Positions 1 to 64,000 of a stretch of 64,000 nt of DNA are shown one piece after another (positions within the stretch are counted from its first letter, which is position 1; the number at the start of each line of letters is the position of its first letter). The notes beneath the pieces were generated by a model. It did not search any database, was not told the DNA's origin, and saw only the letters and a list, made by a program, of their open reading frames with translations. Made by a program: the position numbers and the translations under genes. Location of the stretch: the IMG/VR virus record IMGVR_UViG_3300046323_000234; one strand, given 5' to 3'. The DNA is from a virus.

Positions 1-1
1 T

Positions 2-544
2 GCTGACCAGTATTCACCAGCAGTTAGATCCAATGTGGATATTAAGAGTTATTATACCACAATTCTAAAGGGTATTAATAAAGTATTTGGTAGAGATTCA
101 TATAATCATAATATTAATGGTTATAATGTATTATCTAGGTATGAGAAAGCTGAAGCATTATATGGTAACGAATATAATTATGGAAATTCTAAATTATATA
201 GACCAAGTATTAAAAATATTTTTATTGATGATAAAATGAATGTGGGTTCTAAAATAGAAATATCTGGAACACCTATTAAGATTGGTCTTTATCTAAATGA
301 TGCACCAATCATTGAAAGAATTATTTACACAAGAAAATATAACCCATCTGTTAGATTCTCAAAAGAATTATACGATTTCGTATTGGATACCGTATCCGAT
401 ATTTCGGAAGACCTTAGAGCAAAGGATATTATATATCAGTTCAATGAACAATATAACCAATCCAATAAAGGTACATTAATCCCCACACAGATTGGTGAAT
501 TTAGCAGAGAGAAAAGATTAGAATTATTGAACAAAGTTTATTAA
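2..544 (+). CDS. hypothetical protein, 5'-truncated by the window edge
   Basis: The frame of ORF 35..544 is open back to position 2 (ADQYSPAVRSNV...); lies directly upstream of the helicase. Confidence 0.6.
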   Translation, partial: ADQYSPAVRSNVDIKSYYTTILKGINKVFGRDSYNHNINGYNVLSRYEKAEALYGNEYNYGNSKLYRPSIKNIFIDDKMNVGSKIEISGTPIKIGLYLNDAPIIERIIYTRKYNPSVRFSKELYDFVLDTVSDISEDLRAKDIIYQFNEQYNQSNKGTLIPTQIGEFSREKRLELLNKVY

Positions 545-616
545 AATTTATTTTTAATAAATCAATAATTTTTTAAAACATCTTCCTATTTATATTCACC
601 CTCTAACAAAAAAAAC

Positions 617-2098
617 GTGGACAACAAAAAAGACATCGGATATTTAGGCTCGTCATTTCAATTAAAATCAATATGGCAATTGCTTACAAACAATAAGTTT
701 GCATCAAAAGTTATTGATTTATTGGAATCGAGCTATTATGATGACTCTAATTACAAACAACTGGTTATCTTTATTAAAGACTATTATCAAAAACATGAAG
801 TATTTGCTTCGATTAAAAATGATTCAATAGTTGAATACATTAATCATAAGTTTGGACAAAGAGATTTAAGCGAATCCGAAAAAATTCAAAAGGAAACATT
901 ATTAAAGATAATCGATAAGATTAGAGTTTATGACGAAAGAGTTTCCAGTGGTGATCTAAATGATGATAGTACAGTTGTTATAAAACAGATATTAGAATTT
1001 GTTAAACAACAAGTATATTATAATTTAGGTATTAAGATTATATCTGATGTGGAATTAGGTTCGTTCGGTGAAAAAACGATTGATTCTATTGATGACATGT
1101 CAAAAACTATCACCAAACTATCAGATAATTATGATGAAGGTGAGAATGTATTTGATGATATCGATAGTGTGCTTGATGATGATTTTAGAGAACCAGTAGC
1201 AACTGGAATAGGTAAATTGGATTTGCTAATGGGTGGTGGTTTAGGTAAGGGTGAGATTGGAATGATATTAGCACCATTAGGATCTGGAAAGACAACATTA
1301 TTAACAATGTTTGCTCAACATGCCCATAGAATGGGTAAAAACGTGTTGCAAATCTTCTTTGAAGACACCACTAAACAAATCAAAAGAAAGCATTTTACCA
1401 AAATATCTGGAATAAAGTTATCTGAAATCGAGCACAATAAAGAGTTTGTTAAAGAAACTGTTCAAAACTATTACAAAAATTGTGAATCTAAATTAGTGCT
1501 TAAAAAATTCTCTCAAGATGGAACAACAATTCCAAAAATGAGAAGATGGATATTGGATTATCAAAAAACAAATAACATTAAATTCGATATTATATTATTG
1601 GATTATATAGATGTTGTTGAATCACATAGAAAAAATGTCAATGGTGATACATTATCGGATGAACTACACGTATTTAGATGTTTCGAAGATTTGATTAGTG
1701 AGTTAGATATTCCAGGTTGGTCAGCTATTCAAGGCAATAGAGGCTCAATTGCTGCTGAAATCGTTGATACTGACAAGATGGGTGGAAACATCAAAAAAGC
1801 ACAAAAAACACACTTCTTGATGTCGGTTGCAAGACCATTAGCCCTAAAGAAATTAAAAAAGGCAAAGTTCTCAATACTTAAATCAAGATTTGGTGGTGAT
1901 GGTGAAATATTTGATGACTCAACATTTGACCATGATAAAATGTTTGTTGAATTCGATAAAAAACCAGAAGAACCAGAAGAAGATAGACGTACTTATAATA
2001 AAAAAAGTACAATAAAAAATCTGGAAAAAATGGTCAATGATAATAATGACGAAAATCCATTTGATGTTAAATTAATTGCTGAATTGTTGGGTGAATAA
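617..2098 (+). CDS. replicative DNA helicase, DnaB / T4 gp41-like
   Basis: VATGIGKLD, Walker A APLGSGKT, FFED, Walker B ILLDYID, Q-x-NR, KSRFG arginine finger. Confidence 0.92.
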   Translation: MDNKKDIGYLGSSFQLKSIWQLLTNNKFASKVIDLLESSYYDDSNYKQLVIFIKDYYQKHEVFASIKNDSIVEYINHKFGQRDLSESEKIQKETLLKIIDKIRVYDERVSSGDLNDDSTVVIKQILEFVKQQVYYNLGIKIISDVELGSFGEKTIDSIDDMSKTITKLSDNYDEGENVFDDIDSVLDDDFREPVATGIGKLDLLMGGGLGKGEIGMILAPLGSGKTTLLTMFAQHAHRMGKNVLQIFFEDTTKQIKRKHFTKISGIKLSEIEHNKEFVKETVQNYYKNCESKLVLKKFSQDGTTIPKMRRWILDYQKTNNIKFDIILLDYIDVVESHRKNVNGDTLSDELHVFRCFEDLISELDIPGWSAIQGNRGSIAAEIVDTDKMGGNIKKAQKTHFLMSVARPLALKKLKKAKFSILKSRFGGDGEIFDDSTFDHDKMFVEFDKKPEEPEEDRRTYNKKSTIKNLEKMVNDNNDENPFDVKLIAELLGE

Positions 2099-2159
2099 TA
2101 AACGTTTTTGGATTGGGGTAAAATAAATAAGGTTTTAAAAAGTAATAAGTATATAATAT

Positions 2160-4466
2160 ATGGGTAATAATATATTCGTAAAAAAAAGATCAGACGAAAG
2201 GGAATTATTGAATTTTGAAAAAATAAATAAAGTTTTATTGTGGGCAACTGAAAATATTGCAGGTGTTTCAGCATCGGATGTGGCAATGAATGCACATTTA
2301 CAAATATTTGATGGGATAACAACAAAACAAATTCATGAAATATTAGTAAGATCAGCATCGGATTTGATTAGTGAAAAAACACCAAATTATCAATATGTTG
2401 CTGGTAATCTATTAAATTATTTAATAAGAAAGGATATATTTGATGCATCAAATAATCTACCATCACTATATGATGTTATAGTAAATAATGTTGATTTGGG
2501 TGTTTATGATAAATTAGTTTTAGAAAAATATAGTAAAAACGATATTGATGATTTGGATAAATTAATTAAACACGATAGAGATTATAATTTTACATATGCT
2601 GGTATTCAACAATTAGTTGATAAATATCTATTAAAAGATAGAAAAACTAATAGACTGTATGAAACACCACAATATGCATATATGCTAATCGCAATGACCG
2701 TGTTTGCTGATTCAACTGATAGGTTTAGATTGGTTAAAGAAGCATATAATCAATTTTCAACACATAAAATTTCATTACCAACACCAATTATGTCTGGTGT
2801 GAGAACACCGAATAGACAATGGTCATCATGCACATTAATTGATGTTGGTGACTCATTAGATTCAATATTTCATAGTAATAGTGCTGTTGGGTATTATACA
2901 TCTAAAAGAGCTGGTATTGGATTAAATATGGGTAGAGTTAGAGCAATGGGTGATACTATTAGGGGTGGTGAGGTTGTTCACACTGGTGTTATACCATTTC
3001 TTAGAATGTTTCAATCAACAACTAAATCATGTACGCAAAATGGAATCAGGGGTGGGCATTCCACCACGCATTTTCCATTTTGGCATAGAGAAATTGAAGA
3101 TATTCTAGTGTTAAAAAATAATAAGGGAACTGACGATAATAGGGTTAGGCATATGGATTACTCAATCCAAATGAATAGACTTTTTTATAGAAGATTTATG
3201 CAAGGTGGTGATATCTCATTATTCTCACCAAATGATGTTCCAGATATGTATGAAGCATTTTTTCAATCCAATAATAAATTTGAAGAATTGTATGAAAAAT
3301 ATGAGAAAAATAAAAAAATAAAAAAACAAGTTGTTAAAGCTAGTGATTTATTTAATCAATTAGTGCAAGAACGAATTGGTACTGGTAGAATATATATAAT
3401 GAATGTTGATCATGCAAATGAACATAGTGCATTCAATGATAGTGTATATATGTCCAACCTTTGTCAGGAGGTTTGTCTTCCAACTTCCCCAATAAATAAT
3501 GTTAATGAGGGTATTGATGGTAATGGTGAAATTGCATTATGTGTATTAGGTGCTGTTAATTTAGGTGTACTAAAAGATATTAAAGATTTAGAACTGACTA
3601 TGAATATTTTAGTTAGATGTTTAGATTTTATTATTGAAAATCAAGATTATCCAGTTGAAACAGCAAAAAAAATGTTATATAGAAGATCACTTGGTATCGG
3701 TATAACAAATTTTGCATATTGGCTTGCAAAAAATAATGTTAATTATGATACACCAGAGACATTACCATTGGTGGATGAATTAATGGAACATATTCAATAC
3801 TATGGTCTAAAAGCTTCTGTTGAATTGGCAAAAGAGTTTGGAAAGTGTGAATATTTTAATAAAACAAAATATAGTCTTGGAGTATTACCTATTGATACAT
3901 ATAATAAAAATGTTGATTCTATTGTTAATAGAGAACATTCATTAGATTGGGAAGAACTGCGTGATGAAATTAAAATTTTTGGACTAAGAAATAGTTGTAT
4001 ATCTGCTGTAATGCCATGTGAATCAAGTAGTTTAATAACTAATTCTACCAATGGTATTGAACCAATACGTGATTTTGTAACAACAAAAAAATCGAAACAA
4101 GGTTTAATAAGAATGGTTGTCCCAGAAATTGGAAAATTAAAAAATAAGTATCAACTTGCATTTGATTTGAATGATAATAGAGGTATAACAAATATTCAAG
4201 CTGTGATAACAAAATGGATTGATCAAGCAATATCTGGAAATCATTATTACGATATTACAAAATTTGAAAATAATGAAATACCTATGAGTACTGTGGTTAA
4301 AGATATTATGTATGCATATAAGATGGGTGTGAAAACACTATACTATGCTAATACAAATGATGATAAAAATGATGAATTTACACAAAAAAATAATGAAAAA
4401 AATAAACAATCAGAATTAATTGAAGAAACTATTGATGGTTGTATAGATGGCGCATGTACAATTTAA
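2160..4466 (+). CDS. nrdA: class Ia ribonucleotide reductase alpha subunit (E. coli/T4 type)
   Basis: N-terminal ATP cone (VKKRSD...KI), PTPIM, SSC, QNGIRGG, SNLCQE, KTLYY, C-terminal CIDGAC redox pair. Confidence 0.97.
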   Translation: MGNNIFVKKRSDERELLNFEKINKVLLWATENIAGVSASDVAMNAHLQIFDGITTKQIHEILVRSASDLISEKTPNYQYVAGNLLNYLIRKDIFDASNNLPSLYDVIVNNVDLGVYDKLVLEKYSKNDIDDLDKLIKHDRDYNFTYAGIQQLVDKYLLKDRKTNRLYETPQYAYMLIAMTVFADSTDRFRLVKEAYNQFSTHKISLPTPIMSGVRTPNRQWSSCTLIDVGDSLDSIFHSNSAVGYYTSKRAGIGLNMGRVRAMGDTIRGGEVVHTGVIPFLRMFQSTTKSCTQNGIRGGHSTTHFPFWHREIEDILVLKNNKGTDDNRVRHMDYSIQMNRLFYRRFMQGGDISLFSPNDVPDMYEAFFQSNNKFEELYEKYEKNKKIKKQVVKASDLFNQLVQERIGTGRIYIMNVDHANEHSAFNDSVYMSNLCQEVCLPTSPINNVNEGIDGNGEIALCVLGAVNLGVLKDIKDLELTMNILVRCLDFIIENQDYPVETAKKMLYRRSLGIGITNFAYWLAKNNVNYDTPETLPLVDELMEHIQYYGLKASVELAKEFGKCEYFNKTKYSLGVLPIDTYNKNVDSIVNREHSLDWEELRDEIKIFGLRNSCISAVMPCESSSLITNSTNGIEPIRDFVTTKKSKQGLIRMVVPEIGKLKNKYQLAFDLNDNRGITNIQAVITKWIDQAISGNHYYDITKFENNEIPMSTVVKDIMYAYKMGVKTLYYANTNDDKNDEFTQKNNEKNKQSELIEETIDGCIDGACTI

Positions 4467-4478
4467 TTTTAAATAAAA

Positions 4479-5555
4479 ATGGAAAATAAAACAATTATTA
4501 ATTTAGATTTGGTTGACTATAAAAAAGAACCAATATTTTTCGGTAAAGGATTAAATATTCAAAGATATGATGATCCAAAATATCCAGTATTTTTTGAATT
4601 TTTTAAAAAACAACTTGGATTTTTTTGGAGGCCAGAAGAAGTAGATGTTTCTAAAGATAGAAATGATTTTAACATATTAACTGAACAAGAAAAATTTATT
4701 TTTACACAAAATTTATCTTATCAAATTTTATTAGATAGTGTTCAATCCAGAGGTATTGGATATTTATTGAATGATGTATCATCACCAGAGGTTGAAGCAT
4801 TTGCAAAATCATGGGAATTTTTTGAAACATTACATAGTTATTCATATACTTACATTATAAAAAATGTGTATTCAAATCCAACAATAGTTTTTGATAATAT
4901 TTTATTAGATAAAGAGGTTTTAAAAAGAACATCATCGGTAACACATTATTATGATAGTTTAATTAATTCCATACCTGAAGATAGTATAGATGAAAAAAAG
5001 AAAAAATTATACCTAACAATAATGTCTATTAATATATTAGAAGGTATTAGATTTTATGTTTCATTTGCTTGTTCATTTGCGTTTGCTGAAAATAAAAAAA
5101 TGGAGGGGAATGCTAAAATTATTGCTTTAATTGCTAGAGACGAAAATCTACATCTTGGTTTTACACAAACAATATTGAATTTATTTAGAAATGAATCCTC
5201 CGAAGGATTTCAACATATTGTTAAAGAATGTGAACCAATCGTAAAAAAAATGTTTGAAGATGCAGCAAAAGAAGAAATGGCATGGGCTGATTATCTTTTT
5301 GAAAATGGATCAATGCTTGGTTTAAATTCAGAAATTCTAAAAAAGTATATGAAATGGTTAACCAATAGAAGAATGAAAGATATTGGATTAGAACCAATTT
5401 TTGAAAAAACAATCAATCCAATAACATGGATTAACAATTGGATTTCATCAAAAGGCGTTCAGAACGCACCAATGGAAACTGCCATAGAGAGTTACATTAT
5501 TGGTTCATTTAAACAAGATTTAGATACTGCTGATTATAGTGAATTTGATTTTTAA
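4479..5555 (+). CDS. nrdB: class Ia ribonucleotide reductase beta subunit
   Basis: FFWRPEEV, LLDSVQ, ETLHSYSY, LEGIRFYVSF, RDENLH diiron and radical motifs. Confidence 0.97.
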   Translation: MENKTIINLDLVDYKKEPIFFGKGLNIQRYDDPKYPVFFEFFKKQLGFFWRPEEVDVSKDRNDFNILTEQEKFIFTQNLSYQILLDSVQSRGIGYLLNDVSSPEVEAFAKSWEFFETLHSYSYTYIIKNVYSNPTIVFDNILLDKEVLKRTSSVTHYYDSLINSIPEDSIDEKKKKLYLTIMSINILEGIRFYVSFACSFAFAENKKMEGNAKIIALIARDENLHLGFTQTILNLFRNESSEGFQHIVKECEPIVKKMFEDAAKEEMAWADYLFENGSMLGLNSEILKKYMKWLTNRRMKDIGLEPIFEKTINPITWINNWISSKGVQNAPMETAIESYIIGSFKQDLDTADYSEFDF

Positions 5556-5570
5556 AAAATAAAATAAATT

Positions 5571-5601
5571 AAAAGACCAGTTTAAAAGATTGGTCTTTTT
5601 T
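5571..5601 (+). terminator. intrinsic terminator after nrdB
   Basis: AAAAGACCAGT-loop-ATTGGTCTTTTTT hairpin with U tract. Confidence 0.75.
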
Positions 5602-5733
5602 ATTTTACTCGGCATTATTGTAATTAATAGTCAATAAAAATTTAGAAATTTACAAAAATTATAACAATAATAATGGGCATAATGCTATGAAATAATTTTT
5701 TCATAACTAATTATAATAAAAATATATTTAGTT

Positions 5734-7023
5734 ATGGAAAATAATAAAACATTTAAAATTAATAATCATGAAATTAGGACAACTAGAGGAATTAAAGATT
5801 TTTTTAGAAGAAATAATCCAGACAAGGTAACATTGAATATAGAAAATCATGAAATATGTTGCATATTTATGGGATATTATAATATTGTTGAATACAATAA
5901 AATGTATGAAACATTACTATTATATGCCGATGATATTAAAGGATCTAACATAAGAAAAACAATCCAAGAATTGGGTGATGATATCTTTTGTCCTAAAAGA
6001 TATTTACAATATATTGAATATAAGAAAATAAATCCACAGGATGTTAATTCTGATACATGTTATAAATTGAAATTTGGTGATAATTGGGAAGAAATTAAAA
6101 AATGTAATTTTAATAATAGAAAATCACCATACGACCCTGAATATATTTCAAAAAAATATAATATTTGTTTAGATGAGGCTATTAAATATGTTGAAAAATA
6201 TAAAAGTGATAAATCAACTTCGAAAGAAAATTTTATAAAAAAACATGGTGAAGATATTGGTGGTGAAATGTTCGATAAATTTCAAAAAACATCAAAACAT
6301 ACAAAAGAAAAATATATAGAAAAATATGGTGAATTAGATGGTATAGATAAATGGAATGAATATGTTAGAATTAAGAAAGTAACTAGTAAAAGATCAATTG
6401 ATTATTGGCTAAAGTTAACCAATAATGATTTTGAATATGCTGAAAAATTAAGATATGATCATCATATTAAAAATTTCAATACAGCATCAGTTAATTTTTG
6501 GATTAATAAAGGATTATCTGATGATGATGCAATAAAAAAAGTTAAAGAAATATATAATAAAAAACAATTATTTTTTGCGAGAGCCTCTAAAGAAAGTTTG
6601 AAATACTTAAATCCGTTAAAAGATATCTTCGAAAATTTAAATTATAGGGTATATCTAGGTATTGATAATTATCATGAATTTACCTTATATGATAAGCCTA
6701 ATAAAAAACTAAAATTTTATGATTTCACAGTACCAGAAATTAAATTAATAATTGAATATCATGGCGAAAAGTATCACCCTAATCCAAATAAATTAACAAA
6801 AGAAGAATGGGATAATTGGCAATGTTACAATTTTGATAGAAATAATAAAAATTATAGTAAAATAAATGCTAACGATAAATATGAAATTGATCAATATAAA
6901 AAAAATTTAGCAATTAATAATGATTATACATATATTGAACTTTGGAGTTCTGATTCATATGATATTAATATGGATAAGATTAATACATATCTAAAATCAA
7001 TCCAATCCAATATCCGTAATTAA
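5734..7023 (+). CDS. free-standing homing endonuclease, Hef-like / DUF559-type C-terminal nuclease
   Basis: Repeated KE.(F/Y)I.K(H/Y)GE..G...(F/W) helices; C-terminal FYDF...LIIEYHGEKYH...D..K..LA..N.Y....LW; adjacent to nrd genes. Confidence 0.7.
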   Translation: MENNKTFKINNHEIRTTRGIKDFFRRNNPDKVTLNIENHEICCIFMGYYNIVEYNKMYETLLLYADDIKGSNIRKTIQELGDDIFCPKRYLQYIEYKKINPQDVNSDTCYKLKFGDNWEEIKKCNFNNRKSPYDPEYISKKYNICLDEAIKYVEKYKSDKSTSKENFIKKHGEDIGGEMFDKFQKTSKHTKEKYIEKYGELDGIDKWNEYVRIKKVTSKRSIDYWLKLTNNDFEYAEKLRYDHHIKNFNTASVNFWINKGLSDDDAIKKVKEIYNKKQLFFARASKESLKYLNPLKDIFENLNYRVYLGIDNYHEFTLYDKPNKKLKFYDFTVPEIKLIIEYHGEKYHPNPNKLTKEEWDNWQCYNFDRNNKNYSKINANDKYEIDQYKKNLAINNDYTYIELWSSDSYDINMDKINTYLKSIQSNIRN

Positions 7024-7111
7024 AAATTTTGATATTGAGAATATTAAAACCGATGAGGGAATCACATGTTCATTGGATAATCCAGATGAATGTTTAATGT
7101 GTGGTTCATAA
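6995..7111 (+). pseudogene. orphan C-terminal tail of a second, different-subclass RNR alpha subunit
   Basis: Start-less frame NQSNPISVIKNFDIENIKTDEGITCSLDNPDECLMCGS*; CSLDNPDECLMCGS matches the eukaryote-like/Bacteroidota NrdA terminus. Confidence 0.7.
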
Positions 7112-7128
7112 TTCATACAACATAACAT

Positions 7129-7160
7129 AAAAAGCCAATCCAATCGGGTTGGCTTTTTTT
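7129..7160 (+). terminator. intrinsic terminator
   Basis: AAAGCCAATCC-aatc-GGGTTGGCTTTTTTT. Confidence 0.8.
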
Positions 7161-7193
7161 ATTTATATGCACATCACCACAACATTTTGTAAT

Positions 7194-7204
7194 AACTATT
7201 TATA
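7194..7204 (+). promoter_or_regulatory. conserved late-promoter-like motif AACTATTTATA (representative copy)
   Basis: Core CTATTTATA recurs 12-25 nt before start codons near 586, 7194, 11209, 16514, 19792, 25716, 27714, 28782, 29424, 32685, 34332, 35712, 41129, 46524, 50112, 54296, 55907, 57282, and on the minus strand at 62843-62853. Confidence 0.85.
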
Positions 7205-7224
7205 CTATATAAACAATATTATAA

Positions 7225-10200
7225 ATGGGTGGTAGAAAAATAACCATTAAGCAAATTGATGCGACATTAATTCCAGATGGAAAAATTGTAAAGGCTAGTG
7301 GTGGTACATTGGTATTTACAAGTGAAACAACTGGTGTTGTTGATGGTGACAAAGGTGATATAATAATATCAAATACTGGTCAGACTTATGTTATTGATCA
7401 AAAAGCTGTTACTTATGATAAGATTCAAGATACATTAAACACTAATATTCTAATAGGTAGATATGACCCTGCTGGTGGTGTATTACAAGAAATTATGATT
7501 GGTACTGGTTTGTTAATAACTGGTGACACATTGGTGTCAACTGCTGCATTTTTTGGTAGTGGTGGAACATCTGGTGAAATAAATACCGCAAGTAATTTAG
7601 GAACTGGTATTGGTTTATATAGTACAAAAGTTGGAAGTGATTTAAGATTTAAATCAATAATGGCTGGCCCAAATATAATTATATCTGGTAATAGCTCAAT
7701 GATTATAATTTCTGGCTCACCTAGTGGAGAAATTAATACTGCATCAAATGTTGGTACTGGTGTTGAATTGTTTAAACAAAAAAATGGATTTGATTTAGAA
7801 TTTAAAACAATATCAGGTACTCCAAATCAAATAACTGTTATAAGCGGAAGTAATTTGATTAGATTGGCTTTGCCACAGGATATTGCTATTACATCAAGTC
7901 CAACGTTTTTAAATGTAAATGCTGATAATATAGTTACCACAGGAAGTAATCAAACAATAAGTGGTGTAAAAACATTTGTTAATAATATTATTGCCAGTGC
8001 ATTAACATTAACAGTAACAACTGGAAAGCCACCGTTAGTAGTAAGTTCATCAACAATGGTTGTGAATCTAAATGCGGATTTAATTGATAGTATTCAAGGC
8101 GTGGATTTAGTTACTGGTGGTACAAATTTTGGTGGAGGTATAAGTCCTTTTACAACTAAAGTTGCAAAAGATTTATTATTTAGAGGTCTAACTGGTAGAA
8201 CGAATCAAATAATCATATCGGCTAGTACTTCGTTAATTACATTTAGTTTACCACAAGATATTGGTGGTACATCTGTACCACAATTTGGTGGATTAAATAT
8301 TTCAAATAATATAGTATCAAGTGCAATAACAGTAACGAATAGTGCTAGGTTGTTATATATAACTGGTACAACGAATCAAACATTAGTATTAACACCGAAT
8401 GGTGTTATATCAGCAACGACAATTGCCATTATTGCAAATACGAATATAATAACTGGTGGTACAAATTTTGGTGGAGGTATTGCTGTATATTCAGGTAATA
8501 ATGTTAATAATTTATTCTTTAGAACATTAACAGGTAGAACGAATCAAATAATTATTTCAGCTAGTACTAATTTGATTACATTTGCTTTACCACAAGATAT
8601 TGGTGGCACATCTGTACCACAATTTGGTGGATTAAATATAACAAATAATATAACAACTAGTGCAATAACAATTACAAATAGTGCAAGGTTATTATATATT
8701 ACTGGTACAACGAATCAAACATTAGTCATAACACCGAATGGTATCATATCGGCAACGACAATTATTGATAATGGTGAAGTAAATACTGCTAGTAATATAG
8801 GTGGTGGTGTTGGCGTGTTTTCTGATAAATCAGGTGTTGATTTAAGATTTAAAACTTTCAGCGGAACATCAAATCAAGTAATTATATCAGCTAGTACTGA
8901 TATGGTTATATTTAGATTACCACAAGATATAGCAACTACATCAAGTCCTACATTTAGGAATATAACAACAAGTGCTATAACAGTAACAAATAGTGCAAGA
9001 TTATTACACATTACTGGCACAACTGATCAAATACTGACTTTAACACCAAATGGCGTAGTATCAGCAACAACAATTGCCAATTATTATAATGAAATATTTC
9101 CAGAAGATGGTGCATCATCGAATGTAACAGTAACTGGTTGGACAAGGGTAGCAATGCGAACATCATCAAGTGGTAGAGGTCAATCTATTGTAACAATCTA
9201 TTCTAGGGGTGGTAATTCAGCAACAGCATCAGTTCAATTATATTGGGGAACTAGTAGTAGTTCATCATCTGCTGAATTAAGAATTGTTGGAGGGCATTTA
9301 AGAGTACAAGGTCTTGAAGATGATGGTGTAACACCAGTATTTAGAAGTGTACTAGAAAATACAGTTACATATCTAGAAATGGAAGTAATTTCAGTACCAA
9401 GAAGTTATTGGGCAAGAGTTAATAATGTTGGTTCAACATTATATCCAACAACACCACTAAACTTTGAATTATCACCATTAACTGGTACAACAGTTGCAGA
9501 GATACCATATACTGCATTATATGTAAAAGACTTTCAAGTTAATTTAGATGGTTCAGTATCATCAAGGAATTTTATTACAGCTAGTGGATTTACATCAACA
9601 GTACCAATTGGTACTGCACCTTTAGTTGTAAATTCATCTACATTGGTAAATAATTTAAATGTTCAATATTTTGATGGATTAGAAAGTAGTGATTATGTTA
9701 ACGTTAGTAGTCCACAATCAATAACAGGTGTTAAAACATTTAATAATGATATTATTGTAAATAAAAATATTATAACAAGTGCTATAACAGTAACGAATAG
9801 TGCAAGGTTATTATACATTACTGGTAATACCAATTTAGCATTAATATTAACACCGAATGGTGTTATATCGGCAACGACAATAAATACAAATAATAATATT
9901 GGTACAATCACTGGTGGAACTAATTTAGGTAGTAATTTTAACATATTTAGCGGTAATAGTGGTAATAATCTATTTTTTAGAACAATTATTGGCGGTGGTA
10001 ATATATCAATATCGGGTAATAATACAACAATTATTATATCTGGTTCATCTGGTGCTAGTGGTGAAGTAAATACAGCTAGTAATATAGGTAATGGTGTTGA
10101 TATATTTGCAAATAAATCAGGTGATGATTTAAGATTTAGAACATTAAGTGGAACACCTAATCAAATAAATATATTTAGTGGTACATCATTATTAACTTTT

Positions 10201-11187
10201 GGTTTACCACAAGACATTGCAACAACATCAAGCCCAACATTTAATAATTTAAATATTACAAATAATATTGTATCAAGTGCAATAACGATAACAAATAGTG
10301 CAAGGTTATTATATATTACTGGTACAACGAATCAAACATTGGTATTAACACCGAATGGTGTTATATCAGCAACTACAATTGCCATTATTGCGAATACGAA
10401 TATAATAACTGGTGGTACAAATTTTGGTGGAGGTATTGCTGTATATTCAGGTAATAATGTTAATAATTTATTCTTTAGAACATTAACTGGTAGAACAAAT
10501 CAAATAATCATATCAGCTAGTACTGATTTGATTACATTTAGCTTACCACAAGATATTGGTGGTACTTCATCGGTCAATTTTTCAAATTTAAATATTAGTA
10601 ATAATATTATAACAAATAATATTATTAGTGGTGGCTCTTTAAGTATAAATAGATTAGTTGTTGCATCAGCATTTACATCAACAGTTAGTACTGGAACACA
10701 ACCAATAAGTGTACAATCAAGAACATTGGTTACGAATCTAAATGCTAGTTTATTAGTTGGTCAGAGTGACACATTTTATGTTAACACAGGTACAAGTCAG
10801 ACAATAACTGGTATAAAGACATTTGTTTCGGATGTTGTTGCAATTAGAATGATAACAGCAAGTGCATTAACACTTACAGTAAGAACTGGAATGCCACCAT
10901 TGGTAGTGAGTTCATCAACAATGGTTGTGAATCTAAATGCTGATATGATTGATAATATTCAAGGTAATCAATTAATAACAGGTGGAACTAATCTAGGTGG
11001 TGGTGTACAAATATTTTCTGGAAATACACCATATAATTTAAATTTTAGAACGGTATTTGGTGATCCAACAATACAAATAAGTGCTAATACAACAACAGCA
11101 ACAATAATGTATAAACCAATCATTATCGTAACTGGCGATTCACCGACTGGCGTATATCCAGATGGGGCGATTTGGATACAAATCTAA
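7225..11187 (+). CDS. long repetitive tail fibre / virion fibre protein
   Basis: Repeats GE(I/V)NTASN.G.G, LPQDI, QTI(S/T)G.KTF, PLVVSSSTMVVNLNAD; ends GAIWIQI; late motif upstream. Confidence 0.8.
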   Translation: MGGRKITIKQIDATLIPDGKIVKASGGTLVFTSETTGVVDGDKGDIIISNTGQTYVIDQKAVTYDKIQDTLNTNILIGRYDPAGGVLQEIMIGTGLLITGDTLVSTAAFFGSGGTSGEINTASNLGTGIGLYSTKVGSDLRFKSIMAGPNIIISGNSSMIIISGSPSGEINTASNVGTGVELFKQKNGFDLEFKTISGTPNQITVISGSNLIRLALPQDIAITSSPTFLNVNADNIVTTGSNQTISGVKTFVNNIIASALTLTVTTGKPPLVVSSSTMVVNLNADLIDSIQGVDLVTGGTNFGGGISPFTTKVAKDLLFRGLTGRTNQIIISASTSLITFSLPQDIGGTSVPQFGGLNISNNIVSSAITVTNSARLLYITGTTNQTLVLTPNGVISATTIAIIANTNIITGGTNFGGGIAVYSGNNVNNLFFRTLTGRTNQIIISASTNLITFALPQDIGGTSVPQFGGLNITNNITTSAITITNSARLLYITGTTNQTLVITPNGIISATTIIDNGEVNTASNIGGGVGVFSDKSGVDLRFKTFSGTSNQVIISASTDMVIFRLPQDIATTSSPTFRNITTSAITVTNSARLLHITGTTDQILTLTPNGVVSATTIANYYNEIFPEDGASSNVTVTGWTRVAMRTSSSGRGQSIVTIYSRGGNSATASVQLYWGTSSSSSSAELRIVGGHLRVQGLEDDGVTPVFRSVLENTVTYLEMEVISVPRSYWARVNNVGSTLYPTTPLNFELSPLTGTTVAEIPYTALYVKDFQVNLDGSVSSRNFITASGFTSTVPIGTAPLVVNSSTLVNNLNVQYFDGLESSDYVNVSSPQSITGVKTFNNDIIVNKNIITSAITVTNSARLLYITGNTNLALILTPNGVISATTINTNNNIGTITGGTNLGSNFNIFSGNSGNNLFFRTIIGGGNISISGNNTTIIISGSSGASGEVNTASNIGNGVDIFANKSGDDLRFRTLSGTPNQINIFSGTSLLTFGLPQDIATTSSPTFNNLNITNNIVSSAITITNSARLLYITGTTNQTLVLTPNGVISATTIAIIANTNIITGGTNFGGGIAVYSGNNVNNLFFRTLTGRTNQIIISASTDLITFSLPQDIGGTSSVNFSNLNISNNIITNNIISGGSLSINRLVVASAFTSTVSTGTQPISVQSRTLVTNLNASLLVGQSDTFYVNTGTSQTITGIKTFVSDVVAIRMITASALTLTVRTGMPPLVVSSSTMVVNLNADMIDNIQGNQLITGGTNLGGGVQIFSGNTPYNLNFRTVFGDPTIQISANTTTATIMYKPIIIVTGDSPTGVYPDGAIWIQI
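8305..10569 (+). repeat. near-identical ~310 bp intragenic duplication (about 8305-8613 and 10261-10569)
   Basis: Both copies encode NNIVSSAIT.TNSARLLYITGTTNQTLVLTPNGVISATTIAIIANTNIITGGTNFGGGIAVYSGNNVNNLFFRTLTGRTNQIIISAST.LITF.LPQDIGGTS. Confidence 0.9.
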
Positions 11188-11237
11188 TTATGATATCTAA
11201 ACAAAATAAACTATTTATAAGAGATTAAATATAGTAA

Positions 11238-12872
11238 ATGTCCAATTTTACAACACGTCCAAATTTAGATAACAGAGATTTTACACAAACAAGTGGTTCA
11301 TCATTAAGTTTATATGGTGTAACTACTGTTGTTAATGATGGTGAATTAAATATTGATGGTATATTAAGGTCAAAGGGTATAATAATTGATGCAACAACAG
11401 GTGGAACTGGTTCAACAATTGGATATGGTTTAATATTTAATGGCGAAAGGATTTTATTACAACCAACCCTATCTAATGTTTCTTGGGGTAGTATTAATGG
11501 TGTATTATCTGGGCAAACTGATTTATGGAGGGTTATTAGTGGGACAACATCAAATGTTGGTGATATAACAGGTGCAACCAATGGTTTAACAAAGGTTGAT
11601 AAGGATATTAGATTAGGTGGTAGATTAAGTGGTACAACCACAATTATATTTGAGCAAACTGGTTCAACATATGGAAATATATCATATGTTTTAACAATTG
11701 GTGAAGAGGAAAATGCGTTTAATATAAGAACGACAAGCAATCAAGCAACAAATCCAATAACTGAGATAAAATCAAATGCATCAGAAATACAGTTATCACA
11801 TTCTGATGATATAACAGTTAGTACGGTTAATGTTGGCGATTCTGGTAATGAAATGTTAACGCTTGATGTTACTGGTGGTAGTTATAGTAAACAATCAACT
11901 GGCATTGATCCACAAATCAATTTACCATTTGCAAAAATGGAAACTGTTAGGAGTGATAATTCAGCAGTTAATCAAATAAGGGTTATAAGAACTGGTATTA
12001 CAATAACATTACAGAATTTTAATAATTCGGATTTAGTTAAATTAGAATTTTCAAATGATGGTGGAACTAAATATACCGATAATAGAATAATTAATACTGG
12101 TATTGAATATGCTGGTAATTATAGAACTGGTTTTACACAATTTACATTAGTTGATAAGGGATTTGTTGAACAATTAGTTAGTAATACATCTGGTTCAACA
12201 GTAGTATTACCATCAGCAATAACAAGAACTGAATTATTTACATATATATCATCAGCTAGTACATATACTGTAAGTACACCAGCTATTGATGTTTTATTTT
12301 TAGATGTTAATGGTATTGTACAAAGAAAAAATATTGATTATAGTGTTAGTGGAAATGTAATTACATTATTATCAACATATGATAACGGTGATATCATTCA
12401 AGTCGTATATTATCAAGATTATAATCACACAATAACTGTTGAAGCTTTTTGGGGTGATATATATGGTACATTGACTGCACAAACTGATTTGGTTAATTAT
12501 ATTGACCAACAAATATTAGCATCAACACCACCCTCTCCATTACCAACAATATCTGGTTATACCAATATATCAGCAGTTACATCAATAAATTTTAGTAATT
12601 ATAATATATTTAAAGCAAACGTAATTGGTGATTTATCACCATTATTAACTGGTGGAACAGAAGGTTTAACATATGTTTTAAGATTGAGAAATGAATCCAC
12701 TGGAACAACATATAATTTGTTTTGGTCTGGAAATACTTATTATAGAACCGATTCAATTCCATTGTTAAATATAATAGAACCTAGTACAACTAATGATTAT
12801 TATATTTTTAGACTTGATAATTATTATAAAATAAACGTAGATTATTCGATAGCCATAGTTACAACATCATGA
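11238..12872 (+). CDS. virion fibre / tail-associated protein
   Basis: WG.I.G.L..QTDL motif twice; VNG..Q....DY module; N-terminus shared with 16542; late motif upstream. Confidence 0.7.
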   Translation: MSNFTTRPNLDNRDFTQTSGSSLSLYGVTTVVNDGELNIDGILRSKGIIIDATTGGTGSTIGYGLIFNGERILLQPTLSNVSWGSINGVLSGQTDLWRVISGTTSNVGDITGATNGLTKVDKDIRLGGRLSGTTTIIFEQTGSTYGNISYVLTIGEEENAFNIRTTSNQATNPITEIKSNASEIQLSHSDDITVSTVNVGDSGNEMLTLDVTGGSYSKQSTGIDPQINLPFAKMETVRSDNSAVNQIRVIRTGITITLQNFNNSDLVKLEFSNDGGTKYTDNRIINTGIEYAGNYRTGFTQFTLVDKGFVEQLVSNTSGSTVVLPSAITRTELFTYISSASTYTVSTPAIDVLFLDVNGIVQRKNIDYSVSGNVITLLSTYDNGDIIQVVYYQDYNHTITVEAFWGDIYGTLTAQTDLVNYIDQQILASTPPSPLPTISGYTNISAVTSINFSNYNIFKANVIGDLSPLLTGGTEGLTYVLRLRNESTGTTYNLFWSGNTYYRTDSIPLLNIIEPSTTNDYYIFRLDNYYKINVDYSIAIVTTS

Positions 12873-13420
12873 GCATATTAGATTCATCAGGTAATAATCT
12901 ACCACCAGAAATTGGATTGGAAGGTCATTGGTTGACTAAATATGGTAAACCAATAACTAACACTGGTTTAATACCTAGTAGAGTAGGTAAAACTGACAGA
13001 TTTCCTGTTAGTGGGTCGTGTATTGCTCTCGATAAAACGGACGATTATGTTAATGTTGGTAATTTAAATACATCAGCTTCAACGATATGTGTTTGGGTTA
13101 AACCAAATAGTGTAACAGCAGTTGTAAATTATTTAATACAATTCACAACAAGACAATCAATTAATTTTATTAATGCTGTTGTAGCCCCAAGCGGTATTAC
13201 AAATACAATAATATATGTTAATGGTAATTCTGGTTCAACGTTAACAACAAACTGGAATCATTTAGTGGTAACTACACCAAATCCAATAAATTTAACAGAT
13301 GTTACTATTGGAAGATTTGAGGGAAATAAATATTATGGTGGACAATTATTTGATTTGATATTATATTCAGATGTAAAAACATTATCATTTATTAACGAAT
13401 TATATAATAGTTATTTGTAA
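12869..13420 (+). CDS. LamG / concanavalin-like domain protein
   Basis: DDYVNVG, TICVWVKP, WNHLVVT, IGR...YYGG.L.DL.LY. Confidence 0.75.
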   Translation: MSILDSSGNNLPPEIGLEGHWLTKYGKPITNTGLIPSRVGKTDRFPVSGSCIALDKTDDYVNVGNLNTSASTICVWVKPNSVTAVVNYLIQFTTRQSINFINAVVAPSGITNTIIYVNGNSGSTLTTNWNHLVVTTPNPINLTDVTIGRFEGNKYYGGQLFDLILYSDVKTLSFINELYNSYL

Positions 13421-15543
13421 TGGCAGATTTAACACAAAATACTATATTAAGATTTAAATGTGATGAATCAACTGGAACGACAGTTTATGATTCATCTGGT
13501 AATGCAATACATAAAGCATTAATTGGTAACATACCAAGAACATCACAAAACATATATTCATTTGCAAATGAAGAAGGATATACATTAAGTGGTTCAACAA
13601 GAATACCAAAACTAAATAATTCAAATACATTGGATGTATTTGGAAATCAATTAACATATAAAGGTAAGGTAAGTTATCCAGCAGAGTTTGTTGAAAGTAA
13701 TGCTCTATCATTCGACACAATCGATGATTATGCTGAATTTCCAAATCCATATTCTTTTTTAAGAACAAATGGATTTACAACAGATTTACCTGTTAGTATT
13801 TTTGCGAGAGTTATGTTTAAGGAAAATGGATCTGATGTTATTGTATTGGGTGCTTCTGAGAATGTCGCATCAAGTGCTGATAGTGATTTTGTTGTATATA
13901 CTGATTCTGCAACAAATAAACTCAGATTCTCTATATATAGTGCAAAAGCAAGTTCATCAAATCCAAATAGAATAAGTGTTTATCAAGCTAGTTTAATACC
14001 AACATTAAATAGATATTATAATATTGTAATAACATATAATGGAAATCGTGATTCAACATCTGTAACATATTATGTTGATGGTATTTCAACATCTGTGGAT
14101 TTATATACATTTATTGGTGTTGGTCATTATACTGGAAAAACACAAGCATTAAGAAGTACTTGGCAAGTATCTAAATTTGGAAGTATAAACTTCAGTTCAA
14201 AAGAAATATCTGCACTTAGTATTTATAATTCAGTATTAACTGCACAAGAGGCTTTAAATTTACATAATGGTATATTTACAAAACCAGCAGTAGTATTTTT
14301 TCCATTTTCAGAAGGTATTGGAAATAATACATATACGACAAGTGGAAGTATAATTACTGGCGCAACATTATTCGGTGGTGTTACAAGATCAAAACAGGAT
14401 ATATATCCATATAACCAATTAAATAATCATTGGCAGTATGTATCAGGAAACACAAGTGGACAAACTGTAACATTATATAGTCCAATAGATTTAACTAATA
14501 GTGTACCAACTGGATTTACATTTAGTAGATTTGTACAAGGTTCGAGATATTATTTAAATGGAAGTGAATCCAAAGTAAATTTTAATTATTATAATGCACC
14601 CAAGACAAATTTATTGCCAACTGGATATACGCAACAAACATCACCTAGTTCATTTCTTTTTTATAGAAATATTTTGGTTAGTAGTGGTACATCCGAATTT
14701 TTATTATATCCAGTAATTAACAATGTGAAAATAGTTAATAAAATTGCTAATTATTCTAGGTTAACAAATATCACCGATAGTGATGTTTTAAATGTTATAT
14801 CTATTATGACTGGATTAACAAAAAATGAACAATATGGTTTAAATTATTTAATAACATATTTAAAATTAACTAATTTATGGAATAAGTTAAAAGCTATTTA
14901 TCCATTTATTGGGCGAACGTCAGCGAATCATAAGTTTAATATCAAAAATCCTTTAGATACTAATGGTGCTTTTAGATTAACATTTTCTGGTGGTGTAACA
15001 CATAACGAAAATGGTGTAACATTTGATGGAATAAATGGATATGCAAATACTTATTTTACACCAACTGCACAACTTACTCAAAATAGTGAATCAATAATTT
15101 ACTATTCTAGGTCTTCTGGTGTTGGTGCAGCAGGTGTACAAGATGACATTGGTACTGCAACGTCAATAATAATTCGAAGTGGTATGATTGTTCGTAATGA
15201 TGTTGGTAATTTTGTATCACAAATGAATAGCGTAACAAATGGACTTACAAGTGTATCGAATCCAGATGGTAAAGGTATTTATGTTTCTAGTAGAATTTCT
15301 TCAACATCTGGGAAATTATTCAAAAATAAAAAAGAAGTTGCATCTAATATAAATGCAAATAATGGTACATTAGGAAATTCAAATCATTATATAGGTTGTA
15401 GAAACGTCAGTAATGTTGCCCAAAGTTTTACACCAAGAAATACAGGATTTGTTGCACTTGGTGATGGGTTAAGTGATATTGAAGCTATTAATTTAAGTAA
15501 TATAATAGAAATAACACAAGTAATTTTAAATAGAAACGTATAA
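13420..15543 (+). CDS. LamG-domain virion / receptor-binding protein
   Basis: ALSFD..DDY, YNIVITY, IYNSVLTAQE; C-terminal LWNKLKAIYPFIG..A..HKFN.K.P module. Confidence 0.75.
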   Translation: MADLTQNTILRFKCDESTGTTVYDSSGNAIHKALIGNIPRTSQNIYSFANEEGYTLSGSTRIPKLNNSNTLDVFGNQLTYKGKVSYPAEFVESNALSFDTIDDYAEFPNPYSFLRTNGFTTDLPVSIFARVMFKENGSDVIVLGASENVASSADSDFVVYTDSATNKLRFSIYSAKASSSNPNRISVYQASLIPTLNRYYNIVITYNGNRDSTSVTYYVDGISTSVDLYTFIGVGHYTGKTQALRSTWQVSKFGSINFSSKEISALSIYNSVLTAQEALNLHNGIFTKPAVVFFPFSEGIGNNTYTTSGSIITGATLFGGVTRSKQDIYPYNQLNNHWQYVSGNTSGQTVTLYSPIDLTNSVPTGFTFSRFVQGSRYYLNGSESKVNFNYYNAPKTNLLPTGYTQQTSPSSFLFYRNILVSSGTSEFLLYPVINNVKIVNKIANYSRLTNITDSDVLNVISIMTGLTKNEQYGLNYLITYLKLTNLWNKLKAIYPFIGRTSANHKFNIKNPLDTNGAFRLTFSGGVTHNENGVTFDGINGYANTYFTPTAQLTQNSESIIYYSRSSGVGAAGVQDDIGTATSIIIRSGMIVRNDVGNFVSQMNSVTNGLTSVSNPDGKGIYVSSRISSTSGKLFKNKKEVASNINANNGTLGNSNHYIGCRNVSNVAQSFTPRNTGFVALGDGLSDIEAINLSNIIEITQVILNRNV

Positions 15544-15544
15544 T

Positions 15545-16063
15545 ATGAAAATAATTTTCCCATTAAACACGGCATTACAGAGTGGTAAATATGCAAATCT
15601 AATATTGGATTTACTAATATTTCCATCAGCACAACAGCATTACATAAATGAGAATGCTAAATCATTAGAGATTTCGGATAGAGATTTTGGTGTATGGTGT
15701 CAATTCAATGCAACAACACCGATTACAAAAATTAAAGAAATTGCTGATGATATTATATCAGCAAATCAAACATATGGATTTACAACACCAGATATATTAG
15801 AAATACCATTATGGATAAAAGGTGATATTGGAATATTGGATAGTGAATATATAACTGGAACAACGTATAGACAATTACATGAATCTGATTATCCAAATGC
15901 GCCATTTGCTACCAATGGAAGTGAATGTATAATTAGAATTCCTAATTGGGAGAATTGTGATATGGATTTCTTTTTGGAATTATATAATAAGCAAGGTGGA
16001 TTATACAATATGTCTTTATTAACAGTAACACAAATGCAAACATTAACAACAAGTTGGATATAA
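15545..16063 (+). CDS. hypothetical protein, possible fibre-associated protein or chaperone
   Basis: Starts 1 nt after the LamG protein stop. Confidence 0.5.
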   Translation: MKIIFPLNTALQSGKYANLILDLLIFPSAQQHYINENAKSLEISDRDFGVWCQFNATTPITKIKEIADDIISANQTYGFTTPDILEIPLWIKGDIGILDSEYITGTTYRQLHESDYPNAPFATNGSECIIRIPNWENCDMDFFLELYNKQGGLYNMSLLTVTQMQTLTTSWI

Positions 16064-16074
16064 ATTATAAAAAA

Positions 16075-16515
16075 ATGAAAAATAAAACAACAAAAACACA
16101 AGAAGATAAACTATTACATTATTTTGATGAGGAAAAGAACAAAAGAATGTTCTCTTACGATAAGGATGAATATTTTATTATTGATGGTGTAAAATATCTA
16201 GTTCCATCTCATTTAAATAATGAACGTTTCTATTTCGATGGGGCAACTGTACCAAGAATATTTTGGTGGATATTTCCACCTACAGGTAAAGCATTTAAGG
16301 CAGCATCATTGCATGATGTATTTTATGTTAGTGGATTTATAGATCAAATAACAAAAGGTAAGGTGACTAGAAGATTTGCTGATAAACTGTTTTTAAAACA
16401 TATGTTACAAGATAAAGTTCCAGCAATTCAATCCCATACTTTTTATATTATGGTTAGAGCATTTGGTGGCATCAAATTTTGGTTAGATGAGAGAAAAAGA
16501 AATAAATCCAAATAA
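16075..16515 (+). CDS. DUF1353 family protein
   Basis: FDGATVPRIFW, AASLHDVFY, RRFADKLF, VRAFG; ATG at 16075 preferred over 16054. Confidence 0.8.
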   Translation: MKNKTTKTQEDKLLHYFDEEKNKRMFSYDKDEYFIIDGVKYLVPSHLNNERFYFDGATVPRIFWWIFPPTGKAFKAASLHDVFYVSGFIDQITKGKVTRRFADKLFLKHMLQDKVPAIQSHTFYIMVRAFGGIKFWLDERKRNKSK

Positions 16516-16541
16516 CTATTTATATATAAATATCATATTTC

Positions 16542-17372
16542 GTGAGCAACTTTACCACAAGGCCAAATTTAGACAATAGAGACTTCACACAAACCAGTGG
16601 ATCAACATTAAATTTATATGGTAACATCATTTTTGATAAATCTATCATATTAAATGGTGTTAATATAAATGCATCGACTGGTTCATCACTATTTGGATAT
16701 GTTTTAACACATACAGCTAATGGTATTGAATTAAAAGCACCATCTGGATTCACATCGGGTGGTGGAAGCGGTGGTGTTGGTGATATAACTGGTGCTACGA
16801 ATATTGGTGGTGGTGTTGGAGTATTTGCACAAAAGAATAATAAAGATTTTGAATTTAAATCATTTATTCCATTAAGTGCCATGACAATATCTGGCAATTC
16901 AGATCTAATATACTTTGGAGTAAATATTGATGAAACTAGAACACAAAACAGAAATACAGTTCCCAATAGTAAATTATTGGATGATCAATTAATAATTATT
17001 AATACTGGTGCAACATTTAATAGATCATATCAATTACCAGTTGCATTAATTAGTGGAATATCCAGCACATATATAATAGATTTATCACAGGGTGAATTAC
17101 ATACATTGTTATTGTCAGGAAATACTACATTAAATTATACTGGTCATACGATTGGTAAGACATATACGTTAATAATAAAAAAAGAAACAACAAATAAAAC
17201 ATTATCATTTACAACTGGTAGATATATGTTTCCGTTTGGAACAGAACCAGTTACAACCGATCCAACAGCGAATGGTAGTTCACCAGCAAAGAGTGATGAT
17301 ATATTAACATTATTATGTGTTGAATCAGCAAGAATGGCAGTTGTTTCAACACCAAATCTAATAAACAATTAA
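16542..17372 (+). CDS. virion fibre protein, N-terminus paralogous to 11238
   Basis: MSNFTTRPNLDNRDFTQTSGS identical to 11238; ITGATNIGGG...FEFKS module as in 7225. Confidence 0.7.
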   Translation: MSNFTTRPNLDNRDFTQTSGSTLNLYGNIIFDKSIILNGVNINASTGSSLFGYVLTHTANGIELKAPSGFTSGGGSGGVGDITGATNIGGGVGVFAQKNNKDFEFKSFIPLSAMTISGNSDLIYFGVNIDETRTQNRNTVPNSKLLDDQLIIINTGATFNRSYQLPVALISGISSTYIIDLSQGELHTLLLSGNTTLNYTGHTIGKTYTLIIKKETTNKTLSFTTGRYMFPFGTEPVTTDPTANGSSPAKSDDILTLLCVESARMAVVSTPNLINN

Positions 17373-17376
17373 TAAA

Positions 17377-19614
17377 ATGTTATTTGGATTTAGAGGACAT
17401 TGGAATGGGGTTATAGATACCACCGCAAATGGTGAGGTGAGTGTTGGATTGATACAAATGAGAGTTTCAATAGCATCACCTGATATATTTAGTGGTGTGG
17501 TTGATATTGTTCCATTTTATTATGAAGCAGATGTTAATAGTGGTGGAACACCATTGAATATTTCATTAAATGGTACATTTGTATCAGCAGCAACCACAAC
17601 AAATAGAAGTGGATTTATTAGAGAAGGAACATATTCTTTACCAACTGATGGATATGGTGCAGCAACTCTTAGTGGCAGTAGAACGTTCGGATCACAATAC
17701 GTAGAACCAATTTCACCATTAACTAGAAGAAATAGATTTAATATATCTAGACCTGATTTGATTGAAGCAATAGATATTACAACATTATCAAATAATGGTG
17801 GTAAATCAAATACATCAAATCAACAGAGGAATATTAATTTTGACGATTATTCTAGATTTACGAATCTAAAATATATATCATTTAATGAAGGATATATTTC
17901 AGGAATGACTGGTAATTTACCAAATAGTTTAGAATATTTAAGAATTGGTGAACAACCAGTATTAAGAAATATTCCTAAAATTAATAATGGATTAAAACAT
18001 TTTATTCTAAATGAAACAGCAATCCCAACATCAGCAATAACATACACACTATCAGGTGTTTCAACATTAGAAACATTAAATTTTATAAATTTTTCGCCAT
18101 ATCCAAGTGTTAATGCTAATATACAACAATTATCTAATAATCTTGATTTAATAACTAATACATCGTTAAAAAATTTATATATAATTAATAAATCAAGTGG
18201 TGATATTTTTTTACACAATAATCATAATCAATGGGTTGATTTTTATGTGAGAAATTCAATGTACACCAATATTGGATATATAAATAGTTTATTTACAGGT
18301 TCAACCGTTAGAGATTTATTTATTGATGGAAATGGTTTATCATGGAATAGAAATATCGATAGTGATGATATAAATAATAATATGAGATATTGTTATTTAT
18401 ATAGTACCAATATTAGTGGTAATTGTATTATTACAGATAATAAACCCAATCTAATCGATTTTAGATTAGGTAATAATACATTAAGAAGTGGTGTACAACT
18501 AAATTCACATCCAATAGTAAATATTAGTGGTTTAACTGCTTGTGAAACGATTGATTTGAGTGGATGTAATGTTGAAGAATTAGAGCTACCTGTTAATACT
18601 GTTTGTACTTCTTTAATTTTGCTTGATAATAGGTTAGATATCGGTATTAATCCAAATTTAGTGGCTAAGATTAATGCGATGACCGCATTGGTTACATTGC
18701 AATTATCGAACAGCACCAATTTTTCTGGAGGCGCAGCAACGGGGCAGAATTCTACAAATGGATTGGGCGCAAACCCCGATTTATCAAGTCTTGTAAATGC
18801 AACCACTATTTTTATAGGCTCTTGTAAAATTACAGGAATATTAACTCTTCCAAATGTTAATAAATTAACTCAATTAACAGTTAGCGAAAATACAGGACTG
18901 ACAAGTATCGCTAATATTGCACCCCATGTTTCTTTGCTTTTATTTAGAGCAATAAACTGCCCTGCATTAGTCATTGCAAATCTTGCAACGTTTCCTGTGG
19001 CTACAACATTTCAAGCAGGAAAATGCACATTTACGTTATCTGATTACTCAACAAGGACTTCTGCAACAGAAATTAACCTTGATTTAAGAGAATGTGTATT
19101 TTCTAGTGGAGACTTTATATTTCCTTCTGTTGCTGGAAGGTTTCAAATACCGAACAATGGAAATCTATTAATAACAGATTCGCCCACATTAACCGCTTTG
19201 ACGAATTCTGAATTTATAACAGTTCAATCTTTAACTAATTCAACAACATTTAATGTGTCTAATTGTGCTATAAATCAAATCATACCTTTTGGTCAAAATT
19301 CATTCCTGCCGAGAACAATGTTAGTACAAGGAAATGGAATGAATGTTACAAATGTTGACGGCACAATAGATTCAATTTATCAAAATAGTGCAAAATGGGA
19401 TAGAACAGTTGTTCACATATTAAACATCGCTGGCACAAACGCCACACCAAGTGGTTCATATGCTGCACCATCTGGTTATATACAAGCTGATGGCGTTACA
19501 AATGGTAATGATGGATCACCAGTAAGTGCCAAAGAACAAATGTATGTTTTAGTAAATCAAAACGTAGATTTAACAACAACAAAGAAATATAATTGGACGA
19601 TAACAACAAGTTAA
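17377..19614 (+). CDS. leucine-rich-repeat / beta-solenoid virion (receptor-binding) protein
   Basis: LxxLxL-type repeats (NLKYISF, SLEYLRI, TLETLNF, SLKNLYI, KLTQLTV); ends WTITTS. Confidence 0.65.
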   Translation: MLFGFRGHWNGVIDTTANGEVSVGLIQMRVSIASPDIFSGVVDIVPFYYEADVNSGGTPLNISLNGTFVSAATTTNRSGFIREGTYSLPTDGYGAATLSGSRTFGSQYVEPISPLTRRNRFNISRPDLIEAIDITTLSNNGGKSNTSNQQRNINFDDYSRFTNLKYISFNEGYISGMTGNLPNSLEYLRIGEQPVLRNIPKINNGLKHFILNETAIPTSAITYTLSGVSTLETLNFINFSPYPSVNANIQQLSNNLDLITNTSLKNLYIINKSSGDIFLHNNHNQWVDFYVRNSMYTNIGYINSLFTGSTVRDLFIDGNGLSWNRNIDSDDINNNMRYCYLYSTNISGNCIITDNKPNLIDFRLGNNTLRSGVQLNSHPIVNISGLTACETIDLSGCNVEELELPVNTVCTSLILLDNRLDIGINPNLVAKINAMTALVTLQLSNSTNFSGGAATGQNSTNGLGANPDLSSLVNATTIFIGSCKITGILTLPNVNKLTQLTVSENTGLTSIANIAPHVSLLLFRAINCPALVIANLATFPVATTFQAGKCTFTLSDYSTRTSATEINLDLRECVFSSGDFIFPSVAGRFQIPNNGNLLITDSPTLTALTNSEFITVQSLTNSTTFNVSNCAINQIIPFGQNSFLPRTMLVQGNGMNVTNVDGTIDSIYQNSAKWDRTVVHILNIAGTNATPSGSYAAPSGYIQADGVTNGNDGSPVSAKEQMYVLVNQNVDLTTTKKYNWTITTS

Positions 19615-19615
19615 T

Positions 19616-19789
19616 ATGCAATATGCTTTTTTTCATAAGGATAAAATATTAGTAGATGTATATGAATATACTGGTGGAACAATATATACGGCAAATAGTT
19701 TATATATCGGCACTATTCAAGAAGCTATTAAAATATTTAAATTACAAAAGATAGATTATTCCTTATTAACGGAATTAAATCTAATCTAA
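19616..19789 (+). CDS. small hypothetical protein (57 aa, not in ORF track)
   Basis: MQYAFFHKDKILVDVYEYTGGTIYTANSL...ELNLI*; starts 1 nt after the previous stop. Confidence 0.6.
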   Translation: MQYAFFHKDKILVDVYEYTGGTIYTANSLYIGTIQEAIKIFKLQKIDYSLLTELNLI

Positions 19790-19814
19790 TAATCTATTTA
19801 TAATAAAGAATTAA

Positions 19815-20213
19815 ATGAAAAAATTTTTCATAAAAAAAGATTCAACATTTCCATCATTGGAAATACCATTAACTGATATATCTGAAAGATTTGATATAAC
19901 TGATGATATGTGGGAGAATTGTGCTGTTACATTTTCAATGTATGATACTGAAAAGAAAGTATATAGAATAGCAAATAAAGAAGGTCAATTAATAGTTAGA
20001 GATAGAATACAACAAATTATAAAACCATATAATTATTTTGTTGGATATACGTTTGAAACAAAAGATACAAAATATTCTGGAATATATCATGGTGAGTTTA
20101 AAATAGACTTCTTTGATCAATATGGAAACAATTGTTTAAAACTAACAATACCAAATGAAGATATGTTATATATCATAATTGAAGATTCTATTACAAAAAC
20201 AACAGTTATTTAA
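19815..20213 (+). CDS. BppU-N-like baseplate / tail adaptor protein
   Basis: FFIKKDSTFPSL, VTFSM, DTKYSGIYHGEFKI, LTIP; late motif upstream. Confidence 0.6.
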   Translation: MKKFFIKKDSTFPSLEIPLTDISERFDITDDMWENCAVTFSMYDTEKKVYRIANKEGQLIVRDRIQQIIKPYNYFVGYTFETKDTKYSGIYHGEFKIDFFDQYGNNCLKLTIPNEDMLYIIIEDSITKTTVI

Positions 20214-20250
20214 GATTTTTCCGTTAGGACTGTTTGCGTTACTGCAAACC

Positions 20251-20287
20251 AAACCAATCCAATTCGCTACTGGATTGGTTTTTTTTT
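20251..20287 (+). terminator. intrinsic terminator
   Basis: AAACCAATCCA-loop-TGGATTGGTTT with U tract. Confidence 0.85.
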
Positions 20288-20316
20288 GTTAATTATATTT
20301 TTTTGGATTAGATTTA
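20285..20316 (+). promoter_or_regulatory. Bacteroidota-type sigma70 promoter for the SNF2/polB operon
   Basis: TTTG-N20-TAGATTTA (one mismatch to TAnnTTTG). Confidence 0.5.
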
Positions 20317-20332
20317 CATTTTATATTAAAAA

Positions 20333-22099
20333 ATGTTTACAGTAGAAGTGGAACGTATCCCAAAAAAACAGTCATTCATATTAAAATTTAATTATAATAT
20401 TGGATTGGTTGAAACCATAAAGGCTACCAAGAAAGAAGGTAGAAAATATAATGATGTCCAAAAAAATTGGATATTAACTGTAAGTAATTTATATGATGTT
20501 ATATCTCACTATATAAAATCTGATAAAATATTTTTTAATTTTATTAATGAAGATGATAGGGCATTCTTTAAGAAACAGTTTTTAAGATTAAGAGCAAAAG
20601 AGGTTGAATTATTGGATAAAAAGAGAATAATTGAAGAAAGAAAAATAAAAGCTATTCAATTTAAGAAAACAATTGAGGTGAATTATTTACAATATTATGA
20701 TGAAGTCACAAAACACATAAAAGATAAATCATTTATACCATATCCACATCAGATTGCTGGTGTTAAGTTTCTTGAAGTTATAAAAAGTGGTGCATTATTG
20801 TTTGAAATGGGTTTGGGCAAGTCAATAGTGTCAATAATTCACACATTATCAATGGATTATAAAAAGATATTGGTTATAGTTCCAAACAATTTAAAGTTTA
20901 ATTATTTAAATGAAATTGAGAAATTCACCAATGAAAAGGCATATATAATAGGCATTAAATCTAATAAATATGATATTAGTGAGTGTAGATATATAATTGT
21001 TAACTATGATTTTTATTCAAGGTCTAGTGGATTAGAAACCAAACTAAAGAAATATGATTTATTAAATGGTGTAGAATGTTTAATATGTGATGAGGCACAT
21101 TATTTAAAGAATAGTGATTCAAATAGATATAGAAATGTAAAAAAGTATCATAAAGGTATTGAAAATAAGGTATTCTTAACTGGAACACCAGCACCATCTA
21201 GAATTAGAGAAATATATAATATGATGAATCTAATATCCGATATTGAATTTTCAAGTAAAGAAAAATTTTATACAGAATATTTGGATTTAGTGTATAATCC
21301 AGAAGAATATGGATGGGTTAGTAAATATAATGTTTTAGATAGTGTAGAAAGTGGTGAATTTGTAAATGAGTATGCTAAAGTATATGAGAAATTACAACCA
21401 TTTGTTTATAGAAAAACCAAAGAAGAGGTTTTAAAAGATTTACCAGATAAAGTATTTAATGATGTTATTATTGAATTATCTGATAAAGATTATAGGGAAT
21501 ATTCTAGTATAGCAAGACAAATAATGGCTGAAGGTAAACCAGAAATAGCTGTCAGAGTGGCACAAAAACAGTTTACTGCTAATTTCAAATCCAATCCAAT
21601 AATAGATTTGATTGAAATAATTGTAATGGAGAATGATAAAAAATTGGTTATTGTTGATCAATTTAAAGAACCATTACGGAATTTATATAATCAATATAAA
21701 GACATATCTGCATATTTTACTGGTGATAGTACATTAGAAGAAAGAAATGCTATTGTAAAAGACTTTCAAAATCCAAATGGTAAAATAAAAATTATATTTG
21801 GAATTGAAACTGTTATAAAAGAAGGATTAACTTTAACAGAAGCATCTGATATAGTGGTTTGTACATTATCAGATGTTCCAGGTACTTATGACCAAGTTGT
21901 AGATAGACTTCATAGGATTGGACAAAAATCATCGGTGAATGTTTATAATATTATATGTAGAGATACTGTTGATGAGAAAATAAATGATATGTTAAAAATG
22001 AAAAGAAAAGAAATTTCACTTGGAATCGATAATAAAATTAGCGACTATAAATCCAATGATATATCTTTGTCGGAAGTTATAACAATTAATAAAAAATAA
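20333..22099 (+). CDS. SNF2-family (SMARCAL1/HARP-like) helicase
   Basis: EMGLGKS, CDEAH, LTGTP, EGLTLT, QVVDRLHRIGQ. Confidence 0.92.
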   Translation: MFTVEVERIPKKQSFILKFNYNIGLVETIKATKKEGRKYNDVQKNWILTVSNLYDVISHYIKSDKIFFNFINEDDRAFFKKQFLRLRAKEVELLDKKRIIEERKIKAIQFKKTIEVNYLQYYDEVTKHIKDKSFIPYPHQIAGVKFLEVIKSGALLFEMGLGKSIVSIIHTLSMDYKKILVIVPNNLKFNYLNEIEKFTNEKAYIIGIKSNKYDISECRYIIVNYDFYSRSSGLETKLKKYDLLNGVECLICDEAHYLKNSDSNRYRNVKKYHKGIENKVFLTGTPAPSRIREIYNMMNLISDIEFSSKEKFYTEYLDLVYNPEEYGWVSKYNVLDSVESGEFVNEYAKVYEKLQPFVYRKTKEEVLKDLPDKVFNDVIIELSDKDYREYSSIARQIMAEGKPEIAVRVAQKQFTANFKSNPIIDLIEIIVMENDKKLVIVDQFKEPLRNLYNQYKDISAYFTGDSTLEERNAIVKDFQNPNGKIKIIFGIETVIKEGLTLTEASDIVVCTLSDVPGTYDQVVDRLHRIGQKSSVNVYNIICRDTVDEKINDMLKMKRKEISLGIDNKISDYKSNDISLSEVITINKK

Positions 22100-22100
22100 A

Positions 22101-25100
22101 ATGATTAGAAAAGAAGAACTAGCAGATGTACAAAAGTTTTTGGAAGGATCTTCTGATAAAAAATATATTGTTGCCATTGAAGGGTATTCATATTATAATT
22201 ATGTTGAATGTGTAATACATGATCCAGAGAAAGGTAAGTACATCGAGAAGATGGAATATAAACCATTTATATGGTTAAAAGATTTACCATCCAATGGTAT
22301 TAATATATATAAGGATAAGGAGAAAAGGCAAGAAGCTTTGGATAAGTATGGTTTAACTATAAAGAAGTTAAAGACTGGTACACAAAGAAGACTTGAACAA
22401 GGTTATAAATTTATTATACATAGCACCAAATCATTTAATGCAATAGTTTCATTCTTTAAAGATGAGAATATTGACATATATAGTGAACAATATAGAGATT
22501 TATTCTTTGCAGTAAAGCCAGAAGAACAATTCATGATTCAAAATGGAATTAGATTGTTTAAAGGTTATGAAAAATATAATGAAGTATATAAATTAACATT
22601 CGATATTGAAACCACTGGTCTTTTACCAGAGAACAGTAGGGTTTTTATGATTGGTATTAAAGATAATAAAGGATTTGAACACGTTTGTAAAATAAAAAAA
22701 CCAAACGATGATGATGAAGAGAGAAAGATTATAAAACAATTCTTTTATGTATATAATAAATTAAAACCAGCCATTATAACCACTTATAATGGTGAAAACT
22801 TTGATTTTGAATTTATATTTAAAAGATGTGAACTTTTAGGATTGGATTATATTAATGATATAACAACCACGTTAAATCCAAACAAATCCATTAGGAGAAA
22901 AGAGAATGCAACTGTTAAATATGGTAATGAAACTGGACATTATACCCAAACAATTGCTTGGGGGTATAATATCATTGATACAATACATGCCGCAAAGAAA
23001 ACAGCAGCCATTAACAAAGAGATTAAAAATGTTAAATTAAAATATTTATGTCAATTTGAAGATATTGCCAAACCAAACCGAATGTATATCAATGATGGTG
23101 GTAATATCTTTAAATATTGGATTAATAATAAATATTTTTTGATTAATACATCGAATAATAATTATCTACAAATACCAGATGATTTACAAGATATTGTTAA
23201 AGAATGTATAAATAATGGCACAAATCCATTAGAACATATTGATATTAAATCAATAATTGATAATAGTGAAGAAAAATATAATTCAATAATAACAGGTTCT
23301 GAAATTGTTGATAGATATTTATTGGACGATTTGTGGGAAACTGAAATGTTGGATAACCAATATAATGAATCATCTTTTCTATTGGCCAAACTAATACCAA
23401 CAACCTTTTCCAGAGTATGTACAATGGGAACTGCTGCTGTATGGAATTTAATTATGTCGGAATGGTCATATATTAACGATATAGCGATTCCAATACCTGA
23501 CGTGGGTGGTAAGAGCAAGAATGAAAAATACGTTGCCATAAGCGAAGAAAGTGGGCAAGAAGATGGTGAAGAAGTTGAGGTTGATGAATTTGCTGTACCA
23601 GCTAGAGAAGAAAGTGATAGTTTTGATAAAATATCGGGTGGATTGGCAAGGGCTTATAGGATTGGATATGCTGAATCAATCCTAAAACTTGACTTTGCAT
23701 CTCTATATCCATCAATCCAATTAACACATGGTGTATTTCCAAATATCGATATAACCAATCAATTAAAGAAGATTCTTTTATATTTGAAAATAACCAGAGA
23801 TGAATATAAATATTTATCAAATGATACTTCATTGGATGACATTTCAAGACAGTTTTATAAAACAAAACAGTTACCAATTAAAATATTAAACAACTCACTA
23901 TTTGGTGCGTTGGGTTCTGGTGTGGCATTTAGATGGTCAGATAATGATGTTGCATATAGAATTACAACTACTGGTAGAGTTTATTTAAGACAATTAATAG
24001 ATTGGTTTTATAAAAGACAATTCTTGCCTTTACTTGCAGTAACCGATGGTGTTAACTTTTCAATTCCATCAATGGTGGATATTGATATAAATCTAAACAA
24101 ATTGGATAAAATGATACCAATCAATGATATTATTTATATTGATAAAAATGGTAAAGAACATAAAGGTGTTAATGCATATGTTGAAAAATATAACACTGAA
24201 GTTATGAATGGTGATTTCATGAAAATTGATCACGATGGTGAATGGAAGTCAACACTAATCCTATCAAGAATTAACTATGCCAATTTAACATATGAAAGTA
24301 TCGATAAGAAAAGTGGAAAAGTAAAACCACCAAAGATTAAGCTTACTGGTAATACAATCAAATCCAATACCATGCCTGAATATATTGAAGATTATATTAA
24401 TGTGGCTATGAAGCATATTTTGGAAAATAAGCCAGATTTATTTATTGAGCATTATTATGAATATCTTGCAAAGATATATTACATGCAAATCCCATTAAAA
24501 AAGATTGCAAATAAGGGTAGGGTTAAGATGAGTATTAAATCTTATAAGAATAGAGGTTTAAATAAAAACGGTAAAGAGAAGGGAAAACAAGCCCATATGG
24601 AATTATTAATAAATGCTAATATACCATATGAAGTTGGTGATTTAATATATTATGTTAATACTGGAACTGTAAAATCACACGGAGATTCGAAAATCATCAA
24701 AGATAAAGTAACCAAAGAACTTAGAATGGCATCTGAAATGATTGATGGTAAACAATTGGAGCAAAATCCAACTATGTTAGGTAAATACAATATTGCAAAA
24801 TATATTGATAATTTTAATAAGAGGGTTGAAAAGATTTTGGTTGGATTTAGTGAAAATGTTAGAAATACACTATTAAAATCAGATCCTACATTAAGAGAAT
24901 ATTATACCGATTTGGATTTGAAGTTATATTGCCATGAAAAGGATAATATTGAAGAATCTATGTTCTTGGAACAAAAAGAAATTGAATTTTGGCAAAAAAC
25001 TGGATTTAATCCATATCTAATAACCGATGTCTTTAAATTACCAGAGGGTGTTGATTTGATGTATAATGAATATGCTAAAGTAATTAATTATATTAATAAT

Positions 25101-25265
25101 AAACTTCAACCAATGGGTAAAGTGGCTGTGGATGTAAATTCAGATCCAATAGAAGATAATTTTATGGTTATAAAAAAAGGAAATGATTATGAAATCCATT
25201 TATATAAAGAAGGATATCTTAGAAAAGTAAAACAAATTAATACTGAACCAATATTTGCAGACTAA
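22101..25265 (+). CDS. family B DNA polymerase
   Basis: ExoI FDIET, ExoII YNGENFD, ExoIII YLLDD, motif A DFASLYPS, motif B KILNNSLFG, motif C VTDG. Confidence 0.93.
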   Translation: MIRKEELADVQKFLEGSSDKKYIVAIEGYSYYNYVECVIHDPEKGKYIEKMEYKPFIWLKDLPSNGINIYKDKEKRQEALDKYGLTIKKLKTGTQRRLEQGYKFIIHSTKSFNAIVSFFKDENIDIYSEQYRDLFFAVKPEEQFMIQNGIRLFKGYEKYNEVYKLTFDIETTGLLPENSRVFMIGIKDNKGFEHVCKIKKPNDDDEERKIIKQFFYVYNKLKPAIITTYNGENFDFEFIFKRCELLGLDYINDITTTLNPNKSIRRKENATVKYGNETGHYTQTIAWGYNIIDTIHAAKKTAAINKEIKNVKLKYLCQFEDIAKPNRMYINDGGNIFKYWINNKYFLINTSNNNYLQIPDDLQDIVKECINNGTNPLEHIDIKSIIDNSEEKYNSIITGSEIVDRYLLDDLWETEMLDNQYNESSFLLAKLIPTTFSRVCTMGTAAVWNLIMSEWSYINDIAIPIPDVGGKSKNEKYVAISEESGQEDGEEVEVDEFAVPAREESDSFDKISGGLARAYRIGYAESILKLDFASLYPSIQLTHGVFPNIDITNQLKKILLYLKITRDEYKYLSNDTSLDDISRQFYKTKQLPIKILNNSLFGALGSGVAFRWSDNDVAYRITTTGRVYLRQLIDWFYKRQFLPLLAVTDGVNFSIPSMVDIDINLNKLDKMIPINDIIYIDKNGKEHKGVNAYVEKYNTEVMNGDFMKIDHDGEWKSTLILSRINYANLTYESIDKKSGKVKPPKIKLTGNTIKSNTMPEYIEDYINVAMKHILENKPDLFIEHYYEYLAKIYYMQIPLKKIANKGRVKMSIKSYKNRGLNKNGKEKGKQAHMELLINANIPYEVGDLIYYVNTGTVKSHGDSKIIKDKVTKELRMASEMIDGKQLEQNPTMLGKYNIAKYIDNFNKRVEKILVGFSENVRNTLLKSDPTLREYYTDLDLKLYCHEKDNIEESMFLEQKEIEFWQKTGFNPYLITDVFKLPEGVDLMYNEYAKVINYINNKLQPMGKVAVDVNSDPIEDNFMVIKKGNDYEIHLYKEGYLRKVKQINTEPIFAD

Positions 25266-25708
25266 TGCTTTGTGGTTATATAAATCAAATATATGATATA
25301 ATTCACCAATCATTAATTGATGATGAATTTTCATATTCAGAAAAAATAAAATCGGATATGGATGATTTATTAAACTCACTTAAAGTTGTTGTAGTTCCAG
25401 AATATCCGAGTTCAATATTTTACGTAAACGATAAAGATGTTGTTTTTGAATATGAACATAAAATTAATTTCAATTTTAGATCAGTTTGGGGCAATGATAT
25501 TATATTATTTAATTCACCAGACAGTCCATTAGGCTTTTTATTAGATAATAATAAATCCAATTCTGTTATATATAGAGTTTTGGAAAAAATTATTCGGAGA
25601 ATGGAATTCCAAGAATTTGATATGCTAGTTGTTAATAGGATTGATTATATTGAAATGGATAGATCATGGGAATTTATTAAATCAAAATTAGCAAACAATT
25701 CACTTTAA
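25265..25708 (+). CDS. paralogous small protein, family A (MLCxYINxIY...DEF)
   Basis: N-terminus MLCGYINQIYDIIHQSLIDDEFSY shared with 39080, 39628, 40604, 60808. Confidence 0.7.
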   Translation: MLCGYINQIYDIIHQSLIDDEFSYSEKIKSDMDDLLNSLKVVVVPEYPSSIFYVNDKDVVFEYEHKINFNFRSVWGNDIILFNSPDSPLGFLLDNNKSNSVIYRVLEKIIRRMEFQEFDMLVVNRIDYIEMDRSWEFIKSKLANNSL

Positions 25709-25741
25709 CAATATAAACTATTTATAAGTAAAGTTATAAAA

Positions 25742-26392
25742 ATGCGAATCAAAGAAGTTTTAGATAAGAATTTAAATTTGTCAGTTGACAACGATAAACC
25801 AGTAGCTGGTGATAATTTGGAGACAATGGCTGATAAAACAACTGATTATAATGTTGGTGTTGGTAGACAAAATTATAATGATAATTTTATTGGTCAGTTT
25901 GGATCATATTTCTTTGAAGATGATAGTGATAAACATTCCACAAAACTAATAGACGTTTTTGCAAAGCAACAATTTGAAAGATATAAAGAAATATTAAACT
26001 ATTTTATTAAAAATATTTCAAAAGAAAATATATTGGAGTGGAAGAAAACAGCATCTAAATCATTTGATAGTTTATCCGATAAAGAAAAAGAATCTGATTA
26101 TAAATGGGCAAATAAAAATGTTGAAGCTTTAATGAAATATCTTAAAGAACAACATGATGGGATTGAAGAGAAGAAAATGAATGAGGATATTGTCACTAAA
26201 AATGATAATGATTTAATCTTAAAAGATAAAATAAAATTAACATTATCTGATATAAAAAATGATAAGGTTAGAGACTCTGTTAAAAAGCTTATTAATACAA
26301 TCAGAAAAGAAGGTAATGGTATCGATGTTAACCAAATCAAAGATATTATTGCCAATATAAATGATGTTGTTGAATCCAAAATGAACAAATAA
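25742..26392 (+). CDS. hypothetical late protein, possible internal head protein
   Basis: Late motif at 25716; charged and helical. Confidence 0.55.
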   Translation: MRIKEVLDKNLNLSVDNDKPVAGDNLETMADKTTDYNVGVGRQNYNDNFIGQFGSYFFEDDSDKHSTKLIDVFAKQQFERYKEILNYFIKNISKENILEWKKTASKSFDSLSDKEKESDYKWANKNVEALMKYLKEQHDGIEEKKMNEDIVTKNDNDLILKDKIKLTLSDIKNDKVRDSVKKLINTIRKEGNGIDVNQIKDIIANINDVVESKMNK

Positions 26393-26394
26393 TA

Positions 26395-27198
26395 ATGAAC
26401 AAGGATCTTTATAACAATACATATTCAGTGCCAGATCATGTTCTAAAGAATATTGAATTGGCAATAAATCATCATAAACCATCTGAAGACCATGCTGGAT
26501 ATGAGAGGGGAAGTAATACACTAAAAGAAAAAACTTTAACATATCAAAACCTAAAGAGATTAAAAAATTATTTTGATAATATAGATAAAGAGGGTTTTGA
26601 TCAAATAGAATTTGATTTGAATGGCGGTGAGAATATGAAGAATTTTATAAATGATACATTATCAACAGAAAGAAATAAAGTTAAAACAAGTAAAGAGAAT
26701 AAATCCGATTATGCTCAAATGGATAATCAGTTTAGAAAAACACACACTAAAGATGGTGTGAATGAAGATTTTAATATTGGTAAAATTGTTGAAAAAATTG
26801 TAATGGAAAAAATGGATGAGGTTAAAAGGGTATCTATTGCTATTATTATTGATAATAACGATAAATATTTTTTGGCGCAAAGAGAACCAAACGATGACTG
26901 GATGCCAAGTAAGTGGGCTTTTGTCGGTGGAACTGGTGAACCAAATGAAACACCAGAACAAACACTATATAGAGAACTTAAAGAAGAAATATCTGTCACA
27001 CCTAAATGGTTTGAAAAGAAAGATGCATTCCATAATCGAGAAACCAATACAATCGAAACGTTGTTCTTGGTTAAACTAAATGAAGGATATATTAAACTTG
27101 ATTATGAACATACAAATTTCGGTTGGTTTACAATAAAAGAAATACACCAATTAGATACTGTACCAAAGATTTTGGATTATATTTTAAAAACTAAGTAA
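26395..27198 (+). CDS. two-domain protein with C-terminal NUDIX hydrolase
   Basis: Nudix box GGTGEPNETPEQTLYRELKEE; EH..FGW. Confidence 0.85.
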   Translation: MNKDLYNNTYSVPDHVLKNIELAINHHKPSEDHAGYERGSNTLKEKTLTYQNLKRLKNYFDNIDKEGFDQIEFDLNGGENMKNFINDTLSTERNKVKTSKENKSDYAQMDNQFRKTHTKDGVNEDFNIGKIVEKIVMEKMDEVKRVSIAIIIDNNDKYFLAQREPNDDWMPSKWAFVGGTGEPNETPEQTLYRELKEEISVTPKWFEKKDAFHNRETNTIETLFLVKLNEGYIKLDYEHTNFGWFTIKEIHQLDTVPKILDYILKTK

Positions 27199-27205
27199 TA
27201 CCATT

Positions 27206-27715
27206 ATGAATATTAAAAATATTATTAATGAAGAACTTGGTAAGTTAAATATTGAATGCCCACTATTTGATTTAAATGATGAAGTTATTAATTATATTAA
27301 AAAGTTTAAATCAGATGAGGATTTATTAAGATCTGGTGGTTTACCAATCCAAATATTGGATAGATTGGCTTATGGTTTTTCAAGCGATGATATTAAAACA
27401 TTAAATCCAAACCAATTATCAATTAAATGGAAAGAGGATTGGAGTGGTATTAAGTATGAACAACAAAAATCTGGATTATCGCCATTGGATTGGTCAAAGA
27501 AAATAAATCTATCAGAACCAATCCAAGTATCATATCAAAACGGAAAATTTTATGTTGAAGATGGTCACCATAGAACATACGCTGCAAAAATATTGAAGAA
27601 ACCATTAAATGTGGAATTGGAAATTAAAGATAATCCAATAAATAAATTAACTAATGAAAAACTTGGTTACGATGAATTTCATAGGTGCTTATTCAAACAA
27701 GTTATAAATAATTAA
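27206..27715 (+). CDS. ParB/sulfiredoxin-like domain protein
   Basis: PIQV...FYVEDGHHRTYAA; leader MNIKNIINEE. Confidence 0.75.
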   Translation: MNIKNIINEELGKLNIECPLFDLNDEVINYIKKFKSDEDLLRSGGLPIQILDRLAYGFSSDDIKTLNPNQLSIKWKEDWSGIKYEQQKSGLSPLDWSKKINLSEPIQVSYQNGKFYVEDGHHRTYAAKILKKPLNVELEIKDNPINKLTNEKLGYDEFHRCLFKQVINN

Positions 27716-27737
27716 CTATTTATAATAAATAACTAAT

Positions 27738-27977
27738 ATGGCAGGTTTACAAACAACACAAAAACAATTTAGAGATGCATTAGTGGCAAAAAATACATAT
27801 TCAACATCTGATGAATATAATGTAGGCCATGAAAATGCACTATCAACTGGTGATGAACTAGGTAAAGGCGAAACTAATTCGATTGGTTCAGCAACAGATA
27901 TTGCAAAAAGAAATACTCTAATTTCAAAAAATAAGTTCTCAAAATCTAGAGAATACGGAATTCAAGATACTTTATAA
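27738..27977 (+). CDS. small late hypothetical protein
   Basis: Late motif at 27714; internal repeat R..L..KN.(Y/F)S...EY. Confidence 0.6.
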   Translation: MAGLQTTQKQFRDALVAKNTYSTSDEYNVGHENALSTGDELGKGETNSIGSATDIAKRNTLISKNKFSKSREYGIQDTL

Positions 27978-27982
27978 TATTA

Positions 27983-28762
27983 ATGGATTTAAATGTTGAC
28001 TCAATTTATAAAGTTTTATTAACTGAGGCAATAGAAAAGGGTAAGGTAATTGACGCTATAAAGACAAATACCGAAGTTACTATTTTCTATGCTGGTGATA
28101 GAACTATTAATAAAGGTTATAGAGTTATACAACCATTCTGTTTTGGTGTAAACCAAAATGGTAATCCATGCATTAGAGCTTGGCAAAGAACTGGTACGTC
28201 TGATACACCAAATGGGAAACCAAATGATGATTTAAGTAGAATGCCAGGATGGAGAATGTTTAGATTGGATGGTATTTCAACATTCAATAAAACATCTAAT
28301 AAGTTTGATATATCAAAAAGTAGATTGGATTCAATAAGTTATAATCCAGATGATAAAGATATGGCAACGATTTACGCTGCTGTAAGTGCATCAATTGGCG
28401 GTAATGAGCCATCTGCACAGCAACCAACAAATAAGCCAGTAGCACCACAGAATAAGCCTAATCAGCCATCATTTAAACCATTGTTTAATAAAGATGGTAA
28501 TAACGCTAATCAACCAGCTACACAGCAAGGAGATAACCAATCCAATAATACCAATCCAAATACAGCTAATAAGGTTGATAATAATCCAAAAGCTGATTCA
28601 TCAAATAATACTGGTCAATCAAATATGGATAATAAAGTGGATAATAAACCAAATAATAATCAGTCAAATCCAGATAGTAATCAGACTAGTCCAAATACTG
28701 GTATTGGTGGTGGATTTTTCAAGAATTTAAAAGATACTTGGAAAAGATTCTTCAAAGAATAA
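27983..28762 (+). CDS. stand-alone WYL-domain protein with N/Q/P-rich tail
   Basis: VTIFY...RVIQPFCFG...RAW...WRMFRLDGI. Confidence 0.75.
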   Translation: MDLNVDSIYKVLLTEAIEKGKVIDAIKTNTEVTIFYAGDRTINKGYRVIQPFCFGVNQNGNPCIRAWQRTGTSDTPNGKPNDDLSRMPGWRMFRLDGISTFNKTSNKFDISKSRLDSISYNPDDKDMATIYAAVSASIGGNEPSAQQPTNKPVAPQNKPNQPSFKPLFNKDGNNANQPATQQGDNQSNNTNPNTANKVDNNPKADSSNNTGQSNMDNKVDNKPNNNQSNPDSNQTSPNTGIGGGFFKNLKDTWKRFFKE

Positions 28763-28816
28763 TTTTTTTTTCTATAAAAACAACTATTTATAAAAAACAA
28801 TAAAATTTTATAAATT

Positions 28817-29422
28817 ATGGATTTATCACAATATATGGATCAGAGAAAAAGGGAATTGGCCGAAAACCCTGTACCAACACAAGGTGCGATGAATGAAATG
28901 GTTAGTGGAGCATATGTTCCAGATGATATTAAAATAAAGGCAATGGCTGCATTAGCAAATAAGGTTAAATCAGTTATGATTGCCGTTGATGAAAAGAAAG
29001 GTGTAGCACCATCAGCAACACCAATGCAAGCACCATCATCCGAATCAACATTTGGCGCACCATTAAATAGACCAATAGGAAAACAGTTATTAACTGAAAT
29101 GCCAGAACGTGAGGATGCGTTTGAAGCTGCAATGATGAAAAGAACCAATGCTGCTGTAAATGCTAAACAAACACAACAATATTCTGCACCAGTTAATCCA
29201 ATCCAAGAATATGCTAATCAAATAATGCAAAAACAAAGTCCTTCACTTGATCATAATATGATAAATGAGATAATTGATAAGAGATTTTTAAACATGTCGG
29301 ATTTGATTAAAGAAGTTGCTAAAGAAACATTGAAAGATGTGATAGTTGATATGTATGTAGAAGAAAAAATCAGAAGTGTGGTAAAAGATTATCTAATTAC
29401 ATTGCAGAAATCAAAAAAATAA
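28817..29422 (+). CDS. late hypothetical protein
   Basis: Late motif at 28782; low-complexity middle region. Confidence 0.55.
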   Translation: MDLSQYMDQRKRELAENPVPTQGAMNEMVSGAYVPDDIKIKAMAALANKVKSVMIAVDEKKGVAPSATPMQAPSSESTFGAPLNRPIGKQLLTEMPEREDAFEAAMMKRTNAAVNAKQTQQYSAPVNPIQEYANQIMQKQSPSLDHNMINEIIDKRFLNMSDLIKEVAKETLKDVIVDMYVEEKIRSVVKDYLITLQKSKK

Positions 29423-29451
29423 AAACTATTTATATTTATAAAATAGTATAG

Positions 29452-31407
29452 ATGAATAATATTAGTGATTTAGTAACAAATGGTGATTTTTCAGCATTTT
29501 ACGATATTTTCAAAGGAAATCAATCCAAAGATAGTCTTTTAGCTACGTTTAATAAACATAGAAATATGTTTGGATTAGCACCATTGGAGGTATTATCAGA
29601 TTCCAATAATATTATTGGTGGTAAGGCTGATAATAAATCTGTCGAAGATTTAATTAATACCTATGTTGATAAATTGAATAAACCACATGATGTTGTATAT
29701 AAATTAATTAATAAACAAATCCAATTGGGTATTGAAACTGAATTGGAGCATACTAATTCAGAAGAATTGGCTAAAGAAATAGCAATTGATCATATTAGTG
29801 AAAATCCATTATATTATACCAAATTAAAAAAATTTGGATTGGCTGATGAATTAAAAGAAACTAGTGATATTAATAAAAGAGAAATAAATCCAATCGAATA
29901 TGGGTGTTTAATGCTTAATCTTAAAGTTAAGAATTGGAATGAATTATTGGATAGGGTTAAACAAGAAGATGTATATGATGAGATTGGATTTGGTAAAGAA
30001 GATGAACCACATATAACAGTATTATATGGCTTCCATGATAATATCGATGTAGATCTTCTATTGGAAGATGTTAAATCAATAAAAGAACCAATCCAATATA
30101 AATTAACATCTGTTTCATTATTTGAAAATGAATTATATGATGTATTGAAATTCGATGTGGAAAGTGAAGATTTGATTAGATTGAATAAACACTTCAAGGA
30201 GAATTACGAAAATACATCAACATTTCCCAATTATCATCCACATTTAACAATTGCCTATATAAAATCAGGACTTGGAAAGAAATATGTTTTTGATTTAAAA
30301 AAATCAATTGAAGGTAAATCTAGCGATTTAACATATTCAACAGTTAATAAGAAAAAACATCATATTAAATTGGATAAAAAAATTGATGAAATGATTGGCA
30401 TAATGCCCAATTCATCACAAGTTGAAATAAAAAAACAATGCAAACTTGGTGGTAAGTCCGACGGAACTAGTGATGCTTGCAATCAAGGTGATATTAACAA
30501 TATTGAATTAACCAAGATCGATGAAACAAATCCAATAATTGAAAAGAAAAAGAATAAAAAATATAAATCAATTCGCAGACCAATAATGGGATTATATTAT
30601 GGTGCTGGTGCTGCTTATAATAATATAAATAATTATGATGGTGTAAGTGATGGTGGTGGAATGGAAGAATCATATGAGTATAATTTAAATAATAATATTG
30701 AAGATTCGGATATTGGATATGATTTTAAATCTAAAGATGGTTTAGAATATATGGTTAAATTTAGTAAAAAACATAATTTTGGTAAGTCTGGTGATAATAC
30801 ATATCTAGTATCATTTTTTACAGTAAAAAATAATGTAAAAAATTATTCAAGATTAGAAAATATTACTGATAGTATGGCAGTGATGTCAACCATAAAAAAT
30901 GTAATTAATGATTTTATTAATAAAAATGATAATCCATCATTAGTGTATTCACCAGATGCTAGTAGAAGCAAACATAGAATGGCCAAAACAAGAATCTATA
31001 ATGAATTATTTAATAGATTGAACTATACTACACAAGATATTGATAATGGTTACTATATAGCATCACCAAAAAATACATCACATCAAAAAACAATTGATGA
31101 AAATGAAACAAATAATAGATTTGATTTGGAATATGGATTTTTTGAAATATCTCCAAAATTTTCAACAAATGGTTCATTGTTTGTAACACATTTGGAATTA
31201 AATCAAGAAAGTAGAAATAGAGGTTTGTTTAAATCATTATTAAATGATATTATATCATATGCCAAAGAAAATGAATATACTAATATCGTTCTAGAACCAG
31301 ATATTACAAAAGGTAAAGACTATTATAATAAATTGGTAACATTATATAAAAAATATGGATTTAATGAGATTGAAGATGATCCATCATTATTAAAGTTAGA
31401 TTTTTAA
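29452..31407 (+). CDS. multidomain protein: DUF5661-like + 2H phosphodiesterase (Acb1/gp57B-like) + unknown domain + GNAT
   Basis: GIETELEH...AKEIAIDH..E.P.YYTKL; EPHITVLYG and YHPHLTIAY (two HxT); RNRGLFK...LYKKYGF. Confidence 0.75.
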   Translation: MNNISDLVTNGDFSAFYDIFKGNQSKDSLLATFNKHRNMFGLAPLEVLSDSNNIIGGKADNKSVEDLINTYVDKLNKPHDVVYKLINKQIQLGIETELEHTNSEELAKEIAIDHISENPLYYTKLKKFGLADELKETSDINKREINPIEYGCLMLNLKVKNWNELLDRVKQEDVYDEIGFGKEDEPHITVLYGFHDNIDVDLLLEDVKSIKEPIQYKLTSVSLFENELYDVLKFDVESEDLIRLNKHFKENYENTSTFPNYHPHLTIAYIKSGLGKKYVFDLKKSIEGKSSDLTYSTVNKKKHHIKLDKKIDEMIGIMPNSSQVEIKKQCKLGGKSDGTSDACNQGDINNIELTKIDETNPIIEKKKNKKYKSIRRPIMGLYYGAGAAYNNINNYDGVSDGGGMEESYEYNLNNNIEDSDIGYDFKSKDGLEYMVKFSKKHNFGKSGDNTYLVSFFTVKNNVKNYSRLENITDSMAVMSTIKNVINDFINKNDNPSLVYSPDASRSKHRMAKTRIYNELFNRLNYTTQDIDNGYYIASPKNTSHQKTIDENETNNRFDLEYGFFEISPKFSTNGSLFVTHLELNQESRNRGLFKSLLNDIISYAKENEYTNIVLEPDITKGKDYYNKLVTLYKKYGFNEIEDDPSLLKLDF

Positions 31408-31411
31408 ATAA

Positions 31412-32668
31412 ATGGCTAATATATATTTCAGTAAAAACGGCACATGGTATGATGCTTGCGATAGTTCAATATCCAAGAGTGGTACTTGGTATGATTTATC
31501 ATCCGTAGGTGGTTTTTCTGTATGTAAAAATGGTGTTTGGTATACTAATGAGTGTACATTCATTATACCAGCATTAGGTGGTTTTGATAATTTAATTAGA
31601 GAAATTACATATAAAAATAATAAATATTATATTGGTGGTGATTTTACAACATATAGTGGTACTACCACACCAACAGGAATAACTAAAAATAGGTTTATTG
31701 TATTAAATTCGGATGGTAGTATTGATAATACTGTTGAAATTGGGGATGGATTTAATAATACAATTAGAACAATATCATTTGATAATACAAAAATTTTAAT
31801 CGGTGGACAATTTACTACATACAGTGGTGTAACGTATAATAGAATCATTAAATTAAATTCTAATGGTTCAATTGATAATACGTTTCAGATTGGAAATGGA
31901 ATACAAGCTGGTGCAAATGCTGTTTTAAATTTTTTAAAAACTGCTGATAATGGTTATATTGTTACTGGTGACTTTGAAACATATAGCGGCATTACTAAAG
32001 GAAATATTGTAAAAATATTTAATAATGGTGAAATTGATAGCACATTTAAAATGGGTGTTGGTGTTGATGATGCTAATGATGTAATTAATTCAATATCTAT
32101 TGATAGTTCTGATAGAATATTAGTTGCAGGTAGATTTAGTACATATAGTGGTCTTACAGTAAATAACATATTTAGAATTAATTCAGATGGTTCAATTGAT
32201 AATACTTTCCCATTAAATGGTACAAATAATAGTGTTAGTAATGTTGATATTGATTCGGATGGAAATATATATCTTGCTGGTGTTTTTAGTTCATATAGTG
32301 GTATAACGTATGATAATTTAGTTAAATTAAAGTCAAATGGATATCCTGATGAAAGTTTTATTAATTATGGATTTAGTGGTACAATTAATTCAATCAAAAC
32401 ACAAACCAATAATAAATTATTGGTGGGAGGTTCAATAACATCATATAGTGGTATTTCTGTAAATGGTTTGGTTAGATTAAATAGTAATGGCGATTTTGAT
32501 CACACGTTAAATATTAATGATGGTTTTAATTTTGGTAGTATTGTTCGTGTAATTGAAACAATTGGTAATGACAAGATTATAATGGGCGGTACTTTTTCTA
32601 CATATAATAATGAATTAGCTAGAAATATTGTATTAATCTCATCTGGTGGTACTAGAATTTCAACATAA
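31412..32668 (+). CDS. delta-60-type repeat beta-propeller protein, probably virion-associated
   Basis: Seven repeats GG.F..YSG....I..LNS.G.ID.TF. Confidence 0.8.
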   Translation: MANIYFSKNGTWYDACDSSISKSGTWYDLSSVGGFSVCKNGVWYTNECTFIIPALGGFDNLIREITYKNNKYYIGGDFTTYSGTTTPTGITKNRFIVLNSDGSIDNTVEIGDGFNNTIRTISFDNTKILIGGQFTTYSGVTYNRIIKLNSNGSIDNTFQIGNGIQAGANAVLNFLKTADNGYIVTGDFETYSGITKGNIVKIFNNGEIDSTFKMGVGVDDANDVINSISIDSSDRILVAGRFSTYSGLTVNNIFRINSDGSIDNTFPLNGTNNSVSNVDIDSDGNIYLAGVFSSYSGITYDNLVKLKSNGYPDESFINYGFSGTINSIKTQTNNKLLVGGSITSYSGISVNGLVRLNSNGDFDHTLNINDGFNFGSIVRVIETIGNDKIIMGGTFSTYNNELARNIVLISSGGTRIST

Positions 32669-32712
32669 TTAATAATATATTTAAAACTATTTATATAAAA
32701 GAAATTTAATTA

Positions 32713-33486
32713 ATGGAAAAGGCAGCATATACAAATATATTAAAACCAAGTCATTTACCACAGGTAACTGCACCATATTCATATGTTGTTAATGGGTTAA
32801 AATCCAACAATATACCATCAAAGATGTTGAATTTACCAATTGCTGGTGTTAAGCCAATGCAAAAATTTATCAATTCAGATAGTGTTTCATTCTTTTTGGA
32901 TAAGATAAAAGACAATGAGGTTTTAAAACCAATATACGTTTCCAAAGATAATGAAATTATTGATGGACATCATAGATATGCTGGAGCAGCATTAGATAAT
33001 CCAAACGGAACAATAATGGTTATTAGGTTAGATACTGACTATGACAATAGTGTTCGTTCATTAAACAAGATTCAAGATATCTATACACACGAAAGTGGAA
33101 AGAAAGAAGAAGAATGTACTGATTGTGAGAATGAATCAAATCCAAATACCCCAAACCAAAAAGTGATTATTGGATATAGGAATAAACCAATGGTTGAGAA
33201 TAGTAAATCAGGTAATTTCTTTAACATTAAAGACACTGAAGATAAAAAATTCCCATATAAATACGAAATTGAATTTGATAACATATTGGAATTGGATCAA
33301 AGCTATGAGAATGAAAATGTAAAGAAGATTTGTTCGGAGTGGCATGATATGCAGAAGATAAATGAAACATCGGTAAATAAATCATTACCATTTGATGTTT
33401 TGGTTTCAAGAATGGTTGTTGAAAGGGCAAAGAAGATGGGTTATGATGGGATTAAATACGGAGAAAAATATATACAAACTTTATAA
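32713..33486 (+). CDS. ParB-like domain plus degenerate ART-like C-terminal domain
   Basis: KPIYVS...IIDGHHR; C-terminal IIGYR...GNFF...KKMGYDGIKY. Confidence 0.65.
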   Translation: MEKAAYTNILKPSHLPQVTAPYSYVVNGLKSNNIPSKMLNLPIAGVKPMQKFINSDSVSFFLDKIKDNEVLKPIYVSKDNEIIDGHHRYAGAALDNPNGTIMVIRLDTDYDNSVRSLNKIQDIYTHESGKKEEECTDCENESNPNTPNQKVIIGYRNKPMVENSKSGNFFNIKDTEDKKFPYKYEIEFDNILELDQSYENENVKKICSEWHDMQKINETSVNKSLPFDVLVSRMVVERAKKMGYDGIKYGEKYIQTL

Positions 33487-33488
33487 TA

Positions 33489-33935
33489 ATGGCATTTAAA
33501 ATTAAAAATATAACAAACACATTAAACGGTAAACATCCATCGTTTAATACCACTATTGATGTTAAATATAACATTAAATTTAGGTGGTACACACAAAAGA
33601 TTAGACCTGATCAAGAAACAATTTTAGCAGTTAATGATTTACCATTAGAATTGCATAAATTAAGAATTAAAGGTTTAATAAACGTTATTCAGATCAGTGA
33701 TAACGAATATGAGCAAACCAAACTAAAAAGTGAACGTTTTCTATATGGTGATACCAGAAAGAAAGTTGAAACCAAAATGGTTGATTCACCAATCCAAAAA
33801 TCGTCTGAATCGGTTGATTTTATGGAAGCTGTCAAAGAATATGTTAAGCATGAAAATGAATTAGCACAAGTTGAAGATAGTTTACCAGAATTAGAGGCTG
33901 ATAGTACAAAATCAAAGAAAAAGAAAACAGAGTAA
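33489..33935 (+). CDS. hypothetical protein
   Basis: ORF in operon with codon usage typical of the genome. Confidence 0.55.
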   Translation: MAFKIKNITNTLNGKHPSFNTTIDVKYNIKFRWYTQKIRPDQETILAVNDLPLELHKLRIKGLINVIQISDNEYEQTKLKSERFLYGDTRKKVETKMVDSPIQKSSESVDFMEAVKEYVKHENELAQVEDSLPELEADSTKSKKKKTE

Positions 33936-33938
33936 TAT

Positions 33939-34283
33939 ATGAAGACCAAGACTGGAAAAAGTAGAATGTTCCAATTAATGGAAAACATTGATCCATCATT
34001 CAAAAACAAAAAGAAATTAAATGAAAATAAAGATGATTTGATTGGTTATGATATTCCAGAATGGGCAGTATCAGCATTAATTAATGGTGATGATAGTGGA
34101 TTATCGGATGAAGATATTCAAAAATTAAATAAATTTGAGCAAGAAGTTGTATCACAATATGGTAATGCACATTTCATGGCTGGTGATATGGAGAGTGAAG
34201 ATAATTTAGGATTCATGCGTAGTAACGATATCGACAATTTAGGTTCAAACGTTTACAGATTATATATAGATCCGAGAAAATAA
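33939..34283 (+). CDS. hypothetical protein with leader plus DUF6926-like domain
   Basis: IPEWAVSALINGDDSGLSDED; leader ends LMEN...LNE. Confidence 0.5.
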   Translation: MKTKTGKSRMFQLMENIDPSFKNKKKLNENKDDLIGYDIPEWAVSALINGDDSGLSDEDIQKLNKFEQEVVSQYGNAHFMAGDMESEDNLGFMRSNDIDNLGSNVYRLYIDPRK

Positions 34284-34359
34284 AAATATTTTATTATTTT
34301 TTATAAAATTTTATATTTTTTTATAAATACTAACTATTTATATAAAAGTATATAAATTT

Positions 34360-35706
34360 ATGTCAAAACTAAAAGTTTTATTTCATACAACAGATGAGGC
34401 TGGTGTAAAATATTTCAGAATATTAATGCCAGCATTACAATTACAAAATGATTATTCGGATGATTTTGAAGTTGAATTAAATCACACACCAGAGTTAAAT
34501 GATTTTGAATATTTAAGAAAATTCAACATCATACATTTCCATAGACAATTTTTGAATGATATTGTTAAGCAACGTGAATTGTTTGATAAATTAAAAAAAG
34601 AGGGTGTTAAACTTGTTGCTGATATTGATGATTATTGGGAATTGGATAAGACACATCCATACCATGCAATTTCTTTGCAAGAAAGAATGCCTGAGAGGGT
34701 AATTCAGTCATTGAAGATGGCCGATTTTGTAACAACAACTACTGAATTGTTTGCTGAACAAATCCGAAAACATAATAAAAATGTAGTGGTATTGTTTAAT
34801 AGTGTCAATCCCGAATTGATGCCACAATTTAAGGACAATAGAAAAAAAGATTCAGATAAGTTAAGATTAATATATAGTGCTGGATCAAGCCACTTAAATG
34901 ATGTACATCAATTGGATGGTATGTCAAATATTCTACAATCTGATGAGCAAGTTAAGGATAAAATAAAATATATGCTTGCTGGTTGGGATATTAGAGGGAA
35001 TACAACAACCTATAACATCAATCCACAATTGCCCGATGTATTGCAGAAGGTTGGTTTATGGACACAACAATTTATAGCTAAATTTAATAAAGCTGGTGGT
35101 AATTTGGATTTAATTCCAGAAGTTCCACAACAAATTAAAGATGCTTTTAGAAATCAATCTATAAATCAAGAAACTAGACCAATTAAACCAGAAGAATCAG
35201 TATATTTACAATATGAACATATTATGACAGATAATCATAAGATTATAACTGATAAATCATATTTACAATATTTGAATAAGTTTGGACAAGAGAAATATCA
35301 TAGTGATGATGTACAACCATATGTAAGAAGATGGACAAGGCCAGCTAACGTATATGCTAACGTATTGAATGAAGCTGACGTATCATTAGCACCATTGGCT
35401 GATAATATGTTTAACCGCATGAAAAGCTCGCTCAAGCAGATTGAAGTTTGGACTAGAAAGTTACCAATTATTTGTAGTGATATTCCACCATATAATGTGG
35501 ATGGACATCATATGAAAAACTGTATTTTAATTCCAGTTGGTAAAAATTCTGGAAAAGAATGGGCAAAGGCTGTTAAGAAATTAATATTAAATCCAGCACT
35601 TGGTGAAGATTTGGGTAACCAGATGCATGAAGACTTTAAGGAGAAATATAATTTAATTCATGTAACCAAAACAAGATCAGAGTTTTATAAATCAATTACA
35701 AAATAA
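34360..35706 (+). CDS. GT-B fold glycosyltransferase (GT4-like), late-expressed
   Basis: GVKYFRILMP, DIDDYW, VTTTT..FA, DVSLAPL..N.FN.MKS.LK..E, PIICSD.PPY; late motif at 34332. Confidence 0.85.
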   Translation: MSKLKVLFHTTDEAGVKYFRILMPALQLQNDYSDDFEVELNHTPELNDFEYLRKFNIIHFHRQFLNDIVKQRELFDKLKKEGVKLVADIDDYWELDKTHPYHAISLQERMPERVIQSLKMADFVTTTTELFAEQIRKHNKNVVVLFNSVNPELMPQFKDNRKKDSDKLRLIYSAGSSHLNDVHQLDGMSNILQSDEQVKDKIKYMLAGWDIRGNTTTYNINPQLPDVLQKVGLWTQQFIAKFNKAGGNLDLIPEVPQQIKDAFRNQSINQETRPIKPEESVYLQYEHIMTDNHKIITDKSYLQYLNKFGQEKYHSDDVQPYVRRWTRPANVYANVLNEADVSLAPLADNMFNRMKSSLKQIEVWTRKLPIICSDIPPYNVDGHHMKNCILIPVGKNSGKEWAKAVKKLILNPALGEDLGNQMHEDFKEKYNLIHVTKTRSEFYKSITK

Positions 35707-35734
35707 TCAATAACTATTTATAAAAAATAATAAA

Positions 35735-35887
35735 ATGGATCAAAAACGAATCGATAAAATAAAAAGAGAATTTAAATATTTTGAATTGGATATTAAATGT
35801 GGTATTCTAATTCTTTTGATTGATATTGCTGACATTTTTGATTCATTTAAATTATTTATAACAGATTATATAATTAATGTCAAATAG
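35735..35887 (+). CDS. small hypothetical protein (50 aa, not in ORF track)
   Basis: MDQKRIDKIKREF...INVK*, 12 nt after the late motif at 35712. Confidence 0.5.
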   Translation: MDQKRIDKIKREFKYFELDIKCGILILLIDIADIFDSFKLFITDYIINVK

Positions 35888-36677
35888 TAATAATATCTCA
35901 AATGAAGATGAAAAGAAATTCCTAAAGGTTTGGGAATTTCTACCAAAAGATGTAAAAGATTTCTTTAGTTCAATAGCAATATCAGTATCAATGGGATTGA
36001 GTAATGTTGAAAAGGAAATCTTTTCACAAGATAATGGCACTGATACTGGTAACCATATGCAGCAAAACAATAGTGTTGCAAAAGATTTTCTACAAAATCT
36101 AAAAGGTGGTGTTAGAGATGAACAATATATTAAATATTTTTATGAGGTTTTACAAAAGGCTGATAACTATATCCAAAATAGTGATAGCAATAAACTAAAT
36201 GAAGCTAGGATTAAATATGGAATGATTGATGAAGGTGATAATTCATTTGAATTTGGAACAAAAAATCATACAGTAAAAGAAAAGGATGAAAATATTGAAA
36301 TAGTATTTAAAAACTCATATACTGTTAGAAACCAATATGAAGTATTTATGGGAGCACCAGAAATAAGAGTATATATGCTGAATGTAAACGGTGCTGTAAA
36401 TAGATACTATACATTAGGTGAATATACTGAATATTTAGAGGTTATTAAAACATCTAATCATAATCGCAAACTTAGATTCTTTGTGCCAAAGACTTTTGGA
36501 TTTGATGGAAAGAACTTTACCATGATGGATGATTTTGTTGATTGTAAATATGTTTCATTCACCAATCAAAACGGAATGAAGTATTATTATAATGTTGATA
36601 GCTTTGTTAATATAGAATCCAATGAACTATATTATATATTATCTTTTAATGGTAATAAATTGGATGTTCAATATTAA
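35877..36677 (+). CDS. hypothetical protein
   Basis: 266-aa ORF. Confidence 0.6.
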   Translation: MSNSNNISNEDEKKFLKVWEFLPKDVKDFFSSIAISVSMGLSNVEKEIFSQDNGTDTGNHMQQNNSVAKDFLQNLKGGVRDEQYIKYFYEVLQKADNYIQNSDSNKLNEARIKYGMIDEGDNSFEFGTKNHTVKEKDENIEIVFKNSYTVRNQYEVFMGAPEIRVYMLNVNGAVNRYYTLGEYTEYLEVIKTSNHNRKLRFFVPKTFGFDGKNFTMMDDFVDCKYVSFTNQNGMKYYYNVDSFVNIESNELYYILSFNGNKLDVQY

Positions 36678-36680
36678 AAA

Positions 36681-36712
36681 TTTGCATTATTGGATTTGAT
36701 TGGTTAATATTG
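36681..36712 (+). promoter_or_regulatory. Bacteroidota-type promoter
   Basis: TTTG-N20-TAATATTG; supports the start at ATG 36742. Confidence 0.55.
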
Positions 36713-36741
36713 TTTTTAATTTAAAACAAAATATAACAATT

Positions 36742-37179
36742 ATGGCAAAGCAGTATGAATCACCCGAAAAGGAAACATTAAAATCATTCAATCACATCTA
36801 TGATAAAACAAATCTTGATAATTTTATTAAGGTAACGGTATTGGTTGATAACTCACAAAAGGAAATTTATAAAGTAGTAAAAGAAAATGATCTACATAAA
36901 TATCTTGGAGGATTTGATGTTGTAATTATTTTAAATGAAGAACTATTTGATGTTCTTGATGAAAAACAAAAAGAACAAGTATTTGATGAAGCACTATGTG
37001 GAATCTCATATAATGATGAGCGTGGTGTAGTTAAAATCACACAACCAGATTTCACAACCTTTAGAGGTATTATTGAAAAATATGGTTATGATGAAGTGAT
37101 TAGATTACAAGATAGTATTAAAATAGCCACACAACAAAATGATGAAAAAGAATTAGAAATGAACCATATTACCCAATAA
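36742..37179 (+). CDS. phage metallopeptidase-like protein lacking HExxH
   Basis: DVVIILNEELFD.L...Q...FDEAL.GI...PD...F..I..KYG. Confidence 0.55.
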   Translation: MAKQYESPEKETLKSFNHIYDKTNLDNFIKVTVLVDNSQKEIYKVVKENDLHKYLGGFDVVIILNEELFDVLDEKQKEQVFDEALCGISYNDERGVVKITQPDFTTFRGIIEKYGYDEVIRLQDSIKIATQQNDEKELEMNHITQ

Positions 37180-37207
37180 TATTAAAATAATTCTATTTTA
37201 AACCACT

Positions 37208-37241
37208 AAAATCCAATAAATTAAATTTTGTTGGATTTTTT
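37208..37241 (+). terminator. intrinsic terminator
   Basis: AAAATCCAATA...TGTTGGATTTTTT. Confidence 0.65.
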
Positions 37242-37299
37242 ATTTAATAATTTGCTTTAATTAACAATTAATCTGATTTTTGTTAAAACAATTAATAAA

Positions 37300-37551
37300 A
37301 TGAAAAAATACACATTTGTTGAATTTATTGCAGCTCACGAATCTGACGACTTTGATAACATTGATCAATCTTCTTTGGATTGGGCAAAAAGTTTTATATC
37401 TTATTATCCAATGTTATTGGAAACAGAATATCATTCAGGAGACTGTACAAACCAAATCCATAGTTGTCCCTTGTGTGTTCTAGAAACATATTTGGCTGAC
37501 TATAGAAAATATAATTTTGACGAGGCCGAGTGGCGATATAACAACTTATAA
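37300..37551 (+). CDS. small Zn-binding hypothetical protein
   Basis: HSGDC...CPLC. Confidence 0.6.
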   Translation: MKKYTFVEFIAAHESDDFDNIDQSSLDWAKSFISYYPMLLETEYHSGDCTNQIHSCPLCVLETYLADYRKYNFDEAEWRYNNL

Positions 37552-37563
37552 TTCAATGTTACA

Positions 37564-38016
37564 ATGACCAAAAAAAATATTAAAAGATTACCAAATTATG
37601 TGATGATGGGAAATACTGCATTTAGATTGGTGTTGACCGATAATTTATTTGAATATTATCGAGATGGTGGTTGTTGGGGAATAAAAGCTAAATGGATTAA
37701 TAATGAACTATATTCAGTAAATATGTATGGTCGTGATATGAAACATTTGGGTGGTAATAAATTAACTGAATGTACATTTGAGGTATGGAAAGAAAATAAT
37801 GGTCAATATGCTTCTGGGATTAAAGACAAATCCAAAAGCGAATATGTTTTATTGATTGAGGAAAGAATATTAGAATATAATAAACTATTAAATGTAACCA
37901 AACAAGGAATGGATTATTATACATTAAATGGAAAAATTGTTGATGTTCTACAAGAATTGTTAAGTGATATTCTTTATATTGAAAACGAAAAAACGGATAA
38001 TGATATCCCATTTTAA
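37564..38016 (+). CDS. hypothetical protein with SSB-like C-terminal tail
   Basis: Ends TDNDIPF. Confidence 0.6.
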   Translation: MTKKNIKRLPNYVMMGNTAFRLVLTDNLFEYYRDGGCWGIKAKWINNELYSVNMYGRDMKHLGGNKLTECTFEVWKENNGQYASGIKDKSKSEYVLLIEERILEYNKLLNVTKQGMDYYTLNGKIVDVLQELLSDILYIENEKTDNDIPF

Positions 38017-38027
38017 TAATAATAATT

Positions 38028-38243
38028 ATGTCAAAGAAACTAAAAACGCTAGAAGAAAATAATGCTCAAGCATTTCAATTCAGCAATCAATTTTCAAATG
38101 CACCACAACCTAATGGTGTTGAATGCCCACAATGCAAAAGTGAGTTATTGGATTCAAATCCAATGATGACTTTAACATCAATTCCAGCAAAAAAAAATAT
38201 ACATTGCAATCAGTGTGATTATGTTGGATATAGATTTGTTTAA
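38028..38243 (+). CDS. Zn-ribbon protein
   Basis: CPQC...CNQC. Confidence 0.7.
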   Translation: MSKKLKTLEENNAQAFQFSNQFSNAPQPNGVECPQCKSELLDSNPMMTLTSIPAKKNIHCNQCDYVGYRFV

Positions 38244-38260
38244 TTAATATTATAAAAATA

Positions 38261-39073
38261 ATGAGCAATAAGATAGATGGTGGTGGACTTCGTTATAACG
38301 AAGGTAAATTAAGATATGATTTAATTCCCAATTTTGCTGAAAAAGAATTTGTTAAGGTTTTGACTTATGGTGCAAATAAGTATGCACCTAACAATTGGAA
38401 AAGGGGTATGGATTGGAGTAAGGTACTTGCTTCATTAAAAAGACATATAGCAGCATTTGAAAATGGGGAGGATTTTGATCCTGAGACTTTTTCACATCAC
38501 ATGGCACACGTTATGTGTAATGCAGCATTTTTGGTTGAATACAGCAAGATATATCCACAAGGTGATAATAGACATCATAAGTATTTAAAAATGCCCAAGA
38601 TTGGACTTGATATTGATGAAGTCCTAGCGGATTGGGTTGGTCATTGGTCAAAGCATCATAAACAAGAAGTTCCAGAAACATGGAATTTTGATAGAGATAT
38701 AAAATCCAAATTTGATTCATTAAAAGATGATAAGGAATTTTGGTTATCTATACCAGTTAAAACAAATCCAAACGAAATTCATTTTGAACCGCACTGCTAC
38801 ATCACATCAAGATCAATTCCAAAAGAGTGGACTGAAGAATGGCTCGATAAAAATGGATTTCCAACCATGCCAGTATATTGTGTTGGATTCGAACAAAGCA
38901 AGGTTGATATAGCAAAACAATCTGGGATTGACATTTTTGTTGATGATAGATTTGAAAACTTTGTTGAATTAAATAATGCAGGTATCTGCTGTTATTTGTT
39001 TGATGCACCACATAATCAAAGATATAATGTGGGTTATAAAAGAATTAAATCATTATCAGAATTGTTTAATTAA
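38261..39073 (+). CDS. dATP/dGTP diphosphohydrolase (DUF5664) fused to HAD-family 5'(3')-nucleotidase
   Basis: GKLRYDLIP..VLTYGANKY..NW..RH..GED.DPE...HMAH..CNA.FL; then IGLDIDEVLAD, ITSR, K, FVDD. Confidence 0.85.
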   Translation: MSNKIDGGGLRYNEGKLRYDLIPNFAEKEFVKVLTYGANKYAPNNWKRGMDWSKVLASLKRHIAAFENGEDFDPETFSHHMAHVMCNAAFLVEYSKIYPQGDNRHHKYLKMPKIGLDIDEVLADWVGHWSKHHKQEVPETWNFDRDIKSKFDSLKDDKEFWLSIPVKTNPNEIHFEPHCYITSRSIPKEWTEEWLDKNGFPTMPVYCVGFEQSKVDIAKQSGIDIFVDDRFENFVELNNAGICCYLFDAPHNQRYNVGYKRIKSLSELFN

Positions 39074-39079
39074 TATAGT

Positions 39080-39625
39080 ATGTTAAGCAAATACATAACC
39101 AACATATACAAAGAGTATATTAATCCAGCACTATTAGGTGATGAATTATTATATTCAGAACTAATTAAAAATCTATATTTGGATTTATGGAACAATTGTA
39201 CACATATTGGAAAAAATAAATCGGATCTAGATAGATTGTTTTATGTAAAGGATAATATCATATGGTTTCAAATTTATTATCATAAATCAGATAATTTAAA
39301 CTACATATACATATATAAAGAGCCGTATGATATATTATTAAATCACGGACTACAATATAAAGAAATAAAACAATTATTTGATCAAATATTCCCATCGGAT
39401 AATATACCGAAGATTGTATTGGATACGATAGATGAAATAAATCCAGCAAATATTCAATCTGATAATATCAATGAAAATATATTACTGAATAATGCGAATG
39501 GTGGGGTCGGTTTCTCGTCCTACTACTGCGCTTTTCGGGATTCGTACTCGTTTACGGGTGGCCGTCTTTCGATTTTACGAGAATACGAATCCCTGCAAAG
39601 CAGGGCGAATAACGTTAAGATTTAA
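39080..39625 (+). CDS. family A paralogue with DGR-VR-like C-terminus
   Basis: MLSKYITNIYKEYINPALLGDELLY; ends NANGGVGFSSYYCAFRDSYSFTGGRL... Confidence 0.7.
   Translation: MLSKYITNIYKEYINPALLGDELLYSELIKNLYLDLWNNCTHIGKNKSDLDRLFYVKDNIIWFQIYYHKSDNLNYIYIYKEPYDILLNHGLQYKEIKQLFDQIFPSDNIPKIVLDTIDEINPANIQSDNINENILLNNANGGVGFSSYYCAFRDSYSFTGGRLSILREYESLQSRANNVKI
39491..39605 (+). other. putative DGR variable region, IMH and downstream hairpin
   Basis: 39500-39571 has 41/72 G+C and only 5 A; codons fit A-to-N derivatives of AAC/AAT; GxRL end; CCCTGC-AAA-GCAGGG hairpin at 39591-39605. Confidence 0.65.
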
Positions 39626-39627
39626 TT

Positions 39628-40056
39628 ATGAATATGACGATGGTTTCTGATTATATTTTTGATATTTATGTTAACCATATTATTGATAATTTAGAAAATA
39701 ATAGTGAATATAAATATAATAGATTAATAACATTACATATTGAACATTATATTAACAATAGAATTATTTCTATAAATGTTTACGAAAATTATCCCAATTC
39801 TAAGTTTTACATGTTTTATGATGGTGATATTGGATTTGAACTAATTGACGATAGTACAATATATCTTTCATTTGATTTTGTAGAACCTACATATTTTTTA
39901 ACAAAAACATATTATTATAATTGGTCAGAATATGTTGATTATTTTAAGGCGTTATTAAAATATATACCAATTATTTACGTTACTTATCACTCAAATATCA
40001 GTTCCGTTAGATGGAGACATTGTGGTAAATTAAAATCAACAACATTAATTAAATGA
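39628..40056 (+). CDS. family A paralogue
   Basis: MVSDYIFDIYVNHIIDNLENNSEYKY. Confidence 0.6.
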   Translation: MNMTMVSDYIFDIYVNHIIDNLENNSEYKYNRLITLHIEHYINNRIISINVYENYPNSKFYMFYDGDIGFELIDDSTIYLSFDFVEPTYFLTKTYYYNWSEYVDYFKALLKYIPIIYVTYHSNISSVRWRHCGKLKSTTLIK

Positions 40057-40598
40057 TGAATATAAATACAGATGAATTTGATTATGATAAATATAACATT
40101 AAAATGAATTTTAAAAACAATTTAGATGATCCAAATATTCTTTCACCAGAAATATTGGAAGCGATGGACAATATTTTACTTGTTTGTCCACATGTAGTCT
40201 TTGGTGGTTCAATCGCATTAAATGCTGTTGGTTTACTAAATAGAAAAATTAATGATATTGATGTTTTTGTTTCCAGAGAACAAAGCGTTTCATATATTGG
40301 AATAATGGAAGTTGTTTCAAGCGAACATTCAAATAATAGATTTTCGGAATCGACAACTGATGTTAATGGTGAACAAATCAGAAGAGTTGGAATGATTTGG
40401 AAAAACATTAAAATATGTTGTTTTTCTGTACCCGAAGAACAATTACAACATTCAATTTTTAAATTTAAAAAAAGAGTAATAAGAATCCAAAATGTTAATA
40501 ATGCAATACTAGCCAAAAGATCATATGCTGATAGAACAGCAAAACATAAACTAGATTTGGTTCAGATTGAAACTATAATTGATGATTTACCATTTTAA
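40053..40598 (+). CDS. nucleotidyltransferase-fold protein
   Basis: FGGSIAL...R...DIDV, KH..DL; ends DDLPF. Confidence 0.65.
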   Translation: MMNINTDEFDYDKYNIKMNFKNNLDDPNILSPEILEAMDNILLVCPHVVFGGSIALNAVGLLNRKINDIDVFVSREQSVSYIGIMEVVSSEHSNNRFSESTTDVNGEQIRRVGMIWKNIKICCFSVPEEQLQHSIFKFKKRVIRIQNVNNAILAKRSYADRTAKHKLDLVQIETIIDDLPF

Positions 40599-40603
40599 TT
40601 AAT

Positions 40604-41068
40604 ATGCTTTGTAATTACATAAATCAAATATATATTGAACATATTGGGCCAAATCTAATGGCTGATGAATTTACATATAATTATTATATTAGAGAACATA
40701 TTTTGGATTTATGGAATGATTGCACACACATTGCTGAAAAGGTAGTAAGTCCAGATCCAAAGAGTGTTTATTTTTTGAAAAATGATACAATTCAGTTTAA
40801 GATAACAATTTACTTTGATTCAATATTTATTACTACATATGATGAACCAATATGTTCTTTAAGTATAATTTTTGGATTATCAAAACAGATAGCGGTTAAA
40901 TTATTCTTAACTGTAATCCGCACAAATATTCAACACGTGATTCAAAAAACAATTGGTAATGTTAATGTTAATTTTGATCGTATAAGAAATTCATATTATG
41001 ATAGATCATATCTAGAAGATTATAACGTAAGCCTCAATCCAAATTTCATTGTTAAACCAATAGTATAA
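40604..41068 (+). CDS. family A paralogue
   Basis: MLCNYINQIYIEHIGPNLMADEFTY; also shares LDLWN.CTHI with 39080. Confidence 0.7.
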   Translation: MLCNYINQIYIEHIGPNLMADEFTYNYYIREHILDLWNDCTHIAEKVVSPDPKSVYFLKNDTIQFKITIYFDSIFITTYDEPICSLSIIFGLSKQIAVKLFLTVIRTNIQHVIQKTIGNVNVNFDRIRNSYYDRSYLEDYNVSLNPNFIVKPIV

Positions 41069-41085
41069 AATTTATAATATAAATC

Positions 41086-41120
41086 AAATCCCTATTACTT
41101 AATTGTGGTAGGGATTTTTT
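41086..41120 (+). terminator. intrinsic terminator
   Basis: AAATCCCTATTAC...GTGGTAGGGATTTTTT. Confidence 0.75.
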
Positions 41121-41152
41121 ATTTAGTGCTATTTATATGAAAGAATTTAATA

Positions 41153-41557
41153 ATGAAGAATATAAATATTGCATTTCCTTTTCAAGATGACAATGAGAAG
41201 AACTTTCTATTTAAGACCAATAAGTTATCCAAGGATGCTTTGAGATCTAATTTATATTTATTGTTATTAACTGATCGTGGTGAGAGATATTACATGCCAG
41301 ATTATGGTATTAATCTAAAGAAATTCTTTTTTGAGCAGAAGGATGAGAATACATTTCAATCAATCCAAGAAGATTTTAAAAACACAATAAAAAAATACAT
41401 TCCACAATTGACAATAAATAAAATATTGTTTTACACATTGGAGGATGAGAATGGAACACCAATCAAAGAAAATGAGGTTAGGATGCAAGTTGATTTTACA
41501 TATTCCGAGGATGTGTTTGAAGAAACTGATCAAATAACAATAACAGTTACAACTTAA
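41153..41557 (+). CDS. baseplate protein, T4 gp25-like
   Basis: NIAFPF, LLLT.RGERYY.PDYG..L..F.FE, YIPQ. Confidence 0.85.
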   Translation: MKNINIAFPFQDDNEKNFLFKTNKLSKDALRSNLYLLLLTDRGERYYMPDYGINLKKFFFEQKDENTFQSIQEDFKNTIKKYIPQLTINKILFYTLEDENGTPIKENEVRMQVDFTYSEDVFEETDQITITVTT

Positions 41558-41561
41558 AAAA

Positions 41562-43406
41562 ATGGCAGATAATAGAATAAATTATAATAAAAGAACATTT
41601 GGTCAGATAAGACAAGAATTATATGATTACATAAAACAATATTATCCAGAGACATTATCATCATTTTCTGATAGTTCAATTGGATCATTATTAATAGATT
41701 TATGTGCTGCTGTTGGAAATAACTTATCAATCAATACCGATAGGGCTTTTCAAGAAACCCAATTGGAATATGCACAACAAAGAAAATCATTATTTGCATT
41801 GGCAAAGAATATGGGATTCAATATTCCATCAAAAAGAGCATCAGTAACTGTTGTTGATTTTTCGGTTACAGTTCCAACAAATGGTGATTCATTTGATACC
41901 GAATATTTACCAATCCTAAAAATGGGTGCTCAAATATTGGGAGGTGGAAAGACATTTGAAACGATTGATGATATTGATTTTTCTTCACCAACATCAAACT
42001 TTGGAACAGCAAATAGAACGATTGTTCCCAATTTTAATTCAAATAATATAATTCAAAATTATACATTAACAAAAAGAGAGGTTGTATATAATGGTGCAGT
42101 ATCCATATTTAAAAAAGTAATTAGACCAGAAGAGTCTGTTCAATTTATGGAAGTTATATTACCAGATGATGATGTATTATCAATTGAACAAGTTATTGTA
42201 TTGAATGGTGTTAATTATAGTACAAATCCAGCATTGACTGATTTTTTCGATCCAGACAATAGATTTTATGAAGTTGATTATTTAGCTGAACAAAAGATTT
42301 TTGTTGAAAATGGTTCAATTGGTTTATCTGGTTCATCTGGAATTAAATCTGGTGTATATTTGGAAACGACAAAGAAATTTATAAAAGAATATAGTGAAAA
42401 TGGATTTTGTAAATTAATATTTGGTGGTGGTAATCCAGATTTGGATTTATTTAATGAAGCAATAAATAGTGTTGGATTTGGATCAGTTAACTTCTTGCAA
42501 AACTATCTAAACAATACTTCATTGGGTGAAATGCCAAGAGGTAATACAACAATGTTTATTAGATATAGAACTGGTGGTGGTGCAGCATCAAATGTTGGTG
42601 CTAATGTATTAACAACCACTGGAAATTATAGTATGGTTGTTAATGGTAGAAGAGAAGATTTTAATAGATTAGTTAATAGAAGTTTAAAAACAAATAATCC
42701 AATACCAGCAATTGGTGGTTCTGATGATTTGTCAATTGAACAAATCAGAAAATTGATTTCATATAATTTTTCAGCACAAAATAGATGTGTTACTATTGAA
42801 GATTATTTATCAAGGGTTTATCAGATGCCTGGGAAATTTGGTGCGCCATTTAGATTAAATGCATTTAAAGCAGATAATAAAGTGGTAATACCAATTATTG
42901 GATTGGGTGCTGATGGTACATTGGATAATAGTAGCACAACAATATTAAAACAAAATATTGCTGAATACTTAAAAAAGTATAGAATGATAAATGATTATGT
43001 TGAAGTTAGAGATGGAAAAGTATTCAATCTATCATTTGATTTTACACTATATATAAGTGATAATAATAATCAAAATGAAATCGCCAACTTGGTTATTAGA
43101 ACAATATCAAATTATTTCGATATTAATAATAGACAAATAAACGAAGATATATTTGTTGGTGATTTAATTAAAATGGTTAATGATATTAATGGCGTTATTA
43201 ACGTCATATCATATAAAATATATAATAAGGTCGGTAATGGTTACTCATTAAATGAAATAGAAATGGCTTATGTTAATGATACAACCAGAGAAGTTCAATT
43301 AATAAATAACACAATATATTCAGTGGAAGATTCCATGTTTGAAATCAAATACCCACAAAAAGATATTAGAGTCTTTATAAATAAAAAGAATCAATTACTT
43401 GGTTAA
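41562..43406 (+). CDS. baseplate wedge protein, T4 gp6-like
   Basis: R.F..IR..L..Y...YYP, D.A.QE..L..AQ, L.FG.G, YR.GGG..SN, AQNR.VT..DY. Confidence 0.88.
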   Translation: MADNRINYNKRTFGQIRQELYDYIKQYYPETLSSFSDSSIGSLLIDLCAAVGNNLSINTDRAFQETQLEYAQQRKSLFALAKNMGFNIPSKRASVTVVDFSVTVPTNGDSFDTEYLPILKMGAQILGGGKTFETIDDIDFSSPTSNFGTANRTIVPNFNSNNIIQNYTLTKREVVYNGAVSIFKKVIRPEESVQFMEVILPDDDVLSIEQVIVLNGVNYSTNPALTDFFDPDNRFYEVDYLAEQKIFVENGSIGLSGSSGIKSGVYLETTKKFIKEYSENGFCKLIFGGGNPDLDLFNEAINSVGFGSVNFLQNYLNNTSLGEMPRGNTTMFIRYRTGGGAASNVGANVLTTTGNYSMVVNGRREDFNRLVNRSLKTNNPIPAIGGSDDLSIEQIRKLISYNFSAQNRCVTIEDYLSRVYQMPGKFGAPFRLNAFKADNKVVIPIIGLGADGTLDNSSTTILKQNIAEYLKKYRMINDYVEVRDGKVFNLSFDFTLYISDNNNQNEIANLVIRTISNYFDINNRQINEDIFVGDLIKMVNDINGVINVISYKIYNKVGNGYSLNEIEMAYVNDTTREVQLINNTIYSVEDSMFEIKYPQKDIRVFINKKNQLLG

Positions 43407-43416
43407 TTAATTTAAA

Positions 43417-43980
43417 GTGGAAATGATTAAATATGCAATTCAATATAGTTCAGGTACAACATATTATATCAATTTTGGATTAACCCAAAAATATGATAAT
43501 GTTGGGTTATTTTCAATTGTTGGTTCTGGAACAACTGGAACTACACTTGTTAATAAAATAACTGGCTATACCGATTCTAGATTGATTGAACTTGAGAAAT
43601 ATACAATATCTGATGATATTTCACAAAAATATGTATTAACTGGTTCATCCACTTCGGATGGTGTTGTATATAATGATTCAACAGGTTCAACAATATCTTA
43701 TTGGATTGGTGGAATTAATTATGTAGATTACAGTGCAACTACCGTTTTTACCTACTATTCAAGCGGTCTGACAGCTTTAAATTCATATAGCACAAATATT
43801 GTCGTTGAAGATAAAAATGTTAACCTGACCGATGATTCTAGGGTAGATAGTGATATTGATGTTGATAGACAATCAATATCAGTGTTTGAAAACCATTATA
43901 GAATAGCCACAGCAACAAATTTAAATGATTTAATAAACTATGCTGGTGGATCTTATTTCAATATTATTGAAAATAATTAA
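43417..43980 (+). CDS. virion structural protein
   Basis: Follows the wedge gene; ITGYTDSRL.EL..Y; rich in [ST][GA]xT. Confidence 0.6.
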   Translation: MEMIKYAIQYSSGTTYYINFGLTQKYDNVGLFSIVGSGTTGTTLVNKITGYTDSRLIELEKYTISDDISQKYVLTGSSTSDGVVYNDSTGSTISYWIGGINYVDYSATTVFTYYSSGLTALNSYSTNIVVEDKNVNLTDDSRVDSDIDVDRQSISVFENHYRIATATNLNDLINYAGGSYFNIIENN

Positions 43981-43985
43981 TGATT

Positions 43986-44017
43986 GTTGTATTTTTAAAA
44001 AAAATGTTTTAGATTTG
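43986..44017 (+). promoter_or_regulatory. Bacteroidota-type promoter driving the tandem paralogue array
   Basis: GTTG-N20-TAGATTTG. Confidence 0.6.
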
Positions 44018-44074
44018 GGTTTTAAAATCACACATGGGTAAAAAATATCATAAACATGAATTAAAATAGTGCAT

Positions 44075-44272
44075 ATGCTTGTTTTAAAAGTCGCAGAAGG
44101 TAAATTCATTTATTCTCAATATGTGAAAGAAATCTTAAATCAGATATTAATAAATATTCAATATTCTGAATTAAATGTGTCAATAAGTAAAGGTGATCAT
44201 TTTAATACATATAGATTTGATTTATCAGACAAAAAATATATTAGATTAGTTTATTTGTGGAAACCTATATAA
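44075..44272 (+). CDS. family B small paralogue 1
   Basis: YSQYVKEILNQILINIQYSEL. Confidence 0.65.
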   Translation: MLVLKVAEGKFIYSQYVKEILNQILINIQYSELNVSISKGDHFNTYRFDLSDKKYIRLVYLWKPI

Positions 44273-44274
44273 TA

Positions 44275-44475
44275 ATGAACAAGAGAGTAGCATATTATCA
44301 AATTTGCAATAAAGATATAGATTACGGCTATTCAATGTATTTATATCCTATATTAAATAAAATTTTAATAAATATGCCCGATGATGAATTGGATTATGTT
44401 TTTATTAAATATAATGTTAGAACATATCGCACATTTTTTAATGATATTGAGATGGATTATCATATTATGTTTTAG
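44275..44475 (+). CDS. family B small paralogue 2
   Basis: YSMYLYPILNKILINMPDDEL; ATG at 44275 preferred over GTG at 44257. Confidence 0.65.
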   Translation: MNKRVAYYQICNKDIDYGYSMYLYPILNKILINMPDDELDYVFIKYNVRTYRTFFNDIEMDYHIMF

Positions 44476-44477
44476 TT

Positions 44478-44663
44478 ATGGATACATTCTTTAAGATTTC
44501 AAAACCTGAGTATCAATATTGTCAATATTTAGAGCCAATCTTAAATTCGATTTTTGAAAATATAATGATTGATGAATTTAATAATTTTGTTGAATATAGA
44601 TATTATGTGGCATATTTTAACGATATTAGATTAAAATATAAAATAAACGATTTACCATTTTAA
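44478..44663 (+). CDS. family B small paralogue 3
   Basis: YCQYLEPILNSIFENIMIDEF; ends NDLPF. Confidence 0.65.
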   Translation: MDTFFKISKPEYQYCQYLEPILNSIFENIMIDEFNNFVEYRYYVAYFNDIRLKYKINDLPF

Positions 44664-44674
44664 TGATATAACCA

Positions 44675-44893
44675 ATGCCTTACAAAATTAACGAAAGTAG
44701 TTATAAGTACTCAATATATCTAAAACCCATCTTATCCAATATTTTGGAAAATATGTTAACAGATAGTGAAATTATGGAACTATGTGATTTAGGTTCTACT
44801 TTTTATGATAATAGATTTTTGCGTAGTCAAATTGTACTTGATTATGTTTTTCACCATAATAGAGAATCCATTAATAAAGTATCCATATTATAA
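44675..44893 (+). CDS. family B small paralogue 4
   Basis: YSIYLKPILSNILENMLTDSEI. Confidence 0.65.
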   Translation: MPYKINESSYKYSIYLKPILSNILENMLTDSEIMELCDLGSTFYDNRFLRSQIVLDYVFHHNRESINKVSIL

Positions 44894-44910
44894 ATAACAA
44901 TCACTATATA

Positions 44911-45123
44911 ATGTTCAGATATCAAGTTAATAATAGAAATTTCACATATTGCCAACATTTAGTGCCAATCCTAAATAAGATATTCACTAATATAGAAACT
45001 GGTGAATTAAGGGGTATTGTATCAGTTGACTCATTTTTCCAAATGAAATTTGGTGAAATTGATATGAAATTAGTTCAATATGTTACTTTTGAATTTGATT
45101 TTGAAATGGATGTTGAAAATTGA
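44911..45123 (+). CDS. family B small paralogue 5
   Basis: YCQHLVPILNKIFTNIETGEL. Confidence 0.65.
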   Translation: MFRYQVNNRNFTYCQHLVPILNKIFTNIETGELRGIVSVDSFFQMKFGEIDMKLVQYVTFEFDFEMDVEN

Positions 45124-45155
45124 AACCTTTTAATTGATTGTACGTTAGATTACAC

Positions 45156-46484
45156 ATGAAAAGAATGATACAAATTGCGAGAAGGCTTAAAACAATGGGA
45201 ATAACATCATATTTTGTTGGTGGTTATGTTAGAGATGGGATTATGGGCATAACCTCCGATGATATAGACATTTGTTTGATTGGAGTTAAGGATAAGGAAG
45301 CTTTAACACAGATTTTATCACATTTGTGTGACAAATTAACCATTGAAGTTGGTGAGAAGTTTCCTGTTTGGATAGCAACAATTGATGATAAGAAGATTGA
45401 TTTTGCTTTAGGTAGAGCCGAATTAAAATCTGGCCAATCCAGAAAAGACTTTGATATTATTGTTGATGATGTTTCTATTGAGCAAGATTTGCTTAGAAGA
45501 GATTTCACAATCAACGCAATAGCAAAAGATATCCTATCTGGTGAATATATTGATCCATATGGTGGTATATCTGATATAACCAAAATGCGATTAACGCATG
45601 TATCTGATGCATTTGCGGAAGATAGTTTAAGAGTGTTAAGAGCAGCTAGGTTTGCAAGTAGATTTGATTTATTACCAAGTGATGAACTTAAACAATTGTG
45701 TAAATCAATCAAACCAACTGATATATCAAACGAAAGAGTTGGTATGGAGTTGTATAAAATGCTTCATCAAGCAACAAAACCATCAATCTTTTTTAGATTT
45801 TTGAAAGATGTTGATTGGCTTGATTATTATTTTAAAGAACTATCAGATTTGATTGGTATTCAACAAGACCCAATCTGGCATCCAGAGGGTGATGCATTTG
45901 AACATACAATGCATACATTGGATCAAGCAAGTGATTATTTGATTAGATTGGCAATGATTTGTCATGACCTTGGAAAAGCATCAACAACGGTATTTCGAAA
46001 AGGTAGATGGACGGCCTATGGTCACGATGTTGCTGGATTAGAACCAACCCAAAAAATGCTTGAAAATCTGAAATATTTTGATGGCAAGACAATAAAACAA
46101 ATATTGGTTTTGGTTGAATTTCATATGGTTCACACACAACAGAAAATATCTGATAAATATTTGAAAAAGATACTTAGAAGACTATTGGAAGTTGGTTTAA
46201 CATATGAACATCTTGTTGAAGTTTGTAGATGTGATGTATCAGGTAGACCACCGATTGAAGGTTGTACACCAGACATAAGACAAAAGGATATTGATGCAAT
46301 ATTGCTAAGTGATGAGTTAAGACCAATCGTAACTGGTCAGGTCTTAATTGATGAATTTGAATTAACACCATCACCATCATTTAAAACAATATTAAAACAA
46401 TGTTTAGATTTGCAAGATGCAAAAAAATTAAATAAATTAAACTATGTTTGCTTTGTTAAACAGTTCATTAAACAAGTAGCATAA
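45156..46484 (+). CDS. cca: tRNA nucleotidyltransferase (CCA-adding) with HD domain
   Basis: VGGYVRD, DIDI, DLLRRDFTINA, EDSLRVLRAARF, ERV..E, WHPEGD..EHT, CHDLGK; ATG at 45156 preferred. Confidence 0.92.
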   Translation: MKRMIQIARRLKTMGITSYFVGGYVRDGIMGITSDDIDICLIGVKDKEALTQILSHLCDKLTIEVGEKFPVWIATIDDKKIDFALGRAELKSGQSRKDFDIIVDDVSIEQDLLRRDFTINAIAKDILSGEYIDPYGGISDITKMRLTHVSDAFAEDSLRVLRAARFASRFDLLPSDELKQLCKSIKPTDISNERVGMELYKMLHQATKPSIFFRFLKDVDWLDYYFKELSDLIGIQQDPIWHPEGDAFEHTMHTLDQASDYLIRLAMICHDLGKASTTVFRKGRWTAYGHDVAGLEPTQKMLENLKYFDGKTIKQILVLVEFHMVHTQQKISDKYLKKILRRLLEVGLTYEHLVEVCRCDVSGRPPIEGCTPDIRQKDIDAILLSDELRPIVTGQVLIDEFELTPSPSFKTILKQCLDLQDAKKLNKLNYVCFVKQFIKQVA

Positions 46485-46487
46485 TAT

Positions 46488-46520
46488 AATCCCCATCACA
46501 TATAGTATGGGGATTTTTTT
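46488..46520 (+). terminator. intrinsic terminator
   Basis: AATCCCCAT-loop-ATGGGGATTTTTTT. Confidence 0.85.
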
Positions 46521-46548
46521 ATAAACTATTTATATGAAACAATTATAA

Positions 46549-47451
46549 ATGGCTACTGGTTATTTCGGAAATATAAGACCAACAGATATATCAATAACTG
46601 ATATTGATATTTTTTATACATACTCACCAGACAGAGTTACACAATCATTAACAGTTTATAGATTAGAAGCATCTGATGTATTAACTGAACTAAATGAACC
46701 TACTGATGAGGGTACATCCATATTTGGTGGTATGTATAATCTAAAACTCCCTTCAGATATATTCAATAATCTTGGAATATATAATATAATAATTAGACCT
46801 AAACAAATCAAAACAACGATTACTGATTGTGGTGTTTTATCTGCCATACCATCTGTAAAGGGTATATTAATTGATACTACACTTCCAGAATTAGCTGATA
46901 TATCTGATAAGTTAGGGAATAATGGATTGGTTGGTTATAGAATAGAATACTTTGAAGATAATGGTGATAAAACCAGAGGTGTATTTAGAATTGTAACATC
47001 TGCCAATAGAGTTGAACCAGTAAACGAGAACATAAATAACACAACACAAACAAGTGTTAGATATAGATTTAATGATACATCCAATCTATTATTTTTAACA
47101 TTAACACCATCAACGGCTGCAAGCGTTAAACCTAACTCAACACCATTTATTGGATCAGCAAATCAAGAAATATTATTAATAAATACACAATTTAATCCAG
47201 TAATGTTGGAAGTTGAATTGGTTGAAAATACATTGGATACATTGGCCATTGGTATATTTGGTGAACAAATCAGAAGTGCAGAAGATGGAATTGTTACATA
47301 TTATGATAAAAATAGATTAATTTATAAACAATTTGATACGTTTGAACTAAGAGATGATTTCCAAAAATTATTATATGAGGCCAAACTAAAAAGAACAACT
47401 ATTGATGAAAGTAAAGATTTCGATAATATTATTACCGATGATATAGCTTAA
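46549..47451 (+). CDS. virion structural protein, probably baseplate
   Basis: Late motif at 46524; beta-rich; lies in the structural block. Confidence 0.6.
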   Translation: MATGYFGNIRPTDISITDIDIFYTYSPDRVTQSLTVYRLEASDVLTELNEPTDEGTSIFGGMYNLKLPSDIFNNLGIYNIIIRPKQIKTTITDCGVLSAIPSVKGILIDTTLPELADISDKLGNNGLVGYRIEYFEDNGDKTRGVFRIVTSANRVEPVNENINNTTQTSVRYRFNDTSNLLFLTLTPSTAASVKPNSTPFIGSANQEILLINTQFNPVMLEVELVENTLDTLAIGIFGEQIRSAEDGIVTYYDKNRLIYKQFDTFELRDDFQKLLYEAKLKRTTIDESKDFDNIITDDIA

Positions 47452-47463
47452 TTTTTATATTGT

Positions 47464-50100
47464 ATGAATTTAAAGAATATAATAGAAAGTGAGATTAAAA
47501 ACTTTTTGAACGAAGATTTTAAATCAATGAAAGCACAATACCTTAAACAAGGTATTGATTCTAAAATCATTGATAACTATATTGATACATTTAAAACTAT
47601 TAAAGATTTTAGAGAACTTAATGATGATATTATTGATTTTAAAATTGATAAAGATAAACGTAAAATTATAGATAACTATAAAGATTTTCATCAGCTTGAA
47701 ACTATTGTTGATTATGTTAAAGGTAAGCGTAATATAAAAAATGCTTCATTTGAAGAAGAGGATGAAGAAGATGAAACGTTAGAATTCCCTGGGAATATTG
47801 TCCTTAAAGATGATCAGCTTGATATTAAATACGCCAATTCACCTCGTGCTTGCATTAAATATAAAGGTAAATTTCCTTATTCTTGGTGCATATCTCGTAC
47901 TGATGCATCTAATATGTTTTCAACATATAGGTTCAAAGAGAATGAACCTGCATTCTATTTTATAAAAAGAATTAAAGCAACCGAAAATGAATTTGGTGTT
48001 TGGAATATGACCAAAAATGTATTTAATGGATCGTTTAAAGATAAATATCATTTTTTTGTTGTACAAGTACATAAAAACGCTAAACTTAATAATACCACAC
48101 AACAACAATATACGGTTACATCAGCACAAAATGATGGTGATAAACTAATGTCATGGAATGATATTTTAAAATTTGCACCCGAATTAAATGGTAAACAAGA
48201 ATTAATTAAACCAATACCCTTATCACCAAAGGAAAAAGAGACATTTAATAAATATAATAGTGGAATAAGTGATGAAGAGTTTGCAAAGTTAGATTATAAA
48301 GAAAAACGTAATTACTTAGATGTATATGTTAAGATGAATAAACATATAACCGATAATCAGTTTAATGCGTTACCCGATGATCTAAAAAATTTGTATATTG
48401 GATTGGGTGTACCAATAAGTAAGTATATGTTTGATTATGTGATGAGTAATGGTAAATTAAAGAAAAGATATGATGATATATTAAGTAAAAGAATTGGTGA
48501 ATTAATAAAAGGCACTGCTGGTATTGGATTTGGTGTTGAAGAAGTATCATATAGTTTTCAGATTGGTTTATTGGATGGTGATAAATTGAATGCACAGAGT
48601 GTTAATATATTATTTAAAAACGCATCAATAGAACAAAAATACAATATGGTTAAACAAATAATTTCATATGTAAAAGATAAATTGAATTCAGATATAATTA
48701 ATAGTTTGTTATATAAATTATCAAAAGAACAAAAGTATGATATGATTAAACAAATATTTCCATATGTGAAGGATAAATTGGATTCTAGTATGATTAATAG
48801 GTTGTTAAATAACACACCACAAGAACAAAAGTATGATATGGTTAAGCAAATATTTCCATATGTGAAGGATAAATTGGATTCTAGTATGATTAATAGGTTG
48901 TTAGATAACACACCACAAGAACAAAAGTATGATATGGTTAAGCAAATATTTCCATATGTGAAGGATAAATTGGATTCTAGTATGATTAATAGGTTGTTAG
49001 ATAACACACCACAAGAACAAAAGTATGATATGGTTAAGCAAATATTTCCATATGTGAAGGATAAATTGAATTCTAGTATGATTAATAGGTTGTTAGATAA
49101 CACACCACAAGAACAAGAATATGATATGGTTAAGCAAATATTTCCATATGTGAAGGATAAATTGGATTCTAGTATGATTAATAGGTTGTTAGATAACACA
49201 CCACAAGAACAAGAATATGATATGGTTAAGCAAATATTTCCATATGTGAAGGATAAATTGAATTCAGATATAATTAATAGTTTGTTATATAAATTATCAA
49301 AAGAACAAAAGTATGATATGGTTAAGCAAATATTTCCATATGTGAAGGATAAATTGGAATGGGATGTGGTTCGTATTTTATTATATTTTACACCACAAGA
49401 ACAAAAGTATGATATGGTTAAGCAAATATTTCCATATGTAAAAGATAAATTAGATTTAGATATAATTAATAGTTTGTTAACACATACGCCACAAGAACAT
49501 AAACAAGAGATACAATCATTAATAGATAAATATAAAAATAATCAATCAGCAATAAATGAAAGAATGATTAATAAATCAAAACAAAATATTGATATTATTA
49601 ATATAATAACAGAAGAATTAAATAATATTACAAATCCAAACAAAAGTTTCAACAGAAACGAATATTTAAGATGGAAGCGTAATAATGTTACATTGAGGGG
49701 TATTTCTGGAAATGTTGGTGAAGAAAACAATGCTGGTGCTATGTTTGGTAGTGGATTATATACAGCAGCTTTATCAAATAAAGCTATGGCTAAAAAATAT
49801 GGTCAAGTTTATTTTGTTTTAAATGCGATACCAAAAAAACCAAAAGTTTTTAACGACACAAATATGGCAGAAATTTTTCAACAACAACTTGTAACCAATT
49901 TTTGCAAAAAACATAATGTACCTAGAAGTAATCATTTCTTTAGTGAAAAGACAACAATTAGTGATGAGATGAAAAATATTGGATATGATGGATTGGTAAT
50001 AAAAGGACGTGAAATGGTTAATTATTCACCACCAGATAATGTTAAATATTTTAACAACGAAAATCAATTAATCCAATACTACGAAGATTTTGTTAAATAA
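47464..50100 (+). CDS. polyvalent protein: leader + WC-motif domain + 32-aa helical repeats + C-terminal ADP-ribosyltransferase-like domain
   Basis: MNLKNIIESEI..FLNE; SWCISR...MF..YR; repeats; LRG...FGSGLYT...AKKYG.V...GYDGLVI..REMV. Confidence 0.65.
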   Translation: MNLKNIIESEIKNFLNEDFKSMKAQYLKQGIDSKIIDNYIDTFKTIKDFRELNDDIIDFKIDKDKRKIIDNYKDFHQLETIVDYVKGKRNIKNASFEEEDEEDETLEFPGNIVLKDDQLDIKYANSPRACIKYKGKFPYSWCISRTDASNMFSTYRFKENEPAFYFIKRIKATENEFGVWNMTKNVFNGSFKDKYHFFVVQVHKNAKLNNTTQQQYTVTSAQNDGDKLMSWNDILKFAPELNGKQELIKPIPLSPKEKETFNKYNSGISDEEFAKLDYKEKRNYLDVYVKMNKHITDNQFNALPDDLKNLYIGLGVPISKYMFDYVMSNGKLKKRYDDILSKRIGELIKGTAGIGFGVEEVSYSFQIGLLDGDKLNAQSVNILFKNASIEQKYNMVKQIISYVKDKLNSDIINSLLYKLSKEQKYDMIKQIFPYVKDKLDSSMINRLLNNTPQEQKYDMVKQIFPYVKDKLDSSMINRLLDNTPQEQKYDMVKQIFPYVKDKLDSSMINRLLDNTPQEQKYDMVKQIFPYVKDKLNSSMINRLLDNTPQEQEYDMVKQIFPYVKDKLDSSMINRLLDNTPQEQEYDMVKQIFPYVKDKLNSDIINSLLYKLSKEQKYDMVKQIFPYVKDKLEWDVVRILLYFTPQEQKYDMVKQIFPYVKDKLDLDIINSLLTHTPQEHKQEIQSLIDKYKNNQSAINERMINKSKQNIDIINIITEELNNITNPNKSFNRNEYLRWKRNNVTLRGISGNVGEENNAGAMFGSGLYTAALSNKAMAKKYGQVYFVLNAIPKKPKVFNDTNMAEIFQQQLVTNFCKKHNVPRSNHFFSEKTTISDEMKNIGYDGLVIKGREMVNYSPPDNVKYFNNENQLIQYYEDFVK
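48631..49500 (+). repeat. nine tandem 96-bp (32-aa) repeats
   Basis: Units start at 48631, 48727, 48823, 48919, 49015, 49111, 49207, 49303, 49399 (partial at 49495); consensus EQKYDMVKQIFPYVKDKLDSSMINRLLDNTPQ. Confidence 0.95.
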
Positions 50101-50136
50101 TTAATCCAAATCTATTTATATGAAAGTATATAGAAA

Positions 50137-53100
50137 TTGGCAACAAGAAGAGTCATTAATGGTAATATAAATTATGATTTGGTTGGTGGTTCTTTTAAGA
50201 ATTCTCCATCACAAACCCTATTCAGTGCAGGTGATTTCTCATTAGAGACAAATCTATCAAATAGAAACATCAGAAATTATAATAATGTTCTGGGTGTATT
50301 TCTTGAACCAATTACATTGGAGAACATCAATCTAACAGTTGATGAATCCAAAACAATCTCCACATTATCACAAAGATTATTATTAAACTACGATAAGACA
50401 GATCTAAACAACTATGCCAAGTTTGGATCATTAGCTGAATATATTAGAATTTCTATTGAAGAGATTATAACAAAATTTCCAGCTAGTATGTATGTACCCA
50501 ACATATTTGATAGACAGATGTATAATACTGTTAATGATTATTCATATGATATATATTCAAATACTGCAACATTTAGAACACCAATTGCGCCAATCGAAAA
50601 CAATTTCGGATTAATATATGATTATGGCAATAGTCAATATCCAGAGGGATTGGAGATTAGAAATTTAAATCTATCATATAACTTATATTCAATATTTAGA
50701 AACACATCAAGAACAACAGAGTATAATATTATTGGATTTACTGGATATTCAGATACTAGCATATATTTTAAAGTTAGTGGTAATCCATTTACTGAATTAA
50801 CTGTTACAACTGGATTAACAACATTATCGACAACATTTCATATTAAACCAAATTTCTCAACATATAATAAAGCAATAAAAGATTTATCTGATTTTGAAGA
50901 ATTTTTGTTAGCAAATAAATCAATTGACGGTTATATAATTAAGTTAAAAATACCACAGCAAAATGATAGGGGTGAGAGTGTATTAATTGACACTCAAATA
51001 TTATGGCCAACAAGTGATGGTTATAATATTGATATATCTGGTTCGGAATACGGTGAATTTTTACAAAGATTATATAATGTCGGAGTTCAATATGATGATT
51101 ATAAAACCGATCTAATATATAGATTTTTAACACCACAATCATTAAAATCGTATGATTTAACATCAGATCAAAAAATATCAAAATTACTTAGAGTATATGG
51201 TAGAGAATTTGATGAAATAAAACGTTTCATTGATTCAATATCATATTTAAATAAAATTAATTATGATAAGAAAAATAACATACCAGATGTATTAATTAAA
51301 AATTTTGCAAGGGTATTTGGTTGGGATACATTTAACTTAGTTGATGAAAATGATTTATTAAAAAGATTTTTCGGTGATAGTTCTAGTGAAGATAGTGAAT
51401 CATATCTACCAGCAGAAGTTGATATTGAATTATGGAGAAGAATTGTTTTAAACACTAATTACTTTTGGAAATCAAAGGGAACTAGAGAAGCTATTAGATC
51501 AATGTTCTTATTCTTAGGAATACCAGATTCATTAATATCAATCAATGAGTATGTTTATACTGTAGATGAAAAAATAAATGTTGACACTATTGAATTGGCA
51601 ATCGATATTAGATCGACATCCAATCCATATAATTCTGAAGGTTATCCAATATCACCATTAGAAGATTCTAGATTTTATTTTCAATTAAGTGGAAATACCG
51701 ATGGTGGTAATGCTTATATGGATAATTTTAGGAATGTTGGATTTAAATTAAATAGAACAGTAGATAATAAAAAATCATGGACGTATACTGGTGCGACAGT
51801 TAGGAATGATACTGAAACTAATTATACACAAAATGATAGTAAATTAATAATTAATACAAAAGAGATTGATGTATCATTTGATATAGCTAGAGGTATTGAA
51901 TATGAATTTTATAAATATAATAGTTTATATAACTATCCAATATCATCAACTGGCGTTACTATGCCATTTTTATATATAAACATTCCTTTGGATATAACTG
52001 GTTCATCACAAACTAATTTTATTATTCCAGAAGAACAGTTAGGTGATATACAAGTAAATATAAATGGTATTACATTGGCCATCGGTACAATCCCAGGCGA
52101 AAACGATTATTATATCAATCCATTAAACGAGCAAGAAATTATATTAAACGTATCTGCATATAAAAACTATGTTGGATTTAATGATACAATATCTGTTACA
52201 TATACAGTAGATAGAAGCGGTGTATTAACATCAGCAACTGTTAAATATGTTGTAACAAAATTTGCCGTAACATCTGATGGTCAAACTGTATTTACACTAC
52301 CAAAAGAACCTGCTGGTGATGTTCAATTAACATTAAATGGTGTAACATTAACAAAAGGTATTGGTGCAACTGACGGTGATTATATAATAAACCCATCAAA
52401 TCGAAAAGAGGTTATTGTAAGATCATCAATATTGGGTGCATATTTAAAAACAACAGATACAATTGTAATAACATATTTGGAAATTAATGATACATCAATA
52501 TTGGTTGAAAAATATTCAGATTTTCATAGAGTAACATCATTGTTCGCTAGTAACTTCTATTATAATTCATTGCTTAATAAGTTTACATATATAATGCAAT
52601 ATAGTGCATTTAATGAATACGCAATGAAAGTTATAGTAAATGGTATAACTTTAACTAATGATGTTGATTTTACATTATCATCAACAAATAAAAAACAAAT
52701 ATTTTTTAACGCACCACTTAGGATTGGTGATACAATAAATATATTTTATTATATTAATACTGGTGATGCTGGTTTAGGTGCATATAGTTTTAGTGATGGA
52801 AGTATTGCATCTGAGATGACGTTCTTGGAATTTATTAATAAAATAACACGAGAATTTATTGATGCAAAAGATAGAAAGATTATTACAAATTATGAAGGTG
52901 GTTACTACCCAACATTATCAACATTGTATGATTTATACTATAATGGACAAACTCAAAGTGGTACGACATTTTTAAATAATTATAATTTTATAAAGTTATA
53001 TAAATACCTAAACAATTTTAATGGGTATTTTCAAACATTTGTATCACAATTATTGCCAGCAACAGCAATTTTAAGAAAAGGTGGTATATCAATCCGAAAT

Positions 53101-54285
53101 ACAATTTTTCATCAACAAAAATTCACATATAAAGCTGGATATTATGATAGTGGAAAATCAGATTATGGATCTGAATTTGTTGTAACATCACAAGATTTTA
53201 TGGATTTTGGAAATGGTTTTAATAATACGGTAAATACAGCATTAAAGTTGGATGATGGTTATTTGATTGGTGGAAGTTTCACATCATATAGTGCAAATAC
53301 TGGTAACATATCAGCTAATAGATTAATAAATTTAAATAATAGAGGTTATGTTAATAATAATTTTATTATTGGTTCTGGTTTTAGTGATGGAATTGTTTAT
53401 AAAATATTAAGAACACATGATAATAAGTATTTAATGTGTGGTTCATTTACATCATATAATGGCACATCATCTAATAGAATTGTAAAATTAAATATTGATG
53501 GAACTATTGATTCAACCTTCACAACTGGTAGTGGATTTGGTAATCAAGTATATGATATGTCAATCCAATCCGATGGTAAAATACTTGTCGGTGGAGAATT
53601 TACATCATATAGTGGTGTAACTACCAGAAATAGAATCATTAGATTAAATTCTGGTGGTACAATTGATAATACGTTTCAGATTGGATCTGGTTTTGATACT
53701 ATAGTTAGAACGTTAGCTATTCAATCTGATGGTAAAATACTTGTCGGTGGAGAATTTACATCATATAGTGGTGTTTCTAAAAGTAGAATTATTAGATTAA
53801 ATACTGGTGGAACTATTGATGAAACTTTTCAGATTGGTACTGGTTTTAGTGGCAGTGGTTTAGTGTTAGATATTGAACAACAATCCGATGGTAAAATACT
53901 TGTTGGTGGTAGTATTGAAAGTTATGATGTTGAACCATCATTAAATAATATTATTAGATTAAATTCAGACGGTAGTGTTGATACAATATTTGGAGATGGT
54001 TTCGATGGTACTGTTAGAGCAATAAAACAACAATCAAATAATAAAATATTAGTTGGTGGTGATTTTCAAATATATAGTGGTATAACATCAAATAAAATTA
54101 TTAGATTAAATACTAACGGTAGTGTTGATTCAACATTTGGTGATGGATTTGCTGGCTCAGTTACAAATATTCTAATCAATTCAGATGATGAAATTATAAT
54201 AATGGGTGATTATAATACATATGATGGACAGGTTGCCAATGATATTATTAGAATTAATAATGATGGAAATAAAACATCGGATTAA
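50137..54285 (+). CDS. large baseplate/tail protein with VNG..L modules and C-terminal delta-60 beta-propeller
   Basis: FGSL, EFDEIK.FID, NIPD.L....A..FGW, WRR.VLN......KSKGTR.AI; C-terminal QSDGKILVGG.F repeats; late motif at 50112. Confidence 0.75.
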   Translation: MATRRVINGNINYDLVGGSFKNSPSQTLFSAGDFSLETNLSNRNIRNYNNVLGVFLEPITLENINLTVDESKTISTLSQRLLLNYDKTDLNNYAKFGSLAEYIRISIEEIITKFPASMYVPNIFDRQMYNTVNDYSYDIYSNTATFRTPIAPIENNFGLIYDYGNSQYPEGLEIRNLNLSYNLYSIFRNTSRTTEYNIIGFTGYSDTSIYFKVSGNPFTELTVTTGLTTLSTTFHIKPNFSTYNKAIKDLSDFEEFLLANKSIDGYIIKLKIPQQNDRGESVLIDTQILWPTSDGYNIDISGSEYGEFLQRLYNVGVQYDDYKTDLIYRFLTPQSLKSYDLTSDQKISKLLRVYGREFDEIKRFIDSISYLNKINYDKKNNIPDVLIKNFARVFGWDTFNLVDENDLLKRFFGDSSSEDSESYLPAEVDIELWRRIVLNTNYFWKSKGTREAIRSMFLFLGIPDSLISINEYVYTVDEKINVDTIELAIDIRSTSNPYNSEGYPISPLEDSRFYFQLSGNTDGGNAYMDNFRNVGFKLNRTVDNKKSWTYTGATVRNDTETNYTQNDSKLIINTKEIDVSFDIARGIEYEFYKYNSLYNYPISSTGVTMPFLYINIPLDITGSSQTNFIIPEEQLGDIQVNINGITLAIGTIPGENDYYINPLNEQEIILNVSAYKNYVGFNDTISVTYTVDRSGVLTSATVKYVVTKFAVTSDGQTVFTLPKEPAGDVQLTLNGVTLTKGIGATDGDYIINPSNRKEVIVRSSILGAYLKTTDTIVITYLEINDTSILVEKYSDFHRVTSLFASNFYYNSLLNKFTYIMQYSAFNEYAMKVIVNGITLTNDVDFTLSSTNKKQIFFNAPLRIGDTINIFYYINTGDAGLGAYSFSDGSIASEMTFLEFINKITREFIDAKDRKIITNYEGGYYPTLSTLYDLYYNGQTQSGTTFLNNYNFIKLYKYLNNFNGYFQTFVSQLLPATAILRKGGISIRNTIFHQQKFTYKAGYYDSGKSDYGSEFVVTSQDFMDFGNGFNNTVNTALKLDDGYLIGGSFTSYSANTGNISANRLINLNNRGYVNNNFIIGSGFSDGIVYKILRTHDNKYLMCGSFTSYNGTSSNRIVKLNIDGTIDSTFTTGSGFGNQVYDMSIQSDGKILVGGEFTSYSGVTTRNRIIRLNSGGTIDNTFQIGSGFDTIVRTLAIQSDGKILVGGEFTSYSGVSKSRIIRLNTGGTIDETFQIGTGFSGSGLVLDIEQQSDGKILVGGSIESYDVEPSLNNIIRLNSDGSVDTIFGDGFDGTVRAIKQQSNNKILVGGDFQIYSGITSNKIIRLNTNGSVDSTFGDGFAGSVTNILINSDDEIIIMGDYNTYDGQVANDIIRINNDGNKTSD

Positions 54286-54323
54286 TTTTTATTAAAACTA
54301 TTTATATAAAATGCATTAATTAA

Positions 54324-55898
54324 ATGAGTTTTATAATAAAAGATTCACCAATAACATTAAATATTAAATTAACAACACTAGGAAGAAAAAAACTTTCCGA
54401 AGGTAATTTACAGTTTAAAAAATGGGCAATTGGTGATAGTGAAATAAATTATGAATTTGCATCAGAAACATCTTTTGATTTAACAGATGGAATGGTTTTA
54501 AGACCTAAAGATGTAAACCCATCAATCAAATCATATATAAAGGAAAATCCAGATAGTGAATCAAATTACACAACAATATCAAGCGTTGATTCAACTGAAA
54601 TTACTGTAATCAATACGGCTAGTGAAAGAGGTTTCTTTTTAAGGTCAGGTTCAACATTTACATTAGACTTAGATCAAACAAGACAACCACATTTACTAAT
54701 ACGCAATCATCAATTAAATACTACTGGTAAAACTACATTATCACTTGTGCAATCATCTGCTTATGGATTGGTATTAAATGAACCACAAGTAAATGATTTT
54801 ATATTAATTGGGTGGAGAAATCCAAGATTGACTGGTACAAGTTTATTACAAAATAGTATAATAGATATTAATTCACCAATACCATTCATATGGTATAAAA
54901 TACAAGATATTATATCAGGTACATCAATTGCTTTAAATAATTTACAAATCACCGTTGATAAAAATTTACCAAACTTTAATGGTATATCAGGTACATCATT
55001 TGCTATTGTATATCCAAATGCTAGTGGATATACATCGACAAATACATCAGAATATGATTCAATGAAAAATTATTATGATAATGTTGGTGATGTTAGAGTA
55101 TGGAATATGTCAATTATTTATGGTGATACACTAGCTGGTACTTTAGCAAATTATAAAAATAAATCAACATATAAAACAAAAAAATATTCTGGCGATATAG
55201 TTTATATTGCTCAAAGTGCATATACTGAAAATAGTTTTGCAACATATGGAACAACATTGAGAAATGTTGGAATAATCCATTATACAAATAGTTCAATAAC
55301 AAATAACTATGGTGAATCATTAGATTCAAATACACCAGTATTGGATTTGCCAACAATAATGTGGCATTATAATACTGGTAATACATTAGGATTAACATTA
55401 AGTTGTGGTAATGAAAGAAAAACACTTAATGGATTGGATTCATACTATTATGATTTAGGTGATGAAGATGGAAATGTTGTTGGTAAATGTTTTATTGATT
55501 TAAAAATATTTGTAATTGAAGATCAAGAACTATTACATGCAATGTCGTATAAATCCAATCGAAATTGGACTATTCCTGAATGCTCTGCTGGATTTAATAT
55601 TAGTACATGTGTTAACCCTTGTTCAATTGAATTTGATTATATAAATGTAACACAACCGACAGTTATAACTGGTGGAACTATTGAAATTATTGCTAGTGGT
55701 TATAGTGGAACAATTTATTATTCAAATGATAATGGTGTTACATATCAAACAAGTAATATATTCTATAATGTGTCTGCTGGTAATTATATGATTAGAATTA
55801 AAGATATAACCAAAGATGGATGTGTTGCCACTGCACTTGTAACATTAACAACAGATGCTGCTGATTTTAGTATTGACTTTAGTGATGACTTTGGTTAA
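54324..55898 (+). CDS. baseplate / tail structural protein
   Basis: LTTLGRKKL..G......WAIGDSEINY; C-terminal SprB-like YSNDNG.TYQ.SN.F.N...G.Y.I.IKD. Confidence 0.65.
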   Translation: MSFIIKDSPITLNIKLTTLGRKKLSEGNLQFKKWAIGDSEINYEFASETSFDLTDGMVLRPKDVNPSIKSYIKENPDSESNYTTISSVDSTEITVINTASERGFFLRSGSTFTLDLDQTRQPHLLIRNHQLNTTGKTTLSLVQSSAYGLVLNEPQVNDFILIGWRNPRLTGTSLLQNSIIDINSPIPFIWYKIQDIISGTSIALNNLQITVDKNLPNFNGISGTSFAIVYPNASGYTSTNTSEYDSMKNYYDNVGDVRVWNMSIIYGDTLAGTLANYKNKSTYKTKKYSGDIVYIAQSAYTENSFATYGTTLRNVGIIHYTNSSITNNYGESLDSNTPVLDLPTIMWHYNTGNTLGLTLSCGNERKTLNGLDSYYYDLGDEDGNVVGKCFIDLKIFVIEDQELLHAMSYKSNRNWTIPECSAGFNISTCVNPCSIEFDYINVTQPTVITGGTIEIIASGYSGTIYYSNDNGVTYQTSNIFYNVSAGNYMIRIKDITKDGCVATALVTLTTDAADFSIDFSDDFG

Positions 55899-55932
55899 AA
55901 TAAATAAACTATTTATATAAAACAATAATATA

Positions 55933-56481
55933 ATGGCCCAAAAAAGCTACAACAATTTATATACAGGTATAACAAGTACAATTAAAAATAATAGTTTAAA
56001 AAGTATTAGTGGGATTACTTTACAAAATGCTTTAATCGATATTGTTGATAGTACATTTGGTGCTTTCAGTGGAAATACTGGTGGTAATAATAAAACGGCA
56101 ACTGGTATAACCACAACATATGTTGATAGTTCAAGTGTTGTTAGTGAAGTAACAGTAAAAAGTAAAATATTAGAAATTGGTGATTGGGATATGGATACTA
56201 ACGATTCAAAAAGTGTCGCTAGTGGTATTTCTAGTTTAGAAACAAAATTAAGATTGGTTAGTATTATGGTTAGAAATGATTCTGCTACTGAATTAAATCC
56301 ATTTTTATGTACAATAAGACAAATAGCTGGTGGTAGTTTGTATGAAGGTGAAGGTGGTATAAATATATCAACAGATGATTTAATATATTTAAGAAGAAAA
56401 ACTGCTGGAATATATGACAGCACTGAATATAATTCAACATCATATAACAGAGGTTGGATTTATATAACATATCAAGAATAA
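55933..56481 (+). CDS. virion-associated protein
   Basis: Late motif at 55907; EIGDWDMD, NRGWI. Confidence 0.55.
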   Translation: MAQKSYNNLYTGITSTIKNNSLKSISGITLQNALIDIVDSTFGAFSGNTGGNNKTATGITTTYVDSSSVVSEVTVKSKILEIGDWDMDTNDSKSVASGISSLETKLRLVSIMVRNDSATELNPFLCTIRQIAGGSLYEGEGGINISTDDLIYLRRKTAGIYDSTEYNSTSYNRGWIYITYQE

Positions 56482-56483
56482 AA

Positions 56484-57233
56484 ATGGCACAAGCATTACC
56501 AACAACAGTATTTATAACATATTTGTTTGAAAATGATCAAACATATTTATCTGGTTCAACATATGGATTCCAGACACCAATCCATTGTGCGTATATTCAA
56601 AAATTAACCACAGATGATTATAGAGGGAAAAAAATAAACTTCACATTTAATGAAGATTTATTTCCATTTATGAAATCAACAAGTGAAATGAATGGATTGG
56701 GTTGGAATGCGAATAGAATTAAAGCACTTGTTCAAAAATATGATTATGTTGATGAAACACTTAGGCCAGATCCAACATTATGGAAAATAATTGATGTAAC
56801 CAATCAAATATCTGGTTTTGCCACGTTTTCAGCCACTACAATCAATCCAAATGATTTGGTAGGTGTTATCTTCAGTATTAGTGATTCGTTATACGAGAGT
56901 GCAAGTATATATGATTTAGACCAATATTTAAATCTACCTGAAACAATTGATGATGACAATAAACTAAATTTCGGTGATGAAACATTTTTTTATGGAAATA
57001 TTACAACCGATATTAATGCAACCATACAAAGAAGTAATATTAATATATTCCTACCATTAAACACATATAATAATAGTACCAATCCAACATGGGAACAAAA
57101 TACACCAGTATATATAACAGAGATTGGTATTTATGATGATAATAATGATTTGGTTGGCATCGCTAAACTAAATTATCCAATCGATAAAGATAATACCAAA
57201 ACAAGAACTTTTGATTTTGGAATGGATTTTTAA
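56484..57233 (+). CDS. baseplate structural protein
   Basis: C-terminal STNPTW...YITEIGIYDDNNDLVGIAKL..PI; ATG at 56484 (MAQALP) preferred. Confidence 0.7.
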   Translation: MAQALPTTVFITYLFENDQTYLSGSTYGFQTPIHCAYIQKLTTDDYRGKKINFTFNEDLFPFMKSTSEMNGLGWNANRIKALVQKYDYVDETLRPDPTLWKIIDVTNQISGFATFSATTINPNDLVGVIFSISDSLYESASIYDLDQYLNLPETIDDDNKLNFGDETFFYGNITTDINATIQRSNINIFLPLNTYNNSTNPTWEQNTPVYITEIGIYDDNNDLVGIAKLNYPIDKDNTKTRTFDFGMDF

Positions 57234-57307
57234 TATTTTTTTATAAAAATTAATAAAATTTTATAAGAATTTATTTTTTCATACTATTTATAATAAATAA
57301 ATATTAT

Positions 57308-57457
57308 ATGAAAATTAAAAAATCAAAATCTGTATTAATATCAGATGATACTCACGATAAATTAAAAAAGCATTGTGACGTAAATAACCTAAAAATTGGG
57401 CCATATGTTGAGAATGTAATAAATAAAGACATCGAGAAAACCGAAGTCAAAAATTAA
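57308..57457 (+). CDS. small ribbon-helix-helix-like DNA-binding protein (49 aa, not in ORF track)
   Basis: MKIKKSKSVLISDDTHDKLKKHCDVNNLKIGPYVENVINKDI...; motif at 57282 upstream. Confidence 0.6.
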   Translation: MKIKKSKSVLISDDTHDKLKKHCDVNNLKIGPYVENVINKDIEKTEVKN

Positions 57458-57481
57458 TTATTATATTTTATAAATAACAAA

Positions 57482-58090
57482 ATGGAATCACGAGATTTTT
57501 ATTTAGGATTGGATATATCAACAACTAATATTGGATTGGCCTTATTTAATGATAAGGGTGCATTGGTTGAATTAAAACATTTAAAATTACACACCGATGT
57601 AAAAACTACACCAGATACAGATAGATATCTAATTAAAGGTGATCAGTTTTATAAATTCTTAATTTCATATCGTGATCATGTTAAAACAACATATGAAGCT
57701 GATATAAAAACAATATTCGTTGAAGAACCATTAATGATGTCAAATAATCAATTTACATCAGCATTGTTACAAAAATTTAATGGAGTCTGTTGTTATATAA
57801 TTAAAATTATATTTGGTATATGTCCAGAGATGATTAGTGTACACGAAGCTAGATCATTATTCTGTCCAGAATTTGTAAAAACCAAAACAGTTAAAGGTAA
57901 ACTCACCAAAACTTTATCATTTCCAAAAGAAATCGATAAGAAAGAATACATCTGGAAAAAGGTGGCCTCAATGGAAAGAGATATCCAATGGATATTCAAT
58001 AAGAAAGGTGATATAGCACAAGAAAATTATGATATGAGTGATGCTTATTGTGTTGGGGTCGCAAAACTTAGAGAAAAGAAAATATTATAA
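57482..58090 (+). CDS. RuvC-like Holliday junction resolvase
   Basis: LGLDISTTNIG, FVEEP, D.SDA. Confidence 0.8.
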   Translation: MESRDFYLGLDISTTNIGLALFNDKGALVELKHLKLHTDVKTTPDTDRYLIKGDQFYKFLISYRDHVKTTYEADIKTIFVEEPLMMSNNQFTSALLQKFNGVCCYIIKIIFGICPEMISVHEARSLFCPEFVKTKTVKGKLTKTLSFPKEIDKKEYIWKKVASMERDIQWIFNKKGDIAQENYDMSDAYCVGVAKLREKKIL

Positions 58091-58096
58091 TTAAAT

Positions 58097-58411
58097 TTGA
58101 AAGATATTGTTTATATTTATTTAATTAAATCTTCCATTAACAATTATTATAAGATTGGTATTGCAAAAGATATTAATAAAAGAATGAAAACATTGCAAAC
58201 AGGCAATGCTGAAGAATTAATATTAATAAATAATTATAAAACAACATCAAATGTTGTTTCTAAATTAGAATTCTCATTACATAATTATTATAATTTGAAA
58301 CATATAAAGGGAGAATGGTTTGGATTGGATGATAAAGATTTAGAAGAATTTAGTTATATTTGTGAGAAAAATGAAAGAAATTTGATTTATTTACAAGAAA
58401 ACCAAATATAA
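58097..58411 (+). CDS. GIY-YIG superfamily (T5orf172/MUG113-like) protein
   Basis: YIYLI, YKIGIA...KR...LQTGN, E..LH, GEWF. Confidence 0.85.
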   Translation: MKDIVYIYLIKSSINNYYKIGIAKDINKRMKTLQTGNAEELILINNYKTTSNVVSKLEFSLHNYYNLKHIKGEWFGLDDKDLEEFSYICEKNERNLIYLQENQI

Positions 58412-58412
58412 A

Positions 58413-58444
58413 TTTGCATGTTATAACATAACGATATAGTTTTG
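58413..58444 (+). promoter_or_regulatory. Bacteroidota-type promoter
   Basis: TTTG-N20-TAGTTTTG, exact consensus match. Confidence 0.7.
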
Positions 58445-58484
58445 TTTAAAATTAAATTGAAATAAATCAAATAACAGTTAAAGA

Positions 58485-60101
58485 ATGAATAATATTCCCA
58501 ATAACACATTATTAAGAGCAATTGAAGTACTTGAAAAAGCAATAAGTGAAAATAAACCATATACACAAGTTTGTAGTCAATTAGGATTTTGTGGTAGAAC
58601 AATTAGAAGTGTACGTAAAACACTTACTAAATATGTAAGTGAAAATAATTTACCATATCATTATGATGTATTATTTGTAAATAAATTTCTACAATTGTGT
58701 GATATTATATCCAATAGAGATAAAGCATCATCAACATATAATTATACATTAAATACTCAGCATAAAAATGTGTTAAATGAGGATGAGGGTATTGATTTAG
58801 AAAGATCAAAAACATGGGAAGATAGAGATACATCAAATAAAATAACTAAATATAATTACCATATTTTGATTAGAGATGAAGATCCATTTATTGGACATCT
58901 TACGACTGATCAAATGGAGCAGATTTTTGCGAACTATCCATATGTAACTAGAAATACAGTATCTAGTTATTTTCCATATCTAACATTTCAACAGTTTAAA
59001 AGACTTCTTAGAGTATTCAATATTACCAAAGATAGATTATTTCCAAAACATATATTGGAAAATAAATCAGAAGATGAGATTGCTGAATTTGCACTAAAGG
59101 CCAAAGAACATTCAGCATTAAAGAAATATGTTGAACAAAAACCATTATTTGTTGAAAAGGTATTGAGAGATACCCAATCTGAATTAATGGAGTTAAAAGA
59201 TAAAAGAGCTTGGTATAATGGAATAGTAAAGGAAGTATTTGAGAATATTAATGATATAAATAAATTTAGTGTTACATATTCAAATAATGCATCAGAGAAA
59301 GCACTTATTATATTTTTATCAGATCATCATATTGGTGCATCAAACAACAATGCACAATTCAGCAAACCATATAACAAAGAAGTTTATTATTCTAGATTAA
59401 AACAAATTCTATCCGAAGTTAGAGAACTTAAACAAGATAATAAAAAATTCGATAAGATTATTGTCATGAATCTTGGCGATGCATTAGATGGTTGGAAAGC
59501 TGAAACAACAAGAGGTGGACATAAACTTCCACAAAATATGAATGATAGAGAACAATTTAAAACATATGTTGAATCAATGGTTATGTTTTTTCAAGAATTA
59601 CATGGATTTGATTTGGCAAATAATATTGAATTTGTTTCCGTTGCCGAATCCAATCACGGAGGTGATGCTGAATATAATGCCAATTATGCATTAAAATATA
59701 TATTTGATTTTAAGTTTCCAGATTTAAAATTCAAAATGTTTGAAAAGTTTGTTGAGCATATAACATACGGTGAACATACATATATCATTAATCACGGAAA
59801 GGATAATGATAAGATGATTAGAAATCTTCCATTACATTTAGATTTTAAAACAGAACTATTTTTTGATAACTACATTAAACACAATAAAATAACTTCCAAA
59901 TATATTTCAGTAGTTAAAGGTGACCTACACCAATACGCCAGCGAAGTTGGAAAGAAACTAAAGTACACCAATATTCCCTCAATATATGGGGGATCAACAT
60001 GGACAGATGCAAACTTTGGATATACTTGTCCAGCATTTGTTTATCAAGTAGTATCAAAGTATACCAATAAAATAACTGAAACGTATATTGAATTGGATTA
60101 A
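58485..60101 (+). CDS. calcineurin-like metallophosphoesterase with N-terminal extension
   Basis: SDHHIG, GDALDG, SNHG, NHG, GDLH. Confidence 0.8.
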   Translation: MNNIPNNTLLRAIEVLEKAISENKPYTQVCSQLGFCGRTIRSVRKTLTKYVSENNLPYHYDVLFVNKFLQLCDIISNRDKASSTYNYTLNTQHKNVLNEDEGIDLERSKTWEDRDTSNKITKYNYHILIRDEDPFIGHLTTDQMEQIFANYPYVTRNTVSSYFPYLTFQQFKRLLRVFNITKDRLFPKHILENKSEDEIAEFALKAKEHSALKKYVEQKPLFVEKVLRDTQSELMELKDKRAWYNGIVKEVFENINDINKFSVTYSNNASEKALIIFLSDHHIGASNNNAQFSKPYNKEVYYSRLKQILSEVRELKQDNKKFDKIIVMNLGDALDGWKAETTRGGHKLPQNMNDREQFKTYVESMVMFFQELHGFDLANNIEFVSVAESNHGGDAEYNANYALKYIFDFKFPDLKFKMFEKFVEHITYGEHTYIINHGKDNDKMIRNLPLHLDFKTELFFDNYIKHNKITSKYISVVKGDLHQYASEVGKKLKYTNIPSIYGGSTWTDANFGYTCPAFVYQVVSKYTNKITETYIELD

Positions 60102-60109
60102 TTAAAAAT

Positions 60110-60313
60110 ATGGAAATAAAAACAGTAAGTTCATTTAAATTAAATGAAAGAGAAATTAAAGATGCAATTAGAAACTATTGTGTTGATAAATTAAGAGAAT
60201 TTGAAAATATAGAATTGGAAAACGTTGATATACTTGGATATGATAATGATGTAAAGGCAACTGTTAATGACTTTGTTGCTATAGTAACGGTTGTTAAAAC
60301 TAATGTAATATAA
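60110..60313 (+). CDS. hypothetical protein
   Basis: ORF in operon. Confidence 0.5.
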   Translation: MEIKTVSSFKLNEREIKDAIRNYCVDKLREFENIELENVDILGYDNDVKATVNDFVAIVTVVKTNVI

Positions 60314-60324
60314 ATTAATTAATT

Positions 60325-60804
60325 ATGTTAAAAAATACTGATATTAAAGTTGGTAATTGGATTGGTAGTGGTGTGAAATTTGAAGACACATCACTTATTG
60401 GTAATGTTCTTGAAATTGGTAACGATGATAGGGAATTTGAACAAGTCTGGTGTCAATGCGATGAAAGTTTCGAGTGGTTTTTTAAAGATAACTATTGTGG
60501 AATTCCAATAACAAATGATTGGCATATTCTTCTTGGTGGTGTAAAAAATGGATTTAATTCATATGAATATGATATCTCTAGATTTGAATCTGGTGAATTA
60601 AAATTATCATTTTCTGGTGATTATTTAATAATAACTGAATTTGATAAAGATAAGAAAATTCCAAACGATTTAATTGTCTTGTGGAATAAAGACATAAAGA
60701 AAGAATTTTATGTTCACGAGTTCCAAAATTTATATAAATCAATAACAGGTAAAGATTTAGTTTACAATATTGAAGATGTTTATAAAAAGTTTGAAAAATT
60801 ATAA
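60325..60804 (+). CDS. hypothetical protein of a common Bacteroidota phage family
   Basis: (L/I)KVGNW, IPIT..W..L.G, YVHE.QNLY...TG..L. Confidence 0.6.
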   Translation: MLKNTDIKVGNWIGSGVKFEDTSLIGNVLEIGNDDREFEQVWCQCDESFEWFFKDNYCGIPITNDWHILLGGVKNGFNSYEYDISRFESGELKLSFSGDYLIITEFDKDKKIPNDLIVLWNKDIKKEFYVHEFQNLYKSITGKDLVYNIEDVYKKFEKL

Positions 60805-60807
60805 GTT

Positions 60808-61179
60808 ATGTTCTGCAATTATATAAATGATATTTATAAAAACCATATTCACCCCAATCTAATAGATGATGAGTTTAAATACACAAAACTTTTAGAGGAA
60901 ACTTTTTTTGATTTATATAATCAAATATCATATAAACAACATTCAAATTGGGGTATTGAATATTGTATGAATAAAGGAACTATATTATTTAGATTGGTTA
61001 GAATTACAACAAAAACTGATGCATTATATTGTACCAATAGTTCATTTAATATTATGATGGATATTTTTAATAATAAAAACTGCAATATTTATCATAATAT
61101 AGAATTGATTATATATAAATATCAATTATTTAATATTATTGACGGTAATTTTTTTTATGTTACAAGATTAAAATTATAA
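60808..61179 (+). CDS. family A paralogue
   Basis: MFCNYINDIYKNHIHPNLIDDEFKY. Confidence 0.7.
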   Translation: MFCNYINDIYKNHIHPNLIDDEFKYTKLLEETFFDLYNQISYKQHSNWGIEYCMNKGTILFRLVRITTKTDALYCTNSSFNIMMDIFNNKNCNIYHNIELIIYKYQLFNIIDGNFFYVTRLKL

Positions 61180-61692
61180 TAAAACAAAATCCTCTTTAAC
61201 TGGAATGGTAATTATTCTTCTGTAATACGTGGAATAACCACCATAGGATTGGTTTAGTGATTCATTAATATAATTAGCATCAACCACTTCATAGAAGCGT
61301 CTTCTGTTTGAACTTTGATTGTATTCGATTACATCACCTCTATTAATAGTTGTTTTTGTCTCATCAAGTTCTTTATCATAGATATTAAATATAAGTGACT
61401 GTACATCTTGTCTAATGATTCCAGTATCAGATAGATACTTTTGTTCTTCTGATGACATTTCAGATATCCATACATTTAATCTAATTGCTGATTTAAACTT
61501 TTTATCGGTTGGTTTTGCTTCACCATAGAAATCATCAACAATAGATTCGATTATATTTGCACAATATAATAAAATATTAAAATTGGTATCATTTGAGTAA
61601 TAATGTCTACCATAGTTAATATCCAATCCAAACGAATCTTCGTTATAGAATAGTGATAATCTGTCGTTATATTGTTTATCTAAATTGCTCAT
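61174..61692 (-). CDS. neck / head-closure protein, T4 gp14-like
   Basis: DDFYGEA, GD.IEY...FYEV; downstream of the gp13-like gene. Confidence 0.6.
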   Translation of the reverse strand: MSNLDKQYNDRLSLFYNEDSFGLDINYGRHYYSNDTNFNILLYCANIIESIVDDFYGEAKPTDKKFKSAIRLNVWISEMSSEEQKYLSDTGIIRQDVQSLIFNIYDKELDETKTTINRGDVIEYNQSSNRRRFYEVVDANYINESLNQSYGGYSTYYRRIITIPVKEDFVLL

Positions 61693-61705
61693 ATAATATT
61701 ATATT

Positions 61706-62821
61706 TTATAAGGTGTAAAATGGATTAACATGTGGTTGATATTGTAATGCTTTATTAATATTTTCAGCAATGGCAGCTTTATCTTCTGTCATTTGTCTTA
61801 ATGTTAATTTTTTTAATGTTTCATCTATTTCAGTTTTTACAGCTTCCATTTCTTTTTCACCCTCTTCCAATAGATGTCTATAATCCATTGTCATTTGTTG
61901 ATCACCAGCTTTAAGTTCACCAGTAAAGAATCCTCTAATACCACCAATAGCTTTCTTAACTTCGGCTAAGAACATTCTTCTAACTCTTGTTTTGGATATT
62001 GAATTTAATTGTTCCCAAGTCAATGATTCGATAGGTACATCGTTTGGTAGTTTAATGATATCATTATTTGCTTCTAAGCACTTATCTCTACCCAAACTAT
62101 TAGCAGTATCATAATAAAAATACCATACCTTAGAGCCATCTAAATGCTTTCCAAATCTATCACCAATTTCATAATTATTTCCAGGAATTGGATATAAATA
62201 TAATAATTTAGTACCATTAGCACCAGCAGTTATTCTATATGTCATTTCTGAATCAACAATACGTCTTTTCATTGATCTATCTTGTGCAGATAATAAAGTT
62301 GAATATGTTGGTTGCATATATTGTGCAGGTCTACCCATATAAGACCAACCGAAAGCACCAGCGTTCCAATTACTGTTTGAATGCATATCACCAATACCAG
62401 CATCAATAAATGGTGGTGTATACCATAACACTTCATTTACTTCTCTATCTGCTGGAATTGTATATACTTGTGTATTTCCTGATATTAATACAAAATCTTT
62501 TTTTAATTCCCATTCAGATGGTGAACCACTACCAAGACCAACTTGTTTAGAATAAGCATATGTAAATGATTTTTCAAAATCAAGTGTTTTTGTTGTTAAT
62601 GCAAATGTTAATTCAGCAGTACTTAAATCCAATCCTTGAAGTGTTGACCATTGTTGTTCAATTAACCAATTATTAATAAATGATGAATAATCCTCAAGAG
62701 ATATTGAAAAATATGTATCTAACATCTCATCACTAAGTTCAAAAACCCTTAATGGATATCCTAATTGATGTTTTATTCTTAAATAAAGAATATCTCTATC
62801 TTTTTTTGTTATTAATTGCAT
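61706..62821 (-). CDS. neck protein, T4 gp13-like
   Basis: IKHQLGYP...EL.DE.L; L.LYP.P; A..K..IG.IRG.F.G; L..EG..E. Confidence 0.75.
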   Translation of the reverse strand: MQLITKKDRDILYLRIKHQLGYPLRVFELSDEMLDTYFSISLEDYSSFINNWLIEQQWSTLQGLDLSTAELTFALTTKTLDFEKSFTYAYSKQVGLGSGSPSEWELKKDFVLISGNTQVYTIPADREVNEVLWYTPPFIDAGIGDMHSNSNWNAGAFGWSYMGRPAQYMQPTYSTLLSAQDRSMKRRIVDSEMTYRITAGANGTKLLYLYPIPGNNYEIGDRFGKHLDGSKVWYFYYDTANSLGRDKCLEANNDIIKLPNDVPIESLTWEQLNSISKTRVRRMFLAEVKKAIGGIRGFFTGELKAGDQQMTMDYRHLLEEGEKEMEAVKTEIDETLKKLTLRQMTEDKAAIAENINKALQYQPHVNPFYTL

Positions 62822-62835
62822 TTGGTATATCTTTG
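62805..62835 (+). promoter_or_regulatory. Bacteroidota-type promoter for clpP
   Basis: TTTG-N19-TATCTTTG. Confidence 0.65.
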
Positions 62836-62842
62836 CTTTAAT

Positions 62843-62853
62843 TATAAATAGTT
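62843..62853 (-). promoter_or_regulatory. late motif AACTATTTATA for the neck operon
   Basis: TATAAATAGTT on +, 21 nt upstream of the minus-strand ATG at 62821. Confidence 0.8.
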
Positions 62854-62876
62854 AAACAATTAAATCAAATAATTTT

Positions 62877-63644
62877 ATGAATGAACAAAAACTATGTAAC
62901 GATTTTAAAAAATATGCTTTAAGTAAAGGCATCTCATCAATGAATCTTCATTATCATGAACAAAATATCGAGGCAAACATGACTCCATACATTTTGGAAG
63001 AAAGAGAAATGAGGGTAACACAGATGGATATCTTTTCAAGGATGATGAAAGATAGAATTATGTGGGTTGCTGGCGAAGTAAATGATCAAATGTCAACCAT
63101 TGTGCAAGCCCAATTATTATTTTTGGATTCGGTTGAACATAATAGTAAATCAGCTAGAGATATATATATGTACGTAGACACCCCAGGTGGTTCTGTTAAA
63201 TCTGGATTATCAATGGTTGATGTAATGAGATATATAACTTGTGATGTTGCAACAATTAATACTGGAATGGCAGCATCGATGGGTTCAGTATTATTATCAT
63301 CAGGTACAAAAAAGAAAAGATCTGCATTGAATTTCTCAAAAGTGATGATTCATCAATTGTCAAGTGGTACTAGAGGACATATCGAAGATAATAGAATTAA
63401 TCAAATCGAATCCGAAAAGTATAATTATGTTTTATTTAAAATTCTTGCAGAAAATTGTGGAAAAACATTTGATGAAGTGATTGAATCAGCTAGAAGAGAT
63501 AAATGGTTCACTTCACAAGAAGCAAAAGATTTTGGATTGGTTGATGAAGTTTTATTAAGTAAAAAACAAGGTGTAACACCAATAGCCGATTATTTGATTG
63601 GATTTGATGAATATCAAAGGAAAGAATTGGATAGATTAAAATAA
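62877..63644 (+). CDS. clpP: ATP-dependent Clp protease proteolytic subunit
   Basis: DIFSR..KDRI, AQLLFL, PGGSV, GMAASMG (Ser), MIHQ (His), RDKW (Asp), EA..FGLVD. Confidence 0.95.
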   Translation: MNEQKLCNDFKKYALSKGISSMNLHYHEQNIEANMTPYILEEREMRVTQMDIFSRMMKDRIMWVAGEVNDQMSTIVQAQLLFLDSVEHNSKSARDIYMYVDTPGGSVKSGLSMVDVMRYITCDVATINTGMAASMGSVLLSSGTKKKRSALNFSKVMIHQLSSGTRGHIEDNRINQIESEKYNYVLFKILAENCGKTFDEVIESARRDKWFTSQEAKDFGLVDEVLLSKKQGVTPIADYLIGFDEYQRKELDRLK

Positions 63645-63648
63645 TAAT

Positions 63649-63691
63649 ATCAATCCAATAACTTTATTTAAAATATTATTGGATTGATTTT
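63649..63691. terminator. hairpin between convergent genes, possible bidirectional terminator
   Basis: ATCAATCCAATAA...TTATTGGATTGAT. Confidence 0.6.
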
Positions 63692-63696
63692 AATAA

Positions 63697-63999
63697 TTAA
63701 AACACTGAATCATCATCATCATCTTTTTTAGTTGGTGATGATTTTTTTGTTGATTTAGATTCGTTTAATGAATCAATATTGGAGTTAGCATTAGGATCTT
63801 TTTTAAATGTTTTAAATCCTAATAATGTTAAAATAAAAAAACTAAGTTCACCAAACAAAACATGGTCAAATTCATGTTTATCATGCATAATATATAAGCC
63901 AAATACTAAATACGCTATGTACATGAAGAAAGACGACATTGCCAAGAACTTGGTAATGCTAAATTTGTCCGATCCTCTATCTAATAATAGATCAAATAA
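63697..63999 (-). CDS. small two-TM membrane protein (holin-like), 5' end beyond the window
   Basis: Frame stays open to the window edge; two hydrophobic helices and a charged tail. Confidence 0.5.
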   Translation of the reverse strand, partial: LFDLLLDRGSDKFSITKFLAMSSFFMYIAYLVFGLYIMHDKHEFDHVLFGELSFFILTLLGFKTFKKDPNANSNIDSLNESKSTKKSSPTKKDDDDDSVF

Positions 64000-64000
64000 T

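Follow-up and report, generated by a model that had tools for sequence, protein, structure and literature searches.

The window analysed here is a 64,000-nucleotide stretch from the genome of an uncultured 171-kb freshwater T4-like phage. Its motif-bearing genes are listed in Table 1, together with a gene for a predicted glycosyltransferase, the short box upstream of that gene, and the gene for a gp6-like baseplate wedge protein. Proteins are named below by the first position of their gene. The N-terminal ~75 aa are common to 11238 and 16542. No PHROG match was obtained for 7225, and its Pfam match to DUF1081 is probably repeat-driven. PF17164 repeat units were found by Pfam search in 31412 (2e-49, 5 stretches) and in the C-terminus of 50137 (2e-66, 6 stretches).

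Table 1. Features of the window, with observed and expected numbers of [ST][GA]xT.
Position (strand)	Feature	Length (aa)	Motifs (observed/expected)	Remarks
7225..11187 (+)	fibre-like protein	1320	39	~113-aa internal repeats resembling solenoid rungs
11238..12872 (+)	appendage protein	544	18/2.1	
12869..13420 (+)	protein	183	3/0.4	weak sub-threshold Laminin_G_3/ConA-like match
13420..15543 (+)	orphan appendage protein	707	9/1.9	
16542..17372 (+)	first protein of second appendage module	276	7/1.2	
17377..19614 (+)	orphan appendage protein	745	8/1.9	
31412..32668 (+)	delta-60 (DUF5122) beta-propeller protein	418		Y-S-G-x-T in 5/5 repeats
34334..34342 (+)	CTATTTATA box			~25 nt upstream of glycosyltransferase start
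34360..35706 (+)	predicted GT-B glycosyltransferase, Glycos_transf_1 type	448	0	motif-free
41562..43406 (+)	gp6-like baseplate wedge protein		0	
43417..43980 (+)	protein directly after gp6	187	7/0.6	
50137..54285 (+)	baseplate-distal protein	1382	10/2.5	C-terminal DUF5122 propeller
54324..55898 (+)	orphan protein	524	6/1.2	
55933..56481 (+)	orphan protein	182	4/0.7	
56454..57233 (+)	orphan protein	259	2/0.4	not significant alone

Count pairs are given as observed/expected, with expectations taken from composition-preserving shuffles. Twelve late proteins of the window contained 120 copies of [ST][GA]xT, repeats included. When internal repeats were masked, these proteins retained 84 copies vs. 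15-18 expected (z ~18). Each of the twelve exceeded its composition-preserving shuffles 3- to 12-fold. The remaining 40 window proteins had 3 copies vs. 6.0 expected. As a local control, shuffling was confined to windows of 12, 20 or 40 residues; z stayed ~18. The enrichment is not explained by compositional patchiness. Across fibre and outer baseplate proteins of the phage and its relatives, [Ser/Thr]-Gly-x-Thr was 5-8 times more frequent than expected by chance. Both the enrichment and its restriction to peripheral virion proteins were established directly.

The first-pass annotation had counted 18 copies in 11238 and 7 in 43417, and both tallies were reproduced exactly. Its non-structural tallies (NrdA, 0; PolB, 1; helicase, 1, which is GSGKT in the Walker A) were also recovered, and the enrichment persisted after composition control, repeat masking and shuffling within 12 residues. 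The recurrence that it described in other proteins was confirmed as enrichment; however, the counts for three of them are partly non-independent, because internal repeats of ~113 aa make up 757 of the 1320 residues of 7225 and because the matches in 31412 and in the C-terminus of 50137 fall inside DUF5122 repeats. Outside its repeats, 7225 had 14/2.8 motifs.

An unbiased scan of all 8,000 residue triples of the form ab.c placed TG.T (38/5.3), SG.T (30/4.8) and SA.T (15/2.5) at ranks 1-3, and T-A-x-T was not enriched (1/2.5). With a hydrophobic residue at position -1, the enrichment ratio rose to 9.3. Refined in this way, the motif reads hydrophobic-[ST]-G-x-T, with S-A-x-T in addition. The same residue classes in permuted order reached only 0.6-1.7-fold, the sole exception being the partly overlapping variant T[GA]x[ST] (47 vs. 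15-18). Thr was preferred at position 4 (Ser there gave 22/14), and all three defined positions were coupled; the specificity for arrangement is a direct result. Asn was weakly favoured at position 1 (N[GA]xT, 12/6.6), and the motif had no Asp requirement (D[GA]xT, 5/4.1). N-x-[ST] was not enriched in the motif-rich proteins, and other motifs were weak there (DGY, 4/1.4; TxSG, 12/4.7). Positions -4 to -1 and +4 were enriched in hydrophobic residues, a pattern like that of strand-turn-strand segments. The preference for the ACT codon at position 1 reflected a codon-pair rule of the whole genome (NNT preceded GGN in 80-83% of cases, in each of the two protein sets), and copies of the motif were confined to frame 0. 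The signal therefore lies at the protein level and is not a DNA word. Motif spacing corresponded to random placement, so no hidden periodicity underlies the signal. Chained overlapping copies, such as TGGTGST and SGITGLT, were present.

Relatives were found with the gp6-like protein as anchor. Enrichment was seen in relatives of 115-349 kb, even in fibre genes without similarity to those of the window. The syntenic fibre block of one relative, G001, barely resembles the window's fibres in sequence and gave 39/8.8, 19/3.0 and 16/3.2, and its MCP (3/1.5), sheath (6/2.3) and portal (1/0.5) were near background. In another relative, L064, 43/9.8 motifs were counted. Large proteins of comparable composition elsewhere in these genomes were not enriched. 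No enrichment was found in T4 (34 structural proteins, 29/27.6; fibres, 20/17.4) or in the phAPEC8 genome (44/41.9). These findings indicate that the enrichment is lineage-wide and not generic to phage fibres.

The only homologue of 11238 (P0122, 64% identical) had kept 12 of 14 aligned sites vs. 44% expected (p = 0.0017); five of these 12 were substituted, but within the pattern. In the family of the small baseplate-adjacent protein 43417 (150 representatives), 393 motifs were found vs. 46.5 expected (8.4-fold). They were spread over 76 alignment columns, the top column having an occupancy of 53%, and 129 of 378 lay within insertions; the conserved C-terminal half (~8,300 residues) contained none. 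Orthologues of 54324 carried motifs mostly in different columns, and those of 56454 had 2-4 motifs vs. 0.4-0.6 expected. Motifs were gained in orthologues around Gly residues already in place, and Gly was the conserved element at many orthologous sites. The earlier suggestion of selection for a short linear motif was borne out by the arrangement-specific enrichment, the retention of sites in P0122 and turnover at constant density. Comparison of the sequences thus supports purifying selection on the pattern in several unrelated sequences of peripheral virion proteins. Because positions shift while the number is kept, something probably reads the motif.

In the predicted structure of 43417 (pLDDT 87), six of the seven motif sites were in coil or loops; family-wide, motifs were restricted to loops, the N-arm and insertions. 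The best-conserved site of this family lies inside a beta-strand of the model, around a nearly invariant Gly, and appears structural. The rung-like repeats of 7225 each begin with the motif in the form I-[ST]-[GA]-x-T. In delta-60 proteins the motif occurred at one hairpin position, the known Y-N-G hairpin, and nowhere else. Among 913 delta-60 repeats from 119 homologues, the motif column was N in 50% and S in 25%, followed by G (83%), x, and T (31%) or S (30%). The motif was absent from 79 of the 119 homologues, including named bacterial ones, and was fixed in phage-borne homologues. The first reading, that the motif had overwritten family consensus residues, held in part: YSGxT was present in 8/8 delta-60 repeats here, but it is a natural minority form, because 11.3% of the 913 repeats carry it, and LN[ST]GGT was found only twice.

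Protein 34360 matched phrog_7162 (glycosyltransferase, 4e-44). It had no Pfam match at E<=0.01; its orthologue in relative G004 scored above the PF00534 cut-off (31.1 bits). Its model in the ESM Atlas (pTM 0.79) had TM-scores of 0.72-0.87 to viral GT-family-1 clusters (PF00534/PF13692). A single-sequence AF2 model had pLDDT 36, and a PDB sequence search gave no match. The PHROG match, the Atlas fold and the G004 orthologue agree with the earlier assignment, and by family and fold 34360 is predicted to be a GT-B glycosyltransferase with two Rossmann domains. Orthologues (36-52% identity) were present in all four relative genomes searched (G001-G004), which therefore provide no contrast for co-variation of motif and enzyme; zero-motif members of the 43417 family lay on contigs of 1-5 kb. 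Distant homologues occurred in phAPEC8 and in a 735-kb megaphage, both without motif enrichment. The neighbours of the gene encode ParB-like, DUF6926, metallopeptidase and nucleotide-hydrolase proteins; this is a mixed late-gene neighbourhood and not an assembly or morphogenesis module. G001-G003 keep the motif and lack a PF16363-type (gmd-type) sugar-nucleotide dehydratase, indicating that the motif is independent of the glycan island reported upstream of the window.

A TATTTATA box, mostly preceded by C, was found 20-32 nt upstream of 7225, 11238, 16542, 50137, 54324 and 55933, and also upstream of several non-fibre genes. The glycosyltransferase had been said to share a late promoter with the motif-rich genes. 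The CTATTTATA box is indeed common to it and to most of them; by analogy with T4, the CTATTTATA/TATTTATA box may be a late promoter.

We propose, at slightly below even confidence, that the motif serves as a linear recognition tag, likely read by a phage protein-modifying enzyme, with glycosyltransferase 34360 as the best candidate. Fibre and outer baseplate proteins would maintain a dense set of these tags in their loops and variable arms, and the enzyme would modify the tags in the host cytoplasm, either ahead of assembly or while it proceeds. Glycosylation by the candidate enzyme would be O-linked and would fall on the invariant Thr at position 4, perhaps on the Ser/Thr of position 1 as well; in this phage specifically, the sugar could afterwards be extended by the glycan island. 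The proposal takes three steps: the motif would have to be read at all, its reader would have to be this glycosyltransferase, and the modification would have to be a sugar. More tentatively, and with clear reservation, we suggest that the lineage has its own O-glycosylation code, in which a conserved soluble GT-B enzyme would read hydrophobic-[S/T]-G-x-T in surface loops. Abundant freshwater large phages would then carry a sugar coat on their host-recognition apparatus, its sites appearing and disappearing in evolution as the glycan-shield sequons of animal viruses do. Counted against a glycosylation reading are the mixed neighbours of the glycosyltransferase gene, the unenriched phages with distant homologues of the enzyme, and the structural-looking sites.

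Those sites raise the alternative of a structural signature without modification, i.e., a lineage-specific style of beta-turn or solenoid rung in beta-rich fibre folds. Ser/Thr would cap a Gly turn, and the beta-branched Thr would then open the next strand. Such geometry fits the flanking hydrophobic residues, the rung-like repeats of 7225, the single hairpin position in delta-60 proteins, the conserved Gly of many orthologous sites and the in-strand site of 43417. We consider it rather unlikely, since the fibres of T4 and phAPEC8 and the 79 motif-free delta-60 homologues manage without the motif, as do compositionally similar large proteins of the motif-bearing genomes. The motif also recurs in several unrelated sequences, in variable loops and insertions and with high turnover; the preference for Thr over Ser at position 4 and the coupling of all three positions argue in the same direction, and chained copies are hard to reconcile with a single turn geometry. 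An artefact of S/T/G-rich, repeat-rich proteins is very improbable: many raw matches are indeed repeat copies and the pattern was picked by eye after looking, but the signal survived repeat masking, local shuffles and permuted patterns, came top in the unbiased scan, and reappeared in independent relatives and across a family of 150 members.

We likewise judge it unlikely that the motif serves something other than the glycosyltransferase, be it a different modifying enzyme, a docking partner or fibre-assembly chaperone, or many weak contacts with a host surface polymer. The glycosyltransferase would then act on another substrate, e.g., DNA or a host envelope glycan. DNA-hypermodifying viral glycosyltransferases have been described (Pyle et al. 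2024, as cited in PMC12619734), and the mixed late-gene neighbourhood and the relatives that keep the motif without a gmd-type gene are compatible with this. However, our analysis identified no alternative reader, and no hydroxymethyl-pyrimidine pathway genes were found among the annotated window genes. The enzyme's box is that of the structural genes, which would set it apart from the early DNA-glucosyltransferases of T4.

To our knowledge, virion glycosylation by phage enzymes has been demonstrated experimentally in only a few mycobacteriophages, and we know of no tailed phage with an established acceptor sequon. Pairing a four-residue tag with a candidate enzyme makes the acceptor question for soluble phage glycosyltransferases directly testable. 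If the recognition-tag reading is true, sugars on the fibres would matter for host recognition, for protection against proteases and defence factors, and for predicting receptor-binding proteins from sequence. A purely structural motif would still amount to a strong sequence rule of fibre folds, specific to the lineage and missing from current family libraries.

The general O-glycosylation sequon of Bacteroidota, D-[ST]-[AILVMT], has three residues and is modified in the periplasm on many unrelated proteins. It opens with Asp, which the phage motif does not require, and the phage proteins assemble in the cytoplasm. Bacterial adhesins are glycosylated by soluble, cytoplasmic GT-B-type enzymes that hyperglycosylate many sites and in part recognise strand-loop-strand structures: autotransporter heptosyltransferases for AIDA-I/TibA, NGT/HMW1C for NX[S/T] and GtfA/B for serine-rich repeats. 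By description, these differ from the phage enzyme in family and in acceptor pattern. Glycosyltransferases of mycobacteriophages reportedly act on the phage's own virion proteins and add glycans to the C-terminal ends of capsid and tail-tube subunits; shielding has been proposed (Freeman et al. 2023, as cited in PMC12619734 and PMC11256854). The phage studied here encodes a predicted glycosyltransferase whose box is shared with fibre genes and whose timing may be; the candidate acceptor, in contrast to those accounts, is an internal tetrapeptide that recurs throughout the fibres and the outer baseplate proteins. The C-terminal capsid and tail-tube pattern as described there was considered and rejected: the sites are internal and the MCP of G001 is near background, the phage's own capsid and tube genes lying outside the window. 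In a eukaryotic algal virus, glycans are N-linked to Asn on the capsid protein, whereas here the motif is found on tailed-phage fibres. That system resembles ours in its virus-specific, Thr-rich atypical sequon (NTGT, NTET, NTAT and NIPG there), and its virus-encoded machinery is independent of host pathways.

We counted the motif [ST][GA]xT in 52 proteins of the window, each named here by its start coordinate, against 2,000 composition-preserving shuffles per protein; paired figures (a/b) are copies observed/expected. The window has a GC content of 28% and nearly all of its genes on the + strand; it lies on a contig of 171,483 bp. Its products include a DnaB-type helicase, NrdA, NrdB, an SNF2 helicase, PolB and baseplate wedge proteins resembling gp25 and gp6; large orphan proteins are encoded in blocks. 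Twelve late proteins carried 120 copies in 6,727 residues. The remaining 40 proteins carried 3 copies in 12,365 residues vs. 6.0 expected, and one of these three was the Walker A of the helicase. The per-protein counts of the first-pass annotation proved exact on recount, and the contrast it had drawn between structural and non-structural proteins held. When internal repeats were masked, 84 copies were left vs. 15.4 expected, with an enrichment of 3- to 12-fold per protein. Homology between the motif-rich proteins was limited to three short modules, and shared modules were rejected on this ground as the source of the signal.

Coordinates of motif-rich proteins and other features (window positions unless stated otherwise)
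Feature	Location	Observation
Motif-rich protein 7225	7225 (start)	Many motif hits fall in copies of an internal repeat (~113 aa); segment common to 16542
Motif-rich protein 11238	11238 (start)	N-terminal module common to 16542
Motif-rich protein 12869	12869 (start)	
Motif-rich protein 13420	13420 (start)	
Motif-rich protein 16542	16542 (start)	N-terminal module common to 11238; segment common to 7225
Motif-rich protein 17377	17377 (start)	
Motif-rich protein 31412	31412 (start)	Motif hits in DUF5122 repeats; DUF5122 region common to 50137
Motif-rich protein 43417	43417-43980	Family P0123-P0272: N-terminal arm variable and motif-rich; C-terminal half conserved, consensus end YAGGxYFNI; arm absent from short forms (143-154 aa)
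Motif-rich protein 50137	50137 (start)	C-terminal motif hits in DUF5122 repeats; DUF5122 region common to 31412
Motif-rich protein 54324	54324 (start)	
Motif-rich protein 55933	55933 (start)	
Motif-rich protein 56454	56454 (start)	
Multi-domain late gene	29452-31407	DUF5661 and weak 2H-phosphoesterase (LigT/Acb1-like) domain; part of product found again in a 994-aa ORF of relative locus L023
GT-B glycosyltransferase (GT)	34360-35706	
Putative phage metallopeptidase	36700-37179	PF18894, 1.1e-11; two genes downstream of GT, same order in G001
dATP/dGTP diphosphohydrolase	38261-39073	N-terminal domain (PF18909, 1.7e-31) fused to NT5C-like 5'-nucleotidase region
tRNA nucleotidyltransferase, CCA-adding type	45138-46484	PF01743, 2.9e-21; phrog_2244, 1.7e-78; within baseplate block, between 43417 and conserved 300-aa protein 46549
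688-aa orphan of G001	L043:6805-8871; G001 234805-236871 (+)	Near head genes, apart from fibre blocks; no Pfam or PHROG match
GT orthologue region of G003 (318 kb)	G003 173380-180790	Orthologue and several adjoining genes of GT2 type make up a small GT cluster
Four adjacent annotated glycosyltransferase genes of phAPEC8	NC_020079.1 109618-112765 (L029)	Beside primase/helicase
gmd-type dehydratase of phAPEC8	39480-40400 (phAPEC8)	

Shuffling within windows of 40, 20 or 12 residues gave an expectation of 16-18 copies (z ~18), showing that the enrichment survives control for S/T/G composition. The same residue classes in non-overlapping permuted order reached only 0.6-1.7-fold. These two results ruled out local compositional patchiness. 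T[GA]x[ST], a variant that overlaps the motif in part, gave 47 vs. 15-18, Ser at position 4 was weak (22/14), and partial patterns of two positions were at or under expectation. When all 8,000 'ab.c' triples were scanned without prior choice of a pattern, TG.T ranked first (38/5.3), SG.T second (30/4.8) and SA.T third (15/2.5), and the non-fibre proteins showed no such coupling. Within the motif-rich proteins of the window, the refined form was [ST]-G-x-T (68/10.1; 9.3-fold when position -1 was hydrophobic); S-A-x-T was also enriched (15/2.6), and T-A-x-T showed no enrichment. N-x-[ST] was at expectation in these proteins, and it was rejected as the relevant motif together with DGY and TxSG, enrichment being absent or weak. 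The spacing between copies was that of random placement, which ruled out hidden short periodic repeats.

ACT codon bias at motif position 1 followed a codon-pair rule that holds across the genome: NNT stood before GGN 80-83% of the time, whichever of the two protein sets was taken, and TG dipeptides outside the motif behaved alike. Motif DNA words occurred in frame 0 only. These findings indicate that the signal is at the protein level, and they rule out an explanation by DNA words (ACTGGT). Over the whole window, four-fold codons ended in T in 80-83% of cases if the next codon started with GG, vs. 34-35% otherwise; this rule fits the idea that genes avoid internal A-GG (Shine-Dalgarno-like) words.

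A pattern-based search of deposited phages and IMG/VR revealed no relatives of 11238, and a set of 5.8 billion proteins contained a single homologue, 64% identical by BLASTP. This homologue keeps 12 of 14 aligned motif sites, vs. 44% predicted from the non-motif [ST], [GA] and T residues of the same alignment (binomial p = 0.0017); at five of the kept sites the residues have changed, yet the pattern is intact. Orthologue alignments showed two behaviours: conserved sites that drift inside the class (TGLT, SGAT, SAST, TAST), and many gains particular to a lineage, in which S/T and T were often added around a Gly that was already there.

An exhaustive search with 43417 (187 aa) yielded 150 representatives, pairwise <50% identical, with 393 copies vs. 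46.5 expected and 68-119 for permuted controls. Copies per protein ranged from 0 to 10. They were spread across 76 alignment columns, each occupied in at most 53%, and 129 of 378 copies fell in insertions. Motif density was 2-6.7 per 100 residues in the N-terminal arm and loops, and zero motifs were found in ~8,300 residues of the conserved C-terminal half. An AF2 model from 97 sequences (mean pLDDT 87) places six of the seven motifs of 43417 in predicted coil adjoining strands; the best-conserved site, TGYT with the nearly invariant G50, is predicted to lie within a strand. Because a Foldseek search of the model against PDB gave no match to a solved structure, the position of 43417 in the virion was deduced from gene order.

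The 34 structural proteins of T4 gave 29/27.6, and its fibres and outer proteins 20/17.4 (gp34 1/4.2, gp37 7/3.3). The entire phAPEC8 genome gave 44/41.9, with no enriched ORF. These counts ruled out a generic property of fibres. With the gp6-like protein as query, 27 IMG/VR loci were found, and complete genomes of relatives (G001-G004) were obtained starting from such loci. Single proteins of closer relatives gave 14/3.0, 10/1.5 and 8/1.2, and one locus (L064) gave 43/9.8 overall. G001, a 349-kb genome, had nine enriched ORFs; its fibre block is syntenic with window 7225-19614, has almost no sequence in common with the window fibres, and gave 39/8.8, 15/4.3, 19/3.0 and 16/3.2. The G001 MCP (3/1.5), sheath (6/2.3), portal (1/0.5) and terminase (0/0.3) were near background, as were several other large, similarly composed proteins. 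The 688-aa G001 orphan had 15 copies vs. 1.0; their contexts are non-repetitive, and several copies run together in chains (SGITGLT, TGGTGNT). As a statistical observation, motif enrichment is solid and lineage-wide in this group of uncultured freshwater large phages.

The first-pass annotation had held that the motif overwrote the family consensus of delta-60 repeats. The motif was indeed present in all eight delta-60 repeats of the window; however, this form is natural in the family. Among 913 repeats from 119 homologues, the columns were N 50%/S 25%, G 83%, x, and T 31%/S 30%, and the motif occurred in 11.3% of repeats. The distribution was bimodal: 79 proteins had none, and 12 had the motif in half or more of their repeats. 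In the high-motif proteins it lay at one hairpin position only; two of these were traced, one to a contig of 279 kb that shares synteny with the window and the other to a phage-like contig. None of the named bacterial homologues checked had the motif in its repeats, and the 79 motif-free homologues, which include them, gave 78/125 at other sites. The motif is thus a natural minority form that was fixed by the phage lineage, and not a foreign overwrite.

Assignment of GT, the proposed reader of the motif, as a GT-B glycosyltransferase was upheld by a match to phrog_7162 'glycosyltransferase' (4e-44), by the predicted similarity (TM 0.72-0.87) of its ESM Atlas model (pTM 0.79) to virus-only clusters with PF00534/PF13692, and by the G004 orthologue, which exceeds the PF00534 cut-off. 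GT itself had no Pfam hit, a PDB sequence search gave no match, and modelling without an alignment gave no fold (pLDDT 36). Orthologues in G001 and G002 are syntenic and 51-52% identical, solitary and near baseplate genes; those in G003 and G004 are 36-44% identical. G001-G004 have few GT-like genes besides the orthologue. A CTATTTATA box lies ~25 nt upstream of GT, and the same box (TATTTATA) lies 20-32 nt upstream of 7225, 11238, 16542, 50137, 54324 and 55933 and also upstream of several non-fibre genes. GT has ParB-like, DUF6926, metallopeptidase and dATP/dGTP diphosphohydrolase genes as neighbours; because these are of mixed kinds, gene context gives no GT substrate. Enzymes of the dATP/dGTP diphosphohydrolase type go with non-canonical purine DNA in some phages.

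GT was present in every genome long enough for the check; five motif-free members of the 43417 family were followed up, and where DNA was obtained their contigs were 1-5 kb, below the size for this check. No PF16363-type dehydratase was found in G001-G003, which keep the motif. The motif is therefore independent of a gmd-type glycan island, and a link between the two is unsupported. Motif enrichment is absent from phAPEC8 despite its gmd-type enzyme and four distant homologues of GT, and the locus around the GT homologue of a megaphage gave 1/3.5. The glycosylation reading is weakened by these homologues without enrichment, by the motif without PF16363, and by the lack of a GT-less genome.

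The motif may be a recognition tag in surface loops of peripheral virion proteins. Its reader would be an enzyme, and the conserved GT-B, as the candidate, would O-glycosylate it. We regard a tag with its enzyme, most likely in this O-glycosylating form, as tentative, with a probability slightly short of even. A purely structural turn rule, with no tag involved, is rather unlikely: the solenoid rungs of 7225, the place of the motif at one hairpin of the delta-60 repeats and the conservation of Gly at motif sites lend it real support, but it explains less well the specificity for one arrangement, the restriction to peripheral virion proteins, and the turnover of sites at constant density. Because of these three features a recognition tag is favoured over a turn rule. 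That the motif has some other reader or function has a low probability. If O-glycosylation of such a tag is true, a defined O-sequon on tailed-phage fibres would be new; it would be akin to two relevant precedents, virion glycosylation in mycobacteriophages (Freeman et al. 2023, as cited in PMC12619734) and the atypical N-sequon NTXT of chloroviruses (PMC9614988).

Follow-up and report, generated by a model that had tools for sequence, protein, structure and literature searches.

Why should a phage genome hold so many small genes whose products begin almost alike and end differently? The phage from which the DNA derives is uncultivated, of freshwater origin and 171 kb in size, and it has dozens of small genes with nearly constant first ~25-40 residues. 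In the 64,000-nt stretch analyzed here (the window), the first-pass annotation had described ten such genes, assigned to two families, A and B, as paralogues that carry a common ~22-aa motif on otherwise divergent bodies. All ten ORFs were found, on the plus strand throughout and no more than a few codons away from the positions given; the strings quoted for the motif are residues 2-23 of A4 in case of family A and residues 14-34 of B3 in case of family B. Most likely, A, B and a third family, C, belong to a single, lineage-restricted superfamily, the members of which are small accessory proteins of phages and have an N-terminal module in common. For the reading as a whole, i.e. the superfamily, its spread and a mechanism in which a constant module is combined with variable bodies, we estimate a probability of about 45%.

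The five family A genes of the window are dispersed. A1 (25265-25708, 147 aa, MLCGYINQIYDIIHQSLIDDEF...) overlaps with its start the stop of a family-B DNA polymerase gene (22101-25265) and is the final gene ahead of a promoter-like motif at 25718. A2 (39080-39625, 181 aa) is situated 3' of a dATP/dGTP diphosphohydrolase-NT5C gene (38261-39073) and has a C-terminal insertion that is absent from the other family A members. The start of A3 (39640-40056, MVSDYIFDIY...) was moved from 39628 to 39640, which is the most likely position, as the gene is called from there in a strain contig and as the motif begins at Met1 in all members of family A. A4 (40604-41068, 154 aa, MLCNYINQIYIEHIGPNLMADEF...) is the last gene in its transcription unit; the unit boundary is deduced from a terminator-like hairpin (41086-41117, plus strand, 13-bp stem with T-run) together with the promoter-like motif CTATTTATAT (41129-41138, plus strand) 5' of the gp25 baseplate gene. 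A5 (60808-61179, 123 aa, MFCNYINDIYKNHIHPNLIDDEF...) is the last plus-strand gene of a unit with a Mre11/SbcD-like exonuclease and is followed by convergent minus-strand genes. Between A3 and A4 lies a 181-aa non-member, gene X (40053-40598, plus strand), whose sole family match is a weak one to DUF7277 and whose C-terminal end reads DDLPF; by eye, its GGS...DIDVF pattern looks nucleotidyltransferase-like. The family B genes form a tandem array that consists of B1 (44075-44272, 65 aa, ATG at 44075), B2 (44275-44475, 66 aa, ATG at 44275), B3 (44478-44663, 61 aa, ...YCQYLEPILNSIFENIMIDEF..., C-terminal NDLPF), B4 (44675-44893, 72 aa) and B5 (44911-45123, 70 aa). The array stops 15 nt before a non-member gene on the same strand that encodes a tRNA nucleotidyltransferase with a CCA-adding / poly(A) polymerase head domain (45138-46484).

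Paralogy is clear within family A (five genes, 123-181 aa) and within family B (five tandem genes, 61-72 aa). A2 and A4 match by blastp over 124 aa with an E-value of 2e-17, every pair of family B members matches by blastp, and in a scan of the 768 six-frame window ORFs the family HMMs gave the members of A 126-205 bits and those of B 83-97 bits, with the next match below 10 bits. Among 23 family A members, the pairwise identity falls from 0.60 at residues 1-10 to 0.46 at residues 11-20, 0.40 at residues 21-30 and 0.26 at residues 31-40, amounts to 0.21-0.24 at residues 41-70 and is ~0.11 further on. The description of divergent bodies thus holds for A, whereas family B members are similar along their entire 60 aa. 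The N-terminus of A is indeed strongly constrained, but its conservation reaches weakly to about residue 70 and is thus wider than a 22-aa helix. Taken literally, the consensus that had been proposed for the motif matches four of the ten genes, and a relaxed version matches seven; neither has any other six-frame match in the window or any match in 200 shuffles, which demonstrates specificity only, as the pattern was derived from these very sequences. That family A combines an N-terminal module under strong constraint with fast-diverging bodies is supported by these sequence comparisons. Among Pfam, PHROG, NCBIfam and PDB families, none matches the ten window genes above threshold; B1 came closest with 20.3 bits to YpmT, under the cut-off of 25. 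PHROGs v4 matched 0 of 24 family A members, the NCBIfam search gave no match, and PDB profile searches returned nothing at E <5. The pattern common to A and B is largely amphipathic-helix periodicity plus E-[FL], and the genome is very AT-rich, with a proteome rich in I, N, K and Y.

The relationship between A and B had been proposed on the basis of an alignment with a one-residue gap. This gap was recovered by hhalign in a comparison of 24 family A sequences with the five of family B (P 0.0018, 34 columns), the score of which was reached by 0 of 150 column shuffles; with five sequences on each side, P was 0.027. The link is nevertheless weaker than had been implied, since the register shifts once eleven further B-like sequences join (P 0.047 against the resulting 16), since iterative HMMER at E<1e-3 never merged A and B, and since the left-out family scored only 7-10 bits with leave-one-family-out HMMs, which is in the noise range. 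The two could in principle be unrelated orphan families, each with an amphipathic helix at the N-terminus, that resemble each other by chance or by composition because the phage proteome is AT-rich, and the low hhalign probabilities (1-15%) and cross-family HMMER scores (at most 12 bits, also in the noise range) are in line with this. However, each family's model places the other family at top ranks among ~950 unrelated ORFs (B members at 2, 3, 7 and 8 with the A HMM, A members at 1, 4, 5 and 9 with the B HMM), A-type and B-type genes adjoin in two phages, and there are intermediates. Family C, which is encoded outside the window on a near-identical strain contig by a tandem array of genes for 61-74 aa with the N-terminus MKPCKYILEIH, is like B in size and tandem layout and has, at Met1, the motif and spacing of A. 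It aligns with A (P 6e-4) and with the five B sequences (P 1.8e-4) in the same register, and both scores are above 200 of 200 column-shuffled controls. Another intermediate, L005:7794-8225, is A-sized and has the B-type spacing. Taken by itself, the direct A-B link appears marginal, though above chance, but it is supported by family C, which bridges both. We therefore regard unrelated families as unlikely, and it is quite probable that A, B and C owe the module to common descent.

The family has grown through tandem duplications and through the spread of copies to permissive sites, which in the window are the 3' ends of transcription units with replication, nucleotide-metabolism and recombination genes. 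The genome has at least 10 family A copies and probably ~16: in addition to the five of the window, P0017, P0019, P0020, P0025 and P0028 come from a contig that equals in length (171,483 bp) the one with the window's proteins, and six further copies come from the near-identical strain contig that carries L018/L019. The idea that family A copies are inserted at the ends of operons is borne out by all five window copies but does not apply to every copy elsewhere, as the gene following P0025 overlaps its 3' end, so that this copy does not terminate its unit. Neighbors of other copies include a polymerase, an exonuclease, a sigma factor and a baseplate operon, and in L019 the C array, an RlaP-type nucleotidyltransferase gene and two A copies are contiguous, with the array overlapping the nucleotidyltransferase start. 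By exhaustive HMM search, 19 additional relatives of A were identified, which have 100-165 aa and align from residue 1, with the exception of one 474-aa fusion protein. The L007 relative unites an A module, a second A-like domain and GatB/YqeY (E 1.4e-22) in one protein, and its gene lies directly 5' of eleven B-like genes, as compared to the five B genes here; array size thus varies among related phages. The GatB/YqeY fusion fits a portable module, as such a module would be expected before unrelated functional domains. Tandem, strain-variable orphan genes for 60-150 aa among early genes are also typical of the hyperplastic (variable) regions of T4-like phages, but the arrays and dispersed copies described here appear to be one superfamily with a common N-terminal module, which then would make up an uncommonly large part of the gene content.

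How could such a module function? In the probable superfamily, the common module would comprise ~60-65 aa, in the predicted order of helix 1 (the motif), a turn with the acidic D-E-[FL], helix 2 and a beta-hairpin. B and C would be “module-only” proteins of 57-76 aa that are encoded in tandem arrays, and A would consist of the same module from Met1 and a C-terminal extension of 40-110 aa that diverges rapidly. In the proposed mechanism, the constant module may represent one molecular contact for all members, be it a partner or a fold core that they have in common, and the variable bodies would give different specificities. The members would then act early, in host takeover or in counter-defence, and be under pressure to diversify. 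The AF2 model of B3 (pLDDT 71.5; E4-7, H15-27, H31-37, E42-47, E50-59) shows the motif as first helix of a small beta-alpha-alpha-beta-beta domain, and the motif could therefore simply be the core of this fold. The secondary-structure order of the A1 model resembles that of B3, but with a pLDDT of 46 the A1 model is unreliable, so that a fold equivalence of A(1-65) and B is only putative. No significant structural neighbor of B3 was detected (best VIA-align Z 3.6, best Atlas TM 0.54). None of the best shapes, which are RRM domains (Z 3.6), the IleRS C-terminal domain (TM 0.54) and RelE/ParE, reaches a meaningful threshold. With RelE, ParE and GraT-like entries among the nearest shapes, the model recalls the beta-alpha-alpha-beta-beta-beta order of RelE/ParE proteins, but VIA-align Z values of 2.4-2.7 and Atlas TM values of 0.46-0.48 are at background level for a model of this confidence, B is one strand short, and there is neither a sequence signal for RelE/ParE nor an antitoxin-like partner gene. 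Of the F-box-like adaptor interpretation of the first-pass annotation, the constant-module/variable-body architecture is supported, also by the GatB/YqeY fusion, and is consistent with a docking adaptor without proving it, but no F-box or other recognized adaptor domain was detected in the ten window genes by Pfam up to E 1. Eukaryotes, poxviruses and giant viruses have comparable expansions of F-box, BTB or ankyrin proteins, with a short constant module, variable bodies and many copies per genome; the proteins here are far smaller, and the likeness is architectural only. It is possible but rather doubtful that all members dock through the module to one and the same partner, and that the module is more than a conserved structural core.

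What other roles may keep the N-terminus constant? It could be a virion- or capsid-targeting signal like the CTS of T-even phages, in which case the proteins would enter the head and be injected for a variable counter-defence. The T4 internal proteins IPI-IPIII have a size range of ~100-180 aa, and every A member has the conserved peptide at Met1 of an otherwise diverse protein of 100-180 aa. Like IPI, IPII, IPIII and the polymorphic IP loci, the proteins are small and dissimilar with a common extreme N-terminal peptide, occur in multiple copies and vary among related phages. T-even internal proteins have been described as diverse defence proteins in which only the CTS is conserved, and those of T4 act against host defence (PMC3012670). 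Genes for a T4-type portal, gp23 and an S77 prohead protease are present in this phage clade as well. However, the conserved part has 25-40 aa and continues more weakly to about residue 70, whereas the CTS has 10 aa, and the motif is not followed by a cleavage site of the T4 type, [L/I]-x-E: in the family A alignment, the position two residues ahead of the conserved Glu22 is occupied by D, G, A, E, K or S and thus not hydrophobic, and within residues 1-40 there is no other conserved Glu. Moreover, the motif of B is internal (residues 12-35), and most copies are found among replication or early-type genes without a CTATTTATA motif. Similarity to T4 internal proteins was found neither at sequence level nor by a Pfam or PHROG match, and capsid targeting is quite improbable. 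Alternatively, the module might serve a protease, i.e. the phage ClpP homologue or a host AAA+ protease, as degron or adaptor handle, with a common timed turnover or delivery as the result. The motif is at the free N-terminus in A and C, and a genuine ClpP-family gene (62877-63644, 182.8 bits) is found 1.7 kb downstream of A5. This is very improbable nevertheless, as the ClpP homologue adjoins a gp13-like neck gene and may be a mere prohead protease, as the motif is not N-terminal in B, and as it fits, on our reading, no known ClpX/ClpS N-terminal signal class.

Some of the neighbors rather suggest a role in RNA or tRNA conflict, in which the proteins would either act on tRNA-repair enzymes, by binding or regulation, or inhibit tRNA nucleases of the host. 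The B array directly precedes the tRNA nucleotidyltransferase gene, the C array overlaps the RlaP-type one with two A copies next to it, and the domain fused to the module in L007, GatB/YqeY, is a tRNA-binding domain in GatB; also the IleRS, RRM and RelE/ParE shapes nearest to B3 would agree with this. As these fold matches are below meaningful thresholds, as the other copies in this gene-dense genome adjoin genes of diverse kinds (see above), and as an ART-PolyVal gene instead of a nucleotidyltransferase follows the B-like array of L007, a tRNA-related function has little probability. Finally, the conserved 5' segment could be kept for its DNA sequence, as a handle for recombination by which the bodies are shuffled or homogenized, and not for a function of the protein. 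Such exchange is suggested by P0028 and P0020, the modules of which are identical at 65 of 69 nt, including 20 of 23 third positions, with a decay to background level within ~120 nt and bodies that are unrelated at DNA level, and by the module “dialects” that are common to neighboring copies. In most pairs of copies, however, the DNA identity of the module is 55-75%. Among 11 copies, the third codon positions are least conserved (identity 0.52, as compared to 0.65 and 0.77 at first and second positions), and different codons are used at 37% of the identical residues, which together indicates selection on the protein and not on the DNA. Gene conversion may take place locally, but conservation throughout the family is beyond what it can explain, and a recombination handle is extremely improbable as the reason for the constant module.

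In addition to the superfamily with its constant module, a DGR-like variable region had been suggested for one member. Within the 3' part of A2, there is indeed a GC-rich, A-poor island (39497-39575, plus strand; five A in 72 nt), and the hairpin CCCTGC-AAA-GCAGGG (39591-39605, plus strand) follows. However, blastn with word size 7 detected no template repeat of 39497-39575 in the 64-kb window, a 16-nt anchor gave chance matches only when compared with viral contigs, and no reverse transcriptase (RVT domain) was present in the window ORFs scanned or in the Pfam lists of flanking loci. The DGR assignment is unsupported. The island does not vary between strains either: it is identical in the strain contig L001, and the A2 protein cluster consists of one sequence across four contigs. 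Over 3.7 kb, the sole difference from L001 is an 18-nt in-frame indel in the variable body of A3.

The best-supported reading is that the genes described here encode a lineage-specific and highly expanded group of early accessory proteins, which would be built on one N-terminal module and occur in module-only as well as in extended forms. The first-pass annotation had listed ten small paralogues with a common motif of about 22 residues, five in family A and five in family B. Family A (A1-A5, at 25265, 39080, 39628/39640, 40604 and 60808) encodes proteins of 123-181 aa with the motif at Met1, and family B (B1-B5) comprises five tandem genes for 61-72 aa at 44075-45123. All ten open reading frames were found, with the quoted motif strings in their translations. 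Family A members match each other over 40-124 residues in blastp, and among the 768 six-frame ORFs of the window a family A HMM gave its own members 126-205 bits and the next match less than 10 bits; the family B HMM gave the five tandem members 83-97 bits, and these likewise match each other in blastp. Pfam, PHROGs and NCBIfam yielded no above-threshold match for any of the ten genes. When 1.84 billion representatives were searched exhaustively with the profile, 24 family A proteins came up at E<1e-3; with one exception, they have lengths of 100-181 aa and can be aligned from their first residue. Five new members (P0017, P0019, P0020, P0025 and P0028) lie on a contig that matches in length, at 171,483 bp, the metagenome contig with the window proteins, P0017 being carried by a locus that extends the 3' end of the window at 100% identity (L016), and six further A copies were found on a near-identical strain contig (loci L018/L019). 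The genome therefore has at least 10 family A copies, and probably 16; the ten genes of the annotation are real, and the size of the family, to which a third group (family C) probably belongs, had been understated.

The family A consensus is MLCNYLNDIYxNHIHPNLxDDEFxYS...FLDLWN. Mean pairwise identity falls from 0.60 in residues 1-10 to 0.46, 0.40 and 0.26 in the three following blocks of ten, amounts to 0.21-0.24 at residues 41-70 and is about 0.11 past residue 70. That a constant N-terminus is joined to divergent bodies, as the annotation had it, thus holds for family A, with weak conservation continuing until about residue 70. As identity is 0.65 at first, 0.77 at second and 0.52 at third codon positions, and as 37% of the identical residues have differing codons, the constraint on the family A module is at the protein level.

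The proposed kinship of A and B held up in part. With five sequences on each side, hhalign gave P 0.027, and with the 24 A sequences it gave P 0.0018 over 34 columns, exactly reproducing the one-residue gap of the original alignment and scoring above all 150 column-shuffled controls. When eleven B-like genes of another phage were added, the match worsened to P 0.047 and the register shifted. The motif HMM that had been suggested as a check did not join the families: with a 25-residue HMM from A, the B sequences did not stand out from their shuffled versions (empirical P 0.08-0.58), and shuffled sequences were not beaten by A with the HMM from B either (empirical P 0.045-0.86). Iterative HMMER never merged A and B. 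On its own evidence, the A-B link is marginal. Nevertheless, among about 950 other ORFs, the HMM of A places B at the top and the HMM of B places A at the top, and a protein at L005:7794-8225, on a related contig, combines the size of A with the spacing of the B motif.

Family C bridges the two. On a strain contig of the same genome, four tandem genes for 61-74 aa, whose products start with MKPCKYILEIHSNIVINYLTxEEF, resemble B in size and arrangement and A in where the motif lies and how it is spaced, and two single genes near this array have B-type spacing. At L019:2322-4421 and L019:5616-6405, the array and the two singles adjoin a gene for an RlaP-type nucleotidyltransferase, behind which two A copies lie. 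The hhalign P values are 6e-4 for C versus A and 1.8e-4 for C versus B, in one register, and each score exceeds all 200 shuffled controls. A further connection comes from a related phage on a 172,824-bp contig (L007), where a 474-aa protein begins with an A module and also contains another, degenerate A-like domain as well as a GatB/YqeY domain (E 1.4e-22), the latter being a tRNA-binding domain in GatB. Within L007:10001-14300, this gene is followed by two small unrelated genes and then by eleven tandem B-like genes for 57-76 aa with the motif YPHSILLKPILSDLLxxLxxSxEL. The cross-family link is judged probable. The reciprocal model ranking, the fusion beside a B-like array and family C raise our estimate, and about 0.75 is the probability that we give to A, B and C having their module by common descent. 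This is not proven, since in HMMER the leave-one-family-out scores lie in the noise range.

Predicted structures bear on what the module may be. The B3 model (pLDDT 71.5) comprises a strand, helices at 15-27 and 31-37 and a hairpin at 42-59, with the motif forming helix 1 and the turn that leads to helix 2. The AF2 model of A1, which was built from a 5-row alignment and is unreliable (pLDDT 46), has helices at 2-13 and 21-37, then three strands of which the last ends by residue 64, and thus, with that reservation, the element order of B3 minus the leading strand. Because of this likeness, B and C may correspond to the first 60-65 residues of A. In that case, the motif might simply be the most strongly conserved helix in the core of a small domain, and not a docking peptide that can be separated from it, an outcome that the annotation itself had named as refuting its reading. 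Atlas models of P0012 and P0014 were poor (pLDDT 0.38 and 0.37), a complex prediction for two B3 copies with a 16-row alignment scored 0.01 against a mark of 0.42, which speaks neither for self-association nor against it, and structural neighbours of the B3 model did not rise above background in Foldseek against the PDB, in the wide VIA-align search or in the Atlas shape search. A possible kinship with T4 AsiA, which contains an LIDEF string, was dropped, because AsiA was absent among the matches of the Pfam scan and of the PDB profile searches.

What would such a module be good for? The docking-adaptor idea of the first-pass annotation, in which a conserved helix recruits a common partner for variable bodies, is in keeping with both the architecture and the fusion to YqeY and may be entertained tentatively, although we consider it rather doubtful. 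In its most extended form, about one tenth of the phage genes (some 16 of type A, 5 of type B and no fewer than 6 C-like ones, if about 250 genes in 171 kb are assumed by our own estimate) would belong to one modular system, in which the portable module plugs variable bodies into one common partner. Candidates for this partner would be the ClpP homologue of the phage or the nucleotidyltransferases of RNA/tRNA repair that three of the arrays have as neighbours, and the module-only B and C proteins would act as competitors or regulators at the docking site. This is a long shot.

Other explanations start from the same observations. That A and B are simply unrelated families, as the motif-only HMMs and the separate HMMER results might suggest, is unlikely given the bridging family C. 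A link of the family to RNA or tRNA repair would agree with the three adjacencies to nucleotidyltransferases and with the module-YqeY fusion, and yet we regard it as improbable. No better are the prospects of a packaging signal like the CTS of T4, as the module does not show the cleavage-site feature; a role as protease tag has poorer prospects still. A recombination handle acting at the DNA level is contradicted by the codon-position analysis and deserves hardly any credence. We retain the expanded accessory family on one N-terminal module, which would define a new protein superfamily that is absent from the curated libraries and much bigger than the ten genes initially noticed. Families A, B and C, together with the intermediates and the YqeY fusion, provide a sequence set for structural and binding work. 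If the module is a common handle, the family would be a natural library in which one interaction surface is combined with dozens of bodies, a compact system to study how phages diversify host-takeover or counter-defence functions, and a possible source of a portable targeting tag. Word-indexed searches with the A and first B profiles retrieved solely this phage and its strain variants, a 16-row B profile added only its own L007 input sequences, and a related-locus search with the module gave one viral contig of the same sample series and nothing in metagenome contigs. As the family was seen in few related freshwater metagenome samples only, its reach is narrow.

The window has a G+C content of about 27% and bears nearly all genes on the + strand, among them those for a DnaB-like helicase, ribonucleotide reductase, an SNF2 helicase, a family-B DNA polymerase, gp25 and a gp6-like baseplate wedge subunit, a tRNA nucleotidyltransferase, an Mre11/SbcD-like exonuclease and a ClpP homologue. 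The latter gene is genuine (62877-63644, 182.8 bits) and has as its neighbour, on the other strand, a gp13-like neck gene. Related contigs carry genes for a T4-type portal, gp23 and the S77 protease, the portal gene at L005:10503-13598 being split by an intein. A blastn search of 38001-46000 against isolated phages gave almost no matches and no close relative, and the polymerase has only 20-28% identity to that of any isolated phage. An 878-aa gene (47464-50100) holds nine tandem 96-nt (32-aa) repeats at 48484-49551. DUF5122 beta-propeller repeats, similar also at the DNA level, occur in two genes (31412-32668 and 50137-54285), and the 1382-aa DUF5122 protein is probably a fibre or receptor-binding protein. 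A 651-aa multi-domain protein (29452-31407) combines DUF5661 with a 2H phosphoesterase (LigT / 2'-5' RNA ligase-like) and matches Acb1 weakly, below threshold. Shortly past the window's 3' end, a TnpB/Cas12f-like gene and a tyrosine recombinase gene were found (L016:5768-6898 and 10195-10995).

Unit boundaries in the window were defined by a promoter-like motif, CTATTTATA[AT], which occurs 19 times (e.g. at 25718, 32687, 34334, 41129, 46526, 50112, 54298 and 55909) versus 2.3 expected. On the + strand lie 17 of the 19 copies, and most are intergenic and directly before start codons. The genes behind the motif are structural ones and a number of enzyme genes, whereas the early-type region that was sampled (L018/L019) contains no copy. 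A1 ends the unit with the SNF2 helicase and the polymerase. A2, A3, gene X (40053-40598, for which no family assignment was reached) and A4 are the final four genes of a unit, behind a nucleotide hydrolase, and a terminator-like hairpin (13-bp stem) and then the promoter-like motif follow 3' of A4. A5 is the final + strand gene behind the exonuclease, with convergent genes beyond. The postulated placement at operon ends is therefore right for the five copies in the window. Outside the window, A copies form tandem runs amid early-type genes without the motif, including runs behind a sigma-factor gene and behind the RlaP-type nucleotidyltransferase gene, and in one case the large gene that follows overlaps the A copy; the operon-end rule is therefore not general.

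Module "dialects" are common to neighbouring copies. In P0028 and P0020, the two A copies beside the RlaP-type gene, 65 of 69 nt of the module are identical, including 20 of 23 third positions, and identity then drops to background within about 120 nt, which suggests local gene conversion or body swapping. Over 3.7 kb, the window and the strain contig L001 differ at one place only, by an 18-nt indel that keeps the frame and lies in the variable body of A3 (39640-40056). The DGR-like variable region ascribed to one member could not be substantiated. A2 does contain an island that is rich in GC and poor in A (39497-39575), as well as a perfect hairpin; however, the window holds no template-like copy, a collection scan with its 16-nt anchor gave five chance matches only, no reverse transcriptase was found among the window ORFs scanned, the strain contig has the island without any change, and the A2 protein cluster is a single sequence on four contigs. 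Elsewhere, a 5-nt indel between strain contigs (19815-20213 versus L002) leaves one strain with only 70 aa of a 132-aa gene. Acidic, SSB-tip-like tails are present at the ends of three small proteins that are unrelated to each other, with the sequences DDLPF (gene X), NDLPF (44478-44663) and DNDIPF (37564-38016). Within family B, such a tail is confined to a single gene, and the B3-like chimera P0011 (68 aa, on an 864-bp ENA contig) keeps it; the C-terminal half of P0011 is B3-like and its N-terminal half resembles the start of a YqaJ-type recombinase, so that recombination or a miscalled gene is its probable origin.
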